A DNA stretch of 64,000 nt, taken from Ginglymostoma cirratum (Eukaryota). The notes beneath the pieces were generated by a model. It saw nothing but the letters and a program-made list of their open reading frames with translations, ran no database searches and was not told where the DNA came from. The DNA lies in NCBI GenBank assembly GCA_024137785.1, contig JAHRHZ010000002.1:5928008-5992007 (forward strand). The letters run 5' to 3'. Positions 1-64,000 of this stretch are shown in pieces. The position numbers were made by a program, and so were the translations under genes. Within the stretch, counting starts at the first letter, position 1. Each line of letters starts with the position of its first letter.

Positions 1-53
1 TCCTTCACAGATGCTGCCAGACCTGCTGAGCTTTTCCAGCAACTTTGTTTTTG
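1..53 (+). mobile_element. Penelope-like terminal repeat fragment
   Basis: cacagatgctgccagacctgctgagcttttccagcaactttgtttttgt; same sequence as the termini at 1105-1150, 30690-30735 and 51847-51895. Confidence 0.75.
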
Positions 54-1048
54 TACTTTCCACTTACACCTTGTTGACACCATTCAGGATCAGATACACT
101 TTAATCACATCACTCCTCTAAACTCCAGTGGAAGCAAGTCCAGCCTTTCCAGCCTGTCCTCATAAGCCATACCATTCATTCCAAGTATTAAGCTAGTCAA
201 CCTCCTGCGAGCCCCTTCCAACACATACAGATCCTTCCTTAACTAAGGGGACTAAAACTGCACACTATTCTGATATCATCTCACCAGCATCTGTACAATT
301 GAAACACAACATTCTTAACTTTATGCCCAATCCATCTCATAATAGAGGGTAACATCCTGTTAGCCTTCTTGATTACATACCATACCTATATTCTAACTTT
401 TTGTGATTCATGCAGTACAGCACCTAAATCCCCTGCATCTTGAAATTCCACAGTCATTTTCTGTTTATGAAATACTCCGCATTTTCATTATTCTTGCCAA
501 AGTGAGCAACTTCGCACTTTCCAGGTTTTGCACGATCTCAGCCTATTTCAATCTGACCGCAACCTCCAATATCTTCTGCAGAAGACCTTTCCTACGTATC
601 CTGGCATCATTTGTGAGTTTAGTTACCATGCTTTCACTTCATTTATCTAAGCCATTGATCAAAATTATAGATGGTTGATGCCCTGAATAGATTCCTGCAG
701 GTCTCCACTCATCATATTCTGCCAATCGGACAAAGACTTATTTATGCATACCTTCACAATATTTATGTTCATCCTGTAATGTGATACCCGTAACTGAACA
801 TAATACTTGAAATGGAATCTAACTAGAGCTTTTTATAAATGTAATGTAATTTCCTTTGTATTGAACCTCTTTGACAGAAAGACCAACATTCCATTTGGCT
901 TTTAAATTGTTTTCTACCCTTCTACTAACTTTTAGGTCAGTTCTATGTATTGATTCATAAATCTTTCCAGTTATCCAGTTCCTAACTTCTCACAATTTCA
1001 AAAATACTTTTTCTTAAGATTAAAATGATGAGTTCATGTTTCCGAAAG

Positions 1049-1150
1049 TTCATGTTTCTGAGGAAGGGTCACCGAACCCGAAACGTTAACTCTGTTTTCT
1101 CCTCCACAGATGCTGCCAGACCTGCTGAGCTTTTCCAGCAACTTTGGTTT
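1049..1150 (+). mobile_element. Penelope-derived mini-element with a hammerhead core
   Basis: CTGAGGA-A-GGGTC-ACCG-AACCC-GAAACGTT at 1058-1087; 12-bp direct repeat tgtttccgaaag at 1037-1048 and 1151-1162. Confidence 0.75.
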
Positions 1151-1828
1151 TGTTTCCGAAAGCACTGTTTTGTCTACTCACTTGATCTATCAATGTTCCT
1201 GTATAACTCTTTATTCCCATCAACAGTATTTCCCACATCATATAACTTAGTGCCTTCGGCAAGCTTGGATAGCTATTCCTTCACTTAAGTTGCTCATTAA
1301 TGCAATAAAAAGCTAAGGCCCCAGTTTATACCCATACAGAAAACCACTAATTACACCCTGACAGTTTAAATTTAACTACATTATCTGTACTGTCTAATTC
1401 CTAGTTAATCCACTTTTCACATCAGTAGGTTCCTTCAAATTTCAGTGCAATCATATTTTTGCTAGTAGTCTGTGGTGTAGAAATCTTACTGAATGACCAC
1501 TTAAATAGCGTCCAAAGAGTCTTTGTAAGTGTGCCTATGAAAGTACATTTGGGTAAACAAGACATCAATTAATCATGTAAATCCATACTGTCTGTCTCTG
1601 AACAGTTCATAAATAAGTTACAGATAAATGTCATTTATTGTTGGGCAGAGGGGCCAGTACCTGAATGAATAGCAATAAGATTTATTGCTACAAAGGAGAT
1701 TAGTTTCGAATTGCCAAAACCATTGATCCAAATTCCCTCCACAATGATTGAAGTACATTGTAAAACAGAACTTGTGCCATAGATAAAAACAGCCCAATTC
1801 ATGTAATTATTATTTACTTTTTATACAG

Positions 1829-1851
1829 GAAATGAAAAGATTGCCAGGGAG
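1829..1851 (+). CDS. TRIM/B30.2 gene, 23-nt internal exon (after the coiled-coil exons); upstream exons not found in the window
   Basis: ttatacAG|GAAATGAAAAGATTGCCAGGGAG|GTgcgt; encodes EMKRLPGR. A 23-nt phase 0-to-2 exon is characteristic of C-IV TRIM genes, and it joins the next exon in frame across an 87-nt intron. Confidence 0.75.
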
Positions 1852-1938
1852 GTGCGTATGATTAAATCCATATATTTATACATATTGAGCATATGACATT
1901 ATTTTCAGAAATTAAACCAATTTGTAATTCCAATTCAG

Positions 1939-2222
1939 ATGCCTTGTGAGTGAAGAAAGTGAAAGTCAACAAGATGGAGATGATGATGTTGGTGAAGATG
2001 ATGACAAAAGTGAAGATGACAACGATGATGACGACGACAACGAAGATGACGGCGACAATGAAGATGACGACGATGAAAATGAGGGAAGTGATGAAAGAAG
2101 TGAATGTAACTCAGAAGAAAATGGTGAAGATGTGGTGGAATTCAGTGATCTGATACTGGGAATGTTCAGGGGACCTTTGCAGTACGCAATATGGAAGGAA
2201 ATGAAAAAAATCCTCTCTCCAG
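1939..2222 (+). CDS. TRIM/B30.2 gene, linker exon with a long Asp/Glu tract
   Basis: caattcAG| acceptor and CCAG|GTaaga donor. Ends in the typical pre-PRY motif LILGMFRGPLQYAIWKEMKKILSP; the phase-1 end matches the next exon. Confidence 0.85.
1949..2131 (+). repeat. Imperfect GAT/GAC/GAA coding repeat (37 D/E in 61 codons)
   Basis: Recurrent GAAGATGAC...GACAAY units inside the TRIM linker exon. Confidence 0.9.
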
Positions 2223-2779
2223 GTAAGACATGACCTATTGTTTACCACATGGCACCCATTTGGCGTTATATAAAATGGCTATCATATGTTTGAATTAGGA
2301 TGAAGGATTTGCTGCTTGTGCTGTCTGTGATTTTAAGATTTAGATACTGGGTCCATTGACTTGAATATAATTGATTATTAGGCAGGGTGTATCACAGTTG
2401 GCACGTGGAGTAGACTTACCTGTTTAGCATCATAACATTTAATCTTTACCCTAGGCTGTTCCAAATTCTAATTTCCAGTATCATTTATCTTTTAGGAGCT
2501 CAAAGTTCAAACCTTCTTCATGTAGGAAATTGGTGTAAGGTCATTTTTGCAGTACTGTAAAATAAATGAAAATTAATTTGTCTTGATTGCAAAACAATCC
2601 TGTCTCTGGTGCTGGCATGAACTGGCCATTTGACATCAGCGCACAATTTAGTATTCAGACCTATTGAAGTGAGTTGGTATCTGTAACAGGTTCAGTTCTA
2701 CCCATTTTACACCCAAATTGAATTTCTACATTGAATGAAAATTTCAGGGATATTTATTTATAGTCAGACAGATGGAGCG

Positions 2780-4290
2780 TGGAATCTAATCGCTGCTGTG
2801 GAGAAGGAAGGGGTGAGGGGGATGGGTTTCTGACTAATGTGGGCTATGATGACATTTGTGGTGGAATCAAGTGAAAATTCTGATAAGGCCCCTCCAGCTG
2901 TTGGAATTATCTCATGCATCTTTTATGCTTTTCACAAGCGGCGAGGTGAGTTTTTCACTGGGAAATAGCAAGCATCAAATTAAGAGTGATTAATTGCTTA
3001 TTGATCATCTTGTTAATGGTCCAATGTGCCTATCTTACCAATCTTGCCAAACTAGCTAGACATTGAGAGATTTTGACATGAGAACTGGAGCAGATACCTG
3101 GTGAATGCAGATAGTTCTGAAAGACCGTCATGTTGGATGCCAGGTGCCAACATTTCAGACCATGCTCTGTGGACATGGGCCACGTGTACCTCAGGTCCAC
3201 AGACATTGGCATCTGACATGCTGCAGCAAGGACACTGTGTGCTCAGGGACACAGACCTAGCTCATTGATCAGTCTGTATCTCCGGGCTGTTCGCTCACTG
3301 TCACAGCAGACACTCACTCTGAGCTTCTCTGGACACCCACAGCATCCTTGCCTTGCATTACCTAGCCCTTATCTGCTTTTCCCCCTCTCCCTTAGGTCTT
3401 GCCCTTCCTGTTTAGTGCGGACACAAAGAAAGAAGGCTTAAATGATTGTCAGGAGGCCTCAGTCAAATCAAGGGACTAGCCTTTGCTTCAGGGATCCTGT
3501 CCACACTAAGTCAAGGGTAGCCTCTGATACCTGTCTAGGGGCTTGGAAATGGTCAGCATCAATGAAGAGTCAGTGTTCTCTCCACCAGCCATATTGTGGG
3601 ATGTTTTCTTCCTGGAATGAGAGAGAGGCAGGTATTAAGCAAGATGAAAGTAGGTGACATGGCTGTCACCTTTTGATACAGGTAAGGAGGTGGCCTGAGT
3701 GAGCGAGAAGCCAGTACAGGGTTCATGACATCAGTTGGACTGAGTGACAGCACATAAGAGATGTTGCAGGGAGTGGGTGGGAAGTGTGTTTGGGAGCAGA
3801 GATGGAGTGAGTGTGAGGTGTCGGGGAGAAAATGGTAGCATTTACACTGGCACAATGGATAAGGTCATTGACCTTTCCTCTATATGACTCTGCAATACTC
3901 CAGATTGGCTGAGATTGCTTTAAATTGAGTGGCCAGGCTAGTTCTGGTCTGATGTCCTGTGTCAGCACCACCCCCTCCAGTAGGACCTTCAGGTCCCTGT
4001 ACACAAAGTGGAGCACCAGATTCCCCATGTCTGTCATTTCTGGAGCAAACGTACAGGGCAGTGCTTGTCCTGTTAAGAATGGGCTTTTAATGGTGGCAAT
4101 GGGTACAAGGGATGCTGTTGAATTCTGGGAAATGTGCTGAGTGGTGACTTGTTTTGGGAACAATGCAGGGTAAGATGTGGCTGGAGTTGAATGTGAGGGA
4201 CACTGTAGGTGCAGGGTAGGTAGCTATTGAGGGGAATTTGGTAAGATATGCCGAGAAAACCTGTTAGGCCTCGCCGCGGAATTTCATCCA
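2780..4290 (-). mobile_element. Degenerate Harbinger-like DNA transposon relic with a Myb/SANT-like ORF, in the TRIM intron
   Basis: Minus-strand GNLVLHFVYRDLKVLLEGV...W...YRGKVNDLIHCA resembles the Harbinger-associated Myb/SANT (MSANTD) domain. Boundaries are approximate. Confidence 0.5.
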
Positions 4291-5150
4291 AAAAACCCAA
4301 CGTAACTTAAACTTAGCAAAAATGTCTTTGATTCAGCCCCAGTTTATATTATGCGAGAATGACCAACTCTCAGACTAAAAGTGAATAACCATTACATTAT
4401 AAGTTAGCATGTGTGAAACCTCCTTTTTGAGTCTAAAAGTTCTGGCCCAGATATTAATGCTACATGACAACTTGGATACAGTTCCACTGAATATACTATT
4501 AATAACATAATCACATGATCCCGGTTACTTAGAATTCCCACGACCCAGGGTCAGTCTCAAGTGGTCAATCTATCAAACGATCTCCTGTTGTGTTTTCTGA
4601 CCAATTGACCTAACTGCACTTTGCTGCTGCAGCCACGAAGCATTTACAGTTTTCTTTTTCATACATTTTTCTATCACTGTGCCATATAGGGTAGTATCTA
4701 TCTTTTCGGCAAATGTAAATACTTTTCATTTACATCACTGTCATGTTTGAAGTCATGACAGATGTATTCTCTCTGGACTGTCTTCAAGTTTATCCTTGGC
4801 TGTCTGCAGTCCTTATTTCTGACTCTGTTATCGTTTTTTTGACAGAAACAACAGGGCCCAGTTCTTGAACATAGTGTTTTTTTTACTTAGCAAAAATCTG
4901 ATTCTCAGTTCTTCAGTGAGAATGCCAATTTCTTCTTTGGCGCCTGTCCATGAGATAAGCCGAATACCACAGAACTTCACTGCAATCTTTATGTTCATCA
5001 GTAGGAAAGAAATTAAGGCACAGTTGTGTGTTTCAAAGTGATTAATATGTGAGAAAATAATGCATTGTCTTGCAGAGCTTTAGTGAGTGTGTGTCTGCAT
5101 TGACTTACATGTGTGTAGTTTTTAACTTGTGTAACTTTATTTCTTCCAAG

Positions 5151-5656
5151 CTCCAGCTCCACTGCTTTTTGACCCAAGCACAGCACATTCTCAGCTGATC
5201 GTGTCTGAAGACCAGATGAGCATAGAGCCCAACGGCATGTATGGTTTGGAACATCTTTATGTCCTGGGATCAGAAGGATTTACATTTGGCAAACACTACT
5301 GGGAGGTGGCAGTGGGAGACATCTCTGACTGGCTTATTGGTGTGGCCACTGAGTCAGCCACTGAAGAGGAAATGATGGATCCTCTCCCTGAACATGGCTA
5401 TTGGACTCTGCAATTGAGAAATGGAGATGAATATGAGGCTAATGATACTATTGAACTGAGTGTGAAACCCAAGACCATTGGCGTTTATCTGGATTATGAG
5501 GGAGGTCAGGTGTCATTTTACAATGCTGATGATATGTCTCATCTCTTGACTTACGCTGACACATTCACTGAAACACTCTTTCCGTATTTTGCTCTTCATT
5601 GTAACGATGATGTTGAAAACAATGAGCCTCTTAGGCTGCACCATTTACTAATATGA
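5151..5656 (+). CDS. TRIM/B30.2 gene, terminal exon encoding the PRY-SPRY domain (TRIM39/NF7-like family)
   Basis: ttcttccaAG| acceptor; (A)PAPLLFDPSTAHSQLIVSED...VLGSEGFTFGKHYWEV...IGVYLDYEGGQVSFYNAD...TFTETLFPYF; stop TGA 5654-5656. Candidate AATAAA signals at 6934 and 7262. Confidence 0.92.
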
Positions 5657-7529
5657 GATATTAAGCTATAGAGGTTGATGAGCATGGAAGAGAAATAGAC
5701 ACCTAGATTTTCCACTGAATCAGACACTTGTTATTCCAATGAAGTTGGAAGTTGCACATGGGGGCACCGCCCATTCCCCATTGTAGCACACTGTAGCACA
5801 CTCAACATTCTCCACCCCCTCCCCAGTAAAACCTAGCTCTCACTGGACCTGACCTCTTCCTCCACCCCCTTGCCAGATCCTCCCCTCCAAAACCTGCAGA
5901 CCTTTCTCGTTTCGCAGTCTCCTGGGATTGAACTCCACAAATTTATGCTATCTACCCTGCCCAGCCCCTTCCAGACCCACTGATACTGAGCTACCCCAAA
6001 GACAGCATCCCTTACCTTGCACCCTGGCAACCCAACCCCCTACTGATCTGATATCCCATTCCCTTCCACCTTACTCCGTGTAAAACTTACCTGACACCCT
6101 AGTAACATGGTATTGCAGTCCCTAGTCATCTGGCATTCTACCCTTGCCATGATACACCATCCCCAGCTGGCACCTGACACCCTTTCCGTCATACTCATCT
6201 GACTCCCTATCCTTCCTACACCCTAACATCACGCTTACAGCAGCTGACTGCTATGCCTTCTTCTGACTACTGTGCCCTATGGTCGTACTGTCAGAAAGGA
6301 AGCAGAGCTCTGCATTTCTGAGGAAGGCCTCAGCAGAATAGCCTTTCAGAAATCTGGAGCTCCCTTCTTTCATTAAAAAAATATAGAAGGAGGGATTGGC
6401 ATTCTGCGTGAGATTGCCATCCTTTGGAAAATCTAAATCTTAATTCTGACGCTGCAACTTCAATAATCTTACAATACAGCAGGGAATTAGAACTATCAGC
6501 GTGTGCCTAGTGTGTTCTGTTCAGCGAGAATGATAACACATGGAAAAACACCATTGGTTTAAATCTGTGTAGATCATTTTCAGTACATGGTTTGTAAAAC
6601 AGTCCTGTTGTCTGCTAGCATTTTGCTCCTACTTATTTCTCAATATTCTTGTGACAGTATTTTTCAAGCTTTTGCTGTTCGATGAAGACACTAAATCAAT
6701 TTTTATACAGTGACAATATAATTTCTGATTCATATTCATTCTATTTTTTTTAAAACTGACTAGTTTAGATAGTAAATTTGTGTGTATTTTGAAGAGTTTT
6801 AATCATTTGTTTGTAAGTTATATCAGCAGCAGGAAACACCTTTAAACAACTTCCTGCTTCAGATGAGGAGGATGTGGTTTGGAATTGTACAAATGAGTGA
6901 TGAGAATTTTCTCTCAGTAAAGTAGGTACAAGCAATAAAATATTGATAGGATGTTGGAGAAAGGAATCAAACTAGTCTATGGAAAAGTAGCTCTTTGAAA
7001 CATTATTGTTGAGGGATAATGGACATGAAATCCATTTAAAAACCACTTAAAATATAATTGTGGTGAACAATGAAAAGTCTTGTAGAAAATGTGGAAGAAA
7101 CATGAAGAAAATGTAAAAAAACTCATTTTCCTCTTAAAGTACATTCAACATGGGCACTGTAACTCGATGGAAGTTGTAACAGTTCATTGTAAGTAATTGT
7201 ATAGAATATGCAATTGTGCTACTGCATGTGACTTAATCGTATGTTTAATTACAATATTCTCAATAAATACTTTTTGACATTAATATGTTATGAACCTGTC
7301 CGAGGGAATATAATTTATAAGTAGCGCGCACTCTTCTCCACCTTATATCATTACGATAATTGAAGGTTAAAAATTAGGGCTGATTTTTTTTTTTGATACT
7401 GTGTCTAAGTGTCAATTTAGTCAAATTTTATTCAGGTGAAATCTCCATGATGCGTAGTGAGCTTTCTCACTCTTCTCTCAGCAAATTCGCCTTCATCAAT
7501 TACCTCCCCCACCACTATGGTGCCTCTTC

Positions 7530-7760
7530 ATAGAATAGACTCTCTACAGTGTGGAAGCAGGCCATTTGGTCCATCGAGTCCACACCGACCCCACCCCCCG
7601 CCCCCCGAAAAGCATCCCAACCAAATGAACCCTATTTCCATAATCCCACATTTTCCATGGCTAATCCACATTACGTACAAATCCTGGGCACTATGGGTGA
7701 TTTAGCATGGCCAATCCATCTATCCTGCACATCTTTGGACTGTGGGAGGAAACCGGAACA
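7530..7760 (-). mobile_element. HE1-like SINE, partial (3' half)
   Basis: Reverse complement of the SINE body and tail at 8570-8895 (ctgcacatctttggactgtgggaggaaaccgga). Confidence 0.8.
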
Positions 7761-7779
7761 TCATTTCAGATGCTAGCCC

Positions 7780-8560
7780 AATTCTGCCAGTGGGCATAGA
7801 CCAAAGAACTTGATATTGCCAGGATATCCCAAATGGACCGGCATTGCTGGTGCCATTTTTAAAAAAAAAGCCATTGTGCATCTTCTCAGTTTGGAGCCAC
7901 CCTATGTGGTTCCTGACATTTGCGCTAGATAAGGGAAATTTGGTATCCTCCTTTCCAGACAGGCACCTGAACCTCCTGGTGGATAGGGTAGCATAGAAGA
8001 AGATCATCATCTTCTCGCCAAGGAATGGCAAAGGATGCCACCCTGGTTATGGCGGCCTCAGATCCAGGGGAACACCTAGCAAAGTAGAAAGCAAGTCTGT
8101 GACTTTTTCTGCCCCTCTATGGTAAATACCACGATCTTCTCTCTGCTACTTTTATACTCACCCTAACTCTGCCACCGCACCAATCTCCCTCCAAAGCTCA
8201 TACTCGACCATTCTCACTATTGCATGGAACATCTTCCATTATTTGCTCTCGATAACCTCAACACCTCCACACCACTAACTTTTTGTGACCTCTGCACTGC
8301 CTACCCACTCACCCGGGACAACTCATTACTTTCTCCCCTCACCTCTATCAGCACTATCAGTTGTGCTGCCTGCTTTCATTTCCCTCTCGTCCTGCAAGCA
8401 AATGGCCCAAATTGGAGCACGAGGAGTCAAGAACAGGTGGAGGGCTGTTTATTTAGCTCCTCGCCCCTTACAAGGAGAGTATCCTGACTGTGACTGCCCT
8501 GAGCAGTCAGCTGACTGAATCTGAGCACCTGTACAGGGATTGAAGGCTGCCCTTGAGGTG
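7780..8560 (+). mobile_element. Second Harbinger-like Myb/SANT relic
   Basis: ~7919-8040 reads FALDKGNLVSSFPDRHLNLLVDRVA*KKIIIF, aligning with the relic at ~3850-4060; a later ESRTGGG motif lies near 8425. Confidence 0.45.
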
Positions 8561-8569
8561 CTGCTAGAG

Positions 8570-8895
8570 TAGCATGGTGGCTCAGTGGTTAGCACTGCTG
8601 CTTCATAGCACCTGGATCCTAGGTTCAATTCCACCTTCAGGTGACTGTCTGTGTGAAGTTTGCACATTCTCCCCATATTTCATGGGTTTCCACTGGGTGC
8701 TCTAATTTCCTCCCACAGTCTGAAGATGTGCAGGTTAGGCAGATTGACCGTGCTAAATTGCCCATAGTCTCCAGGGATGTACAGGCTAGGTTTATGAGCC
8801 ATGGGAAATGCAGGGTTGCAGGGATAGTGTAGGTGGGTGTGACTGGGTATGGATTTGATGGGCTGAATGGCCTGATTCCCATGATTCTACGATAC
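8570..8895 (+). mobile_element. HE1-like tRNA-derived SINE
   Basis: A box TGGCTCAGTGG, B box GGTTCAATTCC, central gtgtgaagtttgcacattctcccc, CR1-like tail gatgggctgaatggcct...gattctac. Confidence 0.85.
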
Positions 8896-9478
8896 TGTAC
8901 TAGGAACCCCTGACTGCAGGAGTAGACAGAGCATGGGAGACAGAAAAGATGTTGATGTAAAGAAAAGACAATAACTGTAACTCTTTTGAGGCAGGAGCTG
9001 GGCAGAAGCGAGTTCGGAGTGGAGAGGCTGTTGGGAAGGTAAGTGTTTTGCTATTTAAGCACTTACCTCGAAGCTAGTGGTCCTTTTTAAGTAGATGTGT
9101 TCTAAGCCCCAGGTCCTACACAGTAGGGCCTCCTCTAACCTAATTAAGAGTCCACAGACTTGCAGCAGGAAGAGCGGGAACGTCAATCAGGGGCCTACAG
9201 GAAAGGTGAGTCACTGCTTTAAGATTTAAAAAAACTTACCTCGACCGGCAGAGCCCTCCATTTCTGTTCCAGCAGCAGGAAGAGCGGGAGCTCTAACCAA
9301 GAAGGACACTCGTGTGTTGTTAAGGGAAGGCTTTTCAATTTATATTTCTTGTGTATCGTGAGGTTGATTAGAAGTTTAATTGGTTAATTGAATAAGACCG
9401 TAGCAGAGAAGTACTAGGAATTATTTAATACATAAATTGTAAAAGTTAATTAAATATGTAGTTGGACAGGTTGGACAG

Positions 9479-10423
9479 GTGATGTGCTGTAGCTGTATGA
9501 TGTGGGAGCTGGCTGATCCCATTGTGAATGGCAGCGACCACATCTGCAGCAAGTGTTGGTTGCTGGAAGAACTCCGGATCAGAATTAATGATCTGGAATC
9601 TGAGCTTCAAACTCTGCGGCACTTCCGGGAGGGGGAGAGTTACCTGGACACTTTGTTTCAGGAGGCAGTCATACCCGGTAAATTAAATTCAAATTCAATA
9701 AGTGTTCAGGGACAACAGGGTGTGACTGTAAGTGAGGCAGGTAGGGGGATCTTGAGTTCAGGAGTGCAGGAGCCGCAGCCCTTGACCTTGTCCAACAGGT
9801 GTGAGATTCTTGCTCCCTGTACGGATGAGGGAAAGGGCTGTGGACAGGATGAGCAAGCTGACCACGGCACCATGGTGCAGAAGGCCATTCAAGAGGGGGG
9901 AGCAAAAGGACAAGTAGTTGTTATAGGGGATTCAATAATTAGGGGGACAGATAGTATCCTATGCAGGCCGGATCGGGAGTCCCGCATGGTGTGTTGCCTG
10001 CCCAGTACCAGGGTGCAGGATATCTCTGACCGGCTTGAAAAGATATTGGAGCGGGAATGGGAGGATCCAGTTGTTGTGGTCCATGTTGGGACGAACGACA
10101 TAGGCAAAGCTAGGTTAGAGGACCTGTTCAGGGATTATCAAGCACTAGGAAAGAAATTGAAGTACAGGTCCTCAAGGGTCATAATCTCCGGATTACTGCC
10201 CGAGCCACGTGCCAATTGGCATAGGGATAAGAAAGTTAGGGAAGTAAACACGTGGTTAAGGGCTTGGTGTGGGAAAGAGGGATTCCATTTCATGGGGCAT
10301 TCGCTTCAGTTTTGGAACCGGCGGGATCTGTACCGTTGGGACGGTCTCCACCTGAACCGATCTGGAACCAGTGTTCTAGCGAAAAGAATAAATAGGGTGG
10401 TCAGTAGGACTTTAAACTTCTAA
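9479..10423 (+). CDS. CR1 ORF1p: zinc finger, coiled coil and SGNH/GDSL esterase domain (open frame)
   Basis: CCSCMMW...HICSKC; coiled coil; VVVIGDSIIRG, HVGTNDIG and DGLHLN esterase blocks. Confidence 0.85.
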   Translation: MMCCSCMMWELADPIVNGSDHICSKCWLLEELRIRINDLESELQTLRHFREGESYLDTLFQEAVIPGKLNSNSISVQGQQGVTVSEAGRGILSSGVQEPQPLTLSNRCEILAPCTDEGKGCGQDEQADHGTMVQKAIQEGGAKGQVVVIGDSIIRGTDSILCRPDRESRMVCCLPSTRVQDISDRLEKILEREWEDPVVVVHVGTNDIGKARLEDLFRDYQALGKKLKYRSSRVIISGLLPEPRANWHRDKKVREVNTWLRAWCGKEGFHFMGHSLQFWNRRDLYRWDGLHLNRSGTSVLAKRINRVVSRTLNF

Positions 10424-10602
10424 GTCGGGGGTGGGGGAGGGAAAGCGACAGGGTGTATGGCATTAAATGGAAAGATAAGCAGCAGGATAGCATGTGAGCA
10501 GGTGGGTTTAAGCCCGAGGCAGACTAGGAATGCAGCAAAAAGGAAGGATAACTTAGGTCATTTTATGATTTCCAATAATGATAAGAAAGTTAGCATTAAG
10601 CA

Positions 10603-13387
10603 CTTTACCTAAATGCTCGTAGTATTCATAACAAAGTAGATGAATTAATGGCATAAATCATCTTGAACGATTCTGATGTGGTAGGCATCACGGAGACATG
10701 GTTGCAGGGGGTTCAGGACTGGCAGTTAAACATCCAAGGATTTACAACTTATCGAAAAGACAGGGAGGTGGGCAGAGGGGGTGGGGTTGCCTTGTTAGTT
10801 AAGAATGAAATCAAATCAATAGCACTGAATGACATAGGGTCAGATGATGTGGAGTCTGTGTGGGTGGAGATGAGGAACCACAAAGGCAAAAAAACCATAA
10901 TGGGAGTTATGTACAGACCTCCTAACAGTGGTCAGGACCAGGGGTACAAGATGCACCGGGAAATAGATAGGGCATGTCAGAAAGGCAAGGTCACGGTGAT
11001 CATGGGGGACTTCAATATGCAGGTGGACTGGGTGAATAATATTGCCGGTGGATCCAAAGAAGGGGAATTCATGGAATGCCTACAGGATGGCTTTTTGGAA
11101 CTGCTTGTGATGGAGCCCACAAGGGAGCAGGCTATTCTGGACTTAGTGCTATGTAATGAGCCAGACTTTATAAAAGACCCTAAAGTAAGGGAACACTTAG
11201 GAGGCAGCGATCATAATATGGTAGAGTTCAGCCTGCGGTTTGAAAGAGAGAAGGCAAAATCGGATGTAATGGTGTTACAGTTAAATAAAGGTAATTACAG
11301 GGGCATGAGAGAGGAACTGACGAAAATCGACTGGAAGCAGAGCCTGGCAGGGAAGACAGTAGAGCAACAATGGCAGGAGTTACTGGGTGTAATTGAGGAC
11401 ACAATACAGAGGTTCATCCCAAAGAAAAGAAAGATTATCCGGGGGAGGATTAGACAGCCATGGCTGACAAAGGAAGTCAGGAAATGTATCAAAGAAAAAG
11501 AGACAGCCTATATAGTGGCCAAGAGCACTGGGAAATCAGAAGATTGGGAAGGGTACAAGAACAAACAGAGGATAACAAAGAGAGAAATAAGGAAGGAGAG
11601 GATCAAATACGAAGGTAGGCTAGCCAGTAATATTAGAAATAATAGTAAAAGTTTCTTTCAATACTTAAGAAACAAACGAGAGGCAAAAGTAGACATTGGG
11701 CCGCTCCAAACTGATGCTGAAAGGCTAGTGATGGGAGATAAGGAAATAGCTGAAGAACTTAATAAGTATTTTGCGTCAGTCTTCACAGTGGAAGACATGA
11801 GTAATATCCCAACAATTAAGGAGAGTCAGGGGCAGAGTTGAGTATGGTAGGCATGACAAAAGAGAAAGTGCTAGAAAAGCTAAAAGGTCTAAAAATTGAT
11901 AAATCTCCTGGCCCGGATGGGGTGCATCCTAGAGTTCTGAGGGAGGTGGCTGAGGAAATAGCGGAGGCGTTCGTTGTGATCTTTCAAAAGTCACTGGAGT
12001 CAGGGGAAGTCCCAAAAGATTGGAAAATCACTGTTGTAACCCCCTTGTTTAAGAAAGGATCAAGACAAAAGATGGAAAATTATAGGCCGATTAGCCTAAC
12101 CTCGGTTGTTGGTAAAATTCTAGAGTCTATCGTTAAGGATGATATTTCTAAATTCTTGGAAGTGCAGTCAGATTAGAACAAGTCAGCATGGATTTAGTAA
12201 GGGGAGGTCGTGTCTGACAAACCTGTTAGAATTCTTTGAGGAGCTAACAAGTAGGTTAGACCAGGGAAACCAAGTGGATGTTATCTATCTAGACTTCCAA
12301 AAGGCCTTTGATAAGGTGCCTCACGGGAGGCTGCTGAGTAAGGTGAGGGCCCATGGTGTTCGAGGTGAGTTACTGGCATGGATTGAGGATTGGCTGTCTG
12401 ACAGAAGGCAGAGAGTTGGGATAAAAGGCTCTTTTTAGGAATGGCAACTGGTGACAAGTGGTGTCCCGCAGGGTTCAGTGTTGGGGCCACAGCTGTTCAC
12501 TTTATATATTAATGATCTGGATGAAGGGACTGGGGGCATTCTGGTGAAGTTTGCTGATGATACGAAGTTGGGTGGACAGGCAGGTAGTATGGAGGAGGTG
12601 GGGAGGCTGCAGAATGATTTAGACAGTTTAGGAGAATGGTCCAGGAAATGGCTGCTGAAATTCAACGTGAGCAAATGTGAGGTCTTGCACCTTGGAAAAA
12701 AGAATACAGGCCTGGACTATTTTCTGAACGGTGAGAAAATTCATAAAGCCGAAGTACAAAGGGATCTGGGAGTGATAGTACAGGATTCTCTAAAGGTTAA
12801 CTTGCAGGTTGAGTCTGTGATTAAGAAAGCGAATGGAATGTTGTCATTTATCTCAAGAGGGTTGGAATATAAAAGCAGCGATGTGCTTCTGAGACTATAA
12901 AGCTCTTGTTCGGCCCCATTTAGAATACTGTGTCCAATTTTGGGCCCCACACCTCAGGAAGGACATACTGGCACTGGAGCGTGTCCAGCGGAGATTCACA
13001 CGGATGATCCCTGGAATGGTAGGCCTAACATACGATGAACGGCTGAGGATCCTGGGATTGTATTCGTTAGAGTTTAAAAGGTTGAGGGGAGATCTAATAG
13101 AAACTTACAAGATAATGCATGGCTTAGAAAGGGTAGACGCTGGGAAGTTGTTTCCGTTAGGTGGGGATACTAGGACCCGTGGGCACAGCCTTAGAATTAG
13201 AGGGGGTCAATTTAGAACGTAAATGAGGAGACATTTCTTCAGCCAGAGAGTGGTGGGCCTGTGGAATTCATTGCCACGGAGCGCAGTGGAGGCCGGGACG
13301 TTGAATGTCTTCAAGGCAGAGATTGACAAATTCTTGATCTCGCTAGGAATCAAGGGCTACGGGGAGAGTGCGGGTAAGTGGAGTTGA
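10603..13387 (+). pseudogene. CR1 ORF2 (AP endonuclease + reverse transcriptase), disrupted
   Basis: LYLNARSI, GITETW, YRPP, MGDFN, SDHN, YRPISLTS, QHGF, DFQKAFDKVPH, GVPQGSVLGP, KFADDTK. Stops at 10654 and 13220; frameshifts near 11835, 12168, 12437 and 12900. Confidence 0.9.
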
Positions 13388-14099
13388 AATGCCCATCAGC
13401 CATGATTAAATGGCGGAGTGGACTCGATGGGCCGAATGGCCTTACTTCCACTCCTATGTCTTATGATCTTATGGTCTTATGGTAATTGAAAGTGGTGGAT
13501 TAAAACAATAAAGAACAACAAGAATAAACAGGGAATAGAGAGAAAGAGACAATGACAAATAGAGGGGGAACAGTCAGTCCCTGTGAAGTATGGGGGCAAG
13601 TCACAGAATAGTCCTTTGTCTGCAACAAAAATAATACTAATGAGCTTGGTCCCGTGTCCCTCATCTTTTTGAAATTTTGTGCAGTTGTCCAGCTTGTTTT
13701 TACCTTCTGTTTGTATCTAACAGATTAGCTTCTGATGGTTAATGCATAACTGAAACAGGGACAATGGGCCATTATCTTTCTGGTTTATCGTTGGCTTTCT
13801 GTCCTGTTGTGATTCTCCACGTACTGCCTGTCTGCACTCAGTGCTCAGGTTTAAATAGGCAGAATTATTCCTTACCACAACTTCAGAGGATGGGAAGATG
13901 GAAGCAGAAAGAGAAATTCAGTTTTTTTACTCAATAAGTTGAATTCAGTTGTTTGTGGTTTTACTTTATTAAACGCATTGCAATACAACCGGTTCAATCC
14001 AGAGAAATTATTTAAGTTAACACTTGCCAGGTTTGGGGTTGTGGAAAGGTCACATTACAGCCAACACAAAATTAGAAACTGTGGGTTGAAGGTTTCACA

Positions 14100-14445
14100 A
14101 ACCATGGATCGCTGCAAGCGATCCCACAAGCAAAGGATCAGATCTAAGTTCTGTAGTCCTGCCATGTTCAGTTATGAATAGTGGTGGGCAATTAAAGAAC
14201 TCGCTGGATGAGGAGGATCTAGAAATATTCCCATTCTCAATGAAGGAGGAGCCCAGCACATCAGTGCAAAATATAAGGTTGAAGCATTTGCAACAATCAT
14301 CAACTAAAAGTGTAGAATATATGATCCAACTCAGACACCCCAGCCTCACGGTTACCAGTCCAGCCAATGTGATTCACTCCATGTGATTTCAAAAAAATGG
14401 TTGGAGACATTGGATACGACAAAGGCTACAAACCCTGATAATATA
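14100..14445 (+). mobile_element. Old CR1-like LINE fragment
   Basis: aaatattcccattctcaatgaaggaggagcccagcacatcagtgc; similar to 21540-22215 and to the reverse complement of 39300-39500. Confidence 0.55.
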
Positions 14446-14539
14446 AACACAAGATAGAGAATTGATTGGATAAAACTCATTAAAATTATGTGGGCGGTTT
14501 AAAAGATTTATTATCTAAATCTAATTTTTCACTTTTGGA

Positions 14540-15642
14540 AGTGAGGTTGTTGACTTGCTCGCTGAGCTGGCTTGTTCTCGTTCAGACATTTTGTCACCAT
14601 GCTAGGTGACATCATCAGTGGAATCTCCAACGAAGCAATGTTATTCTACTTTGCTTGGAAGTTATACTGTCTGGTCCGTTACGGTGAGTTGTGTCATTTC
14701 CGGTTTTGATCTGTATGGGTTTGTATATGGGGTCCAATTCTATATGTTTGTTGATTGCATTACGGTGGAGAACCATGCATCTCGGAATTCCTGTGCGTGT
14801 CTATGTTTGGCTTGGGCTGCCTTGTCTCAGGTAAACTGATGGCCTTCATTTTCTGAGTGTACCAATATTAAGGAGAGTTCATTGTGCCGTTTTGCTACTA
14901 GTTGATGTTCATGTATTCTGATGGCTAGTTTCCTTCCTGTCTGTCCAATGTACTCATTGCAGGGTATTTTGTAAACCATGCTGGTTCTGCATGTTGTGGG
15001 AATGATATCTTTAATCCTTGTAAGTGTTTATCGTAGAGTGGCTGTGGGCTTGTGGGCCACCGTGATTTCCAGTGGTCTTAGGAGTCGTGTTGTCATATGT
15101 TCTTGATGTAGGGCAGTGTGGCCAGTGTGTTAGGGCGTACTGTGTCCTCCTGTTGTTGTCTATTTAGTAGGCATCTGCAGATGAAGTTATGGGGATATCT
15201 GTTTATAGCAAGGATTTTGTACAGGTGTTCTTCCTCTTTCCTGCGTAGTTCTGGAGTATTGCAGTGTGTCCTGGCCTGTTTAAATAGTGTCCAAACGCAG
15301 CTTTGTGGACATTGGTACGGTTGCTGTGAAAGTTGAGAATTTGATCAGTATGGGTTGTTTTTCTGTATACTGAGGTTTGGAAATCCCCGTTGGTCATACG
15401 CTCAACTTTAACATCCAGAAACGGAAGTTGATTGTTGTTCTTTTCTTACCTTGTGAATTTAATCCCTGCAAATACGCTGTTGATGGGGTGGGGTGGGTCT
15501 CTTCTAATTTGTTGCATTTAATAATGACAAATGCGTCGTCTATGTACCGGATCCACAGTTTAGGTTGAACGCAGGGGAGGGTGGTGTGTTCTAGCTTTTG
15601 AATGACTGCTTCTGCAATGAGTCCTGAGATGGGTGACCCCAC
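14540..15642 (-). mobile_element. Penelope-like element (family B), inverted arm with RT C-terminus, GIY-YIG and terminal repeat
   Basis: MGSPISGLIAEAVIQKLE...WIRYIDDAF; TSVYRKTTHTDQILNFHS; reverse complement of 15645-16670. Confidence 0.85.
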
Positions 15643-15644
15643 AA

Positions 15645-16675
15645 GAGTACACCAATGGGGTCATCCATCCCAGGACTCATTGCAGAAGCAGTCATGTAAA
15701 GACTAGAACACACCACCTTCCCCTGCGTTCAACCTAAACTGTGGATCTGGTATGTAGATGACACATCTGTCATTACTAAACGCAACAAATTAGAAAATCC
15801 TCAACTTCCACAGAAATCACCTCAATGTCCATAAACAAAGCTGCATTTGGACACTATTTAATTGGCCAGGACACACTACAATACTCCGGAACTATGCAGG
15901 AAAGAGGAAGAACATCTGTACAAAATCCTTGCTATAAACAGATATCCCTGTAACTTCATCTGCAGATGCCTACTAAACAGACAACAACAGGAGGACACAG
16001 TACGCCCTAACACACTGGCCACACTGCCCTACATCAAGAACATATCGGAACTGACAACAAGACTCCTAAGACCAATAGGAATCATGGTGGCCCACAAGCC
16101 CACAGCCACTCAACACACTCAACATTGACAACACGTACAAGGATTAAAGATATCATTCCCACAACACGCAGACCCAGTGTGGTTTACAAAATACCATGCT
16201 ACGACTGCCATAAACATTACATCAGACAGACAGGAAGGAAACTAGCCATCAGAATACATAAACATCAACTAGCAGCAAAATGGCACAACAAATTCTCCTC
16301 AATATCGGTACACTCAGACAATGAAGGCCATCAGTTTAACTGGGACAAGGTAGCCTTGGTAGCCCAAGCCAAATATAGACACACACGGGAATTCCTACAG
16401 GCATGGTTCTCCACCTGTAATGAAGTCAACAAACATATAGAATTGGACCCCATATACAAACCCATACAGATCAAAACCGGAAATGACACAACTCACCGTA
16501 ACGGACCAGACAGTATGAATTTCAAGCGGAATAGAACAACATCACTTCATTGGAGGCTGCACTGATGATGTCACCTAGCATGGTGACGAAACATCTGAAT
16601 GAGAACTAGCCAGCTCAGTGAGCAAGTCAGCAACCTCACCCACAACTTGAGCTATAGGTCTTTGCCAAATCTTTA
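15645..16675 (+). mobile_element. Penelope-like element (family B), direct arm
   Basis: GIY-YIG VVYKIPCYDCHKHYIRQTGRKLAIRIHKH; hammerhead core at 16562-16595. Confidence 0.85.
16562..16595 (+). ncRNA. Minimal hammerhead ribozyme motif (Penelope family B)
   Basis: CTGATGA-T-GTCACC-TAGCAT-GGTGAC-GAAAC-ATC; perfect 6-bp stem II. Confidence 0.7.
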
Positions 16676-17084
16676 AACGTTTGCAAGTCACTAATAAGTC
16701 CACATAGGAATTTAAGTGAAATATCTTTACTCAGAAAGGTCATGAGAATGTAGAATTGGTTTCCAAAAGGAGTGTTTGAGATAAATAGGATAGGTTACAT
16801 TTACACATCTCATCAAAAGTGTTGTGATGCATGTCAGGGATTTTCTAACCCAGAGATATTGATACTATTACTGTTTCACAAGACAGCAACAAATTGAGGA
16901 TTTAGAGATAATAATATTGTTAATTCTCAAGGAGAGGTTGAAACTGATTATTTCCTGTCAGTGTGCAGTGTGAATATTCCTTGAGAACTGTTAGCTTCAG
17001 CCTGAATTTTGTCTAGTTCACAGGACACAGAAGCTTCAGTATTTGATGTATTGTGAATGGTGCTTTGCAGTGATCAGCAAGCAG

Positions 17085-17445
17085 GGCAGCACAATGGTTC
17101 AGTGGTTAGCAATACTGCTTCACAGCTCCAGGAAACCAGGCTGGATTCCAGACTTAGGTGACATTCTGTGAGTTTGCATGTTGTCCCCATGTCTGTGTGG
17201 GTTTCTGCTGAGTAATCCAGTTTCCTCCCATAGTCCAAAGAAGTGCAGGTTAGGTGGATTGACCATGCTAAAAAAAATTGCACATACTGTCCAGGGATGT
17301 GCAAGCTAAGTGGATTACCCAAGGTAAATATAGGGTTACAGGGATAAGATTGGGTATTTGGTTTGGGCAGAATGCTCTTTGGACCATCGATACAGACTTG
17401 ATTGGCCAAATGCCCTCTTCTGCACTGTCATGATTCTATGATTCC
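17085..17445 (+). mobile_element. HE1-like SINE
   Basis: gcagcacaatggttcagtggttagcaatactgc head; gattctatgatt tail. Confidence 0.8.
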
Positions 17446-17679
17446 CCTCTTCATCCATTGTGATGGAAGGAAGTTAATTCATAAAGCAGGTAAAAATGAT
17501 TTGGACTAGGGCACTTCTCTCAGAACCTGCTGGTGCTGAGATATTTTGCCTCCAACATTCACAACCATCACATTCCTCATATTCGCTATCACTCCAGCCA
17601 GTGAAGAGTTTTACTCATGCATCCTAGTGACTTGGATCCTGTGAGTGTCGCTTCATGCTCCTCGGTGCTGCTTTAAGGA

Positions 17680-19523
17680 AGACTAAGGAAGAGGGACTTG
17701 ACGGATGTTGAGTTTAGGGATAGATGTTTGATTACTCTAGGTCAAGTCGGCATAAGGAGGGGGGAAATGTTGGGTATTCTAAAAGGCATTAGGGTGGACA
17801 AGTCCCCAGGTCCAGATGGGATCTATCCCAGGTTACTGAGGGAAATGAGAGAGGAAATAGCTGGGACCTTAACAGATATTTTTGCAGCGTCCTTGAGCAT
17901 GAGTGAGGTACCGGAGGACTGGAGAATTGCTAATGTTGTCCCCTTGTTTAAGAAGGGTAGCAAGGATAATCCAGGTAATTATAGACCAGTGGGCCTGACG
18001 TCAGTGGTGGGGAAGCTGCTGGAGAAAATACTGAGGGATAGGATCTATTTACATTTGGAAGAAAATGGGCTTACTAGTGATAGGCAGCATGGGTTTGTGC
18101 AGGGAAGGTCATGTCTTACCAACTTGATAGAATTCTTTGAGGAAGTGACAAAGTTGATAGGTGAGGGAAGGGCTGTGGATGTCATATACATGGACTTCAG
18201 TAAGGCGTTTGATAAGGTTCCTCATGGTAGGCTGATGGAGAAAGTGAAGTTGCATGGGATCCAGGGTGTACTAGCCAGATGGATAGAGAACTGGCTGGGC
18301 AACAGGAGACAGAGAGTTGTAGTTGAAGGGAGTTTCTCAAAATGGAGAACTGTGACCAGTGGTGTTCCACAGGGATCCATGATGGGACCACTGTTGTTTG
18401 TGATTTACATAAATGATCTGGAGGAAGGTATAGATGGTCTGATTAGCAAGTTTGCAGATGACATTAAGATTGGTGGAGTAGCAGATAGTGAAGGGAACTG
18501 TCGGAGAATGCAGCAGAATATAGATAGATTGGAGAATTGGGCGAAGAAATGACAGATGGAGTTCAACCCAGGCAAATGAGAGGTGATGCATTTTGGAAGA
18601 TCCAATTCAAGAGCGAACTATACGGTAAATGGAAAAGCCCCGGGGAAAATTGATGCACAGAGAGATCTGGGTGTTTAGGTCCATTGTACCCTGAAGGTGG
18701 CAACGCAGGTCGATAGAGTGGTCAAGAATGCATACGGCATGCTTTCATTCATTGGATGGGGTATTGAGTACAAGAGTTGGCAGGTCATGTTACAGTTGTA
18801 CAGGACTTTGGTTCAAACATATTTGGAATCCTGCGTACAGTTCTGGTTGCCACATTACCAAAAGGATGTGGATGCTTTGAAGAGGGTGCGGAGGAGGTTC
18901 ACCAGGATGTTGCCTGGTATAGAGGGCGCTAGCTGAAGACAGAACAAAGAACAAAGAAAATTACAGCACAGGAACAGGCCCTTCGGCCCTCCAAGCCTGC
19001 GCCGATCCAAATCCTCTATCTAAACCTGTCGCCTATTTTCCAAGGATCTGTATCCCTCTGCTCCATGCCCATTCATGTATCCGTCTAGAGGTTGAGTAGG
19101 TTAGGATTATTTACATTAGAAAGACAAAGGTTGAGGGGGGACCTGATTGAGGTCTACAAAATCATGAGAGGTATAGACAGGGTGGATAGCAAGAAGCTTT
19201 TTCCCAGAGTGGGGGATTCAATTACTAGGGGTCACGATTTCAAGGTAAGAGGGGAAAAGTTTAAGGGAGATATGCATGGAAAGTTCTTTACGTAGAGGGT
19301 GGTGGGTGCCTGGAATGTGTTGCCAGCGGAGGTGGTAGAGGCGGGCATGATAGCATAATTTAAAATGTATCTAGACAGATACATGAATGGGCAGGGCGCA
19401 GAGGGATACAGATCCTCGGAAAATAGGCGACAGGTTTAGATAGGGGATCTGGATCGGCGCAGGCTTGGAGGGGCGAAGGGCCTGTTCCTGTGCTGTAATT
19501 TTCTTCGTTCTTTGTTCTTGTTC
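17680..19523 (+). mobile_element. 5'-truncated CR1 LINE (RT region and 3'UTR) containing an inverted copy of its own family's 3' tail
   Basis: ORF 17698-18552: YRPVGLTS, DFSKAFDKVPH, KFADDIK. Tail (tttgttc)n at ~19505-19523; 18941-19088 is the reverse complement of ~19371-19517. Confidence 0.9.
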
Positions 19524-21539
19524 AGTGGAAACACAAACAGTGTCAGTGAGCGGATGAATCTGAGTTGGGTGATTGGACTTTCAATGACATATTCAATGAC
19601 TTTTTTGGTGAGCAAGGAATTAGCCACATTGACATTTTCCTGCATTTCCTGCACAGGAGAAGCCGAGATAATTCTCCAATTATTTGGAGGTTCAGAAACC
19701 AAATTAACTTGCCATGCAAGTGCACCTGGAAACATGGATGTCCATATCACTAAAAAGTAATAATGCAACCTGAAGTCGACATGAGGTACTAAAAGAAATA
19801 TTATTTCTGAGTTGTAGACTGTCTTTACATGACAGAACATATTGAAATACAGGGGAAAGTACAGAAAATATTTGCAAGGTAATTATTAGATTGGAAGAAT
19901 GCAACATTGGGAGAAATTGGGCAGCTATTGGATGTTTCTTGTTGCTACTTGACAGGTCAGGTAAAGAATTTTCAAGGTATTTTGCTATGCACAGTGTAGT
20001 GGGAATATGGAAATCACTAGTACATGGAGTAATTGAAGAATATCTTCTTCTTCATAATTTGGTTCTGACTAACCATCCAGCCAACTGAGACAAACAACCT
20101 CCTCAAGGCATCTGAGTTACTGTGGCAATACACTGCAAAAACTTTTTTTGTCATTTTGTAGCCTGGAGCTATGGATAGTGATGGTAGAGGCTTCCATTTC
20201 TCTCCACCACATGGCCAACAAGGAATGTTTCCCATTCTTCTTACCTGCTTTTGGGATATGTTACCAGGATATTCAGGTTAATACTCATAGTGAATGCACC
20301 TTCATTGATCATTGGGTTTTGGAATGGGCCTTAAACATAGAGTTTTTGGCTGAGAGGCAGGACACTACCTATCGTGCCATTAAAACACCTTAAAGCATAT
20401 ATTGCCATTCTAACATACATAAACATGAGGTTACTGCATATCAAAGGGAGAAGGGAACAGAGGAATGTTGGATAGTGTGGATGAATAAGTAGATTGGAAC
20501 AGCGTCTATATGACATATGGATAACATCATAGTTCAGTTAGTTCAATAGTCCATTCCTATGGTGGAGACTTTATGTGATATCTGCTGATCTATAATTGGT
20601 TCTGACAAGACGGACATAGAAATTTAGATCCGTCCTACAATATATATAGAATGAATAACTCTAGTCACTTTATGTCACTGTTGTTTCTCTCCAATGGAAA
20701 TTCACAAAACAGCTTAAGTTAATCATGGTAGCAATTGCCATGTTTAGTTGGAACTGGAAACTTATGGGTAAACTGTAACTGCACAAGTTTAATGAATACA
20801 ATGTAAATTGACTTAGAGGAAGTGAGAATAGAGAGAGGAAGAATCTCGTGAATTCCAGTGGTTCAGTCACTACTCAAAACCAACGTGTCTTCCATTTGTT
20901 GAACCATATCAGAATACAGTGATTTTCTAATAGTCAATATGGAGAAAAGGCCACAGTTTCCAATGGGGGCATCTCTCTATTTCTTGGAAAGTTAGACAAG
21001 TCAGCTGCACTATCTGATTTAAAAAGAGGTAATCGATTGCTGTGAGAAACATTAGCAACCCAGTCTGGTTTTTACACTTTCTCTTGGACTTCCTTTTTCA
21101 GTACTTGGATATTAACATTCTTGTCATGACTCAGTTAGGAAAAATGTGCTGACAATTGAGTTTCATAATTCAGCTGATTTTCTCTCCTACTGCATTTCCT
21201 CATCCACTGTCTGTGCACTTGTGGTCAGGTTTGGACAGACAGAACTGCTGGCAACAGTTTTGGAGGGAGGCAAGATGGGGACAGAACTAGCAATTCAATT
21301 TTTAATCAATAGATTGAACTCACAACCTTTTGTGGTTTTACAGTATTAACAAATTGTAATATTAAGTACAACAGGTCTCTTTGAAAGAAATTATGTTACA
21401 TAAACACTTTGGAAATAGAGTTGTAGAGTCGTGGAAAGGTCACATTATAGCGGACACAAAATGAAATACTGTGTTCCTGAAATACTGCAGTTCCTACTAT
21501 CTCAGAAGATGAAATACTGTGGGTTGAAGGTTTCACAGG

Positions 21540-22215
21540 CCATGCTGATGCTTACATCCGTGGTTTCACAATCAACAAATCAGAGTGAAACTCTGCTGTC
21601 CTGCTACATCTATTTGCGGAACGGTTTTGAATGATGGTGAACAATTAAACAACTCACTGGAAGAGGTTTATCCAAAAATATTCCCATTCTCAATGATGGG
21701 GCAGCCGACTACATCAGTGCATGTGGTAAGCCTGAAGCAAAATCCTTCAGCCAGAAGTGCCAAATGGATGATCCATCTCAGCTTCTTCCAAACGTCTAGA
21801 GCATCACAGATGACAGTCTTCACCAAATTTGATTGAGTCCACATAATGTCAAGAACAGCTGCAGACACTGGATACTGTAAATGATTTGGGTTCTCACAAC
21901 TTTCCAGCAAAAATATTGAAAACTTGTGCTCCAGAACATGCAGCACTCCTAACCAAACTGTTCCCATTTAGCTACAATATTGGCATCTACCTGACAATGT
22001 GGAAAATTGCCCAAGCGTGTCTTGCATATGAAAAGCCGGACAAATCCCACTCAGCCAATTACTTCCTCTGTCAGACTCCTCTTGACCACCAGTAAAGTGA
22101 TAGAAGGTTTCATCAACAGTGCTATCAAGTAACATTTGCTTAGTAATAACCTGTTCATTGACAACCAATTTGGGTCTAGCCGGGCCACACAGCTACTGAT
22201 CTTATTTCAGCATAA
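21540..22215 (+). mobile_element. Old CR1-like LINE fragment
   Basis: KTCAPEHAALLTKLFPFSYNIGIYLTMWKIAQ...DKSHSANY, the pre-RT region. Confidence 0.7.
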
Positions 22216-22719
22216 TTTCAATTTTGCTGTATAATTTCGAGGGAAAAAAGGGGTTAAGTTTTCTTTTACTGAGCTCTGATTTACTTTATTCATATTTCCT
22301 GTATTCACGTAGTGTTTACCAACAGTTTTGTAGTTAAAGCTACAAATAGATCCATGGTATTCTCATTCTGAGCTTCATTTTTGGACTCAGTCTTATAAAT
22401 ACCAATGTATCAAATGAGCTTCGTTCACAACTACAGCAATCTGAATGAAGTTGTCTCACTCTATTACAATTGGAATACTTTAGCATTCGATTTCATCTTC
22501 ACTTTCAGCACCTTCCTCTCTAGTCTGAGGAAAACATTTTGAGGCTTTCCCACTTCACCCTTCTTCACCCTTGCTACTTCCCTCCCTTTATTTTAACACC
22601 TTGCATTCTTCTTGAGTTTATAGCACTCATGGTAAAAAGTATTTACTTTTATGGGTCAGCTCATAGTCATCAGCCTATATCTGCTGCATGTCTAATCGCT
22701 GTAAATCTCTTGTCAACGT

Positions 22720-23070
22720 GGAGTCATAAAGTTGTACAGCATAGAAGCAGATTTTTTGATCCAACTTGTCCATGCTGACCAGATGTGGTAAATTAATCTA
22801 GTTCCATTTTCCAGCATTTGACCCATATCCCTCTAAACCCTTCTTATTAATGTACTCATCCAGATACCTTTTCAATTTGTATTTTTATCAGCATCCACCA
22901 CTTCCTCTGGCACCAATCTCTCATGAAAACATTGTCATTTTTACGTCCCTTTTAAACCCTTCCCCTCTCAATTTCAATCTATGCCCTTTAGTTTTGGACT
23001 CCCCTACCATGGGAAAAAGACCTTGGCTATTCACCCTATCCATGCCTCTCTGATTTTATAAACCTCTCAG
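22720..23070 (-). mobile_element. CR1 3' fragment
   Basis: Reverse-complement CR1 3' end (ctatcatgcctctctgattttataaacctct; cccatatccctctaaacc). Confidence 0.7.
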
Positions 23071-23119
23071 CCTGGATATGGGCCAGGAGCAGGCGGGTGG
23101 CACTAGTTTGGGATTTGGC

Positions 23120-23740
23120 CAGTTGCTTATTTTTCTTTTTGTTCTCAAATGACAAAAAGAATGATTCAACATCCTGTTTTGCTGCAATTTTAGGTACGGT
23201 CTGTATAAATTTAAATAATTCCTCACTGGACTTTTCATTGTGATGGATCTTCTTCAAAGCTGTAATGACATCCAAAGTCTTTTTTTTGGGATGCATTCTC
23301 CTAAGCTGGTATTCTTTTCTCAGTTTCCTCTCTTTATCCTTTTTTTCCCTTTCCTAAATCTCTACTTCCATCATATTAAATGTTCTATTCATCTTTCTCC
23401 TCTCTCTGAATTTCAAACCCGTTAAATTTCATTTTCAACTGTATTTCAATCTTTCAAATTCTTTCTTATGTTCAAGTTCTTTTCATTCTTTCTCATGTTT
23501 AAGCTGCTTTAACTGAAGTTGAATTCTAATTAAAGTGATTCGTTGCATTAAGTTCCTCTTGCATTTCTACCAAGCCTAGATGCTTTGCCAATATTTCAAT
23601 TACTTTACCTTCTTAGCTCTGGGAAGCAATTCTACATCTAATTATTTGCAAATTACATCAGCTTTGTTTTTGTTAAATCCTTTAAATCCATCATGGATAC
23701 CACATCCAACTACATGATGGCAGCTGCTAATGCCATCTTA
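23120..23740 (-). mobile_element. Gypsy-type LTR retrotransposon gag relic
   Basis: Minus-strand ELFKFIQTVPKIAAKQDVESFFLSFENK, preceded by a K/E-rich coiled-coil-like stretch; multiple stops. Confidence 0.45.
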
Positions 23741-23924
23741 TTTTAAAGTATGAGAAATCTTGTACCTGTCCTTTTATCACATACTAATTATCCTAACTAC
23801 ACATCTAATCTGTTGTCTTCAATCAAAGGTTTATGAACCAGAGCCGTCAGAGTTTCATCATGACTCAAATGGAAAGAATGTGCCATTAATGGAGCCCCAT
23901 TACTCCACAAGGAATCATAAATCA

Positions 23925-24195
23925 AAATGTTTAAGTTGAGAGAGGAAAGACATAAAAGGGACCTAAGGGGTAACTTTTTCACACAGATGGTGGTGCATGT
24001 ATAGGATGAGCTGCCAGAGGAAGTGGTGGAGGCTGGTACAATTACAACATTCAAAAGGCACCTGGATGGATACATGAATAGAGGGATATGGGCCAATGCT
24101 GGCAAATGAGACTAGATTAATTTAGGATATCTGGTTGGCAATGACGATTTGGACTGAAGGGTCTGTTTCTTTGATGAACAACTCTATGACTCTAA
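23925..24195 (+). mobile_element. CR1 3' end
   Basis: gggacctaaggggtaactttttcacacag...gagctgccagaggaagtggtggaggctggtacaatt...ctctatgactcta tail. Confidence 0.8.
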
Positions 24196-26781
24196 GTGTG
24201 TACCTGCCCAAATAAACCGCAAAGATGATCAATTTTCCAGATGGACTGTAATTCAGGACAAAAGGTAATTCATGCAAAGTTTAATCATTAACAAGAAAAC
24301 AACTCTATTTACCGCAAACAAAATTATTTAACAACCAATAAATTTGGATTTTCTATTATAGGACTTAAAGTATGCCACTTTTGAACCTCATACGTACATT
24401 CATAAATAAGCAACAGACGAAACCAACACAGATGTCATGGATGAAACATTACGGAAAAGGGAAATCAAATTTCAGTGCGTCAAAACTGGAACCACAAGGT
24501 TGGAAATTTTATTTCTTAGTGTTCTTTTAATTTTAGCAATGATAATAGAATTTTGTATGCAGAATAATCGTCAATCTTTGATTCAATAGCTGATTAGGTG
24601 GACCTAGATCTTTTCTTGTATTCAAAGTCTTTCTTTCCATTCTCAAGTCTTTTTTTAAATTTTTCACTTGTTTTTAAGGCCTCTGGATGTCCCTGAGTTC
24701 AGTACAGATATTTTCCTGATCAACCCATTCAGAGATGTTGTTACCCAGCTCCGGAGCAGAAGGGATTTGAATGCAGGTCTCATGACTCAGAGGTATGGGC
24801 ACTAACAATTGCAAAAAAACAAAAAGCCCTTACAGCTGAACACTACAGATTTTCTTCTAAAAACAGTCTGTTCAGGCAAGTCATCATACATCTCAGGTCT
24901 CCTGGTTCAGAGGCAGGGACACTACCACTGCACCACAACAGCCCCTCTACTGAGCACTATACTCACAGACCTGTAACAATGTGCAATCACACCAATCCAA
25001 AAAAGAGGTCATTTTCCCTGAACCCAAAGGCTCCTGGTGCCTCCCTGTCTCAAAATATCTACCTCACTGCTTTGAAAAGCAATATGGTCATGCATAACTA
25101 AAGTGGACATCAAAGATCTCACTTGATTGTTAGGTTGCAGAAAAAAAACTTTTTCCTGGTACCTTTTAGCTACGTTGCAGTTCAGAACAAAAAAACCGGT
25201 AATGTGGTCACTTGCAATCCAGAAGCAGTCATGTGTGATGGTCATTCAAAGTTCTGGAGGTAACCATTGCTCTTTCCAATTTAGCTGAAGAGCTCTCTTA
25301 CTTTTTTTTGAAGCCACACAATGAGAATCAGCTTGATATTTCACAATGAGGGGCAGCATAGACCGGTTCAAAATGTGCACACAAAGAGCTTCTACTGGAT
25401 GAAGGTCTGGCAGTTAGTAGCCCAGCTGCATAAAAATAATTCCAGTCATACATTCTAATTTTGGATGAAGTGAGCAGCCTCAGCTGCATTGAAATTGCAA
25501 CTGTAAAACAATACAATATTTCTCATGTCACATGGCATTGTAAACATGTGAAATGCCAAGAGTTAGCTTTTTCATCTTTAACTTGCAGATGTTAATCTGC
25601 ACTCAGGAAGAACAGAGTAAATCCATTCCTTTTGCAGAAATACACCAGCAATATAGCTCCCACCCCGATTCTCTTTGCATTAAGCATTTAGCAGAAGTGT
25701 ATTAGTTCTGTAAGGCATGTACTAAGATTGGGGAAAACCTGACCAAAAGATGCCAAAAATTCCCATAAATGTGTAATTTGTTCTTTTTGCCTTTGTAACA
25801 TAGACCTGCACATCACAGTAATAGGCCCTTTGCCCACCATGTGTGCACAGACCATGACATATATGTAAATAACATATGCAGTATTTTCTGTACTTTCTCA
25901 ATATCTAAGTAGATATTCCTTATATAGGAAGAGAACAAAGACCAGAGAAATGTGGTCTCACCAGATATACTACTCATCACATTCCAAAGTTCTATAGTTT
26001 ACATGGTTCTAATTTTTACACATTAGTGACTTTATACTTTCATTTGATCGTATATCTTCCAAAGACAGTAGAATCACAGTCAAATGGCACATCAGGAGGC
26101 AATTGCCTCTATTTAGCTCATGTAAGCTCGAAGTGGAACAATCCATTTCCCATCCTTACATCTATTGCCACGATATGTTGTTTTAAATATGATTATCTAT
26201 TTGAAAACATTCAATGGCTCCTCTTCCATTAGCTTCCTGGGCAACGAGTTCCAGGCCATTGCCACTCAGCAAGCAGAAGAAACGTTCCCACGCATAGTTC
26301 TACCAGATTTCTTACCCAAAACCATATCTGTGTCCCTTAGCCTTTCTATCTTTAACAATGAGAACAGCTTATCTAAACCTGTCATTCCCTTGCACATCTC
26401 TATCAAATCTCTTATTTTAAGGAGAACGTCACTGCCTCATCTTGGCACTGGAGTTAAAAATCGTCATCCATTGCAGTTTCTCTAGAGAGAGTCTTCCTAA
26501 TCTGGTGACGAGAACACAAGAATATTAGTCGTGACCCAGTGGCAGCTTTATACAGTTTGAGCAAAACTTCACTTGCTGCTGAGTTTCAGACTTGGATTTA
26601 CGAAACCCGTAATATCACACGCCTTTAAACATGTCCCCAGGGTTAAACTTGCGAATAATGCAAACTAGTCCAACACACATACCTGAGAACAGTATGAGTA
26701 ACATATTCATTTCCAAGTATTACTGGTCGGCTTTTCCCTCTAGGTACCTATCCCTAAATCACGCTGGGCCTGTACAGGCCG

Positions 26782-27018
26782 GAACTGAAAAAAGAAATTG
26801 CTGGGAAATCTCAGCAAGTCCGACAGCATTCTGTGGAGAGAGAAAAAGCAGAGTTAACGTTTCGGGTCTGAAGTCAGAACTGAAGAAGGGACATTGGACC
26901 TGAAACGTTAACTCTGCTTTTTCTCTCTCCACAAATGCTGCCGGACTTGCTGAGATTTCCCAGCATTTTACGTTTTTGTTTCTGATTTCCAGCATCCGCA
27001 GTTCTTTCGATGTTTTAT
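26782..27018. mobile_element. Palindromic Penelope-derived mini-element
   Basis: Inverted arms of ~80 bp (tgctgggaaatctcagcaagtccgacagcatt...gagttaacgtttc / gaaacgttaactctgc...gctgagatttcccagca) around a CTGAAGA...GAAAC core at 26880-26909. Confidence 0.8.
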
Positions 27019-27319
27019 TTAGGGAAATCTTAGCGATGCGGGAAAGGGAAAAATCCACTTCCAAGTGGTAAGTGGGCACATCCAGGATGAATTAATTGTA
27101 GGAGGCGTTTGTTTGCAAAAAAAAATTGTGGGAAAGTGTATACTTTTCTATTTACTGTAGCACAGTTCACATAAATTGTTAACATCTTACCAGTCATCTG
27201 TTAGTTTGTCATTGTTTTCTGAAATACCTGAAAAGTTGATGTGGGAGAATTGAGTAAAGTTTCAATAGGAGTCCTGGAAAATAGAATTAAGGTATTGATA
27301 ATCAGAATAAGAGGGTAGT

Positions 27320-27420
27320 TAGAAACTAAAATAGAGGTTGCAGGAAAAGCTCAGCAGGTCTGACAGCATCTGTGAAGAGAAATCAAAGTTAACGTTTCGG
27401 ATCCAGTGACCCTTCCTCAG
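27320..27420 (-). mobile_element. Penelope terminal fragment with a hammerhead core
   Basis: Minus strand CTGAGGA-A-GGGTC-ACTG-GATCC-GAAACGTT at 27391-27420. Confidence 0.75.
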
Positions 27421-27679
27421 TCCCTTCGTAAGAAAGGCATTTTTTTAAAAAAGAAATTAATCCCATTATAGACTTTTTCTTTGTATTCGCTATGTTATGT
27501 AGGTCTGTTTTGTTTTGAGCGGGCGAACTCATTTACTCCTGGGTCAGAAGTCTATGGCGACCTGCTCCCGATTAACAAAATGCACTTATTGTGCCCAGTT
27601 GGACTACATGGTGCCTGGAAAATGATTTTTAATGCCGTTTGTCACTTGGGTGATGTTGAGCACAACCACAATGCGGACC

Positions 27680-27886
27680 TTAAGTGAGACAGTTTCGACT
27701 CACAGATCAACCAGCCCCTCCCCTAACCCTCGGACAACCAGTTACGAATCCGTATCTCTTCGTTGCAATTGCAAGATGAACTCGATTGGACACCACTTGT
27801 GAGTGACATTCCGCTTCCCACCCCCCCGCTTCCGGCAAAGAGCTCTCTCTAAGTTTGCCACCAGCAGATAACAAATTTAAAAAGAA
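27680..27886 (+). promoter_or_regulatory. CpG-rich promoter of the MHC class I-like gene
   Basis: Local CpG enrichment; ISRE-like AGTTTCGACT ~27691, RFX/X-box-like GTTGCAATTGCAAG 27762-27775, inverted CCAAT (ATTGG) 27785-27789, ETS-type CTTCCGG ~27829; directly upstream of ATG 27887. Confidence 0.55.
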
Positions 27887-27959
27887 ATGGCAAGAGGATC
27901 CCACGGCGTGTTGCTGTCACTTGTACTGAGTTTCTACCGAGTACAACAATGCCTGACCG
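27887..27959 (+). CDS. MHC class I-like heavy chain, exon 1 (signal peptide)
   Basis: gaaATGG Kozak context; MARGSHGVLLSLVLSFYRVQQCLT followed by G|GTGAGT; 73 nt, phase 1, matching the alpha1 exon. Too short for the ORF track. Confidence 0.8.
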
Positions 27960-28304
27960 GTGAGTACCCCTTATTGTGTTTGCAAGAGACTGTGCGCTCG
28001 CCGCTTCTGACCGGAGACTGTATTGGCATGCAGGTTTCACCAGGTCTTTTATAAAAGGGGATGGAGTTGTAAAGTTATGAAACCTGTCCTGTTTGTTGCT
28101 TTGTTTGTATTTGTCGCTGGCCGTCTGTTGCCTCTCAGCTGTCGCCTTCCACTGACCAAAGTAAACATGCTGCCTCCATTACCAGAGGTCAGAAAAGTCA
28201 AGACCGACTCCGTTGGTTCCTAAATGTAAGCCGTGACAGCATTGCGCCTTCCGGACCTGTCGGTGCTCCGTGGACAAGAAAAAGTGGACAACTTGCATTC
28301 ATCT

Positions 28305-28467
28305 TAGATAACAAGCATGGGGCTGGATGAACACAGCAGGCCAAGCAGCATCATAGGAGCAGGAAAACTTGACGTTTCGGGCCTAGACCCTTCATTTCTG
28401 ATGTTCATCCAGCCCCATGCTTGTTATCTCGGATTCTCCAGCATCTGCAGTACCTTTTATCTCTGAT
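28305..28467. mobile_element. Partly palindromic Penelope mini-element (family C) in MHC intron 1
   Basis: agataacaagcatggggctggatgaaca ... tgttcatccagccccatgcttgttatct; 17-bp TSD acaacttgcattcatct at 28288-28304 and 28468-28484. Confidence 0.85.
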
Positions 28468-28604
28468 ACAACTTGCATTCATCTAGCGCCTTTCGCGACG
28501 TCAGGGCGTCCTGAAGAACGTTACAGTTCGCTCTCGACTCTCTTCACCCGGAACCAACCGCTCCCCAGCGTCCACATGTACTTCGCTCAAAACATTTGCA
28601 AGCG

Positions 28605-29015
28605 TAGAGTTATGCATACATAACAGCATGGAAACAGACCCTTTGGCCCAACCAGTTCACGCCGACGGTGCTCCCAAACTGCCTGTACTTGGCCCGTATC
28701 CCTCCCAACATTTCTTATTCATGTGCTAATCTAAATGTCTCTTAAACGTGGTAACTGTAACGGCATCCACCACTTCCTCTGGAAGTTCATTCCACACAGG
28801 AATCATACTGTGTGAAAAAAATTGCCACTTTTTTTTACATCTTTGTCCTCTCACCTTTAAAAATATGCCCCTTAGTCTTGAAATCCCTCAACCTAGTGAA
28901 AAGACACCTGCCGTTCACCTTATGTATACCCTGCATGATTTTATATACCTCATTAAGGTCACCTCTAGACCTCCTACACTCCAGTGAAGTTCCAGCCTCT
29001 CCCCACAACTCCAAA
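28605..29015 (-). mobile_element. CR1 3' fragment
   Basis: Minus-strand ECRRSRGDLNEVYKIMQGIHKVN...TKGHIFK. Confidence 0.8.
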
Positions 29016-29660
29016 GCCTTTAAAGCAGATCTGTAGCTTGACTTGCGGTTGGAGTTGTTGGTTGGTTCACTGAGCTGACTGGTTTTCATGCAAACATTTC
29101 ATCTCCCTTCTAGCTAACATTGTTGGTGCTGCGTCGCCTTCTTTGAAGTGCTGTTGTTCTGTTGCGCTCTTATTGCAGCCACTAAGTCTTAGACTTAGTC
29201 TCTTGTAGATTTACGCACTCACTGTGTTACTCTTGTCTCTGTCTCTGGGTGTGCGAAACTACTTTTTTTCTCACTGTCTCATTCACACTCAATGGTCATC
29301 TGGTCTCTGCCTCTTGCCATGCCAGTCTCCTCAGAAGGCCTCAGAAGATTCTGAGAGATTCTAAGAGGGACATCTACTTTTTTGGATGGTTTTCTGGAAC
29401 TTTCTGTAGTTCTGGCCAATTGGGGAGATACACTTAATAGTTTGAAACAGAGGCAATCTTTTGGATGGCATGGTACTGTCAATTTCTTTGTGTAGCAGGA
29501 CCTGGTGCCTGGGTCGTCCTTTTATTTGGTGGTTAAGTTGCCTTTTATATTATGCTAATGTCATCAGTACCTGGCTGCTGTGTTTGCACTGTGATTGGTG
29601 TGTGGGTTTTGTGATTTCAGTGTTTTACTTGGCCAATATACCCAGCATCTCTTACTGTTT

Positions 29661-30770
29661 CCTCAACCGAGGATTCCCCAGCTCCATTTTCGACAGGGGC
29701 CTCAACCAGGTTCGACCCATCTCCTGCACTTCCGCCCTCACCCCTTCTCTTCCCTCCAGCAACAGCGATAGGGTTCCCCTTAACCTCACCAGCATCCACA
29801 TCCAGAATATTTTCAGATGCCATTTCCGCCACCTCCAGCAAGAACCCACAACCAGACACATATTCACCTCCCCTCCCTTGTCCCCTTTCTACAGGGACTG
29901 TTCCCTCTGGGACTCCATGGTCCACACTTCGTTCTCCCCCAACACCTCCCCACAGCCCTACGGCACCTTCCCCTGTAACCGGCGAAGGTGCAACACCTGC
30001 CCATTCACCTCCTCCCTCCCCAGTATCCAAGGGCCCAAACATACCTTCCAGGTGAAGCAACACTTCACCTGCACTTCCCAGAATCTAGTCTACTGCATTT
30101 GCTGCTCACAATGTGGTGTCCTCTACACTGTGGAAACGAAGTGTAGACTTGGCGACCGCTTTGCAGACCATCTACGTTCTGCTTGCAAGAAAAACTCTGA
30201 ACTACCAGTTGCCTGCCACTTCAATGCATCACCCTGCTCCTGGCCAACATCTCTGTCTCTGGCTTGCTGCAGTGCTCCAGTGAAGCCCAACGCAAGCTGG
30301 AAGAACAGCACCTCATTTTCCGCTTGGGGACCCTACAGCCCTCCGGACTCAATATTAAGTTCAATAAAAATTTAGGGCCTAAACTCTCCCATGTCCCAGC
30401 CCCCCACCCCATACACCAGGCCTTGTTACTACATAGCCTGCCATTACACACCCCCTGTTGTTAATCACTAACAGTCCCCATTAACAAATACACACCCTCC
30501 CAGCCTGATCGTTAGCAGCTCATTTGTCTGTCCTACTGTCTTTCTCTCTCTTTGGGCTCTATCCTATCGTTTACTCCTTCCTCACCCACCTCCCAATTTT
30601 CTGCACATAAACTGACATCTTCCCAGCCACCATCAGTTCTGAGGAAGGATCACCGGACCCGAAACATTAACTCTGTTTTCTCTTTGACAGATGCTGCCAG
30701 ACCTGCTGAGCTTTTCCAGCAACTTTGTTTTTGTTCCTGATTTACAGCATCCGCAGTTCTTTTGGTTTTT
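29661..30770 (+). mobile_element. 5'-truncated Penelope-like element (family A): GIY-YIG and terminal repeat
   Basis: NLVYCICCSQCGVLYTVETKCRLGDRFADHLRS; hammerhead core 30639-30668; 14-bp TSD atctcttactgttt at 29647-29660 and 30771-30784. Confidence 0.9.
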
Positions 30771-30949
30771 ATCTCTTACTGTTTGGCGAGGTTAGTAATC
30801 TGTCTGCATTTTAATAGCCAGGAGGCTGCTACAAGTGGTACTTTATTTAAGCACTACAGGCAAAAAGGCTGAATTGCCTCTTTCTGTTCTGTAACTTTTT
30901 TCTGGTTCTATTGTTCCAACAATTATGAAGTAATACAAGGGAAGCTCAA

Positions 30950-32900
30950 AGCCAAATACGTTTAACTGGAGGAGGGCTAATCAGTCACCTTAGAAAATGA
31001 TCTGGTCTGGAATCACAAGATACTTAGGGTCAAGTTAATTAAGCATAAGAAAACCTGCGGGCATCTAAAGTTACATCTCCTTGGATAACTAAGCATGCCA
31101 AGGTGATGTTAAACCAAAAAAGGTCTTTATGATAAATGTTATATCTACAACTGAGCTGTAAATAACCTGAATGTAGATCACTTAAAAAGAAGGTAACAAT
31201 GATAGAATATGTATGTCAGAAATTAAAATAATAGGGAATCAAGACGTTTTTCAAAAAATCTAGAAATGGCAAAAGGGAAATATGCTTGTTTAACTGGAGG
31301 GAATGGCCAGAGTATTAAGTGAACTCTTTTGCATTTGTCTTCACTTAAAAGACACACTACCAATTTAAAGGAAAGAAAGACGAAGCAAAGTTATTTGGTG
31401 GAATTGTAATCAGTAACAAGGTTGCAATCAATACCTCAAAATTTCATAAAATGCAATACTATATCTGCTCTGGTTTGGATGCAGCATATGTTACTGAGGG
31501 ATGTAAGGGTAACATCCTCGAGGATTATACAAGCCTTTTTAGGTATGGGAGGGTTGCCAGAAGTATGAATGTTAACCTTTTGTTCAAGACGAGCTGGTGG
31601 TTGGAGTGGGGCAGAGTATTGAATAGATAAATCTAGCAACTGTAGGCTTCTCAGCCTAACTTCTGTTTAGAAAAACTCTTGGAGATCTTAAGCCATTAAA
31701 AATTAGACTTGAAGAAGGGTGGAGCAATTGATGAAAACTGTAGGGAATTGTTAAAGGCAAATCATGTTTGACTGGCTTGATGAATATTTGTTGCAAGCTT
31801 GCTAAAGATTGGTTCATATTGTTCACAGTGGGTTCATGTACTTTAAAAAGGTGGTTGAAAGAACGCTATAATAGACTTGCTAGGAATATTTAAACCCATG
31901 GAATTATAGAGACATGGAAGAATGGATGCAAAATTGGCTTAGGATAATAAAGTAGGTGGGAGGACACTCTCTTCAACTTGATACAAAGTCTAAAGTACTT
32001 TCCCGACCAGTCAGTATTAGGACAGGCTATTTTTGACATATTAATAAACTCCGTCTGTGTATCAGAGCATTATTTGCAGGTGACATAATCTAGAAATATA
32101 GTAAACAAAGAATGCAACAGGAGCGCACAAGTGAAATAGAAAGACATATTGTTGCTGACATTTGAGATTTGGGAATGATGTTTTTGTCAGGAAAGTTGTA
32201 GATATGTATATAGACTACAAATTACACTTTTAAAGGTTTGCAGGAACACAGGGAGCTGCGTTGCATGTGATGTGGGGAAATCTGTCAAAGTGGCAAGATA
32301 ATTTGAGATAACAAGCATGGGGCTGGATGAACACAGCAGGTCAAGCAGCATCATAGGAGCAGGAAAACTTGACGTTTCGGGCCTAAACCCTTCATCAGAA
32401 ATGGGGGAGGGGAAGAGGGTTCTGAAATAAATAGGGAGAGAGGGGGAGGCGGATAGAGGATGGATAGAGGAGAGGATAGGTGGAGAGGAGGCAGACAAGT
32501 TGAAGAGGCGGGGATGGAGCCAGTAAAGGTGAGTGTAGGTAGGGGGGTAGGGAGGAGATAGGTCAGTCCAGGGAGGACGGACAGGTCAAGGGGGCGGGAT
32601 CACTGTTTATGAAAAATGTTTATTGATTTCATGGCTCTATTATTATTAATAGTAGGGTGCAAACACCAAAAGGTTATGCTGAAACTTTACAAACAATTGA
32701 TTTGTGCTCAAATGGAATTGTGTTCAATTCTGGCTACCAGGTTTGGCCAAGAAATGTGTCAAGGAAGCAGAAGAACCGCTCCAGAGATGGAGGGTTTTGG
32801 TTAAATGAGTGACTAGAGAAGATGTGCCTATTCTCTCTGATTGAAAAAGTTCAAGAAGACATAGGTGCAGACAACCATAGACTTTAAAAGAATAAGTCAG
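30950..32900 (+). mobile_element. Highly decayed CR1 ORF2 remnant, interrupted by a Penelope terminal repeat at 32307-32600
   Basis: Scattered CR1 motifs (aaaggcaaatcatgtttgact; gttatgctgaaactttacaaa; gtgttcaattctgg). Confidence 0.5.
32307..32600 (-). mobile_element. Penelope family C terminal repeat with a hammerhead core
   Basis: Near-identical to 54677-54965; minus strand CTGATGA-A-GGGT-TTAG-GCCC-GAAACGTC at 32371-32398. Confidence 0.85.
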
Positions 32901-33849
32901 AAAAGTAATTTACTCAAAGTCAATAAATTTGCCAAAATAAAAAGTGAAATTAATCAAATATTTTGTTATATGTTGGGATGTACCTTCGCTAGTGTTTCAG
33001 TCTGTGTCTCAGTTTCTTACTAGTTTTAAATTACACTGCAGTGTATTGTTTACTAATCTAGTTTTGCCCACAGCTAATCCTGGGATTAGAGGTCTGGCAG
33101 TCTGGTGGAAATTTTACTTTTGTAGGTTAGCAAAAAGATTGGACCATTTTTTCAAGTTAAATGAGTTGAAATCCCAATATGGTAGCTGAGAAATTTAAAA
33201 TCCATTCATGATCAAATATGGAATGGGAATCCATTGTTTTAAATGGACACCATGCCACTACCAGATGTGGTGAAAACCTATTTGGTTCATTAGTCAGCTT
33301 TGAGGAAGGTTGGCATACCTTTTCAGTCTCGTGGAAAACTATGACTTGGAAAGAATTTAAACTTAATCAAAATAAAATTGAGTTGAAGCAAGCAAAACAC
33401 AACTCTGATTTGGGATTATTTGACTGACCTTTCATTGTTGCTGTGTCATTCTCTGGGAACTGTCTTGCTTACAGCATTGTGGGAGTTCATACACTTGAAA
33501 GATTGCTGTGGTTTAAGAAGGCAGCTCACTGCCACCTTCTCAGGCCAATTCGTGTTGAGCAGTAAGTGCTGGTCTGAGCAATGGATGATCAAATAAAGAT
33601 AGCCAACGGATACTTACCCACCAGTTTTCTGCTGAGTGTGGAGAGTGGCAACTAGTCACAAAAGATTGATGGTGGGATGGATTTCGTGGTGCAGTTTGTA
33701 AGTTGTCTGACTTGGTTTAGAAGTCAGGGAACCCAAAAAAATGATTTTGGTACTTGTTAGTTGATTCCCAATGCCATTTTAATGATGGGAGACTGGTTGA
33801 AAAACTACCAAACCATGATTTCAAGTAAAACAATGAATGAGTCTTAGAG

Positions 33850-34410
33850 AGACTCATTGGGTCATACTTCATTGAAGGAGGCCCTTTGGCCCACCATGTT
33901 CTTGCTGACCAAGAAACACCAACCTACACTAATCCCATTTGTCTGCACTTGGTCCTTAGCCTACTGTGCCCTGAAATTTTAAGTGCTCAGCCAGATGCTT
34001 CTTAATGGTGAGAGTAATTGCCTCCACCACCCTCTCTGGCATTATGCTCTTTATTTATCACCCTCTGGGTGAAAAATCTTTCAATCTGGTGTCCTTTAAA
34101 TCACTTTCTCCTCACCTTAAACTGATGCCCTCTGGTCTTAGATATGCCCACCGTGGTGACAAATTCTCCTGATCAAATCTGACTATGCCTCTCATATTTT
34201 TTTAATATCTTAATCAGCTTCACCCCTTCACCCTTCCTCCCTGATTCTCCTCTGCTCCTAGAAAACAAACTCATCCCATCTCTCCTCATAACTGAGAACT
34301 TTCATTCCAGGTTACATGTTGTTGAATGTCCCCAGCACACTCTCTGGTGCAATCACATCTTTGATGGTGCGATCACCAGAACTGCACATAGTATTCTGTT
34401 TGTGGCCTAT
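33850..34410 (-). mobile_element. Old CR1 3' fragment
   Basis: ccaccctctgggtgaaaaa...cctcaccttaaactgatgccctctggt...accagaactgcacatagtattc. Confidence 0.6.
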
Positions 34411-35409
34411 TTGTTGTTAATAAAGTTGAAACCATCTTTTAACTTCTCAATTGTGAATGAGGTGTTGAATTATACCGGGAAGAAAGGCACCGAGTTTCAT
34501 TTCTGGTGGGAGTTGATCGAGGTGACTTAATTTTGTGAGCTTATTCTCGCATGACTACATTTCCCTACCCCTCTAGTCCAGGGAACCAGGAAAAATAATA
34601 CATCAGAATTTCCATTGCTGATCATTGGTAAGTTAAGTGGTGAAAAGTTTTTGTGCTCAGGGAATGCTTGAGCTCAATATTTCTCTCTTGTTCTGAAGAG
34701 ACTGCAACCCATTAGTTTTCTAGATTATGTAGGAAATAACTGTATTGAGATATTTGGTTATTCATTTGAAAGAGTGATTTGTGTTGTAATGGAAATCTCT
34801 GGGCAGGATTATTTGTCAACTGAACCAAGTAGAAAATAATCAGGATGCAGTTCCCACATTTACATTTATCTCCAATGGTGTCCTTGAGTGTCAATGACAG
34901 GCATCAAAACTTTGATCTATTTTGTCCTCCCCATACATATGCCTAAATCATTGATGTCAAATTTGTGTCAGAGGTAGCAAGTAATTGGCCGTATCCAGCA
35001 AGATAGATGCTACCCATCTCACCTTTGACATTCAATGGCATCACCATTGTTGAGCCTCCAATTATCAATAGCCCAAACATTACTATGAACCAGGAATGCA
35101 CCTGAATTAACTGCAGATACGATGGCTATAACAACAGGTTAGATGCTTGGCATTCTGTGGTAGAAGCACACTGCCTGCCTACAAATGCCTTTCTAACATC
35201 CACAAGGCATACAAGAAGAGTGTGGTGGAATGCTCTGCATTTGCCTGGATGAGTCTAGCTCCAGTAGAAGCTGGACATCATCCAGGATACAGTTTCTCAC
35301 TTGATTGGCACTACATCCACCACCTTTAAACATAAATTCCTTCAATCATAAATGTATAGTGGCAGTGGTGTGAACATTTACAAATCTCATGACAGCAACT
35401 CATCAAGAC

Positions 35410-36410
35410 AGAGAGTGGTGGTAGAAGGTTGCTTTTCAGACTGGAAGCCTGTCACCAGTGGTGTTCCACAGGGATTGATTCTGGATCCTGTTTGTTTGTC
35501 ATTGCTATAAATAATTTGTATGACAATATCAAAGGCACGGTTTGCAAGTTTGCGGACGGAACCAAATTTGGTGAAATAGTGGATAGTGAAGAAGGTTTTC
35601 TAAGATTACAAAGGAATCCTGATAAAATGGTTCAATAAGCTGAAAAATGGGAGATGGAGTTCAATTTGGATGAATGCAAGATATTGCATTTTTGTGGAAC
35701 AAACAAGGACAGGACCTATACAATTAATGGTAGACTCTTGGGTAGTGTTGTAGAACAGAGGGACATAGAGGCTCAGGTATGTACTGTTTTGAAATTTGTG
35801 TCACATATAGACAAGGTGGCTGGAAAGGCGTTTAGCATGCCTGCCTTCATTGCTCAGTCCTTTGAGTACTGGAGTTGGGAAGTCAAGTTGATATTGCACA
35901 GGACATCGGTGAGGCCTCATCTGGGGTACTGTGTCCAGTACTGCAATAGGACAGATATTATTAGGCTGGAAAGGGTAAAAAAGAGATTTATCAGGATGTG
36001 GTTGGGAAGGAAAGGTATCAATTATAAAGACAGGCTGGATAGATTTTTTTCACTGGAGTGTAGAAAGTTGAGAGGTGACATTATAGATGTTTATAAATCA
36101 TGAGGGGTATTGATACGTTAATAGTAGGTGTCTTTTCTGTATGATGGGGGATTTCAAGACTGGGGGTATATTTTTAAGGTGAGAGGAGAGCGATTTTAAA
36201 AAAAGGACACGAGGGGCAAAATTTTTACATAGAGGGTGTTTTGCATGTGGAATGAACTTCTTGAGGAAGTGGTGGATGTGGGCACAGTTACAATGTTTAA
36301 AAGATACTGCCAAGCACAGGTAGGTAGGACTAGTTCAGTTTGAGATTATGTTCGGCATCAACTGATTGGACCAAAAGATCTGTTTCTGCGCTGTGTGCCT
36401 CTAAGATTCT
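35410..36410 (+). mobile_element. CR1 RT C-terminus and 3'UTR
   Basis: KFADGTK; MEFNLDECKILHF; VRPHLGYCVQ; RKLRGDIIDVYK. Confidence 0.85.
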
Positions 36411-36972
36411 ATAAGCCTCCTTTGATAGTACCTTTGAAGCCCACAAACTTGGCTGTCCTGTTTGCAAAGGCTAAGGAAGCAGATACTTGGAAATGCTATT
36501 GCCTGCCTGTTCCTGTCTACGCCATACACCGTCTAACCTATATTGCCATTCCTTTGTTGTCACTCGATCAAATTTCGTTAGCTGCCTTCAACAGTGCACA
36601 TTATCATAAAATAGGATTTTTGGAATAAATTTCTCAAAAATGGACATATTCTTCTTAATGTATGCAATTTATTTCTCAGGTTCTTTGTGCCTATATTGAT
36701 TGAACACAGGAGTGAGGACTTTTATCTTCTGTGTAATGTGTTATGGCTTATCATTTCAAGTCTTTCAGTAAGCTGCAATCAGCTGTGAAGAAGGGTCACT
36801 GGACTTGAAACATTTAACTTTGTTTTCTCTCCACAGATGCCGCCAGACCCACTGAGTTTCGCCAGCAATTTCTGTTTTAGTTTCAGAACTCCAGACTCTG
36901 AAGTTTGTTGTTTTGTAATATTTCCAGTGTTTGCTTTGTCAATGGTGAGGATTTTTTCTTTTTGTCTTCTAG

Positions 36973-37233
36973 AGTCTCATTCTCTGCTATATCAGTACAC
37001 CTTCAATCATGGGATAGCTGATTTACCAATGTATAGTATCCTGGGGATTTTGGATGGCTGCGAGATATACTATTTTGACAGCAATATGAAAATAACTGTT
37101 CCAAGGCAACAATGGATGGCGGAAGCATTTGACAAGAATTACTGGGAACGGTGCACTATGACTGAAGCTGGCTTTCATGGAATCATTAAGGGACAGGCTG
37201 ATGAATGGCTCCAGAAAGAAAACCAAACATCAA
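36973..37233 (+). CDS. MHC class I-like heavy chain, exon 2 (alpha1)
   Basis: tcttctAG| ... |GTGAGT; 261 nt, phase 1/1. (E)SHSLLYQYT...LDGCEIYYFDS...VPRQQWM...NYWERCT...KENQTS, with the conserved NQT glycan site. Confidence 0.93.
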
Positions 37234-37409
37234 GTGAGTTTATTCATTTGAAGTGAAGGCGGTGAATGACAGATGATTTTCATGTTGGACGGGAACTGTG
37301 CACCAGGAGTGTTGAACCATTCTGCTATCTGCTAGACCTTTCCTTCCAATGTCATTTGACTTTCCTTTACCTTTTCCCTTTTGTTTTTTATAAATTTCCT
37401 TGTGCTAGT

Positions 37410-40390
37410 TGTGCACCGCAGGCTGACCTGCATTTATTGCATGTGCCTAGTCGCCCCTAGGAAAGTGGTCGTGAGCTGTGTTATTGAGCCACTGCAGCCT
37501 ATGTGCTCTAGGTAGTTGCAAAATGTCCTTGGAGAGGGAACTATAGGACTTTGATCCAGCGGCAGTGAAGAAACTGTGATATGTTTCCAAGTCAGGATGG
37601 CGAGTAGCTTGGAGGAGAGCTTGCAGATGTGGGTGTTTCCTTGTATCTGCTGCCCTTGTCCTCTTGGCTGGCAGTGGTTGGCAGTTTGGAAGGTGCTGTC
37701 TAAGGATCTTTGGTGAATTTCTGTGGTGTATCTTGTAGATTGTAGCAATGTGTACTGAGTGTCAATGGTGGAGGGGTGGATGCTTCTGGATGTGTTGCCA
37801 ATCGTGTGGACTACCTAGTCCTGATGGTGTCATGAATTCTTTGTGTTGCTGAAGCTGCACCCATCTAGGGAGAGTATTCCATCATACTCCTGACTTGATT
37901 ATGTTAGATGATGGAAAGGCTTCGGGAATTCAGGAGGTGAGTTACTTGCTGCAGTATTCTTTACCTCTGATCTGCTATTGGAGCCACTGTATTTATATGG
38001 TGAGTCCAGTTGAGTTTCTAGTCAATGGTAACTCCCAGGTTATTAACAATGGCAGATTCAGTGATGATAACACCATTGAGTATCAAGGGATGGTGGCTAT
38101 ATGGTCTCTTATCGGAGATGGTCATTACCTGGCATTTGTGTGGTACAAATGTTACTTGCCAACTGTCAGCTCAAGTCTGGATATTGTTCAGATCTTGTAA
38201 CATAGAACATAGTTTAATATCAGAGGAGTCACGAATGGTGCTGAACATTGCACAATCATCAGCATACATCCCCACTTCTGACCTTATGATGGAGGGAAGG
38301 TCATTGATGAAGCAGCTGAAGATGTTTGGACCTTGAACATTACCCTGAGGAACTCCTGCAGAGATGTTCTGGAGCTGAGATCACTAACATCCAACAAGAA
38401 TGGCACAGTGGTTAGCACTGCTGCCTCAGTGCTAGGGACCCATGTTCGATTCCACCCTCGGGTGACCGACTGGAGTTTGCACATTGTCACTATGCCTGCG
38501 TGGATTTCCTTTGGATGCTGCAGTTTCCTCCCATAGTCCAAACATGTGCAGGCTAGGTGTTAGCCATGGAAAATGTGGGTTACAGGGCCAGGGTAAGGGA
38601 ATGGATCTGGGTGGGATGCTCTTGGGAGGGTGATGGGCGAATGGCCTGTTTCCACACTGTAGGCATTCTTTGACCTATGATTTAAAGAACAACTACCTTC
38701 CCTTCTGTCAGGTATGACTCCAATCAGCAAAGAGATTTTCCACTGATTCCAGTTGTTCTAGACATCCTTGATGTCATGCTCGGTCAAGGACTCTTTATCC
38801 CATCTCACCTCTGGAATTCAGCTTCTTTGTCCATGTTTCAGCCAAGGCTGTAATGAGTTCAGGAGCCAAGTGGCCCTGGTGGAATGCAAACTGGGCATCA
38901 CTAAGCAGATTATTGCTGAGCATGTGCTGCTTGATAACCCTGCCAAAGACATCTTCCATCAATTTACTAATGATTGAGAGTAGACTGATGGGGTGGTAAT
39001 TGACTGTATTGGATTTGTCCTGCTTTTGTGTACAAGACATACCTGGGCAATTTTCCACATTGTCAGGTAGATGCCAGTGTTGTAGCTGTGCTGGGACAGC
39101 TTGACTAGGGGAGCAGCAAGTTCTGGACCACAAGTCTCCAATATTATTGCCAGAATGTTGTCAGGACCTAGAGTCTTAATAGTATCCAGTGCCTCCAGCC
39201 ATTTATTGGTATTACATGGAGAGAATTGAATTGGCTGAAGACTGAAATCTGTAACGATGGGAACCACCAGATGAGACCAAGATGGATTATCCACTCAGGA
39301 CTTCTGCTCAAAGACTGTTGTGAATGCTCCAAGCTTATCTTTTTGCACTGGCATGTTGGGCTTACCCATCACTGAAGATGAGATATTTTTGGACCTTCCT
39401 CCTCCAGTGAGTTATTTAATTGTTTACCACCATTAGCAACTAGATGTGGCAGGACTGCAGATCTTAGATCTGATCAATTGGTGTGGGATTGCTTAGCTGT
39501 GGATATCAGCTTGTGCTGTTTGGCATGCAAGTAGCACTATTTGGTAACGTCACCACATTGACAGCTCAGTTTTAGGTGTGCCTGGTGCTTCTCCTGGCAT
39601 GCCTTCCTGCATTCTCAGTTGAACTGGAGGTAATCCCTGGCTTGGTGACAATGGTCGAGTGAGGGATATTCTGAGCCACGAGGTTGCAGATTGTTTTGGA
39701 GTGCAATTCTGATGCTGTTGATTGCCCAGACTGCCTCACGGATTCCCAGTCTTGAGTTGCTTAATCTATTCAAAATCTGACCCAATTAGCATGATTGTCA
39801 TGCCACACAACATGATGGAGTGTATTATTAATATGAAAGTGAGACATTGCCTCCAAGAGGACTGTGCGTTGGTCACTCTTTCTGAAATTGTCATGGACAG
39901 ATGCACCTGCAGCTAGCAGATTGGTAAGGATCAGATTAAATATGTTTCTCCCTTTTTGTTGGTTGCCTTACCCCCTGTCATAGACCCTGTCTAACAGCTA
40001 TGTCCTTTAGGACCCAACCAGCTTGATCAGTAGTGGTACTACTGAGCCACTGTGGGTGGTGGACATTGAGATCTGCAACCCAAGTACATCCTGTGCCCTT
40101 GCCAGCCTCTGTGATTCTTCCAGGTGTTTTCAACATGGAGGAGCATACGACTATATACCACTCTGCTGTCACCTTTACTGGATCTGTCCTGCTGGTGGGA
40201 CAGTATGTATTCAGGGATGATGGAGGTATTGTTGGGTTCATTGTTTAAAAGGTATGATTCCATGAGTATGACTGTCAGGTTGTCACCTCACTAGTGAGAG
40301 ACAGCTGACCCAATTTTAGCACTAACTCCCGAATATTAGTAATGAGGACTTTGCAATGCTGACAGGTCTGGTTTTGCCATTGTCATTTCC
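37410..40390 (-). mobile_element. Old CR1-like LINE (APE-RT), degraded, with a nested SINE
   Basis: Minus-strand WVADLNVHH, YHPISLLSIISKLME, DAQFAFHQGH. Confidence 0.8.
38400..38680 (+). mobile_element. HE1-like SINE
   Basis: ggcacagtggttagcactgctgcctca...gttcgattcc; tail gatgggcgaatggcctgtttccacactgtagg. Confidence 0.85.
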
Positions 40391-42414
40391 GGTCCTTAGG
40401 TTGATGCGAGGTACTCCAGCCTGTTGCAATTCTTTATTATTATGTAATTGTAGTAATTTATTGTTAATGTGTTCATGAAAATATGTATAAGTTGCCACAA
40501 TTAATCCGGCACTATCTTAATTGTGTACACTATAAAGGAGAAACCATGCAAACAAAGTGAAGAAAAATTCCTCTTTTTGCTCCAACCATGGTTTCTTGAT
40601 TTCATAAGTAGCTATGGGACATGCCTTACTCCGCAGCCAACAAAGTTGTCCCTGAGGCCGCAACACTGAGGAGGAAGCATGCTGAAGCAGCGTGCACAGT
40701 CGCCGACCAGACCCAGGATGTCACCTCTCCCAGAGCTGCCTCATTGCTACCGATATTGCACCTGCCGCCATACATGGGAGGCTGTCCCAACTCTTGAGGA
40801 CTGGGGCCCATTCTCAACTTCCAAGGACCGAAGGACCATCCAAGTGAACTCCAGAGGATAGAGGGATTGTTCACTCTGCTGCCGAAACTCCAAAGGAGAA
40901 GAACTAAGCCCAATCCATCAAGGGTTCAACAGTTGCTCAAGCTGCAACTGCCACGGCCACGAGGAATGGACTGGATCTGCCGCTCAGCAGCTATCCCCAA
41001 CCTCTCCTCACCACTACAGCCACAGACAGAAGACAAAATGAATTTGATTCAAAAGTCAAATGAAGAAAAGTTAAAATTTTTGAAATAAGGTGCAGTTGGT
41101 CATGTAAATAGAGGGGCCAGGAGCTCGAACACCTATCCTACCACCTCTGTCTTCTTTGTTGAGACTTCATAGTGATTGATTACTCCCGAATGGCTTCCTG
41201 GGCCATTTCAGAGGGCTGTTGAGGGTCAACCACATTACTGTGGGCTGGAGTCACATGTAGGCCAGACCAGGTGGTGAGAGTTTATTTCCTTCCTTGAAGC
41301 TGTTAGTGAACAGGTGGCTTTTTCAAGAATTGACAGTGGCTTCCTGATATTTTGGTTGAATTCAAATTCAAACTCAAACATCTGCCTTGCATCCCCAGAA
41401 CATTAGCTGCGTTTGTGGATTAATAGTCTAGAGAAACTAGCACTACTACTCCTCACAATTGTAACTCAAACTGTCGCTGAATAGGGTGCACGGCTGTCTG
41501 ATTGTGACCAATCGTTTTTCAACTTAGCTGAATTGGAACTGAGCTACCAGGGGACATTTTAATTTTAACATCGGGGAAATATGGACAGCAGATTTCAGCT
41601 TTACACCTGAATCAATAAATGGATATATGGGACTCTGGACTAAAGAAAACCTCAGTTGCTTTTTTCATAATCCTGCAAGTGGTTTGAGAAACTAAGCAAG
41701 AATACCTGCTGCAGAGGAGTGATCCAATTGGAAGGAGCCACTGTATAGTAGTTGTGAAGTCAAATTTATTTTCACAGAAATAGATGAATTCAAATGTTTA
41801 ATAAAATTAGATAAAATCAGAGACTGGGTATTTCCCATGGTCAGTTGATTATTAATAAGGGACATGCCTGACACTTGAGAGTACCAGTGAAAATCTGGAT
41901 TTTTAAAAAAAATTTCTCCCAAGTATCAATTGTACGATTACTGAAACTATCGTTGCAATATATTTAAGAACTGAACACAATGCATGCATTCATTTAGCAG
42001 AGGAAAATCACTGGAGGCAGCAGTTTTGAGCCCAACTTTACAGTGTAAGACGTGGAGGAAACCATTGAACCAGTCCTGCTCCTCCATCAAATGAGATTAT
42101 GAATGAGCTGGTTGTGGCTTCAACTGCACCTGTCTTTCAAATGCTGTATCCACCCCCATCCCCTAATTCCATCTCCACCCCCGCCCCCACCTCCCCACAT
42201 CTCCTGCCCTTCCATACCCTTTGGCTGTCTGTGATGGCAACTGTTGAAGCACTCCCTGTTGTGCTGTACTTCTGTCATCCTGTGTAATAATGTTGTACAC
42301 TTGTTTAATATACTGCTGGATATGAAGGATCAAATGATAAACCAAAATTCTCAGATTTGTTTTGATCAGATGCAATGAATATTTAAGGGCTCATTGACTG
42401 AATTAATGTTTTAG

Positions 42415-42690
42415 GTACCCACTACCTGCAAGGACTGTTTGGCTGTAAGCTACATGATGCCAATCCGAGTGAAGGGATTTTGAAGTTTGCTCTTGATGGC
42501 AGATACATATTCAGTTTTAATAAAGATACATTGGTTTGGAATATACACAATAAGTTCGCAAAAGAGTTCAAAGTGAAATGGGATAAGGAAACAAAGATGA
42601 ACCGTTATTTCAAGAACCTGTTAGAAAATGACTGTACAGATCTATTGAAGACGTACTATTCAATTGGAAATGCCTCTTTAAGCAGAAAAA
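42415..42690 (+). CDS. MHC class I-like heavy chain, exon 3 (alpha2)
   Basis: ttttAG| ... A|GTAAGT; 276 nt. (S)THYLQGLFGCKL...FALDGRYIFSFNKDTLVW...KVKWD...LLENDCTDLLKTYY; the canonical Cys pair is present. Confidence 0.95.
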
Positions 42691-42894
42691 GTAAGTTGAT
42701 TAAAAAATGATTGTAGATTTCCTTGTTAGTGTGCAAGGCATTGGCTTTCACGTGACACCTGTCACCACATACTTTTTAACTAGTGGCTGATTCTGTTTTA
42801 GAAAAGGAGGAAAAGCTAAATGTAATTTCCTTGTCTCTATAATGTACCATGTGAATTGTGTTGACGTTGAAATAACTATCTTTCTATCATACAG

Positions 42895-43161
42895 CTCCCC
42901 CTGAGGTCTCAATTATTGCCAAGGGTGGCAGTCATTGTTTTCTACACTGCATTGTGATTGGATTTTACCCACAGCCCATCAACGTGACCTGGTTGAAGAA
43001 TGGAAAACCTGTCCATGAGACAAACTCTACTGGGTTATTGCCCAATGAAGATGGGACGTTCCAACTAAAGACAACCCTCCAATTTGACCCATATGATGGC
43101 AACCAATATGCCTGTCATATTGAGCACAGCAGCTTCCCAGGTGGAAAGACTGTCCTTTGGG
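42895..43161 (+). CDS. MHC class I-like heavy chain, exon 4 (alpha3, C1-set Ig)
   Basis: atacAG| ... G|GTAAGC; 267 nt. LHCIVIGFYPQPINVTWLKNG...LLPNEDGTFQLK...YACHIEHSS. Confidence 0.95.
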
Positions 43162-44019
43162 GTAAGCACTATTGTTGGATCCTCCTACAACTAATGATTG
43201 TTGTGTTGCCCACAGACCCTGAAGCAATTGGATCTCTGAAAGCTTATCAGAGCAAGGTCATCTCTGCTTCTCCTACAAATCTTCAAAATTGTCCATTTAG
43301 GCTAGGGTAAATAGCCATAGAGACTTCCTAAACAAAATAAATCCTGACTAACTCCTGTATTTCTCCCTCATCCCCATTAATTGTTAGTCCATTCTGGTTG
43401 AAAGAGTAACAATTCCATATTATCTGAACCATGGGTGATTTCAGCTGTCTGAAATGCAAAGGGATCCAGGTATCCTAGTGCATGAATCACAAAGGATTAG
43501 TATGCGCATACAGCAAGTTATTAGGAAAGCTAACAGAACATCTTCATTTATCGTGAAGGTGATTAAATGCAAAATTGAGGAGGTTGGGCTTTAGTTACTA
43601 CACTTCAGATTACTAAAGGAAGTGGCCCAGAAACTATTAAATGTATTGGTGGTCACCTTCCAGAATTCTATAGACTCTGAAGCAGTTCCTACAGATGGGA
43701 GAGTGACAAATGTAACCCCATTACTTAAAAAGAGAGGGAAAGAAAGAACAGAATTGCAGACCAATTAACCTAACATCAGGAGTGGGGAAAATGTTGGAGT
43801 CTGTTATAAAAAATGTGATTAAAGAACATAAAAGCATGAACGGGATTGGAAAAAGGTAGCTTGAGTTTACGAAATGCAAATTACACTTAACGGATCTGCT
43901 GGAGTTTTTTGAGGATGTAATTAGTAGAATAGATAAGCAAGCAGTAGGGTGTATTTGGATTTTGAGAAAGCCTTTGATAAGAAGTAGGCAAGCTCATTTA
44001 GAGGGTCAGGGCTAATATT

Positions 44020-46185
44020 GTGTCATACAGCTGTACAGCACAGAAGCAGATCCTTTGGTCCCTATTGTCCATGCAGACCAAATATCCTAAATTAATCCAG
44101 TTCCATTTGCCAACAATTGGCCGATATCCCTCTTAAACCCTTTCTATTTGGGTACCCATATAGATGCCTCTTTAAATGTTGTAATCATACCAGCCTCTAC
44201 TAACTCCTCTGGAAGCTCATTCTATGCACACACAGCCCTCTGTGAAAAGAGTTATTCCTTAGATCCCTTTTATATCTTTCCTTTCGCTCCTTAAACCTGT
44301 GCTATCTGGTTTTGGAATTCCCCTACCCTGGGCAAAGATCCTGTGCTATTCACACTATCCATGTCCCTTATGATTTTATAAACCTCTAAGGTCACCCCTC
44401 AGCCTCTGATACTCAAGTAAAGATAGCCCCAGCCTATTCAGCCTTTACCCATAGTTCAAACCGTCCAACCCGGTAAGATCCTTGTAAAAATTTTCTGTGC
44501 ACTTTCAAGTTTAACAGCATCTTTTCTATAGCAAGGAGACTAGGACTGAATTCAGTATTCTGAGACTGGCCTAACCAATGTCCTGTACAGCCACAACATG
44601 ACCTCCTATCTCTCATTCCCAAAGCACTGGTCAATAAAGGCATGTACCAAATTCCGTCTTCACTACTCTCTCTACCCCTGACTACACCTTCAAGGAAGTA
44701 TGAACGTGCACCCCAAGGTCTCTTTGTTGGGTAACACTTTGCAGGACCCTACCATTAAGTGTATAATTCCTGCCCTGATTTTCCTTACAAAAAATGCAAA
44801 ATCCTACATTTATGTCAATTAACTTCCATCGACCACTTCTCAGTACATCGCTCATCTGATCAAGTCCTGTTGTACCCTGAGGTAATCTTCCTCACTGTCC
44901 GGCACACCACCAATTTTGGTGTCATCTGAAAATTCACTAACAATTCCTTCTAAAATCTCATCCAAATCATTTATATTAATGACAAAAAGCAGTGGACCCA
45001 GCACCAAGTCATGTGGCACACCGCATGTCACAGGCCTCCAGTCCAAAAAACAGCCATCTACCACCACCTTCTGTCTCCTACTTTCGAGCCAATTTTGTAT
45101 CCAAATTTGCTAGCTCTCCCTGAATTCCATGTGACCTGACTTTGCTAACCAGTCTCCCATGCTGAACCTTGTCAAATGCCTTGCTGAAGTCCATATGGAC
45201 TATGTCCACCCCTCTGCCTTCATCAATCTTATTTGTTGCATGTTCAAAATACACCATCAAGTTAGTGAGACACGATTTCCCACACAAAGCCATGTTGACT
45301 ATCTTTACTCAGTCCTTGTCTTTCCAAATACATGTAAATCCTATCCCTCAGAATCCCCTGCAACAGCTTTGCCACGACTGACTTAAGGCTCACCAGTCTA
45401 TAGCTCCCTGGCTTTTCCTTACCACCTTTCTTAAGTAATGGCACCACATTAGCCACCGTACAATCTTCTGGCACTTCACCTGTGGCAATTGATGATACAA
45501 ATATCTCAGCAAGGGGCCCAGCAATCACTTCCTAGCTTCTCACAAAGTTCTGGGATACACTTGATGAGTTACTGGGGATTTATCCACCTTAATGTGTTTT
45601 AGCTTCTCTGTAATAAGGACACTTTCCATGCTATCACATTTGTTTCTCCAAGTTCTTTAGCTCCCATATCTTTCTCCACAGTAAATACTGAAATGAAATA
45701 CTTGTTTATTATCTCGCCCATCTACTGCAGTTTCACACATAGACAGTCTTGTTATTCTTTAAGGGGCCCCATTCTCTCCCTCATTACTCTTTTGCCCTTA
45801 ATGTATTTGTAGAATCACTTTGGATTCTCCTTAACCCTATTGTCAAAGCTATCTCACGTCTCCCTTTTGCCCTCATGATTTCCCCCTTGAGTATACTCCT
45901 ACTGCCCTTGTACTCATCGAGGGATTCATTTGATCCTTGCTGTCGAAACCAACCATATTCCTCCTTTTTCTTGACCAGAGCGTCAAATTCCCTAGTCATC
46001 CACCATTCCCTACACCTACCAGCCCTGCTCTTCACATTAACAGAAACATTCTGACTGTGAACTTTCATTACCTCATTTTTGAATGCTTCCCCCTTTCCAC
46101 CAGCCCTTTCACCTGAGAATAACCTCGCCTAGTCAGCTTTTGAAAGTTCTTGCCTAACACCGTCATAATTGGCCTTATTCCAAAT
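44020..46185 (-). mobile_element. CR1 LINE, 5'-truncated, antisense
   Basis: Minus-strand KSCLTNL, MDFSKAFDKV, GVPHDLVLGP, EFSDDTK. Confidence 0.88.
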
Positions 46186-46718
46186 TGGCAATGATTAAGA
46201 ATTAGTTGATAGAAAGGAAACAGAGTGTGAATAAATGGGTCTTGTTTGCTGAATAGAAGGCAGTGATTTATGTGGTATAGCAAGGCTCGGTACTCAGCCT
46301 CAGTTATTCACTATATATTAAAGACCTGGATGAGGGAAACAAATGCATCTTTTCCAAGTTTATTGCCAATGCAAAATTGGGTGAGATTGTGAGATGTGAG
46401 GAAGATGCAAAGAAGCTTCAAGGTGACTTAGACAAGTTGAGTGAACAAACACATGGGCAATGGATAAATGTGAAGTTTTACACTTCGGTGTGAAAAACCG
46501 AAAGAAAAGTAATACTTAAATGGTATATTGGGAAGAGTGGATGTAAGAGAGGATTTGGGTGTCTGACCTAGCTGTCAATGAAAATAGGCAGGTGCAAGAG
46601 GCAATTCGGAAAGCAAATGCTTCGTTGCAAAATGATTTCAGAAGTTGTGATGTTCTGTTGCAATTATGATGTGCCAGTGTTGGACTGTGATGGACAAGGT
46701 CAGAAATCACATGATATC

Positions 46719-46780
46719 AGGTTATAGTCCAACAGGTTTATTTGAAAACACTTTCAAATAAATCTGTTGGACTATAGCCT
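46719..46780. repeat. 29-bp inverted repeat with a 4-nt loop
   Basis: aggttatagtccaacaggtttatttgaaa-acac-tttcaaataaatctgttggactatagcct. Confidence 0.85.
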
Positions 46781-48979
46781 ACTGCAGTCAGACAAAGCAT
46801 TAGTGAGGCCAAACCTGGGCTTTGCATGCAATTTTGGTCTCCCTACCTATGAAAGGATATACTTGCCATAGAGAGAATGCACTGGAAATTTACTAAGCTG
46901 ATACTGGGGAATGACAGGACTACCATTGATGATTTGACTAGGCATGTAGAATAAAGAATGAGAGGAGATCTGATTGAAAACATAAAATTCTAACAGGCCT
47001 GAAAAGACTGGATAAGGTGAGGATATTTACTCTGGTTGGAGAGTTTCAAACCAAGGGACATGATCTGAGGATAAAGGGTACACCATTTCGGACTGATTTG
47101 AGGAAACACTTCTTCACTCAAAGGGACCTGAACCTGTGGAATCCTCCACTACAAAAGGCTGTGGAGACCAGTCACTGAATATACTCAATAAAGAAATAGA
47201 GACATTTTCAGATTTCGAAAGGGTCAAGGGGTTTGGGAAGAAAGCAGGAATATGGCAGAGAAACAGGCATGTTCACATTAAAGAGTGGAATATGCTGAAA
47301 GAGTTCAATGATATATTCCTGCACATAGTGCGTAGTATCCAGGGCACAGGAGAAACCACATTTTGAATACTGCACATTGACTAGTCATGTTATTTAAGAA
47401 TGTAAATGGATTGGTGGTAGTTGAAAGAAGGTTTCCCTGACCAACATCTGGAATAAGTCCAAATAAATGCAAAATACCGTGGATACTTCAAGTCTAAAAT
47501 ATAAATATTAACTGCTGGAGAAACTCAGCAGTTCTACCGGAATCTGTGGAAAGAGTAAGAATGTTAACTTTGAGTCAAGTGGCTCTTCTTTAGAACTGAA
47601 CTGATTTTTTGTGTATGTTGATAAAAGTGGGCAAAGAAGAAAGTCGAACAGATGGTAAGGGTGCTTGGATCAAAAGACAAGGTGAGTGCTTATAGTGGTA
47701 AAGGAGGGATTAAAATGCAAAATAGACATTGTATAGGAGAAAATAAGTTTGCACTTCTGAGTCAAATCCAACAAGACACTACAGGGGGCATGGGGTTGGG
47801 TGATGTGATCAAAATGAAGGACAGTGTTTATGCTCTGAAGTTATTGAACTCAATTTGAATCCTGAATGCTGTAAAATGCCTGAGTGTAGAATAAAATGCT
47901 GCCCCTCCAGCTCACATTGAGTTTCAATGGAACAAAGCAGGCCTCTGATTGAAATGTTATCTTGGGAGCAAGATCATTTATTGATTTGATTGATTTCTCC
48001 ACCAATGCTGTGAGTTTAGAAGAGTCTCTTTATCATTTCTGTTTTCATGTCTGGAAATAAATGGAATGTCTCATTGAGATCGGTTGGACAGAGTAGTCTC
48101 GTATCTTTTTTGTACGTTAAAAGAGTAAGTGATGATGTGATTGCAACATATAAGGTCCTGTCGGATCATGATAAGTTTGATTTGGAGCATATGCTCCCTC
48201 TTATGGGGGAATTGAGATCTAGAGCTCACTGTCTTAAAAATAAGGCATCAACAATTTAACATGAGGTATGTTATTTTTCTCGTGGATGGTCACAAGTGTT
48301 TGCTATTCTCTTCCTGAAAAGGTAGTGGGAACAGAGTCCTTTGAATATTTTTAAGGCAGGGATGGTTAGATTCTTGTTCAGCCAGGGACAGAAAAGTTAT
48401 CATGCTGAGCGAATATGTGGATTTGACATTGCAGTCAGATAAGCTATGATCTTGTTTAGCAGTGAAGAAGGTTCAAGTGACTGACATACTGCTGCACCTT
48501 GTTGATAAGTTCTGATTCAACAAGCAGATTCTGTCATCTGTTGGCCTTCTCTCACGCACTGTGAACATTTCAGAGTTTGCAGAGTTGTGCCCATTGCACA
48601 GAGAAGTGCATGTAATTCACCTTGTATTATCCCATCATTGAATTGAGAAGCTTTTTCTGACCGATAAAATTGTATCTACTCCTCCATTTCTATGTCTCTT
48701 CATTTGTTGCTTCCCCTGTCTTTTTATTTCTTTTTCCTCTTCTGGCCTTATCCTCCCCCTCCTCTTCTTTTAATTTCTACCCTCAGACTTATTCTCCCTT
48801 CCCCCCCCGGTCCTTGTTTCTAAGTGCAGTAATAAATTGTGTACTTCATGTCATGGGAATATAAATCATATTAAACATCACCATTACTTGAGCAATGTTA
48901 TGACGATATGATTATGATGTATATCATTGTCCTTCCATTCAAAATTTTGTAATCAAAAGTGCTATTTAATATTTTTCAG

Positions 48980-49084
48980 AAGGAAAATTGAAGAACAGCT
49001 ATAATGTGGGGATGATTGTCTTGGGTATACTGGCGTCACTGGCAATTATTCTTATCATATTTATATGGTGGAGAAGACAAAGAG
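48980..49084 (+). CDS. MHC class I-like heavy chain, exon 5 (connecting peptide and transmembrane segment)
   Basis: atttttcAG|; (E)GKLKNSYNVGMIVLGILASLAIILIIFIWWRRQR. Donor is either G|GTGGCA (49084) or G|GCAAGT (49087); both are phase 1. Confidence 0.85.
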
Positions 49085-49187
49085 GTGGCAAGTTTTTCTT
49101 TAATGTATCACAGAGCAATTTTGCAAAAAATATTTTCTCACCCACGCGCATGATTATGCTTGATTTTACAACATTCGGATATGGTAG

Positions 49188-49495
49188 TGACGGTGGCTCA
49201 GTGGTTAGCACTGCTGCCTCACAGTACCAGGGGCCAGGGTTCAATTCTGTCCTCTGTGCAAACTCCACACAGACAGTTGCTATTCTCCCTGTGTCTGCGT
49301 GGGTTTCCTCTGGCTGCTCTGGTTCCCTCCCACAGTCCAAAGATGTGTAGGCTAGGTGGATTGGCCATGCTAAATTGCCCGTAGTGTTCAGGGATGTGTA
49401 GATTAGGGGGATGGGTCTGGATGGGATGCTTGAGTTCAGTGTGGACTTGGGTTGAACGGCCTGTTTCCACACTGTAGGGATTCTATGATCTATGA
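49188..49495 (+). mobile_element. HE1-like SINE
   Basis: cggtggctcagtggttagcactgctgcctcacag; ggttcaattc; tail gggattctatgatctatg. Confidence 0.85.
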
Positions 49496-49693
49496 ATTGG
49501 CCCTGGGTTTCTATTGCATCATAACTGCTGTTTTCTCAAGGAAAGGTTTTCTAATGAAAGTTTGTTTCATCAAAATTAAACTAGAAAAGTCAAAGAAACG
49601 ATAGACTGTAATCAAAAAAGACTTGATACAAAGTAAGTTGGAACACCATAGGAAGTTTGTGCTGAGTCATCTTTAGTTATTCAAGGTAACATA

Positions 49694-50160
49694 CAATGCA
49701 CGGCTGAGGATCCTAATATACGATGAACGGCTGAGGATCCTGGGATTGTATTCGTTAGAGTTTAGAAGGTTGAGGGGAGATCTAATAGAAACTTACAAGA
49801 TAATGCATGGCTTAGAAAGGGTGGACGCTGGGAAGTTGTTTCCGTTAGGTGGGGATACTAGGACCCGTGGGCACAGCCTTAGAATTAGAGGGGGTCAATT
49901 TAGAACGGAAATGAGGAGACATTTCTTCAGCCAGAGAGTGGTGGGCCTGTGGAATTCATTGCCATGGACCGCAGTGGAGGCCAGGACGTTAAATGTCTTC
50001 AAGGCAGAGATTGATAAGTTCTTGATCTCGCAAGGAATCAAGGGCTATGGGGGGAGTGAGGGTAAGTGGAGTTGAAATGCTCATCAGCCACGATTAAATG
50101 GCAGAGTGGACTCAATGAGCCGAATGGCCTTACTTCCACTCCTATGTCTTATGGTCTTAT
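49694..50160 (+). mobile_element. Young CR1 3' end, same subfamily as 8985-13483
   Basis: Near-identical to 13030-13483; flanked by the direct repeat ggtaacata (49685-49693 and 50161-50169); short 5' duplication of cggctgaggatcct. Confidence 0.9.
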
Positions 50161-51566
50161 GGTAACATATGGACACACAAGTTTTTGGTAAATGCAAACA
50201 AGTGTCAGATGGAATTCAATGCAGAGAAGTGTGAAGTTATATATTTTGGTACTAAGAATGAGAAGTGGTAATAAAACAAAGGCAGAATTCTAGAAAGGGT
50301 AAGGTAAACAGGAAACCTGGGATATATGTGCACCAACCTTTGAATGTTATCGTGCGGGTTGAAACAAAAAACAAAACAGGTATTGTGCACTAGAAATTGA
50401 AGTGCAGGGGAAATAAACAAGGAATTTGTGAGGAAATTTTATCAAGACAAAGATTTGATTTCAAGACAGAATTGTGTCCTGTTATACGCACCTTTTTTCT
50501 TCTTGGAGGAAAACTTCACGGAGGCTACAGAAAGGTTTGTGAGCATGTTTCCAGCAATGATTAAGTTCTCTTATGTTACCTGAAAAAAAGCAGGATTGTT
50601 CTACTTGGAAGTTTCTATATAGAGAAGTAACTGGATAGCAGTGATTGAAATAATGCTTTGCCTAGACAGAGACTGATAGGAAGAAACTGCTCCAATGGTG
50701 GATGGGTTGTAAATCAATGATCACTATGAGGCTAATTAATGGCAAAAGAGCCAACAACAACATGAGGATACCTTTCCACTTTATAGGATTTGGAATGCAT
50801 CAGCTGACAGTGTGGTGTGAGGCAGATTCAATTGTGACTTTCAAAAGGGCCTATGGATATGCAGCTTCAGAGAAAACATTATCAAGAAAGGACAGGAAAG
50901 TATGACCAGATGAGTTCCTCTCAGAGGGCTAGCCTCCTTAAGTGCTGTGACCATTTAATTATTTTATAAACCTATACAACTGTAACCTAAATTTCAAGAT
51001 TGCAGTCTGAGCTAGTGAAAAATCTGCCACAGGCTTACCTCTGACGCATGAGGACATCAATCTGTACTGGTGAATAAATCTGACTTGTAAATCGAGATAT
51101 TCAACCCATAATTCTGCCCATTGTGACAACATGTTGATCTTAGAATGGAACCAAGGTTTGGGTCACTGAACCCTGAACGCTGTTGATTTGAAGCCAGGTC
51201 AATGTCGGCCAGTGATCATTAAGCCTCAAGTAAGATTGAAATGAATCAATGATATTCTAGCTGTATGCCAGTTTCTGATTGAATCTTCGTTCTTCTGGCT
51301 TTGCTGTTCAGTTTGAATAACTTTCTTCAGCATGGCATAAACAGTCCCACAAAAGCAATACATTGTCATCTGCTGACAGCTAAAGTGACAGTCTTGTATG
51401 AGGAATGTATTAAGGTATCTCTGATACAATCCCGCTTGCTGCACGAACGACAAATGCAGTTGTATGTGTTTCGTGATCAATGCACAATATCATGAAATGG
51501 AATATAATAACATGGAATTGGACCATAGGTATAAAAAAAGTTTAAAATTTGATGGAAATTACAAAT

Positions 51567-52250
51567 TCATAGTCCTACATCGTGGAAACAGGCCCTTTTG
51601 GCCCAACTTGTCCATGCTGACCAGCTTTCCCACACTGAACTAGTCCCATTTGCCTGTAAAAACCAAAAGAACTGCGGATGCTGTAAATCAGGAAGAAAAA
51701 CAAAGTTGCTGGAAAAGCTGAACTGGTCTGGCAACATCTGTGGAGGAGAAAACAGTTAACGTTTCGGGTCCGGTGACCCTTCCTCAGACCCTTCCTGTTC
51801 TGAGGAAGGGTCACTAGACCCGAAACGTTAACTCTGTTTTCTCCTCCACAGATGCTGCCAGACCTGTTCAGCTTTTTCAGCAACATTGTTTTTGTTCCCA
51901 TTTGCCTGTGTTTGGCCCATATCCCTCAAAATCTTTCTTATCCATGTACCTGTTTAAATGTCCTTTTAATTGGACCCACATCTACCACTCCTCTGGCAGT
52001 TTGTTCAACATACACACCACCCTCTGTGCAGAAAAGTTTGCACGTCAGGACCTTTTTAAATCTTCCCTCCTCTCACCTTAAACCTATGTCCTCTAGTTTT
52101 AGACTCCCCTACCCTGGGGAAAAGACTTTTTGCTAATCACCTTATCTGTGTCCCTCATGATTTTATAAACCTCTACAAGGTCACCCCTCTCTCCCGGGTG
52201 AAAAACGTCCCAGCCTATTCGAACCTCCCCTCATCATTAAACCTTCCAGT
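51567..52250 (-). mobile_element. CR1 3' fragment carrying a palindromic insertion
   Basis: Reverse-complement CR1 tail, continuous across the insertion at 51658-51895. Confidence 0.8.
51658..51895. mobile_element. Palindromic Penelope mini-element with two back-to-back hammerhead cores
   Basis: Minus-strand core 51758-51787 and plus-strand core 51800-51829; inverted arms of ~95 bp; 14-bp TSD tcccatttgcctgt at 51644-51657 and 51896-51909. Confidence 0.9.
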
Positions 52251-52414
52251 CTCAGTTAGATCCTTGAAAATCATTTTTTGCATTTGAAAGCGTGAACCTT
52301 TTTGATCTACTTTTTCAATACCATATTCTTGGCAACTTGGTGATTCCCAGGGACTCGCTGCTCTTGGCCTCTGCTCTGAGGCTCCACAGTAAATAAGTAT
52401 TCTGATTTCTTCAG

Positions 52415-54676
52415 ACCTCAGACCAGTGGGTTCCGTGCAGCCCTCCGCTCCCTCTGCTCCAATCCCAACCTCACCATAAAACCCGCGGACAAGGGAGGCG
52501 CAGTCGTAGTATGGCGCACTGACCTCTACATTGCTGAGGCCAGGCGCCAACACTCTGACGCCTCCTCCTACCGCCCCCGGATCATGACCCCACCCCTGAG
52601 CACCAAACCATCATTTGCCAAACCATCCACAACTTCATCACCTCAGGTGACCTCCCACCCACCGCCTCCAACCTCATCGTTCCCCAACCCCGCACTGCCC
52701 GCTTCTATCTCCTCCCCAAAATCCACAAACCTGAATGCCCTGGTCGACCCATTGTCTCCGCCTGCTCCTGCCCCACCGAACTCATCTCCACCTACCGAGA
52801 CTCCATTTTCACCCCTTTGGTCCAGGAACTCCCTACCGACGTCCGTGACACCACCCACGCCCTCCACCTCCTCCAGAACTTCCAATTCCCAGGTCCCCAA
52901 CACCTCATTTTTACTATGGACGTCCAGTCCCTATATACCTGTATTCCCCATGCTGATGGCCTAAAGGCCCTCCGCTTCTTCCTGTCCCGCAGAACAGACC
53001 AATCCCCCTCCACCGACGCCCTCATCCGCCTAGCCGAACTCGTCCTCACCCTCAATAACTTTTCTTTCAATTCCTCCCACTTCCTACAGACAAAGGGGGT
53101 GGCCATGGGTACCCGCATGGGCCCAAGCTATGCCTGCCTCTTTGTAGGTTATGTGGAACAATCCCTCTTCCAGACCTACACTGGCCCTAAACCACACCTC
53201 TTCCTCCGTTACATTGATGACTGCATCGGTGCCGCCTCGTGCTCCCACGAGGAGCTCGAACAGTTCATCCACTTCACCAACACATTCCACCCCAACCTGA
53301 AGTTCACCTGGACCATCTCCAACACTTCTCTCTCCTTCCTGGACCTCTGTCTCCATCTCGGGCAACCACCTAGAGACAGATGTCCATTTCAAGCCCACTG
53401 ACTCCCACAGCTACCTGGAATACACCTCCTCCCACCCACCCTCCTGCAAAAATGCCATCCCCTATTCCCAATTCCTTCGCCTCCGCCGCATCTGCTCCCA
53501 GGATGAGACATTCCAATCCCGCACATCTCAAATGTCCTCATTCTTCAAGGACCGCAACTTCCCCCCCCACAGTGGTCGAGAACGCCCTCGACCGTGTCTC
53601 CCGCATTTCCCGGAACACATCTCTCACGCCCCGTCCCCGCAACAATAACCAAAAAAGAATCTCCCTCGTCCTCACGTACCACCCCACCAACCTCCGGATC
53701 CAACGCATCAGCCTCCGACACTTCCGCCATCTGCAGTCAGACCCCACCACCAAAGACATCTTTCCCTCCCCACCCTTATCTGCCTTCCGGAGGGACCACT
53801 CCCTCCGCGACTCCCTTGTCCGCTCCACACTCCCCTCCAGCCCCACCACACCCGGCACTTTTCCTTGTAACCGCAGGAAGTGCTACACCTGCCCCCACAC
53901 CTCCTCCCTCACCCCAATCCCAGGCCCCAAGAAGACTTTCCACATCAAGCAGAGGTTCACCTGCACATCTGCCAATGTGGTATGCTGTATCCGTTGTGGC
54001 TTCCTCTACATCGGGGAAACCAAGCGGAGGCTTGGGGACCACTTTGCANNNNNNNNNNNNNNNNNNNNNNNNNNNNNNNNNNNNNNNNNNNNNNNNNNNN
54101 NNNNNNNNNNNNNNNNNNNNNNNNNNNNNNNNNNNNNNNNNNNNNNNNTATCTGCCTTCCGGAGGGACCACTCCCTCCGCGACTCCCTTGTCCGCTCCAC
54201 ACTCCCCTCCAGCCCCACCACGCCTGGCACTTTTCCTTGTAACCGCAGGAAGTGCTACACCTGCCCCCACACCTCCTCCCTCACCCCAATCCCAGGCCCC
54301 AAGAAGACTTTCCACATCAAGCAGAGGTTCACCTGCACATCTGCCAATGTGGTATGCTGTATCCGTTGTGGCTTCCTCTACATCGGGGAAACCAAGCGGA
54401 GGCTTGGGGACCACTTTGCAGAACACCTGCGCTCAGTTCACAACAAACAACTGCACCTCCCAGTTGCGAACCATTTCAACTCCCCCTCCCATTCCTCAGA
54501 TGACATGTCTATCCTTGGCCTCCTACAATGCCAGTGATGCCACCCGAAGGCTGCAGGAACAGCAAATCATATTCAGCCTGGGAACCCTGCAGCCCAATGG
54601 CATCAATGTGGATTTCACAAGCTTCAAAATCTCCCCTCCCCCAACCGCATCCCAAAACCAGCCCAGCTCATCTCCA
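52415..54676 (+). mobile_element. Penelope-like element (family C), RT and GIY-YIG, frameshifted; spans the assembly gap
   Basis: FTMDVQSLYTCIPH, GVAMGTRMGPSYA, FLRYIDD, FLDL; NVVCCIRCGFLYIGETKRRLGDHFAEH. Confidence 0.92.
54049..54148. other. Assembly gap (100 N)
   Basis: Run of N; 53777-54048 is repeated at 54149-54420. Confidence 0.98.
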
Positions 54677-55640
54677 AGATAACAAGCATGGGGCTGGATG
54701 AACACAGCAGGTCAAGCAGCATCATAGGAGCAGGAAAACTTGACGTTTCGGGCCTAAACCCTTCATCAGAAATGGGGGAGGGGAAGAGGGTTCTGAAATA
54801 AATAGGGAGAGAGGGGGAGGCGGATAGAGGATGGATAGGATAGAGGAGAGGATAGGTGGAGAGGAGGCAGACAAGTCAAAGAGGCGGGGATGGAGCCAGT
54901 AAAGGTGAGTGTAGGGAGGGGATAGGTCAGTCCAGGGAGGACGGACAGGTCAAGGGGGCGGGATGATGTTAGTGGATTGGAGATGGGGGTGTGGCTTGAG
55001 GTGAGAGGGAAAACAGGTTAGGGAGGTGGAGATGAGCTGGGCTGGTTTTGGGATGCGGTTGGGGGAGGGGAGATTTTGAAGCTTGTGAAATCCACATTGA
55101 TGCCATTGGGCTGCAGGGTTCCCAGGCTGAATATGATTTGCTGTTCCTGCAGCCTTCGGGTGGCATCACTGTGGCATTGTAGGAGGCCAAGGATGGACAT
55201 GTCATCTGAGGAATGGGAGGGGGAGTTGAAATGGTTCGCGACTGGGAGGTGCAGTTGTTTGTTGCGAACTGAGCGCAGGTGTTCTGCAAAGCGGTCCCCA
55301 AGCCTCCGCTTGGTTTCCCCGATGTAGAGGAAGCCACAACGGGTACAGCGGATGCAGTATACCACATTGGCAGATGTGCAGGTGAACCTCTGCCTGATGT
55401 GGAATGTCTTCTTGGGGCCTGGGATTGGGGTGAGGGAGGAGGTGTGGGGGCAGGTGTAGCACTTCCTGCGGTTACAAGGAAAAGTGCCGGGTGTGGTGGG
55501 GCTGGAGGGGAGTGTGGCGCGGACAAGGGAGTCGCGGAGGGAGTGGTCCCTCCGGAAGGCAGATAAGGGTGGGGAGGGAAAGATGTCTTTGGTGGTGGGG
55601 TCTGACTGTAGATGGCGGAAGTGTCGGAGGATGATGCGTT
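54677..55640 (-). mobile_element. Inverted Penelope family C copy (GIY-YIG and terminal repeat)
   Basis: ORF 55018-55659(-): NVVYCIRCTRCGFLYIGETKRRLGDRFAEH; hammerhead core at 54742-54769(-). Confidence 0.9.
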
Positions 55641-55644
55641 GGAG

Positions 55645-56044
55645 CTCCACCTCCCTCACCGGTTTTTCCTCTCACCCCAAGCCACACCCCCATCTCCTAT
55701 CTACTAACATCATCCCGCCCCCTTGACCTGTCCGTCCTCCCTGGACTGACCTATCTCCTCCCTTCCCCCCCTACCTACACTCACCTTTACTGGCTCCATC
55801 CCCGCCTCTTCGACTTGTCTGCCTCCTCTCCACCTATCCTCTCCTCTATCCACCTTCTATCCGCCTCCCCCTCTCTCCCTATTTATTTCAGAACCGTCTT
55901 CCCCTCCCCCGTTTCTGATGAAGGGTTTAGGCCCGAAACGTCGAGTTTTCCTGCTCCTATGATGCTGCTTGACCTGCTGTGTTCATCCAGCCCCATGCTT
56001 GTTATCTCGGATTCTCCAGCATCTGCAGTACCTTTTTATCTCTG
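55645..56044 (+). mobile_element. Penelope family C terminal repeat, plus strand
   Basis: Reverse complement of 54677-55030; ends gattctccagcatctgcagtacctttttatctctg. Confidence 0.88.
55915..55942 (+). ncRNA. Minimal hammerhead ribozyme motif (Penelope family C)
   Basis: CTGATGA-A-GGGT-TTAG-GCCC-GAAAC-GTC; palindromic ACGT stem III and GUC cleavage triplet. Confidence 0.75.
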
Positions 56045-56601
56045 ATTCCTACAGGATTGACTGGATGGCTATGAGCTGCACCCCTCTGCTTCATACTCCC
56101 TCAGGTTTTAACTTCTCAGCCCAAGACCTACCGCCAGTGTACTCTCGTGTTGCAGAGTTGCCCGTGGCAGTCTTTTCCCCTCCCAGAATTTTTCTTTGAA
56201 TACATTTCCCTGCAATGGTTACAATAATGAGCTCTCCTTATTGGAATTTAAAGATATGACCGGTAGGAAGTGACAGGTTGTAGTCAAATATTCACAAACG
56301 ATGTATCATTCAAATTGCTCTTAAGCAGTGTTCGCTGTTCTTGATCTCCGATGTCCTGTCAATGACAGTGACTGGCTCACTCTCCCAAAGATGCATGAGA
56401 CCAAATAAGAATATGAAAATTGTGAAAATTTAATTTTGGCAGGTGTTGAGGTGTTGGGAAATGGTCTTACAAAAGTCGCACTCTTGTAGCTAAAGTGTGG
56501 GGAACCATTGTGAAAAGAGAATGAATACGTTGCCTCATTTACTACACTATGCTCTTCATTGTTTTTTCTGGATCTTCTAACATTTATTTTCCGTTCTCTA
56601 G

Positions 56602-56618
56602 GTTACAGTGTTATTTAA
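56602..56618 (+). CDS. MHC class I-like heavy chain, putative last coding exon (cytoplasmic tail GYSVI*)
   Basis: Strong acceptor: branch-like ttctaac, polypyrimidine tract, ttctctAG|. Phase 1 gives (G)YSVI-TAA; followed by AT-rich UTR-like sequence with ATTAAA 56753 and AATAAA 57148. Confidence 0.65.
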
Positions 56619-57570
56619 CCAGGGCCTGAGACGGTTAAATGCTCGAGTTGAGTTGGCAGCAAAGACAGACCAAAATGGGATATTTTCTTTGTAACTATAG
56701 CTGTTTTAATTGCATAATCATTTTACATGTGTTTTATCTTTCTAATAATTTTATTAAAGCATTAATTATTTGCTCAACTTTGGAATGACCAATGCCATGT
56801 TTGATCTATAATTGCATAAGCTGATTCTATGTATTACATAATGGCAGCAACAAATTTCTGGCATTCAAGAGTGTGTGTTGTCAATATTATTCCTACATTC
56901 CAGAGATTTCCTGGATGTTGGCCTCAGGTAGAGGACCTGCACTTGTGGGGTTAGGTAATGGTTATGGAAGTTCTGTTCAATCAGTGGGTGGACAACTGAG
57001 TATCACAAACTTTTGATAAAGTTACTACTCACCTATTGCATCCATGCTGCATTGGGCGAGGAAAACTCAGGTGACACTTTCCTTTATATGTAAAGAGATT
57101 GATGTTGATGTAGCTTGTCTGCTGCTAACAGAATAATTCTAAATGGGAATAAAACTAAAAGACATTCTCCAACCGGTGTGTAATCTTTGTCTGTCAGCAT
57201 TAAGTGAAGTGCATCTCCAGAAAATCAACACAAGCTGTAAAGGTATTTTCAGAATATTTTAGAGGGAAGATTTAACAGTGGCAAGGGATGACCGCAAACC
57301 TTGGTTATGTGGACTTTGCCTCTGTCAGAGACTTTTGTTCCACCTTACGAAGGAAATTAATCTCCACACACGGTAGAAAAAGTACCACACCACATTAGAC
57401 ATTATTAACTCCCATCATGTATCCCACTCAATGTTAATTTTCATTGAACTCTGGGAAAAAAATGCTATTTGCGGCATGTAACAGGTTTTATCTGCTCATG
57501 CCTATTTTGCACAGCTATTGTGGAAGCTATTCATTTAGAGGTCAGGACTCATTAAAGCCCAACCTTTGTG

Positions 57571-58460
57571 TTATTTCCCTAAGATAGTGACTAGACTCAA
57601 TGGATACTTGAATAGATTTTTTAACTGCTCTCTGAATTTCGTCTGGGAAACTGCATAAATAATGGTGTTTGTGCAGGAACTCAAGTGTTGCAGCATGTAT
57701 CCTGTTTGCTCCATAATGGTAAAAGGATTACTGTAATCTGTGTGCAAGTATTCAACATCCATAATTTGTACACATATATAATGAGTAAATGTGACTGTCC
57801 ACAGCAGTATAAAGCTACCAGATATGGCCAATAGTAAAATGATGGATTTCCGTCGGTTTTCCATTTCTGGGTCTTTGTCACTACCCCGGAGACCCTTCCT
57901 GATCCTGCTTGTCAGTAGAATATGCCTGATGGTCAGGCCATTGAATATAAGGATCAAGAGAAAAGGAATAAAAGGCATGAAAGCTATATCAATCCATAAG
58001 AATGTAACCCACAGAGGAACAGTGTACAAACTTAATTTTATATTGCAGAACCATAATATATTATCAATTATTATGCGAGGTTCAAACGTAAAGTAAATTG
58101 GTATGTTTTCCAGGATGCTCAGCACCCATATCATGGTGACAACTATTGCTGCAGACTTTTCGGTGCAATAATGTGTTCTTGTTTTTTGGCAACAAATAGC
58201 AACAAATCTGTCAAAGGTAAAAGCTACAGTCAACCAGACAGAGCATTCAATAAAAGCAAAAATTAGGAAGAAATTCAGACTGCAGATAGGTGTATAGTCC
58301 AAGAAGGAATCTGGGAAATAAACTTCATTCATCTCATAGAGAACCACATCAAATAGGAGGACCAGTAGATCTGCTGCTGCCATGGATACCAGGTAAATTG
58401 TGATGCATTTAGAGAGGCCACATTTTCCATGGGAGAGAATCACAATTGTTACCAAATTGG
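57571..58460 (-). CDS. GPR139/GPR142-like class A orphan GPCR, main coding exon (end of TM1 through TM7 and C-tail); exon 1 not located
   Basis: Acceptor ttcttctccgtgtacAG|CC AAT TTG; (A)NLVTIVILSHGKCGLSKCITIYLVSMAAADLL, CSVWLTVAFTFDRFVAIC, DPEMENRRKSIILL, SSCTNTIIYAVSQTKFR; no stops. Confidence 0.9.
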
Positions 58461-60539
58461 CTGTACACGGAGAAGAAATGAAATAGATTTAAAAAAAATA
58501 ACTTGAGCAGAATGATTGACAATGATCAATGCTTTTTTTCCCATTAACTCTCATCCAAATAATTTTGATAATTCTGAGGATGCATATCAGCAAAATATCA
58601 TTTATTGTCAAAGTTAGTCAAGCAACAAATTAGAGACTTAAGCACCAATTTCAGAACACCTCATTAAAGTTTCTAATTTGTTGTTCATACAACTTTAGAG
58701 GCAAGCAATGAAGTTAGGGATTTATTGCAGCACACTTACAGATATAGTGCATCATTTACAATTTTCTCAATGTTATCATAAACCGCATGAAATAATTTTT
58801 CTGTTCCTTGTGAAAACCAGCATTCCTAGAATCACAGTCATTTATGGCACAGATGGAGTTCATTCAGCTCTTCATGGAGTAATCTGTTCATTCCTGCTCT
58901 GCTGCTCAGTCTTAATATGCCTGTGAGGTTGTTTAATTCAACTGTCTATTCAATCTTCTCTTGAAAGCATTGATTATTTCTACCACCAACCCATCAGAGA
59001 ATTACTACTCGCTACCTTAGAAAAAACTCCATTTCTTGTCTCAGATCCTAAGTCTGTGTCCATTAGTGCTTATGAATTCATGAGAAGAGTTTTTGCTTGT
59101 TTGTCTTTTTCCAATAAATCATAACAGAATTTTAGAATCACAGTTACTGGGGCACAAAAGGGCATCATTCCACCCATTTTATGGGCTGTTGAGTGAATTT
59201 GTCTTCCCATCTGCCAGTTCCCTCTGAATTGTGGCATCACATCTATGTCATCTCACCTTATTTTTTTTAGCTCAAAATATATTGCCAGAAACTCTTTTAC
59301 ATTGAGTTCCATAGACAACTTATCAACGGATTCTATTGCCTCTACCCTGTTCCAGGCAACTCTCAACATTCTCACTGTTTGCTCCTCCTACGTTTTGCGA
59401 TCTTTGCAAAATTTCAAAATTTTTCTCCAGATCAAAGGTTTAAGTCAACAAGATATAATGGAAAATGCTTCCAAGTTTGCAATCAATCTGTTTTCTTCTA
59501 ATCGACCCCTAAAATCAAATGAGAACTACAATTTTGGCAATAGATATGTTCGATGGTGTTGTAATACCAGTCTGGACAGGATTAAAATTTTCTTATTAGC
59601 ACTGTTAAAAATTCATGATTACCAGATGGATCGGTCAATAAGTGTTTCTCCAGAGCTGTAGTTTCATTTTAGGCCAAGCTACACATACCATCACAATTTT
59701 AAAACTTCTTTTTCTCCTGAATGAATGTTACTTTCATGCACATGACTAGTGTGGGAAGTAAGTGGTATAATGGTAGTGTCTCTGAATGAGCAACCTGGAA
59801 GCCCAAGCAAAAATTCTAAGGACATGAGTTTTAATCACATCATAGCAGATGGCAACATTTTAATTCAATAAAAAAGCTACGTTAATGTTACCACTGTCAA
59901 TTAGTGTACCCAGATGACTTTTGTCCTGCAGTTAACCTGACATGATCTGGCATACATGTAGTTCCAAACCCATAGCAATTTGGTTAATACGTAACTACCC
60001 TAACTTAGGAATGGACAATAAATGTTGGCACATGTCAGCAATGCACACATGCAGTCAACTAGTTTCTAAGAAGGAGAATCATGATATCTCTGTCAACTGC
60101 TGCAATCATTAAATTTATCTTCACGGGTTAATCTGAGAAGTGTCCTCTCCTTGGGGCAATGATGCAAATTGAGGTATATGGGTATAACTGTCCATTGAAT
60201 GGCAATCCTGAGACATTTATTTCAATTCTGGTCTTGGTGATGCCTGTCTCCAGTCCATGGGCAGAATTCATGAAGTGGTGGAATACTGTCCACTTCCATG
60301 AATGAAGGGAACTCAAACACAACTCAGGAGGCTGGACACTGACCAGATTAAAGTAGTTCATTTGAATGGAATTCCATGCTCCACTTTCGACATCCATTTC
60401 CATCATCACATAGGCACAGTGGCAGCAGTTTTTACCATCTGCATGATGCACTGCAGTTATTTTTAGCCACAATCACTTACTTTGTTTTAGCTCTTCAGAA
60501 ATTCACTGTTGGACTGGACATTTCCCAATCTGAAAGCTC

Positions 60540-61020
60540 CAATGTCGATGTTGTTGGCTTGCTTGTCAAGCTGGCTGGTTATCATTCAGACGTTTCATCA
60601 CCATACTAGGTTACATCATCAGTTTAGCCTCCAATGAAGCGATGTTGTTCAAATCTGCTTGGAACTTATATGATTTGGTTTGTTAATTTGAGTTCTTTTT
60701 TGATGGGTTTTATTTGGGGTCTAATTCCCCAAGTTTGTTGATTGCATTACGGGTTGAAAACTAGGCCTCTAGGAATTCCCATGTGTGTCTGTGGTTGGCT
60801 TGAGCTAAGATGGTCATGCTGCCCCAGTTAAGTTGATGGCTTTCATTGTCCAAATGCATTGAGATGAGGGAAATTTTGTTGTGCCATTTTGCTGCTAGCT
60901 GGTGTTTGTGTATCCTGATGGCTAGTTTCCTTCCAGTCTGGCTGATGTAATGTTTGTTGCAGTCATTACAAAGTATTTTGCAAACTATGTTGGTTTTGCA
61001 TGTCATGGGTTTGGGGTCTT
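60540..61020 (-). mobile_element. Penelope family B inverted arm (GIY-YIG and terminal repeat)
   Basis: NIVCKILCNDCNKHYISQTGRKLAIRIHKH; degenerate hammerhead core at 60589-60622(-). Confidence 0.82.
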
Positions 61021-63920
61021 TACCAAACACCACAACTAGTAAAAACGATCACCCAAACACTGAAGAGACTAAAAAATGCAGGAGAAAAAACCAAGACAGA
61101 CTACATGAAAATGAAACCATAAGGCTCGAACAGCACCCATTTCTACGGATGACCCAAAGTACACAAACCAGATATGCCTCTCAGACCCATTGTCTCCCGA
61201 CCACGCAAATCTACACACAAACTGGCCAAGGACCTACAACAGAGATTGAAACACCTGATTAACAGATTACCCCACTCCATCCACTTAAAAGTAGGTATTC
61301 CTTAACAAGCTCAAGAACATTAAAATCAACCATGATAAGATTATGGTATCCTTTGACATCACAGCGCTATCCACATCCATTAACATACCAATAGACAAAA
61401 AAGTAATCGCCACATTACTGGAAACCGCAGAAAAAGTGATTCCAAACAGGTCCATCAGCAAGGACAACATACTCACTCTTCTGGACCTATGCCTCACCAC
61501 ACACTTCATATTTAATGGCCAAATATACAAACAAATCAATGACACACATATGGGGTCACTCAACTCAGGACTTATTGTAGAGACAATCATGCAAAGACTG
61601 GAACACACTACCCTCCCCCTCAGGCAGCCAAAACTTTGGATCAAAAATGTGGATGACACATTTTTCATCATTAAATGCACCGAGTTAGAAGAAACTCACC
61701 ATCTCATCAACAATGTTTTCACTGGGATCAAGTTTACAAGAGAAGCGGAAGACAACAATCAACTTCCATTCCTAGATGTTTATTTCAGTGGCAGGAGTCA
61801 TCAGAGCATGAGCCAGGGGCAGCCAGGAAGGTAAATTTGTGTAGAAAATACTTGCCTCATGAATAGACAGAGGAAAGGCTGAGCAGGAGCAAATGCAGAC
61901 ATGGGGACTGCTGGGTAAATGAACTAATATACTCGGGCAGTGGCTAAACCCGAAACACTATACGTGTAGTATCACCCACTCATCCACCACCTCTAACGAA
62001 ATAGAACGACTCTGTGTGAAGGGTCAGTAAGGCGATGGTTTCTCTTCTTTTTTTCCCTCTTCTCTTTATTTCTTTTGGCAATTTAGAGCAGAGCGCATGG
62101 AAGCTAGGGCAGTTGCATGCTCCTCTTGTAGGATGTGGGAGGTAAGGGTCACTGCTGGTGTCCCCTCTGACTTCACCAGCGAGAAGTGCACCCAACTCCA
62201 GCTCCTCACAGACTGTGTTAGGGAACTGGAGCTGGAGCTGGATGAACTCTGGATCATTTGGGAGGCTGAGGGGGTGAGTGAAAGGAGTTATAGGGAGGTA
62301 CTCACACCTAAGTTACAGGATAAAAGTAGGTGGGTGACCATTAGGAAAGGGAAAGGGAATAGGCAGACAGTGCAGGAATCCCCTGTGGCTAATCCCCACA
62401 ATAATAAGTATACCACTTTAGATATGGTTGGGGGGTCGTGCTACCAGGGGAATGCCATTGTGGCTAGGTCTCTGGCACTGAGCTTGGCTCTGTGGCTCAG
62501 AAGGGAATGGAGGAGAATAGGAGAGTGATAGTGATAGGAGATTCAATGGTTCGGGGAACAGACAGGAGATTCTGTGGTCACCAATGAGACTCCTGGATGG
62601 CATGTTTTCTCCCAGGTGCCAGGGTCAGGGATGTCTTGGATCGACTCTACAGGATTCATAAGGGCGAGTGTGAGCAACCAGGAGTCATGGTACAAAGAGA
62701 GTGGTGGATGCGTGGAATGCATTGCCAGCAGTGGTGGTAGAGGCAGATACATTGGGGCATTTAAGCAACTCTTGGATAGGCACATCGATGATAGTAATGT
62801 GAAAGGTATGTGGGTTAGTTTGGTCTTAGAATTGGATAATAGGACGGCACAACATCGTGGGCTGAAGTGCCTGTACTGCGCTGTACTGTTCTATGTTCTA
62901 TGATCTATATCAGGGTAGAACGAATGACCAGAGGAGAGTTCCAAACCACAGTATGCAGGACGGCAACCTACAGTGACCAAATCCTGAATTTCCACAGCAA
63001 TCAGCTCAATATCCACAAACAAAGTTCTGTTAGGATAGTATTCAAATGAGCCACAACACACTGCAATATGACAGAACTACACAAGAAGGAGGAAGAGCAC
63101 CTATACAAGGTACTTATTAACAATGGATATTCCAATAACTTCAGCTGCAGGTGCCTACTAGACAGAGAATGCCAAGGGGATACAGTAGGCCCCAAGACAC
63201 TGGCCACACTACTCTATATCAAGAACATATCAGAACTGACGAGACTCCTACTACCACTTGGAATCACGGTAGTACACAGACCCACAGCCACACTATGACA
63301 AACAATCACAAGGACCAAAGACTCCATACCCATGACATGCAAGACCAACAAAATACCTTGCAATGATTGCAACAAACGTTACATTTCCCTGACCAGAAGG
63401 AAACTAGCCATCAAGGTACACGAACACAGCTATCCGTAAAGTGACATGATGAGCTTTCCCTCATCTCAGTGCACTCTATAAAGGGCATTAATTTAACTGG
63501 GATAACTGATCTTCCTAGCTCCAGCAACCACTCACAGCATGGGAATTCCTCCAGGCCTGGTTTTCAACCAGTTATGGAATCGATAACCATGTGGAATTAG
63601 ACCCCATATCCAGGATGCTAGGATGATGCCTGGAGCGGAGGACAGGTCTTATGAGGAAAGATTGAAGAAGCTAGGGCTTTTCTCATTGGAGCGAAGAAGG
63701 ATGGCTTTTGCTCCTCACATAAGTATATGACACATCCCAATTTAACAGACCAATTACATAACTTCCAAGTGGAGTAGATCAACATGGCTTCATTGAGGCC
63801 TCGCTGATAACGTTACCTAATATGGGGACTAAACGTCTGTGGGATAACCAGCCAGTTCGGCGAGCAAGCAAACATCCTCGTCCACAACCCGAAGCTACAA
63901 ATCTACGTAAGAGCTTTAAA
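61021..63920 (+). mobile_element. Penelope family B direct copy (RT, GIY-YIG, terminal repeat), interrupted by CR1 pieces
   Basis: MVSFDITALSTSI...HMGSLNSGL...WIKNVDDTF...LPFLDV. Resumes at ~62910 with RVERMTRGEFQTTVCR; terminal repeat ~63740-63920. Confidence 0.85.
61785..62905 (+). mobile_element. Internally deleted CR1 (5'UTR and ORF1 joined to the 3' tail)
   Basis: MEARAVACSSCRMWEV...EKCTQLQLL; gtgataggagattcaatgg (VIGDS); then jumps to a CR1 3'UTR ending ctatgttctatg. Confidence 0.8.
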
Positions 63921-64000
63921 CCTCCAATGTTGTGAAGATGAGCAACTTAGAGCAAACCAGGCTCTAGACACAAGCTTTTGCAAATGAAAATGTGAATTAA

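What the first reader, a model, noticed from the sequence alone, without database searches (positions are those of the whole stretch)
27887..56618. Non-classical MHC class I gene predicted to end in a CD1-like tyrosine sorting tail
Six phase-compatible exons (73+261+276+267+105+17 nt) give a ~332-aa heavy chain whose predicted cytoplasmic tail is only RRQRG(G)YSVI*. A basic stop-transfer run followed by a terminal YxxPhi motif is the design of mammalian CD1b/c/d tails, which bind AP-2/AP-3 and route the molecule to endosomes (established). Inference: this shark class I molecule may sample endosomal, possibly non-peptide, ligands. Several non-classical lineages are already named in cartilaginous fish (e.g. 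UBA-UEA), so it may belong to a known one; I cannot assign the lineage by eye. The leader and tail exons are invisible to the ORF track.
Basis: partly seen in the sequence, partly recalled or inferred. Interest (0 to 1): 0.78.

Follow-up and report, generated by a model that had tools for sequence, protein, structure and literature searches.

The report
Shark class I gene, CD1-style tail
This is a real, expressed shark MHC class I-like gene whose very short cytoplasmic tail ends in a tyrosine sorting motif of the kind that sends mammalian CD1 to endosomes, but the protein itself is already known because its outer part has a solved structure.

Summary
The six-exon model is correct. Exons alpha1, alpha2 and alpha3 are each 100% identical to PDB chain 9CH4_A, and that chain's residues 1, 88 and 180 equal the three split codons. 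Contigs from 3 runs of 3 studies join the end of the TM exon directly to 56602 (checked). The tail is therefore RRQRGYSVI-stop, with the donor at 49084; the GG form was not seen. The last exon runs to about 57170, just past an AATAAA signal. The N gap lies inside the last intron, within a retroelement, and touches no coding frame.

Orthologues were found in 19 elasmobranch species. At least one isoform in 17 of the 19 keeps a basic run followed by Y-x-x-I/V. In 11 of 13 sharks it sits at the very C-terminus; in 6 of 6 batoids it reads YQNI, YQTI, YENI or YESI and is followed by nine more residues. None of 28 other class I-like proteins has such an ending.

Published CD1b/c/d tails have the same design. 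Two papers mention CD1-like, lipid-binding shark lineages called UFA and UGA as unpublished work. This gene is probably one of them, but I could not confirm the name. Trafficking is inferred, not shown. This is a correct rediscovery with an added conservation result.

The parts
27887..27959 (+). Exon 1, coding part: start codon and leader (24 codons plus 1 base). The start of the 5' UTR was not determined.
   Evidence: ATG at 27887 and donor GT at 27960. The leader matches zebra shark P0155 at 24 of 24 residues and whale shark P0166 at 23 of 24.
36973..37233 (+). Exon 2, alpha1 domain (261 nt)
   Evidence: 86 of 86 residues identical to 9CH4_A residues 2-87. Pfam MHC_I positions 2-87. AG/GT splice sites.
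42415..42690 (+). Exon 3, alpha2 domain (276 nt)
   Evidence: 91 of 91 residues identical to 9CH4_A residues 89-179. Pfam MHC_I positions 92-178, E 7e-14.
42895..43161 (+). Exon 4, alpha3 Ig C1-set domain (267 nt)
   Evidence: 88 of 88 residues identical to 9CH4_A residues 181-268. Pfam C1-set, E 1.3e-19.
48980..49084 (+). Exon 5: connecting peptide, transmembrane helix and the basic stop-transfer run RRQR (105 nt)
   Evidence: 29 of 34 residues identical to the zebra shark and whale shark orthologues. Its last 30+2 letters are found joined to exon 6 in contigs of three runs.
56602..56618 (+). Exon 6, coding part (17 nt): completes the Gly codon, then Y-S-V-I and the stop. This is the YxxPhi motif.
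   Evidence: Spliced contigs in X1, X2 and X6. Orthologue tails are GYNVI, DYSVV, DYNIV and similar. The acceptor ranks 18 of 921.
56619..57170 (+). 3' UTR of exon 6. AATAAA stands at 57148-57153, and the contigs end at 57159 and 57170.
   Evidence: Contig pieces run 56600-56986 (X1), 56600-57159 (X2) and 56600-57170 (X6). PolyA RNA reads of X12 lie on 56487-57142. The signal was read. The end coordinate is approximate.
54049..54148 (.). Assembly gap (N) inside intron 5, within a Penelope-like retroelement copy. It is flanked by a 272-nt duplication (53777-54048 and 54149-54420).
   Evidence: RVT_1 and GIY-YIG domains in the flanking ORFs. The gap was not filled and not looked up.

Best explanation
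The locus is the single copy, in this orectolobiform shark, of an elasmobranch-wide nonclassical MHC class I gene. The same protein's ectodomain is PDB 9CH4. It is probably the 'CD1-like' UFA or UGA lineage mentioned in print.

The gene makes a type I membrane heavy chain of 332 aa from six exons. The last exon adds only G-Y-S-V-I. The nine-residue cytoplasmic tail RRQRGYSVI therefore carries a (G)YxxPhi signal five residues after the membrane and at the free C-terminus.

Shown here: the exon structure, the splice junction in RNA-derived contigs, identity to the solved ectodomain, and conservation of the tyrosine motif in sharks and batoids.

Inferred: the motif is read by the mu subunits of clathrin adaptors. 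AP-2 would take the molecule in from the surface. AP-3 and/or AP-1 might deliver it to late endosomes or lysosomes, as for CD1b, mouse CD1d and LAMP-1. The molecule would then exchange its ligand in endosomal compartments. The literature suggests, as unpublished work, that UFA and UGA carry lipids.
For: Gene model: splice sites and phases; 100% identity to 9CH4_A, split codons included; exon 5 to 56602 junction in 3 runs from 3 studies; AATAAA and contig ends.

Orthology: (296 hits at E<=1e-3, with a sharp drop after the top three). (18 proteins at E<=1e-40 among 2108 candidates, all elasmobranch). (identity falls in step with the species tree: whale shark 0.91, zebra shark 0.88, other sharks 0.65-0.80, batoids 0.51-0.57). 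(the 21 rows form one clade at 100/100, with batoids a clade inside it). (the GPR139-like neighbour is 59% identical to the skate gene that is fused to the skate class I models).

Tail. Among 48 proteins read, 28 were flagged as having YxxPhi in the last 25 residues. One of these, P0183, is a chance match in a truncated model. By species, 17 of 19 have the motif.

An acidic residue or Gly stands just before the Tyr, and batoids have E or Q after it. This fits the (G)YxxPhi consensus and the stated preference of mu3A for acidic neighbours (PMC5297682 and PMC2133128, passages).

Control: 0 of 28 other class I-like proteins have YxxPhi within 2 residues of the C-terminus, and their median tail is 43.5 aa.

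CD1 tails in print have the same design. CD1-like, lipid-binding UFA and UGA are mentioned.
Against: No trafficking, adaptor-binding or ligand data exist here.

The whale shark isoform X2 ends YSLT, so the Phi residue is lost. Whale shark X1 and X3 end in what looks like read-through (GRQVFL). This shows that the motif can decay and that a read-through isoform is annotated in the window's closest relative.

Three sawshark models and two extra sawfish paralogues lack the motif. I could not check whether the sawshark models are mis-predicted.

I laid reads only on the acceptor side. The share of transcripts that read through the 49084 donor in this species is therefore unknown, and unspliced contigs over 56200-56629 exist in X2 and X6.

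The runs are labelled 'RNA?' by guess. The spliced form itself is the argument that they hold cDNA.

By sequence the groove domains are ordinary class I, not CD1. For the zebra shark orthologue P0155, Pfam MHC_I scores 83 bits against 29.8 for MHC_I_3, below its cut-off of 35. No CD1 chain is among the 60 best PDB hits listed for alpha1, for alpha2 or for the full orthologue.

The lineage name (UFA or UGA) is not verified.
Confidence: 0.7

Rival explanations
1. The motif serves only surface internalisation and recycling through early endosomes by AP-2, as the CD1 literature reports for some isoforms. It does not deliver the molecule to late endosomes or lysosomes.
For: Virtually all YxxPhi signals mediate internalisation, and only some add lysosomal targeting (PMC2133128, passage). 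The window's own tail has no acidic residue next to the Tyr (G before it, S after it), unlike most orthologues.
Against: A short tail with (G)YxxPhi at the very C-terminus is the layout of LAMP-1 (C-terminal GYQTI: AP-1/AP-3 direct sorting plus AP-2 internalisation; PMC5297682). Most orthologues have D or E before the Tyr, or E after it, which is the stated mu3A preference.
Confidence: 0.2
2. The conserved C-terminus has another job, such as a PDZ-domain ligand (S/T-x-Phi-COOH), a phosphotyrosine signal or ER export, and sorting by adaptors is incidental.
For: The window's ending S-V-I, and the S-V-V or S-F-V endings of bamboo and epaulette sharks, fit a class I PDZ ligand pattern (pattern recalled, not from a call; sequences).
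Against: Most sharks have N, not S or T, at that position (YNVI, YNIV, YNAV, YNTV). In all 6 batoids the motif is internal and followed by nine residues. What is conserved is the Y and the I/V three residues later. No ITIM-type residue stands two residues before the Tyr (R or K there).
Confidence: 0.07
3. The spliced YSVI form is a minor isoform. The main product reads through the 49084 donor, giving the tail RRQRGGKFFFN... (the ORF runs to 49350), or skips the TM exon to give a soluble chain.
For: Whale shark X1 and X3 are annotated with a read-through-like end. Basking shark X3 and catshark X2 are annotated without the TM exon, which is 105 nt and so keeps the frame. The donor AG|GTGGCA is weak by eye. 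Unspliced contigs exist at the acceptor in X2 and X6.
Against: The spliced contigs have the higher word depth in both of those runs (37.7 against 21.7 in X2; 69.9 against 16 in X6). X1 shows only the spliced form. 17 of 19 species have the Y-tail isoform annotated. Depths of contigs are a poor measure, as the tool itself warns.
Confidence: 0.1

Closest known systems
PDB 9CH4 chain A ('Ig-like domain-containing protein', 268 aa)
   Same: Identical over all 265 residues encoded within exons 2-4, and at the three split codons. It is the same protein's ectodomain.
   Different: The solved chain stops at the end of alpha3, so it says nothing about the TM segment or the tail.
[quoted passage not shown]
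   Same: Present in sharks and rays, one gene per shark species among the hits, a crystal structure exists, and the tail is CD1-like.
   Different: No labelled UFA or UGA sequence was available, so the name is an inference. No other class I gene lies in this 64-kb window to test linkage to UDA or UEA.
Mammalian, reptile and bird CD1 (CD1b, CD1c, CD1d)
   Same: A very short tail made of a basic run followed by YxxPhi at or near the C-terminus. The skate YQNIP/YQNIQ letters equal those of huCD1b and pigCD1d. The heavy chain has a C1-set alpha3 domain. A six-exon layout with a tiny last coding exon is, as I recall, also the CD1 layout (recalled, not checked).
   Different: The groove domains score as ordinary class I. 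The Pfam model that the alpha2 exon weakly hits, MHC_I_3, stays under its cut-off. No CD1 chain is among the 60 best PDB hits listed for alpha1 or alpha2. Orthology with CD1 is not shown.
LAMP-1, LAMP-2 and CD63 lysosomal (G)YxxPhi signals
   Same: A short tail with a Gly-Tyr-x-x-Phi motif at the extreme C-terminus (LAMP-1 C-terminal GYQTI; PMC5297682). One skate orthologue has DYQTI.
   Different: These are unrelated proteins. The likeness is one of signal design only.
RefSeq 'class I histocompatibility antigen, F10 alpha chain-like' and 'MHC class I-related gene protein-like' models of sharks and rays (for example XP_059495352.1 zebra shark, XP_048472852.1 whale shark)
   Same: Orthologues: 0.88 and 0.91 identity summed over separately compared exons, the same length (332 aa) and the same exon ends.
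   Different: They are automatic names with no functional annotation. The whale shark tail reads YSLT.

Membership tests
MHC class I heavy chain (Pfam MHC_I + C1-set) | Alpha1-alpha2 domain matching PF00129 above its cut-off | tested here: met
   Alpha1 exon 28.3 bits (exactly at the 28.3 cut-off) and alpha2 exon 52.2 bits. Full orthologues score 78-92 bits.
MHC class I heavy chain (Pfam MHC_I + C1-set) | Membrane-proximal Ig C1-set domain followed by one TM helix | tested here: met
   C1-set 70.7 bits. Exon 5 has a hydrophobic stretch of about 23 residues followed by RRQR.
Elasmobranch orthogroup of PDB 9CH4 | Sequence identity to the solved chain, and one clade with the shark and ray orthologues | tested here: met
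   100% identity. The 21 orthologue rows form a clade at 100/100 against 8 outgroup class I proteins. The window itself was compared exon by exon only.
UFA / UGA lineage | Match to a reference sequence carrying that name | not testable with these tools
   No named sequence is in any tool. The papers naming UFA and UGA give no sequence in the passages read. Supplements were closed.
UFA / UGA lineage | Single or low copy, present in sharks and rays | tested here: met
   One copy in the window. Mostly one gene per shark species; the zebra shark may have two loci, and the sawfish has three paralogues.
UFA / UGA lineage | Maps in the MHC-Ib cluster with UDA and UEA | tested here: inconclusive
   No other class I exon lies in the 64 kb. 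The only neighbour seen is a GPR139-like gene.
CD1 | Groove domains group with CD1 by sequence | tested here: not met
   MHC_I_3 scores 22.4 bits (alpha2 exon) and 19.5-29.8 bits (four orthologues), all below its cut-off of 35. MHC_I scores far higher. No CD1 chain is in the best 60 PDB hits for alpha1, alpha2 or P0155. No tree with CD1 sequences was built, because none was at hand.
CD1 | Short cytoplasmic tail with YxxPhi (the CD1b/c/d type) | tested here: met
   RRQRGYSVI compared with the tails printed in PMC5002277 Table 2.
CD1 | Binds lipids in a hydrophobic groove | not testable with these tools
   Only second-hand statements exist.
Tyrosine-based YxxPhi sorting signal | Y-x-x-bulky hydrophobic residue in a cytosolic, accessible position | tested here: met
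   Y is the 6th tail residue and Phi is the C-terminal residue. Conserved in 17 of 19 species.
Tyrosine-based YxxPhi sorting signal | Binds an adaptor mu subunit and changes localisation | not testable with these tools
   This needs a bench assay.

The most novel reading that the evidence does not exclude
The tail exon is not a look-alike but a shared inheritance. On this reading the elasmobranch gene and CD1 descend from one ancestral lipid-presenting class I gene that already had a six-exon layout and a tiny last exon encoding a basic-run plus Y-Q/E-x-I signal. Endosome-routed presentation of non-peptide ligands would then predate the split of cartilaginous and bony vertebrates, with bony fish and amphibians having lost it.
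Probability: 0.25. Interest if true: 0.8.

Novelty: already known. Interest (0 to 1): 0.42.

Why it matters
When lipid presentation of the CD1 type arose is an open question in comparative immunology. CD1 has been found only in mammals, birds and reptiles (PMC5002281), and two recent papers hint at CD1-like molecules in sharks, citing unpublished work.

This report shows that the shark gene whose ectodomain sits in the PDB is transcribed with a tail of the CD1b/c/d type. It also shows that the tyrosine motif has been kept since before sharks and rays diverged. That gives the 'CD1-like' claim a second, independent leg, trafficking design in addition to groove chemistry. It also makes the claim testable with simple tail-swap reporters.

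The result further shows that automatic gene models often miss or vary this 17-nt coding exon.

Tried and rejected
- **Papers on 9CH4, UFA or UGA.** Seven literature searches looked for a primary paper on PDB 9CH4, on UFA or UGA, or on the tail. Only the two mentions in PMC10751288 and PMC12562908 turned up. The library lacks most subscription journals, so this does not show that nothing is in print.
- **Papers not held.** The two J Immunol papers on the shark UDA/UEA and UBA lineages (PMC7002201, PMC8454915) are not held.
- **Structure.** I planned to predict the structure of the zebra shark orthologue from alignment A1 and then run a fold search, to read the 9CH4 title and compare with CD1.
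- **Relative's locus.** I planned to fetch the whale shark locus and align the tail exon DNA.
- **Paralogues.** A tblastn of each exon against the window found no second class I copy.
- **GG tail.** The form using a GC donor at 49087 is rejected. It is absent from the three spliced contigs, and the orthologues have a single residue between the basic run and the Tyr.
- **Other motifs.** ITIM and PDZ-ligand readings are rejected because they are not conserved.
- **Earlier findings.** Searching the scan's earlier findings by words returned W-category MHC notes on other pieces or nothing.
- **Groove.** I did not re-test the neighbouring note on the groove anchors.
- **Joined model.** I never built or searched the joined six-exon protein. 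Exons were searched one by one, and database orthologues (P0002, P0155 and others) served as full-length stand-ins.
Full report
**What is in the sequence.**

| Exon | Coordinates | Length (nt) |
|---|---|---|
| 1 | 27887-27959 | 73 |
| 2 | 36973-37233 | 261 |
| 3 | 42415-42690 | 276 |
| 4 | 42895-43161 | 267 |
| 5 | 48980-49084 | 105 |
| 6 (coding part) | 56602-56618 | 17 |

Every intron begins with GT and ends with AG, and every junction is in phase 1. The sum is 999 nt, which is 332 codons and a stop. Pfam finds MHC_I in exons 2 and 3 and C1-set in exon 4. A tblastn of each exon against the window finds no second copy.

**The protein is already known.** Each of the three ectodomain exons is 100% identical to PDB chain 9CH4_A: 86 of 86, 91 of 91 and 88 of 88 residues. 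An alignment of the zebra shark orthologue to that chain prints the chain in full. Its residues 1 (E), 88 (S) and 180 (T) are the three codons split by the introns (G|AG, A|GT, A|CT). The solved chain therefore confirms the exon 1/2, 2/3 and 3/4 joints to the base. The chain ends at the last residue of exon 4, so it is silent on the TM exon and the tail.

**The assembly gap.** The N run at 54049-54148 lies in the last intron, 5 kb after exon 5 and 2.4 kb before exon 6. No reading frame crosses it. The 272 nt before it recur directly after it at 99.3% identity. The two sides are thus overlapping or tandem copies rather than a plain continuation. The ORFs around it carry RVT_1 and GIY-YIG domains, which marks a Penelope-like retroelement.

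**The questioned junction.**
- One run search with exons 3-4 gave nine holders of the stretch.
- I laid X1, X2, X6 (contigs, three different studies) and X12 (2026 polyA RNA reads) on 56200-57400.
- In all three contig runs, a contig lies on 56600 onward with 30 loose letters before it.
- Those letters occur once in the window, at 49053-49082, and are followed there by AG|GT.
- AGGT stands on both sides of the joint, so the aligner starts at 56600. Only 49084|56602 gives a GT..AG intron, and the mRNA is the same wherever the cut is drawn.
- The alternative donor at 49087 would insert GTG. It is not seen.
- The X1 contig has 372 letters upstream of 56600, which is 374 with the shared AG. That equals exon 5 plus exon 4 plus 2 letters.
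- The X2 contig has 980 letters upstream, or 982 with the AG, which is the sum of exons 1-5 counted from the ATG. This is consistent with the model but unverified, since only 30 loose letters are shown.
- X2 and X6 also hold an unspliced contig over 56200-56629, at lower word depth.
- X12 gave only 14 reads (56487-57142), too few for a junction call.
- The contigs end at 56986, 57159 and 57170, and an AATAAA stands at 57148-57153. The last exon is therefore about 570 nt, of which 17 are coding.

**Was the tail exon a lucky guess?** Among 921 AG sites downstream of exon 5, the 56602 acceptor ranks 18th on a crude pyrimidine-tract score. Only two sites give a tail of 12 residues or fewer that ends in YxxPhi. 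The other one, at 61340, has a poor acceptor.

**Relatives.**
- A search of the representative library with the alpha2 exon gave 296 hits at E<=1e-3. Three stand apart at 60-71% identity, and the rest are at 40% or less.
- I then used one of those database proteins (P0002, 343 aa) as the full-length query. The word search returned 18 proteins at E<=1e-40 among 2108 candidates, all from sharks and batoids.
- Cluster listings added more species and isoforms.
- The window was compared exon by exon and the identities summed as numbers. It is 0.91 identical to the whale shark protein, 0.88 to zebra shark, 0.77-0.80 to bamboo and epaulette sharks, 0.65-0.70 to other sharks and 0.51-0.57 to batoids.
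- That gradient follows the species tree and places the window in an orectolobiform shark.
- A maximum-likelihood tree of 21 orthologue rows and 8 outgroup class I proteins (teleost, bichir, lungfish, reptile, platypus) puts the 21 in one clade at 100/100 on a long stem, with batoids a 100/100 clade. The window itself was left out of the tree because that would need the joined model.
- The next gene downstream in the window (57571-58455, minus strand) is a rhodopsin-type receptor. It is 59% identical to the skate GPR139-like protein that RefSeq fuses to the skate class I models. The neighbourhood is therefore shared as well.

**The tail across species (48 proteins read).**
- 28 were flagged as having YxxPhi in the last 25 residues. 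One of them, P0183, is a chance hit in a truncated model.
- 8 are the GPCR or fusion models that end in it.
- 12 lack the motif: three sawshark models with mutually unlike ends, five alternative isoforms (bamboo shark X1 and X2, sevengill X2, little skate X5, whale shark X1/X3), whale shark X2 (YSLT), and two extra sawfish paralogues.
- By species, 17 of 19 have a Y-tail isoform, and 18 of 19 have the Tyr.
- In 11 of 13 sharks the protein ends in basic run, one residue, Y-N/S-x-I/V. Examples are GYNVI, DYSVV, DYSFV, DYNIV, DYNVV, DYNTV, EYNAV and AYNAV.
- In 6 of 6 batoids it reads DYQTI, DYQNI, AYENI, DYESI or DYENI, followed by nine residues ending in Cys.
- As a control, 28 other class I-like hits passed my crude filter (290-420 aa with a TM segment found). 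None has YxxPhi within two residues of the C-terminus, 4 have one somewhere in the tail, and the median tail length is 43.5 residues.

**How it most likely works.**
- The tail is nine residues long, with four basic or polar stop-transfer residues, a Gly, and then Y-S-V-I at the free end.
- Printed CD1 tails, confirmed by cDNA according to the source, have the same build: huCD1b RRRSYQNIP, pigCD1d RRRVYQNIQ, moCD1d RRRSAYQDIR, ratCD1d RRRSYQDIM (PMC5002277 Table 2, passage; also YQNI, YQDI, YQGV in PMC5002281).
- That review states that the motif drives recycling from the surface to intermediate and late endosomes.
- The (G)YxxPhi consensus, its reading by AP-1, AP-2, AP-3 and AP-4, and LAMP-1's C-terminal GYQTI are in PMC5297682.
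- The preference of mu3A for acidic neighbours of the Tyr is in PMC2133128. Most orthologues have D or E before the Tyr, or E after it.
- I therefore read the tail as an adaptor-binding signal that takes the molecule from the surface into the endosomal system, possibly as far as lysosomes. This is inference from motif, position and conservation. No step of it is shown here.

[quoted passage not shown] PMC12562908 (passages) says that UFA and UGA are CD1-like, MHC-linked and single or low copy. It adds that crystal structure and mass spectrometry suggest lipids, citing a personal communication. A solved structure of exactly this protein, its distribution in sharks and rays, its low copy number and its CD1-type tail all fit that description. 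No labelled sequence was available to me, so the name stays probable.

By sequence the gene is not a CD1 family member. MHC_I outscores MHC_I_3, which stays below its cut-off. The 60 best PDB hits listed for alpha1, for alpha2 and for the whole orthologue are classical class I, MR1, HFE and ZAG chains, not CD1.

**Against my reading.**
- The whale shark, the closest relative, has lost the Phi residue and has read-through isoforms annotated.
- I did not measure read-through at the 49084 donor.
- The run types are guesses.
- Contig depths are weak measures of abundance.
- The sawshark models lack the tail, and I could not check their loci.

**Verdict.** The gene and its CD1-likeness are already known to the field through a PDB entry and two mentions in print. 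The added value here is proof of the 17-nt tail exon in this genome, and the finding that the tyrosine motif is kept across elasmobranchs and is specific to this lineage.

Noticed in passing
window 57571-58455 (-): An intronless 294-aa ORF for a rhodopsin-family receptor (7tm_1, E 1.7e-24). It is 59% identical to the little skate 'probable G-protein coupled receptor 139'. It lies tail to tail with the class I gene, about 400 nt beyond that gene's polyA site. In the skate, RefSeq fuses this gene with the class I orthologue in several models, so the two genes are neighbours in both species.
   Followed up: partly
window 52817-54537 (+) and 55018-55659 (-); also 29461-30375 (+): Penelope-like retroelement copies (RVT_1 and GIY-YIG domains) lie in introns 5 and 1. 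Two copies in intron 5 are in opposite orientation. The N gap sits inside one of them, with a 272-nt duplication on either side.
   Followed up: partly
window 9479-11841 (+) and 17698-18552 (+): LINE-type ORFs upstream of the gene: a GDSL esterase-like ORF, an endonuclease/exonuclease/phosphatase domain and a reverse transcriptase.
   Followed up: no
proteins P0166, P0169, P0170 (whale shark): The closest relative's orthologue ends in YSLT (Phi replaced by Thr). Two further isoforms end in GRQVFL, which looks like read-through of the same donor. This may be decay of the signal in one species.
   Followed up: no
proteins P0192 (basking shark X3), P0195 (catshark X2): Annotated isoforms skip the TM exon and keep the frame, ending ...VPW-DYNVV and ...VPW-DYNTV. 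These predict a soluble chain. In the window the same skip would also stay in frame, because exon 5 is 105 nt. No such contig was seen.
   Followed up: no
window 56930: An A>C difference in the 3' UTR, seen in one contig of X2 and in 4 of 4 first-mate-plus reads of X12. It is a likely polymorphism between individuals.
   Followed up: no
It lies inside intron 5 of this gene. I did not examine it.
   Followed up: no
proteins P0163, P0164 (sawfish): Two extra sawfish paralogues on the same contig as the Y-tail copy lack the tyrosine tail and sit on longer branches. This may be a batoid-specific duplication with loss of the sorting signal.
   Followed up: no
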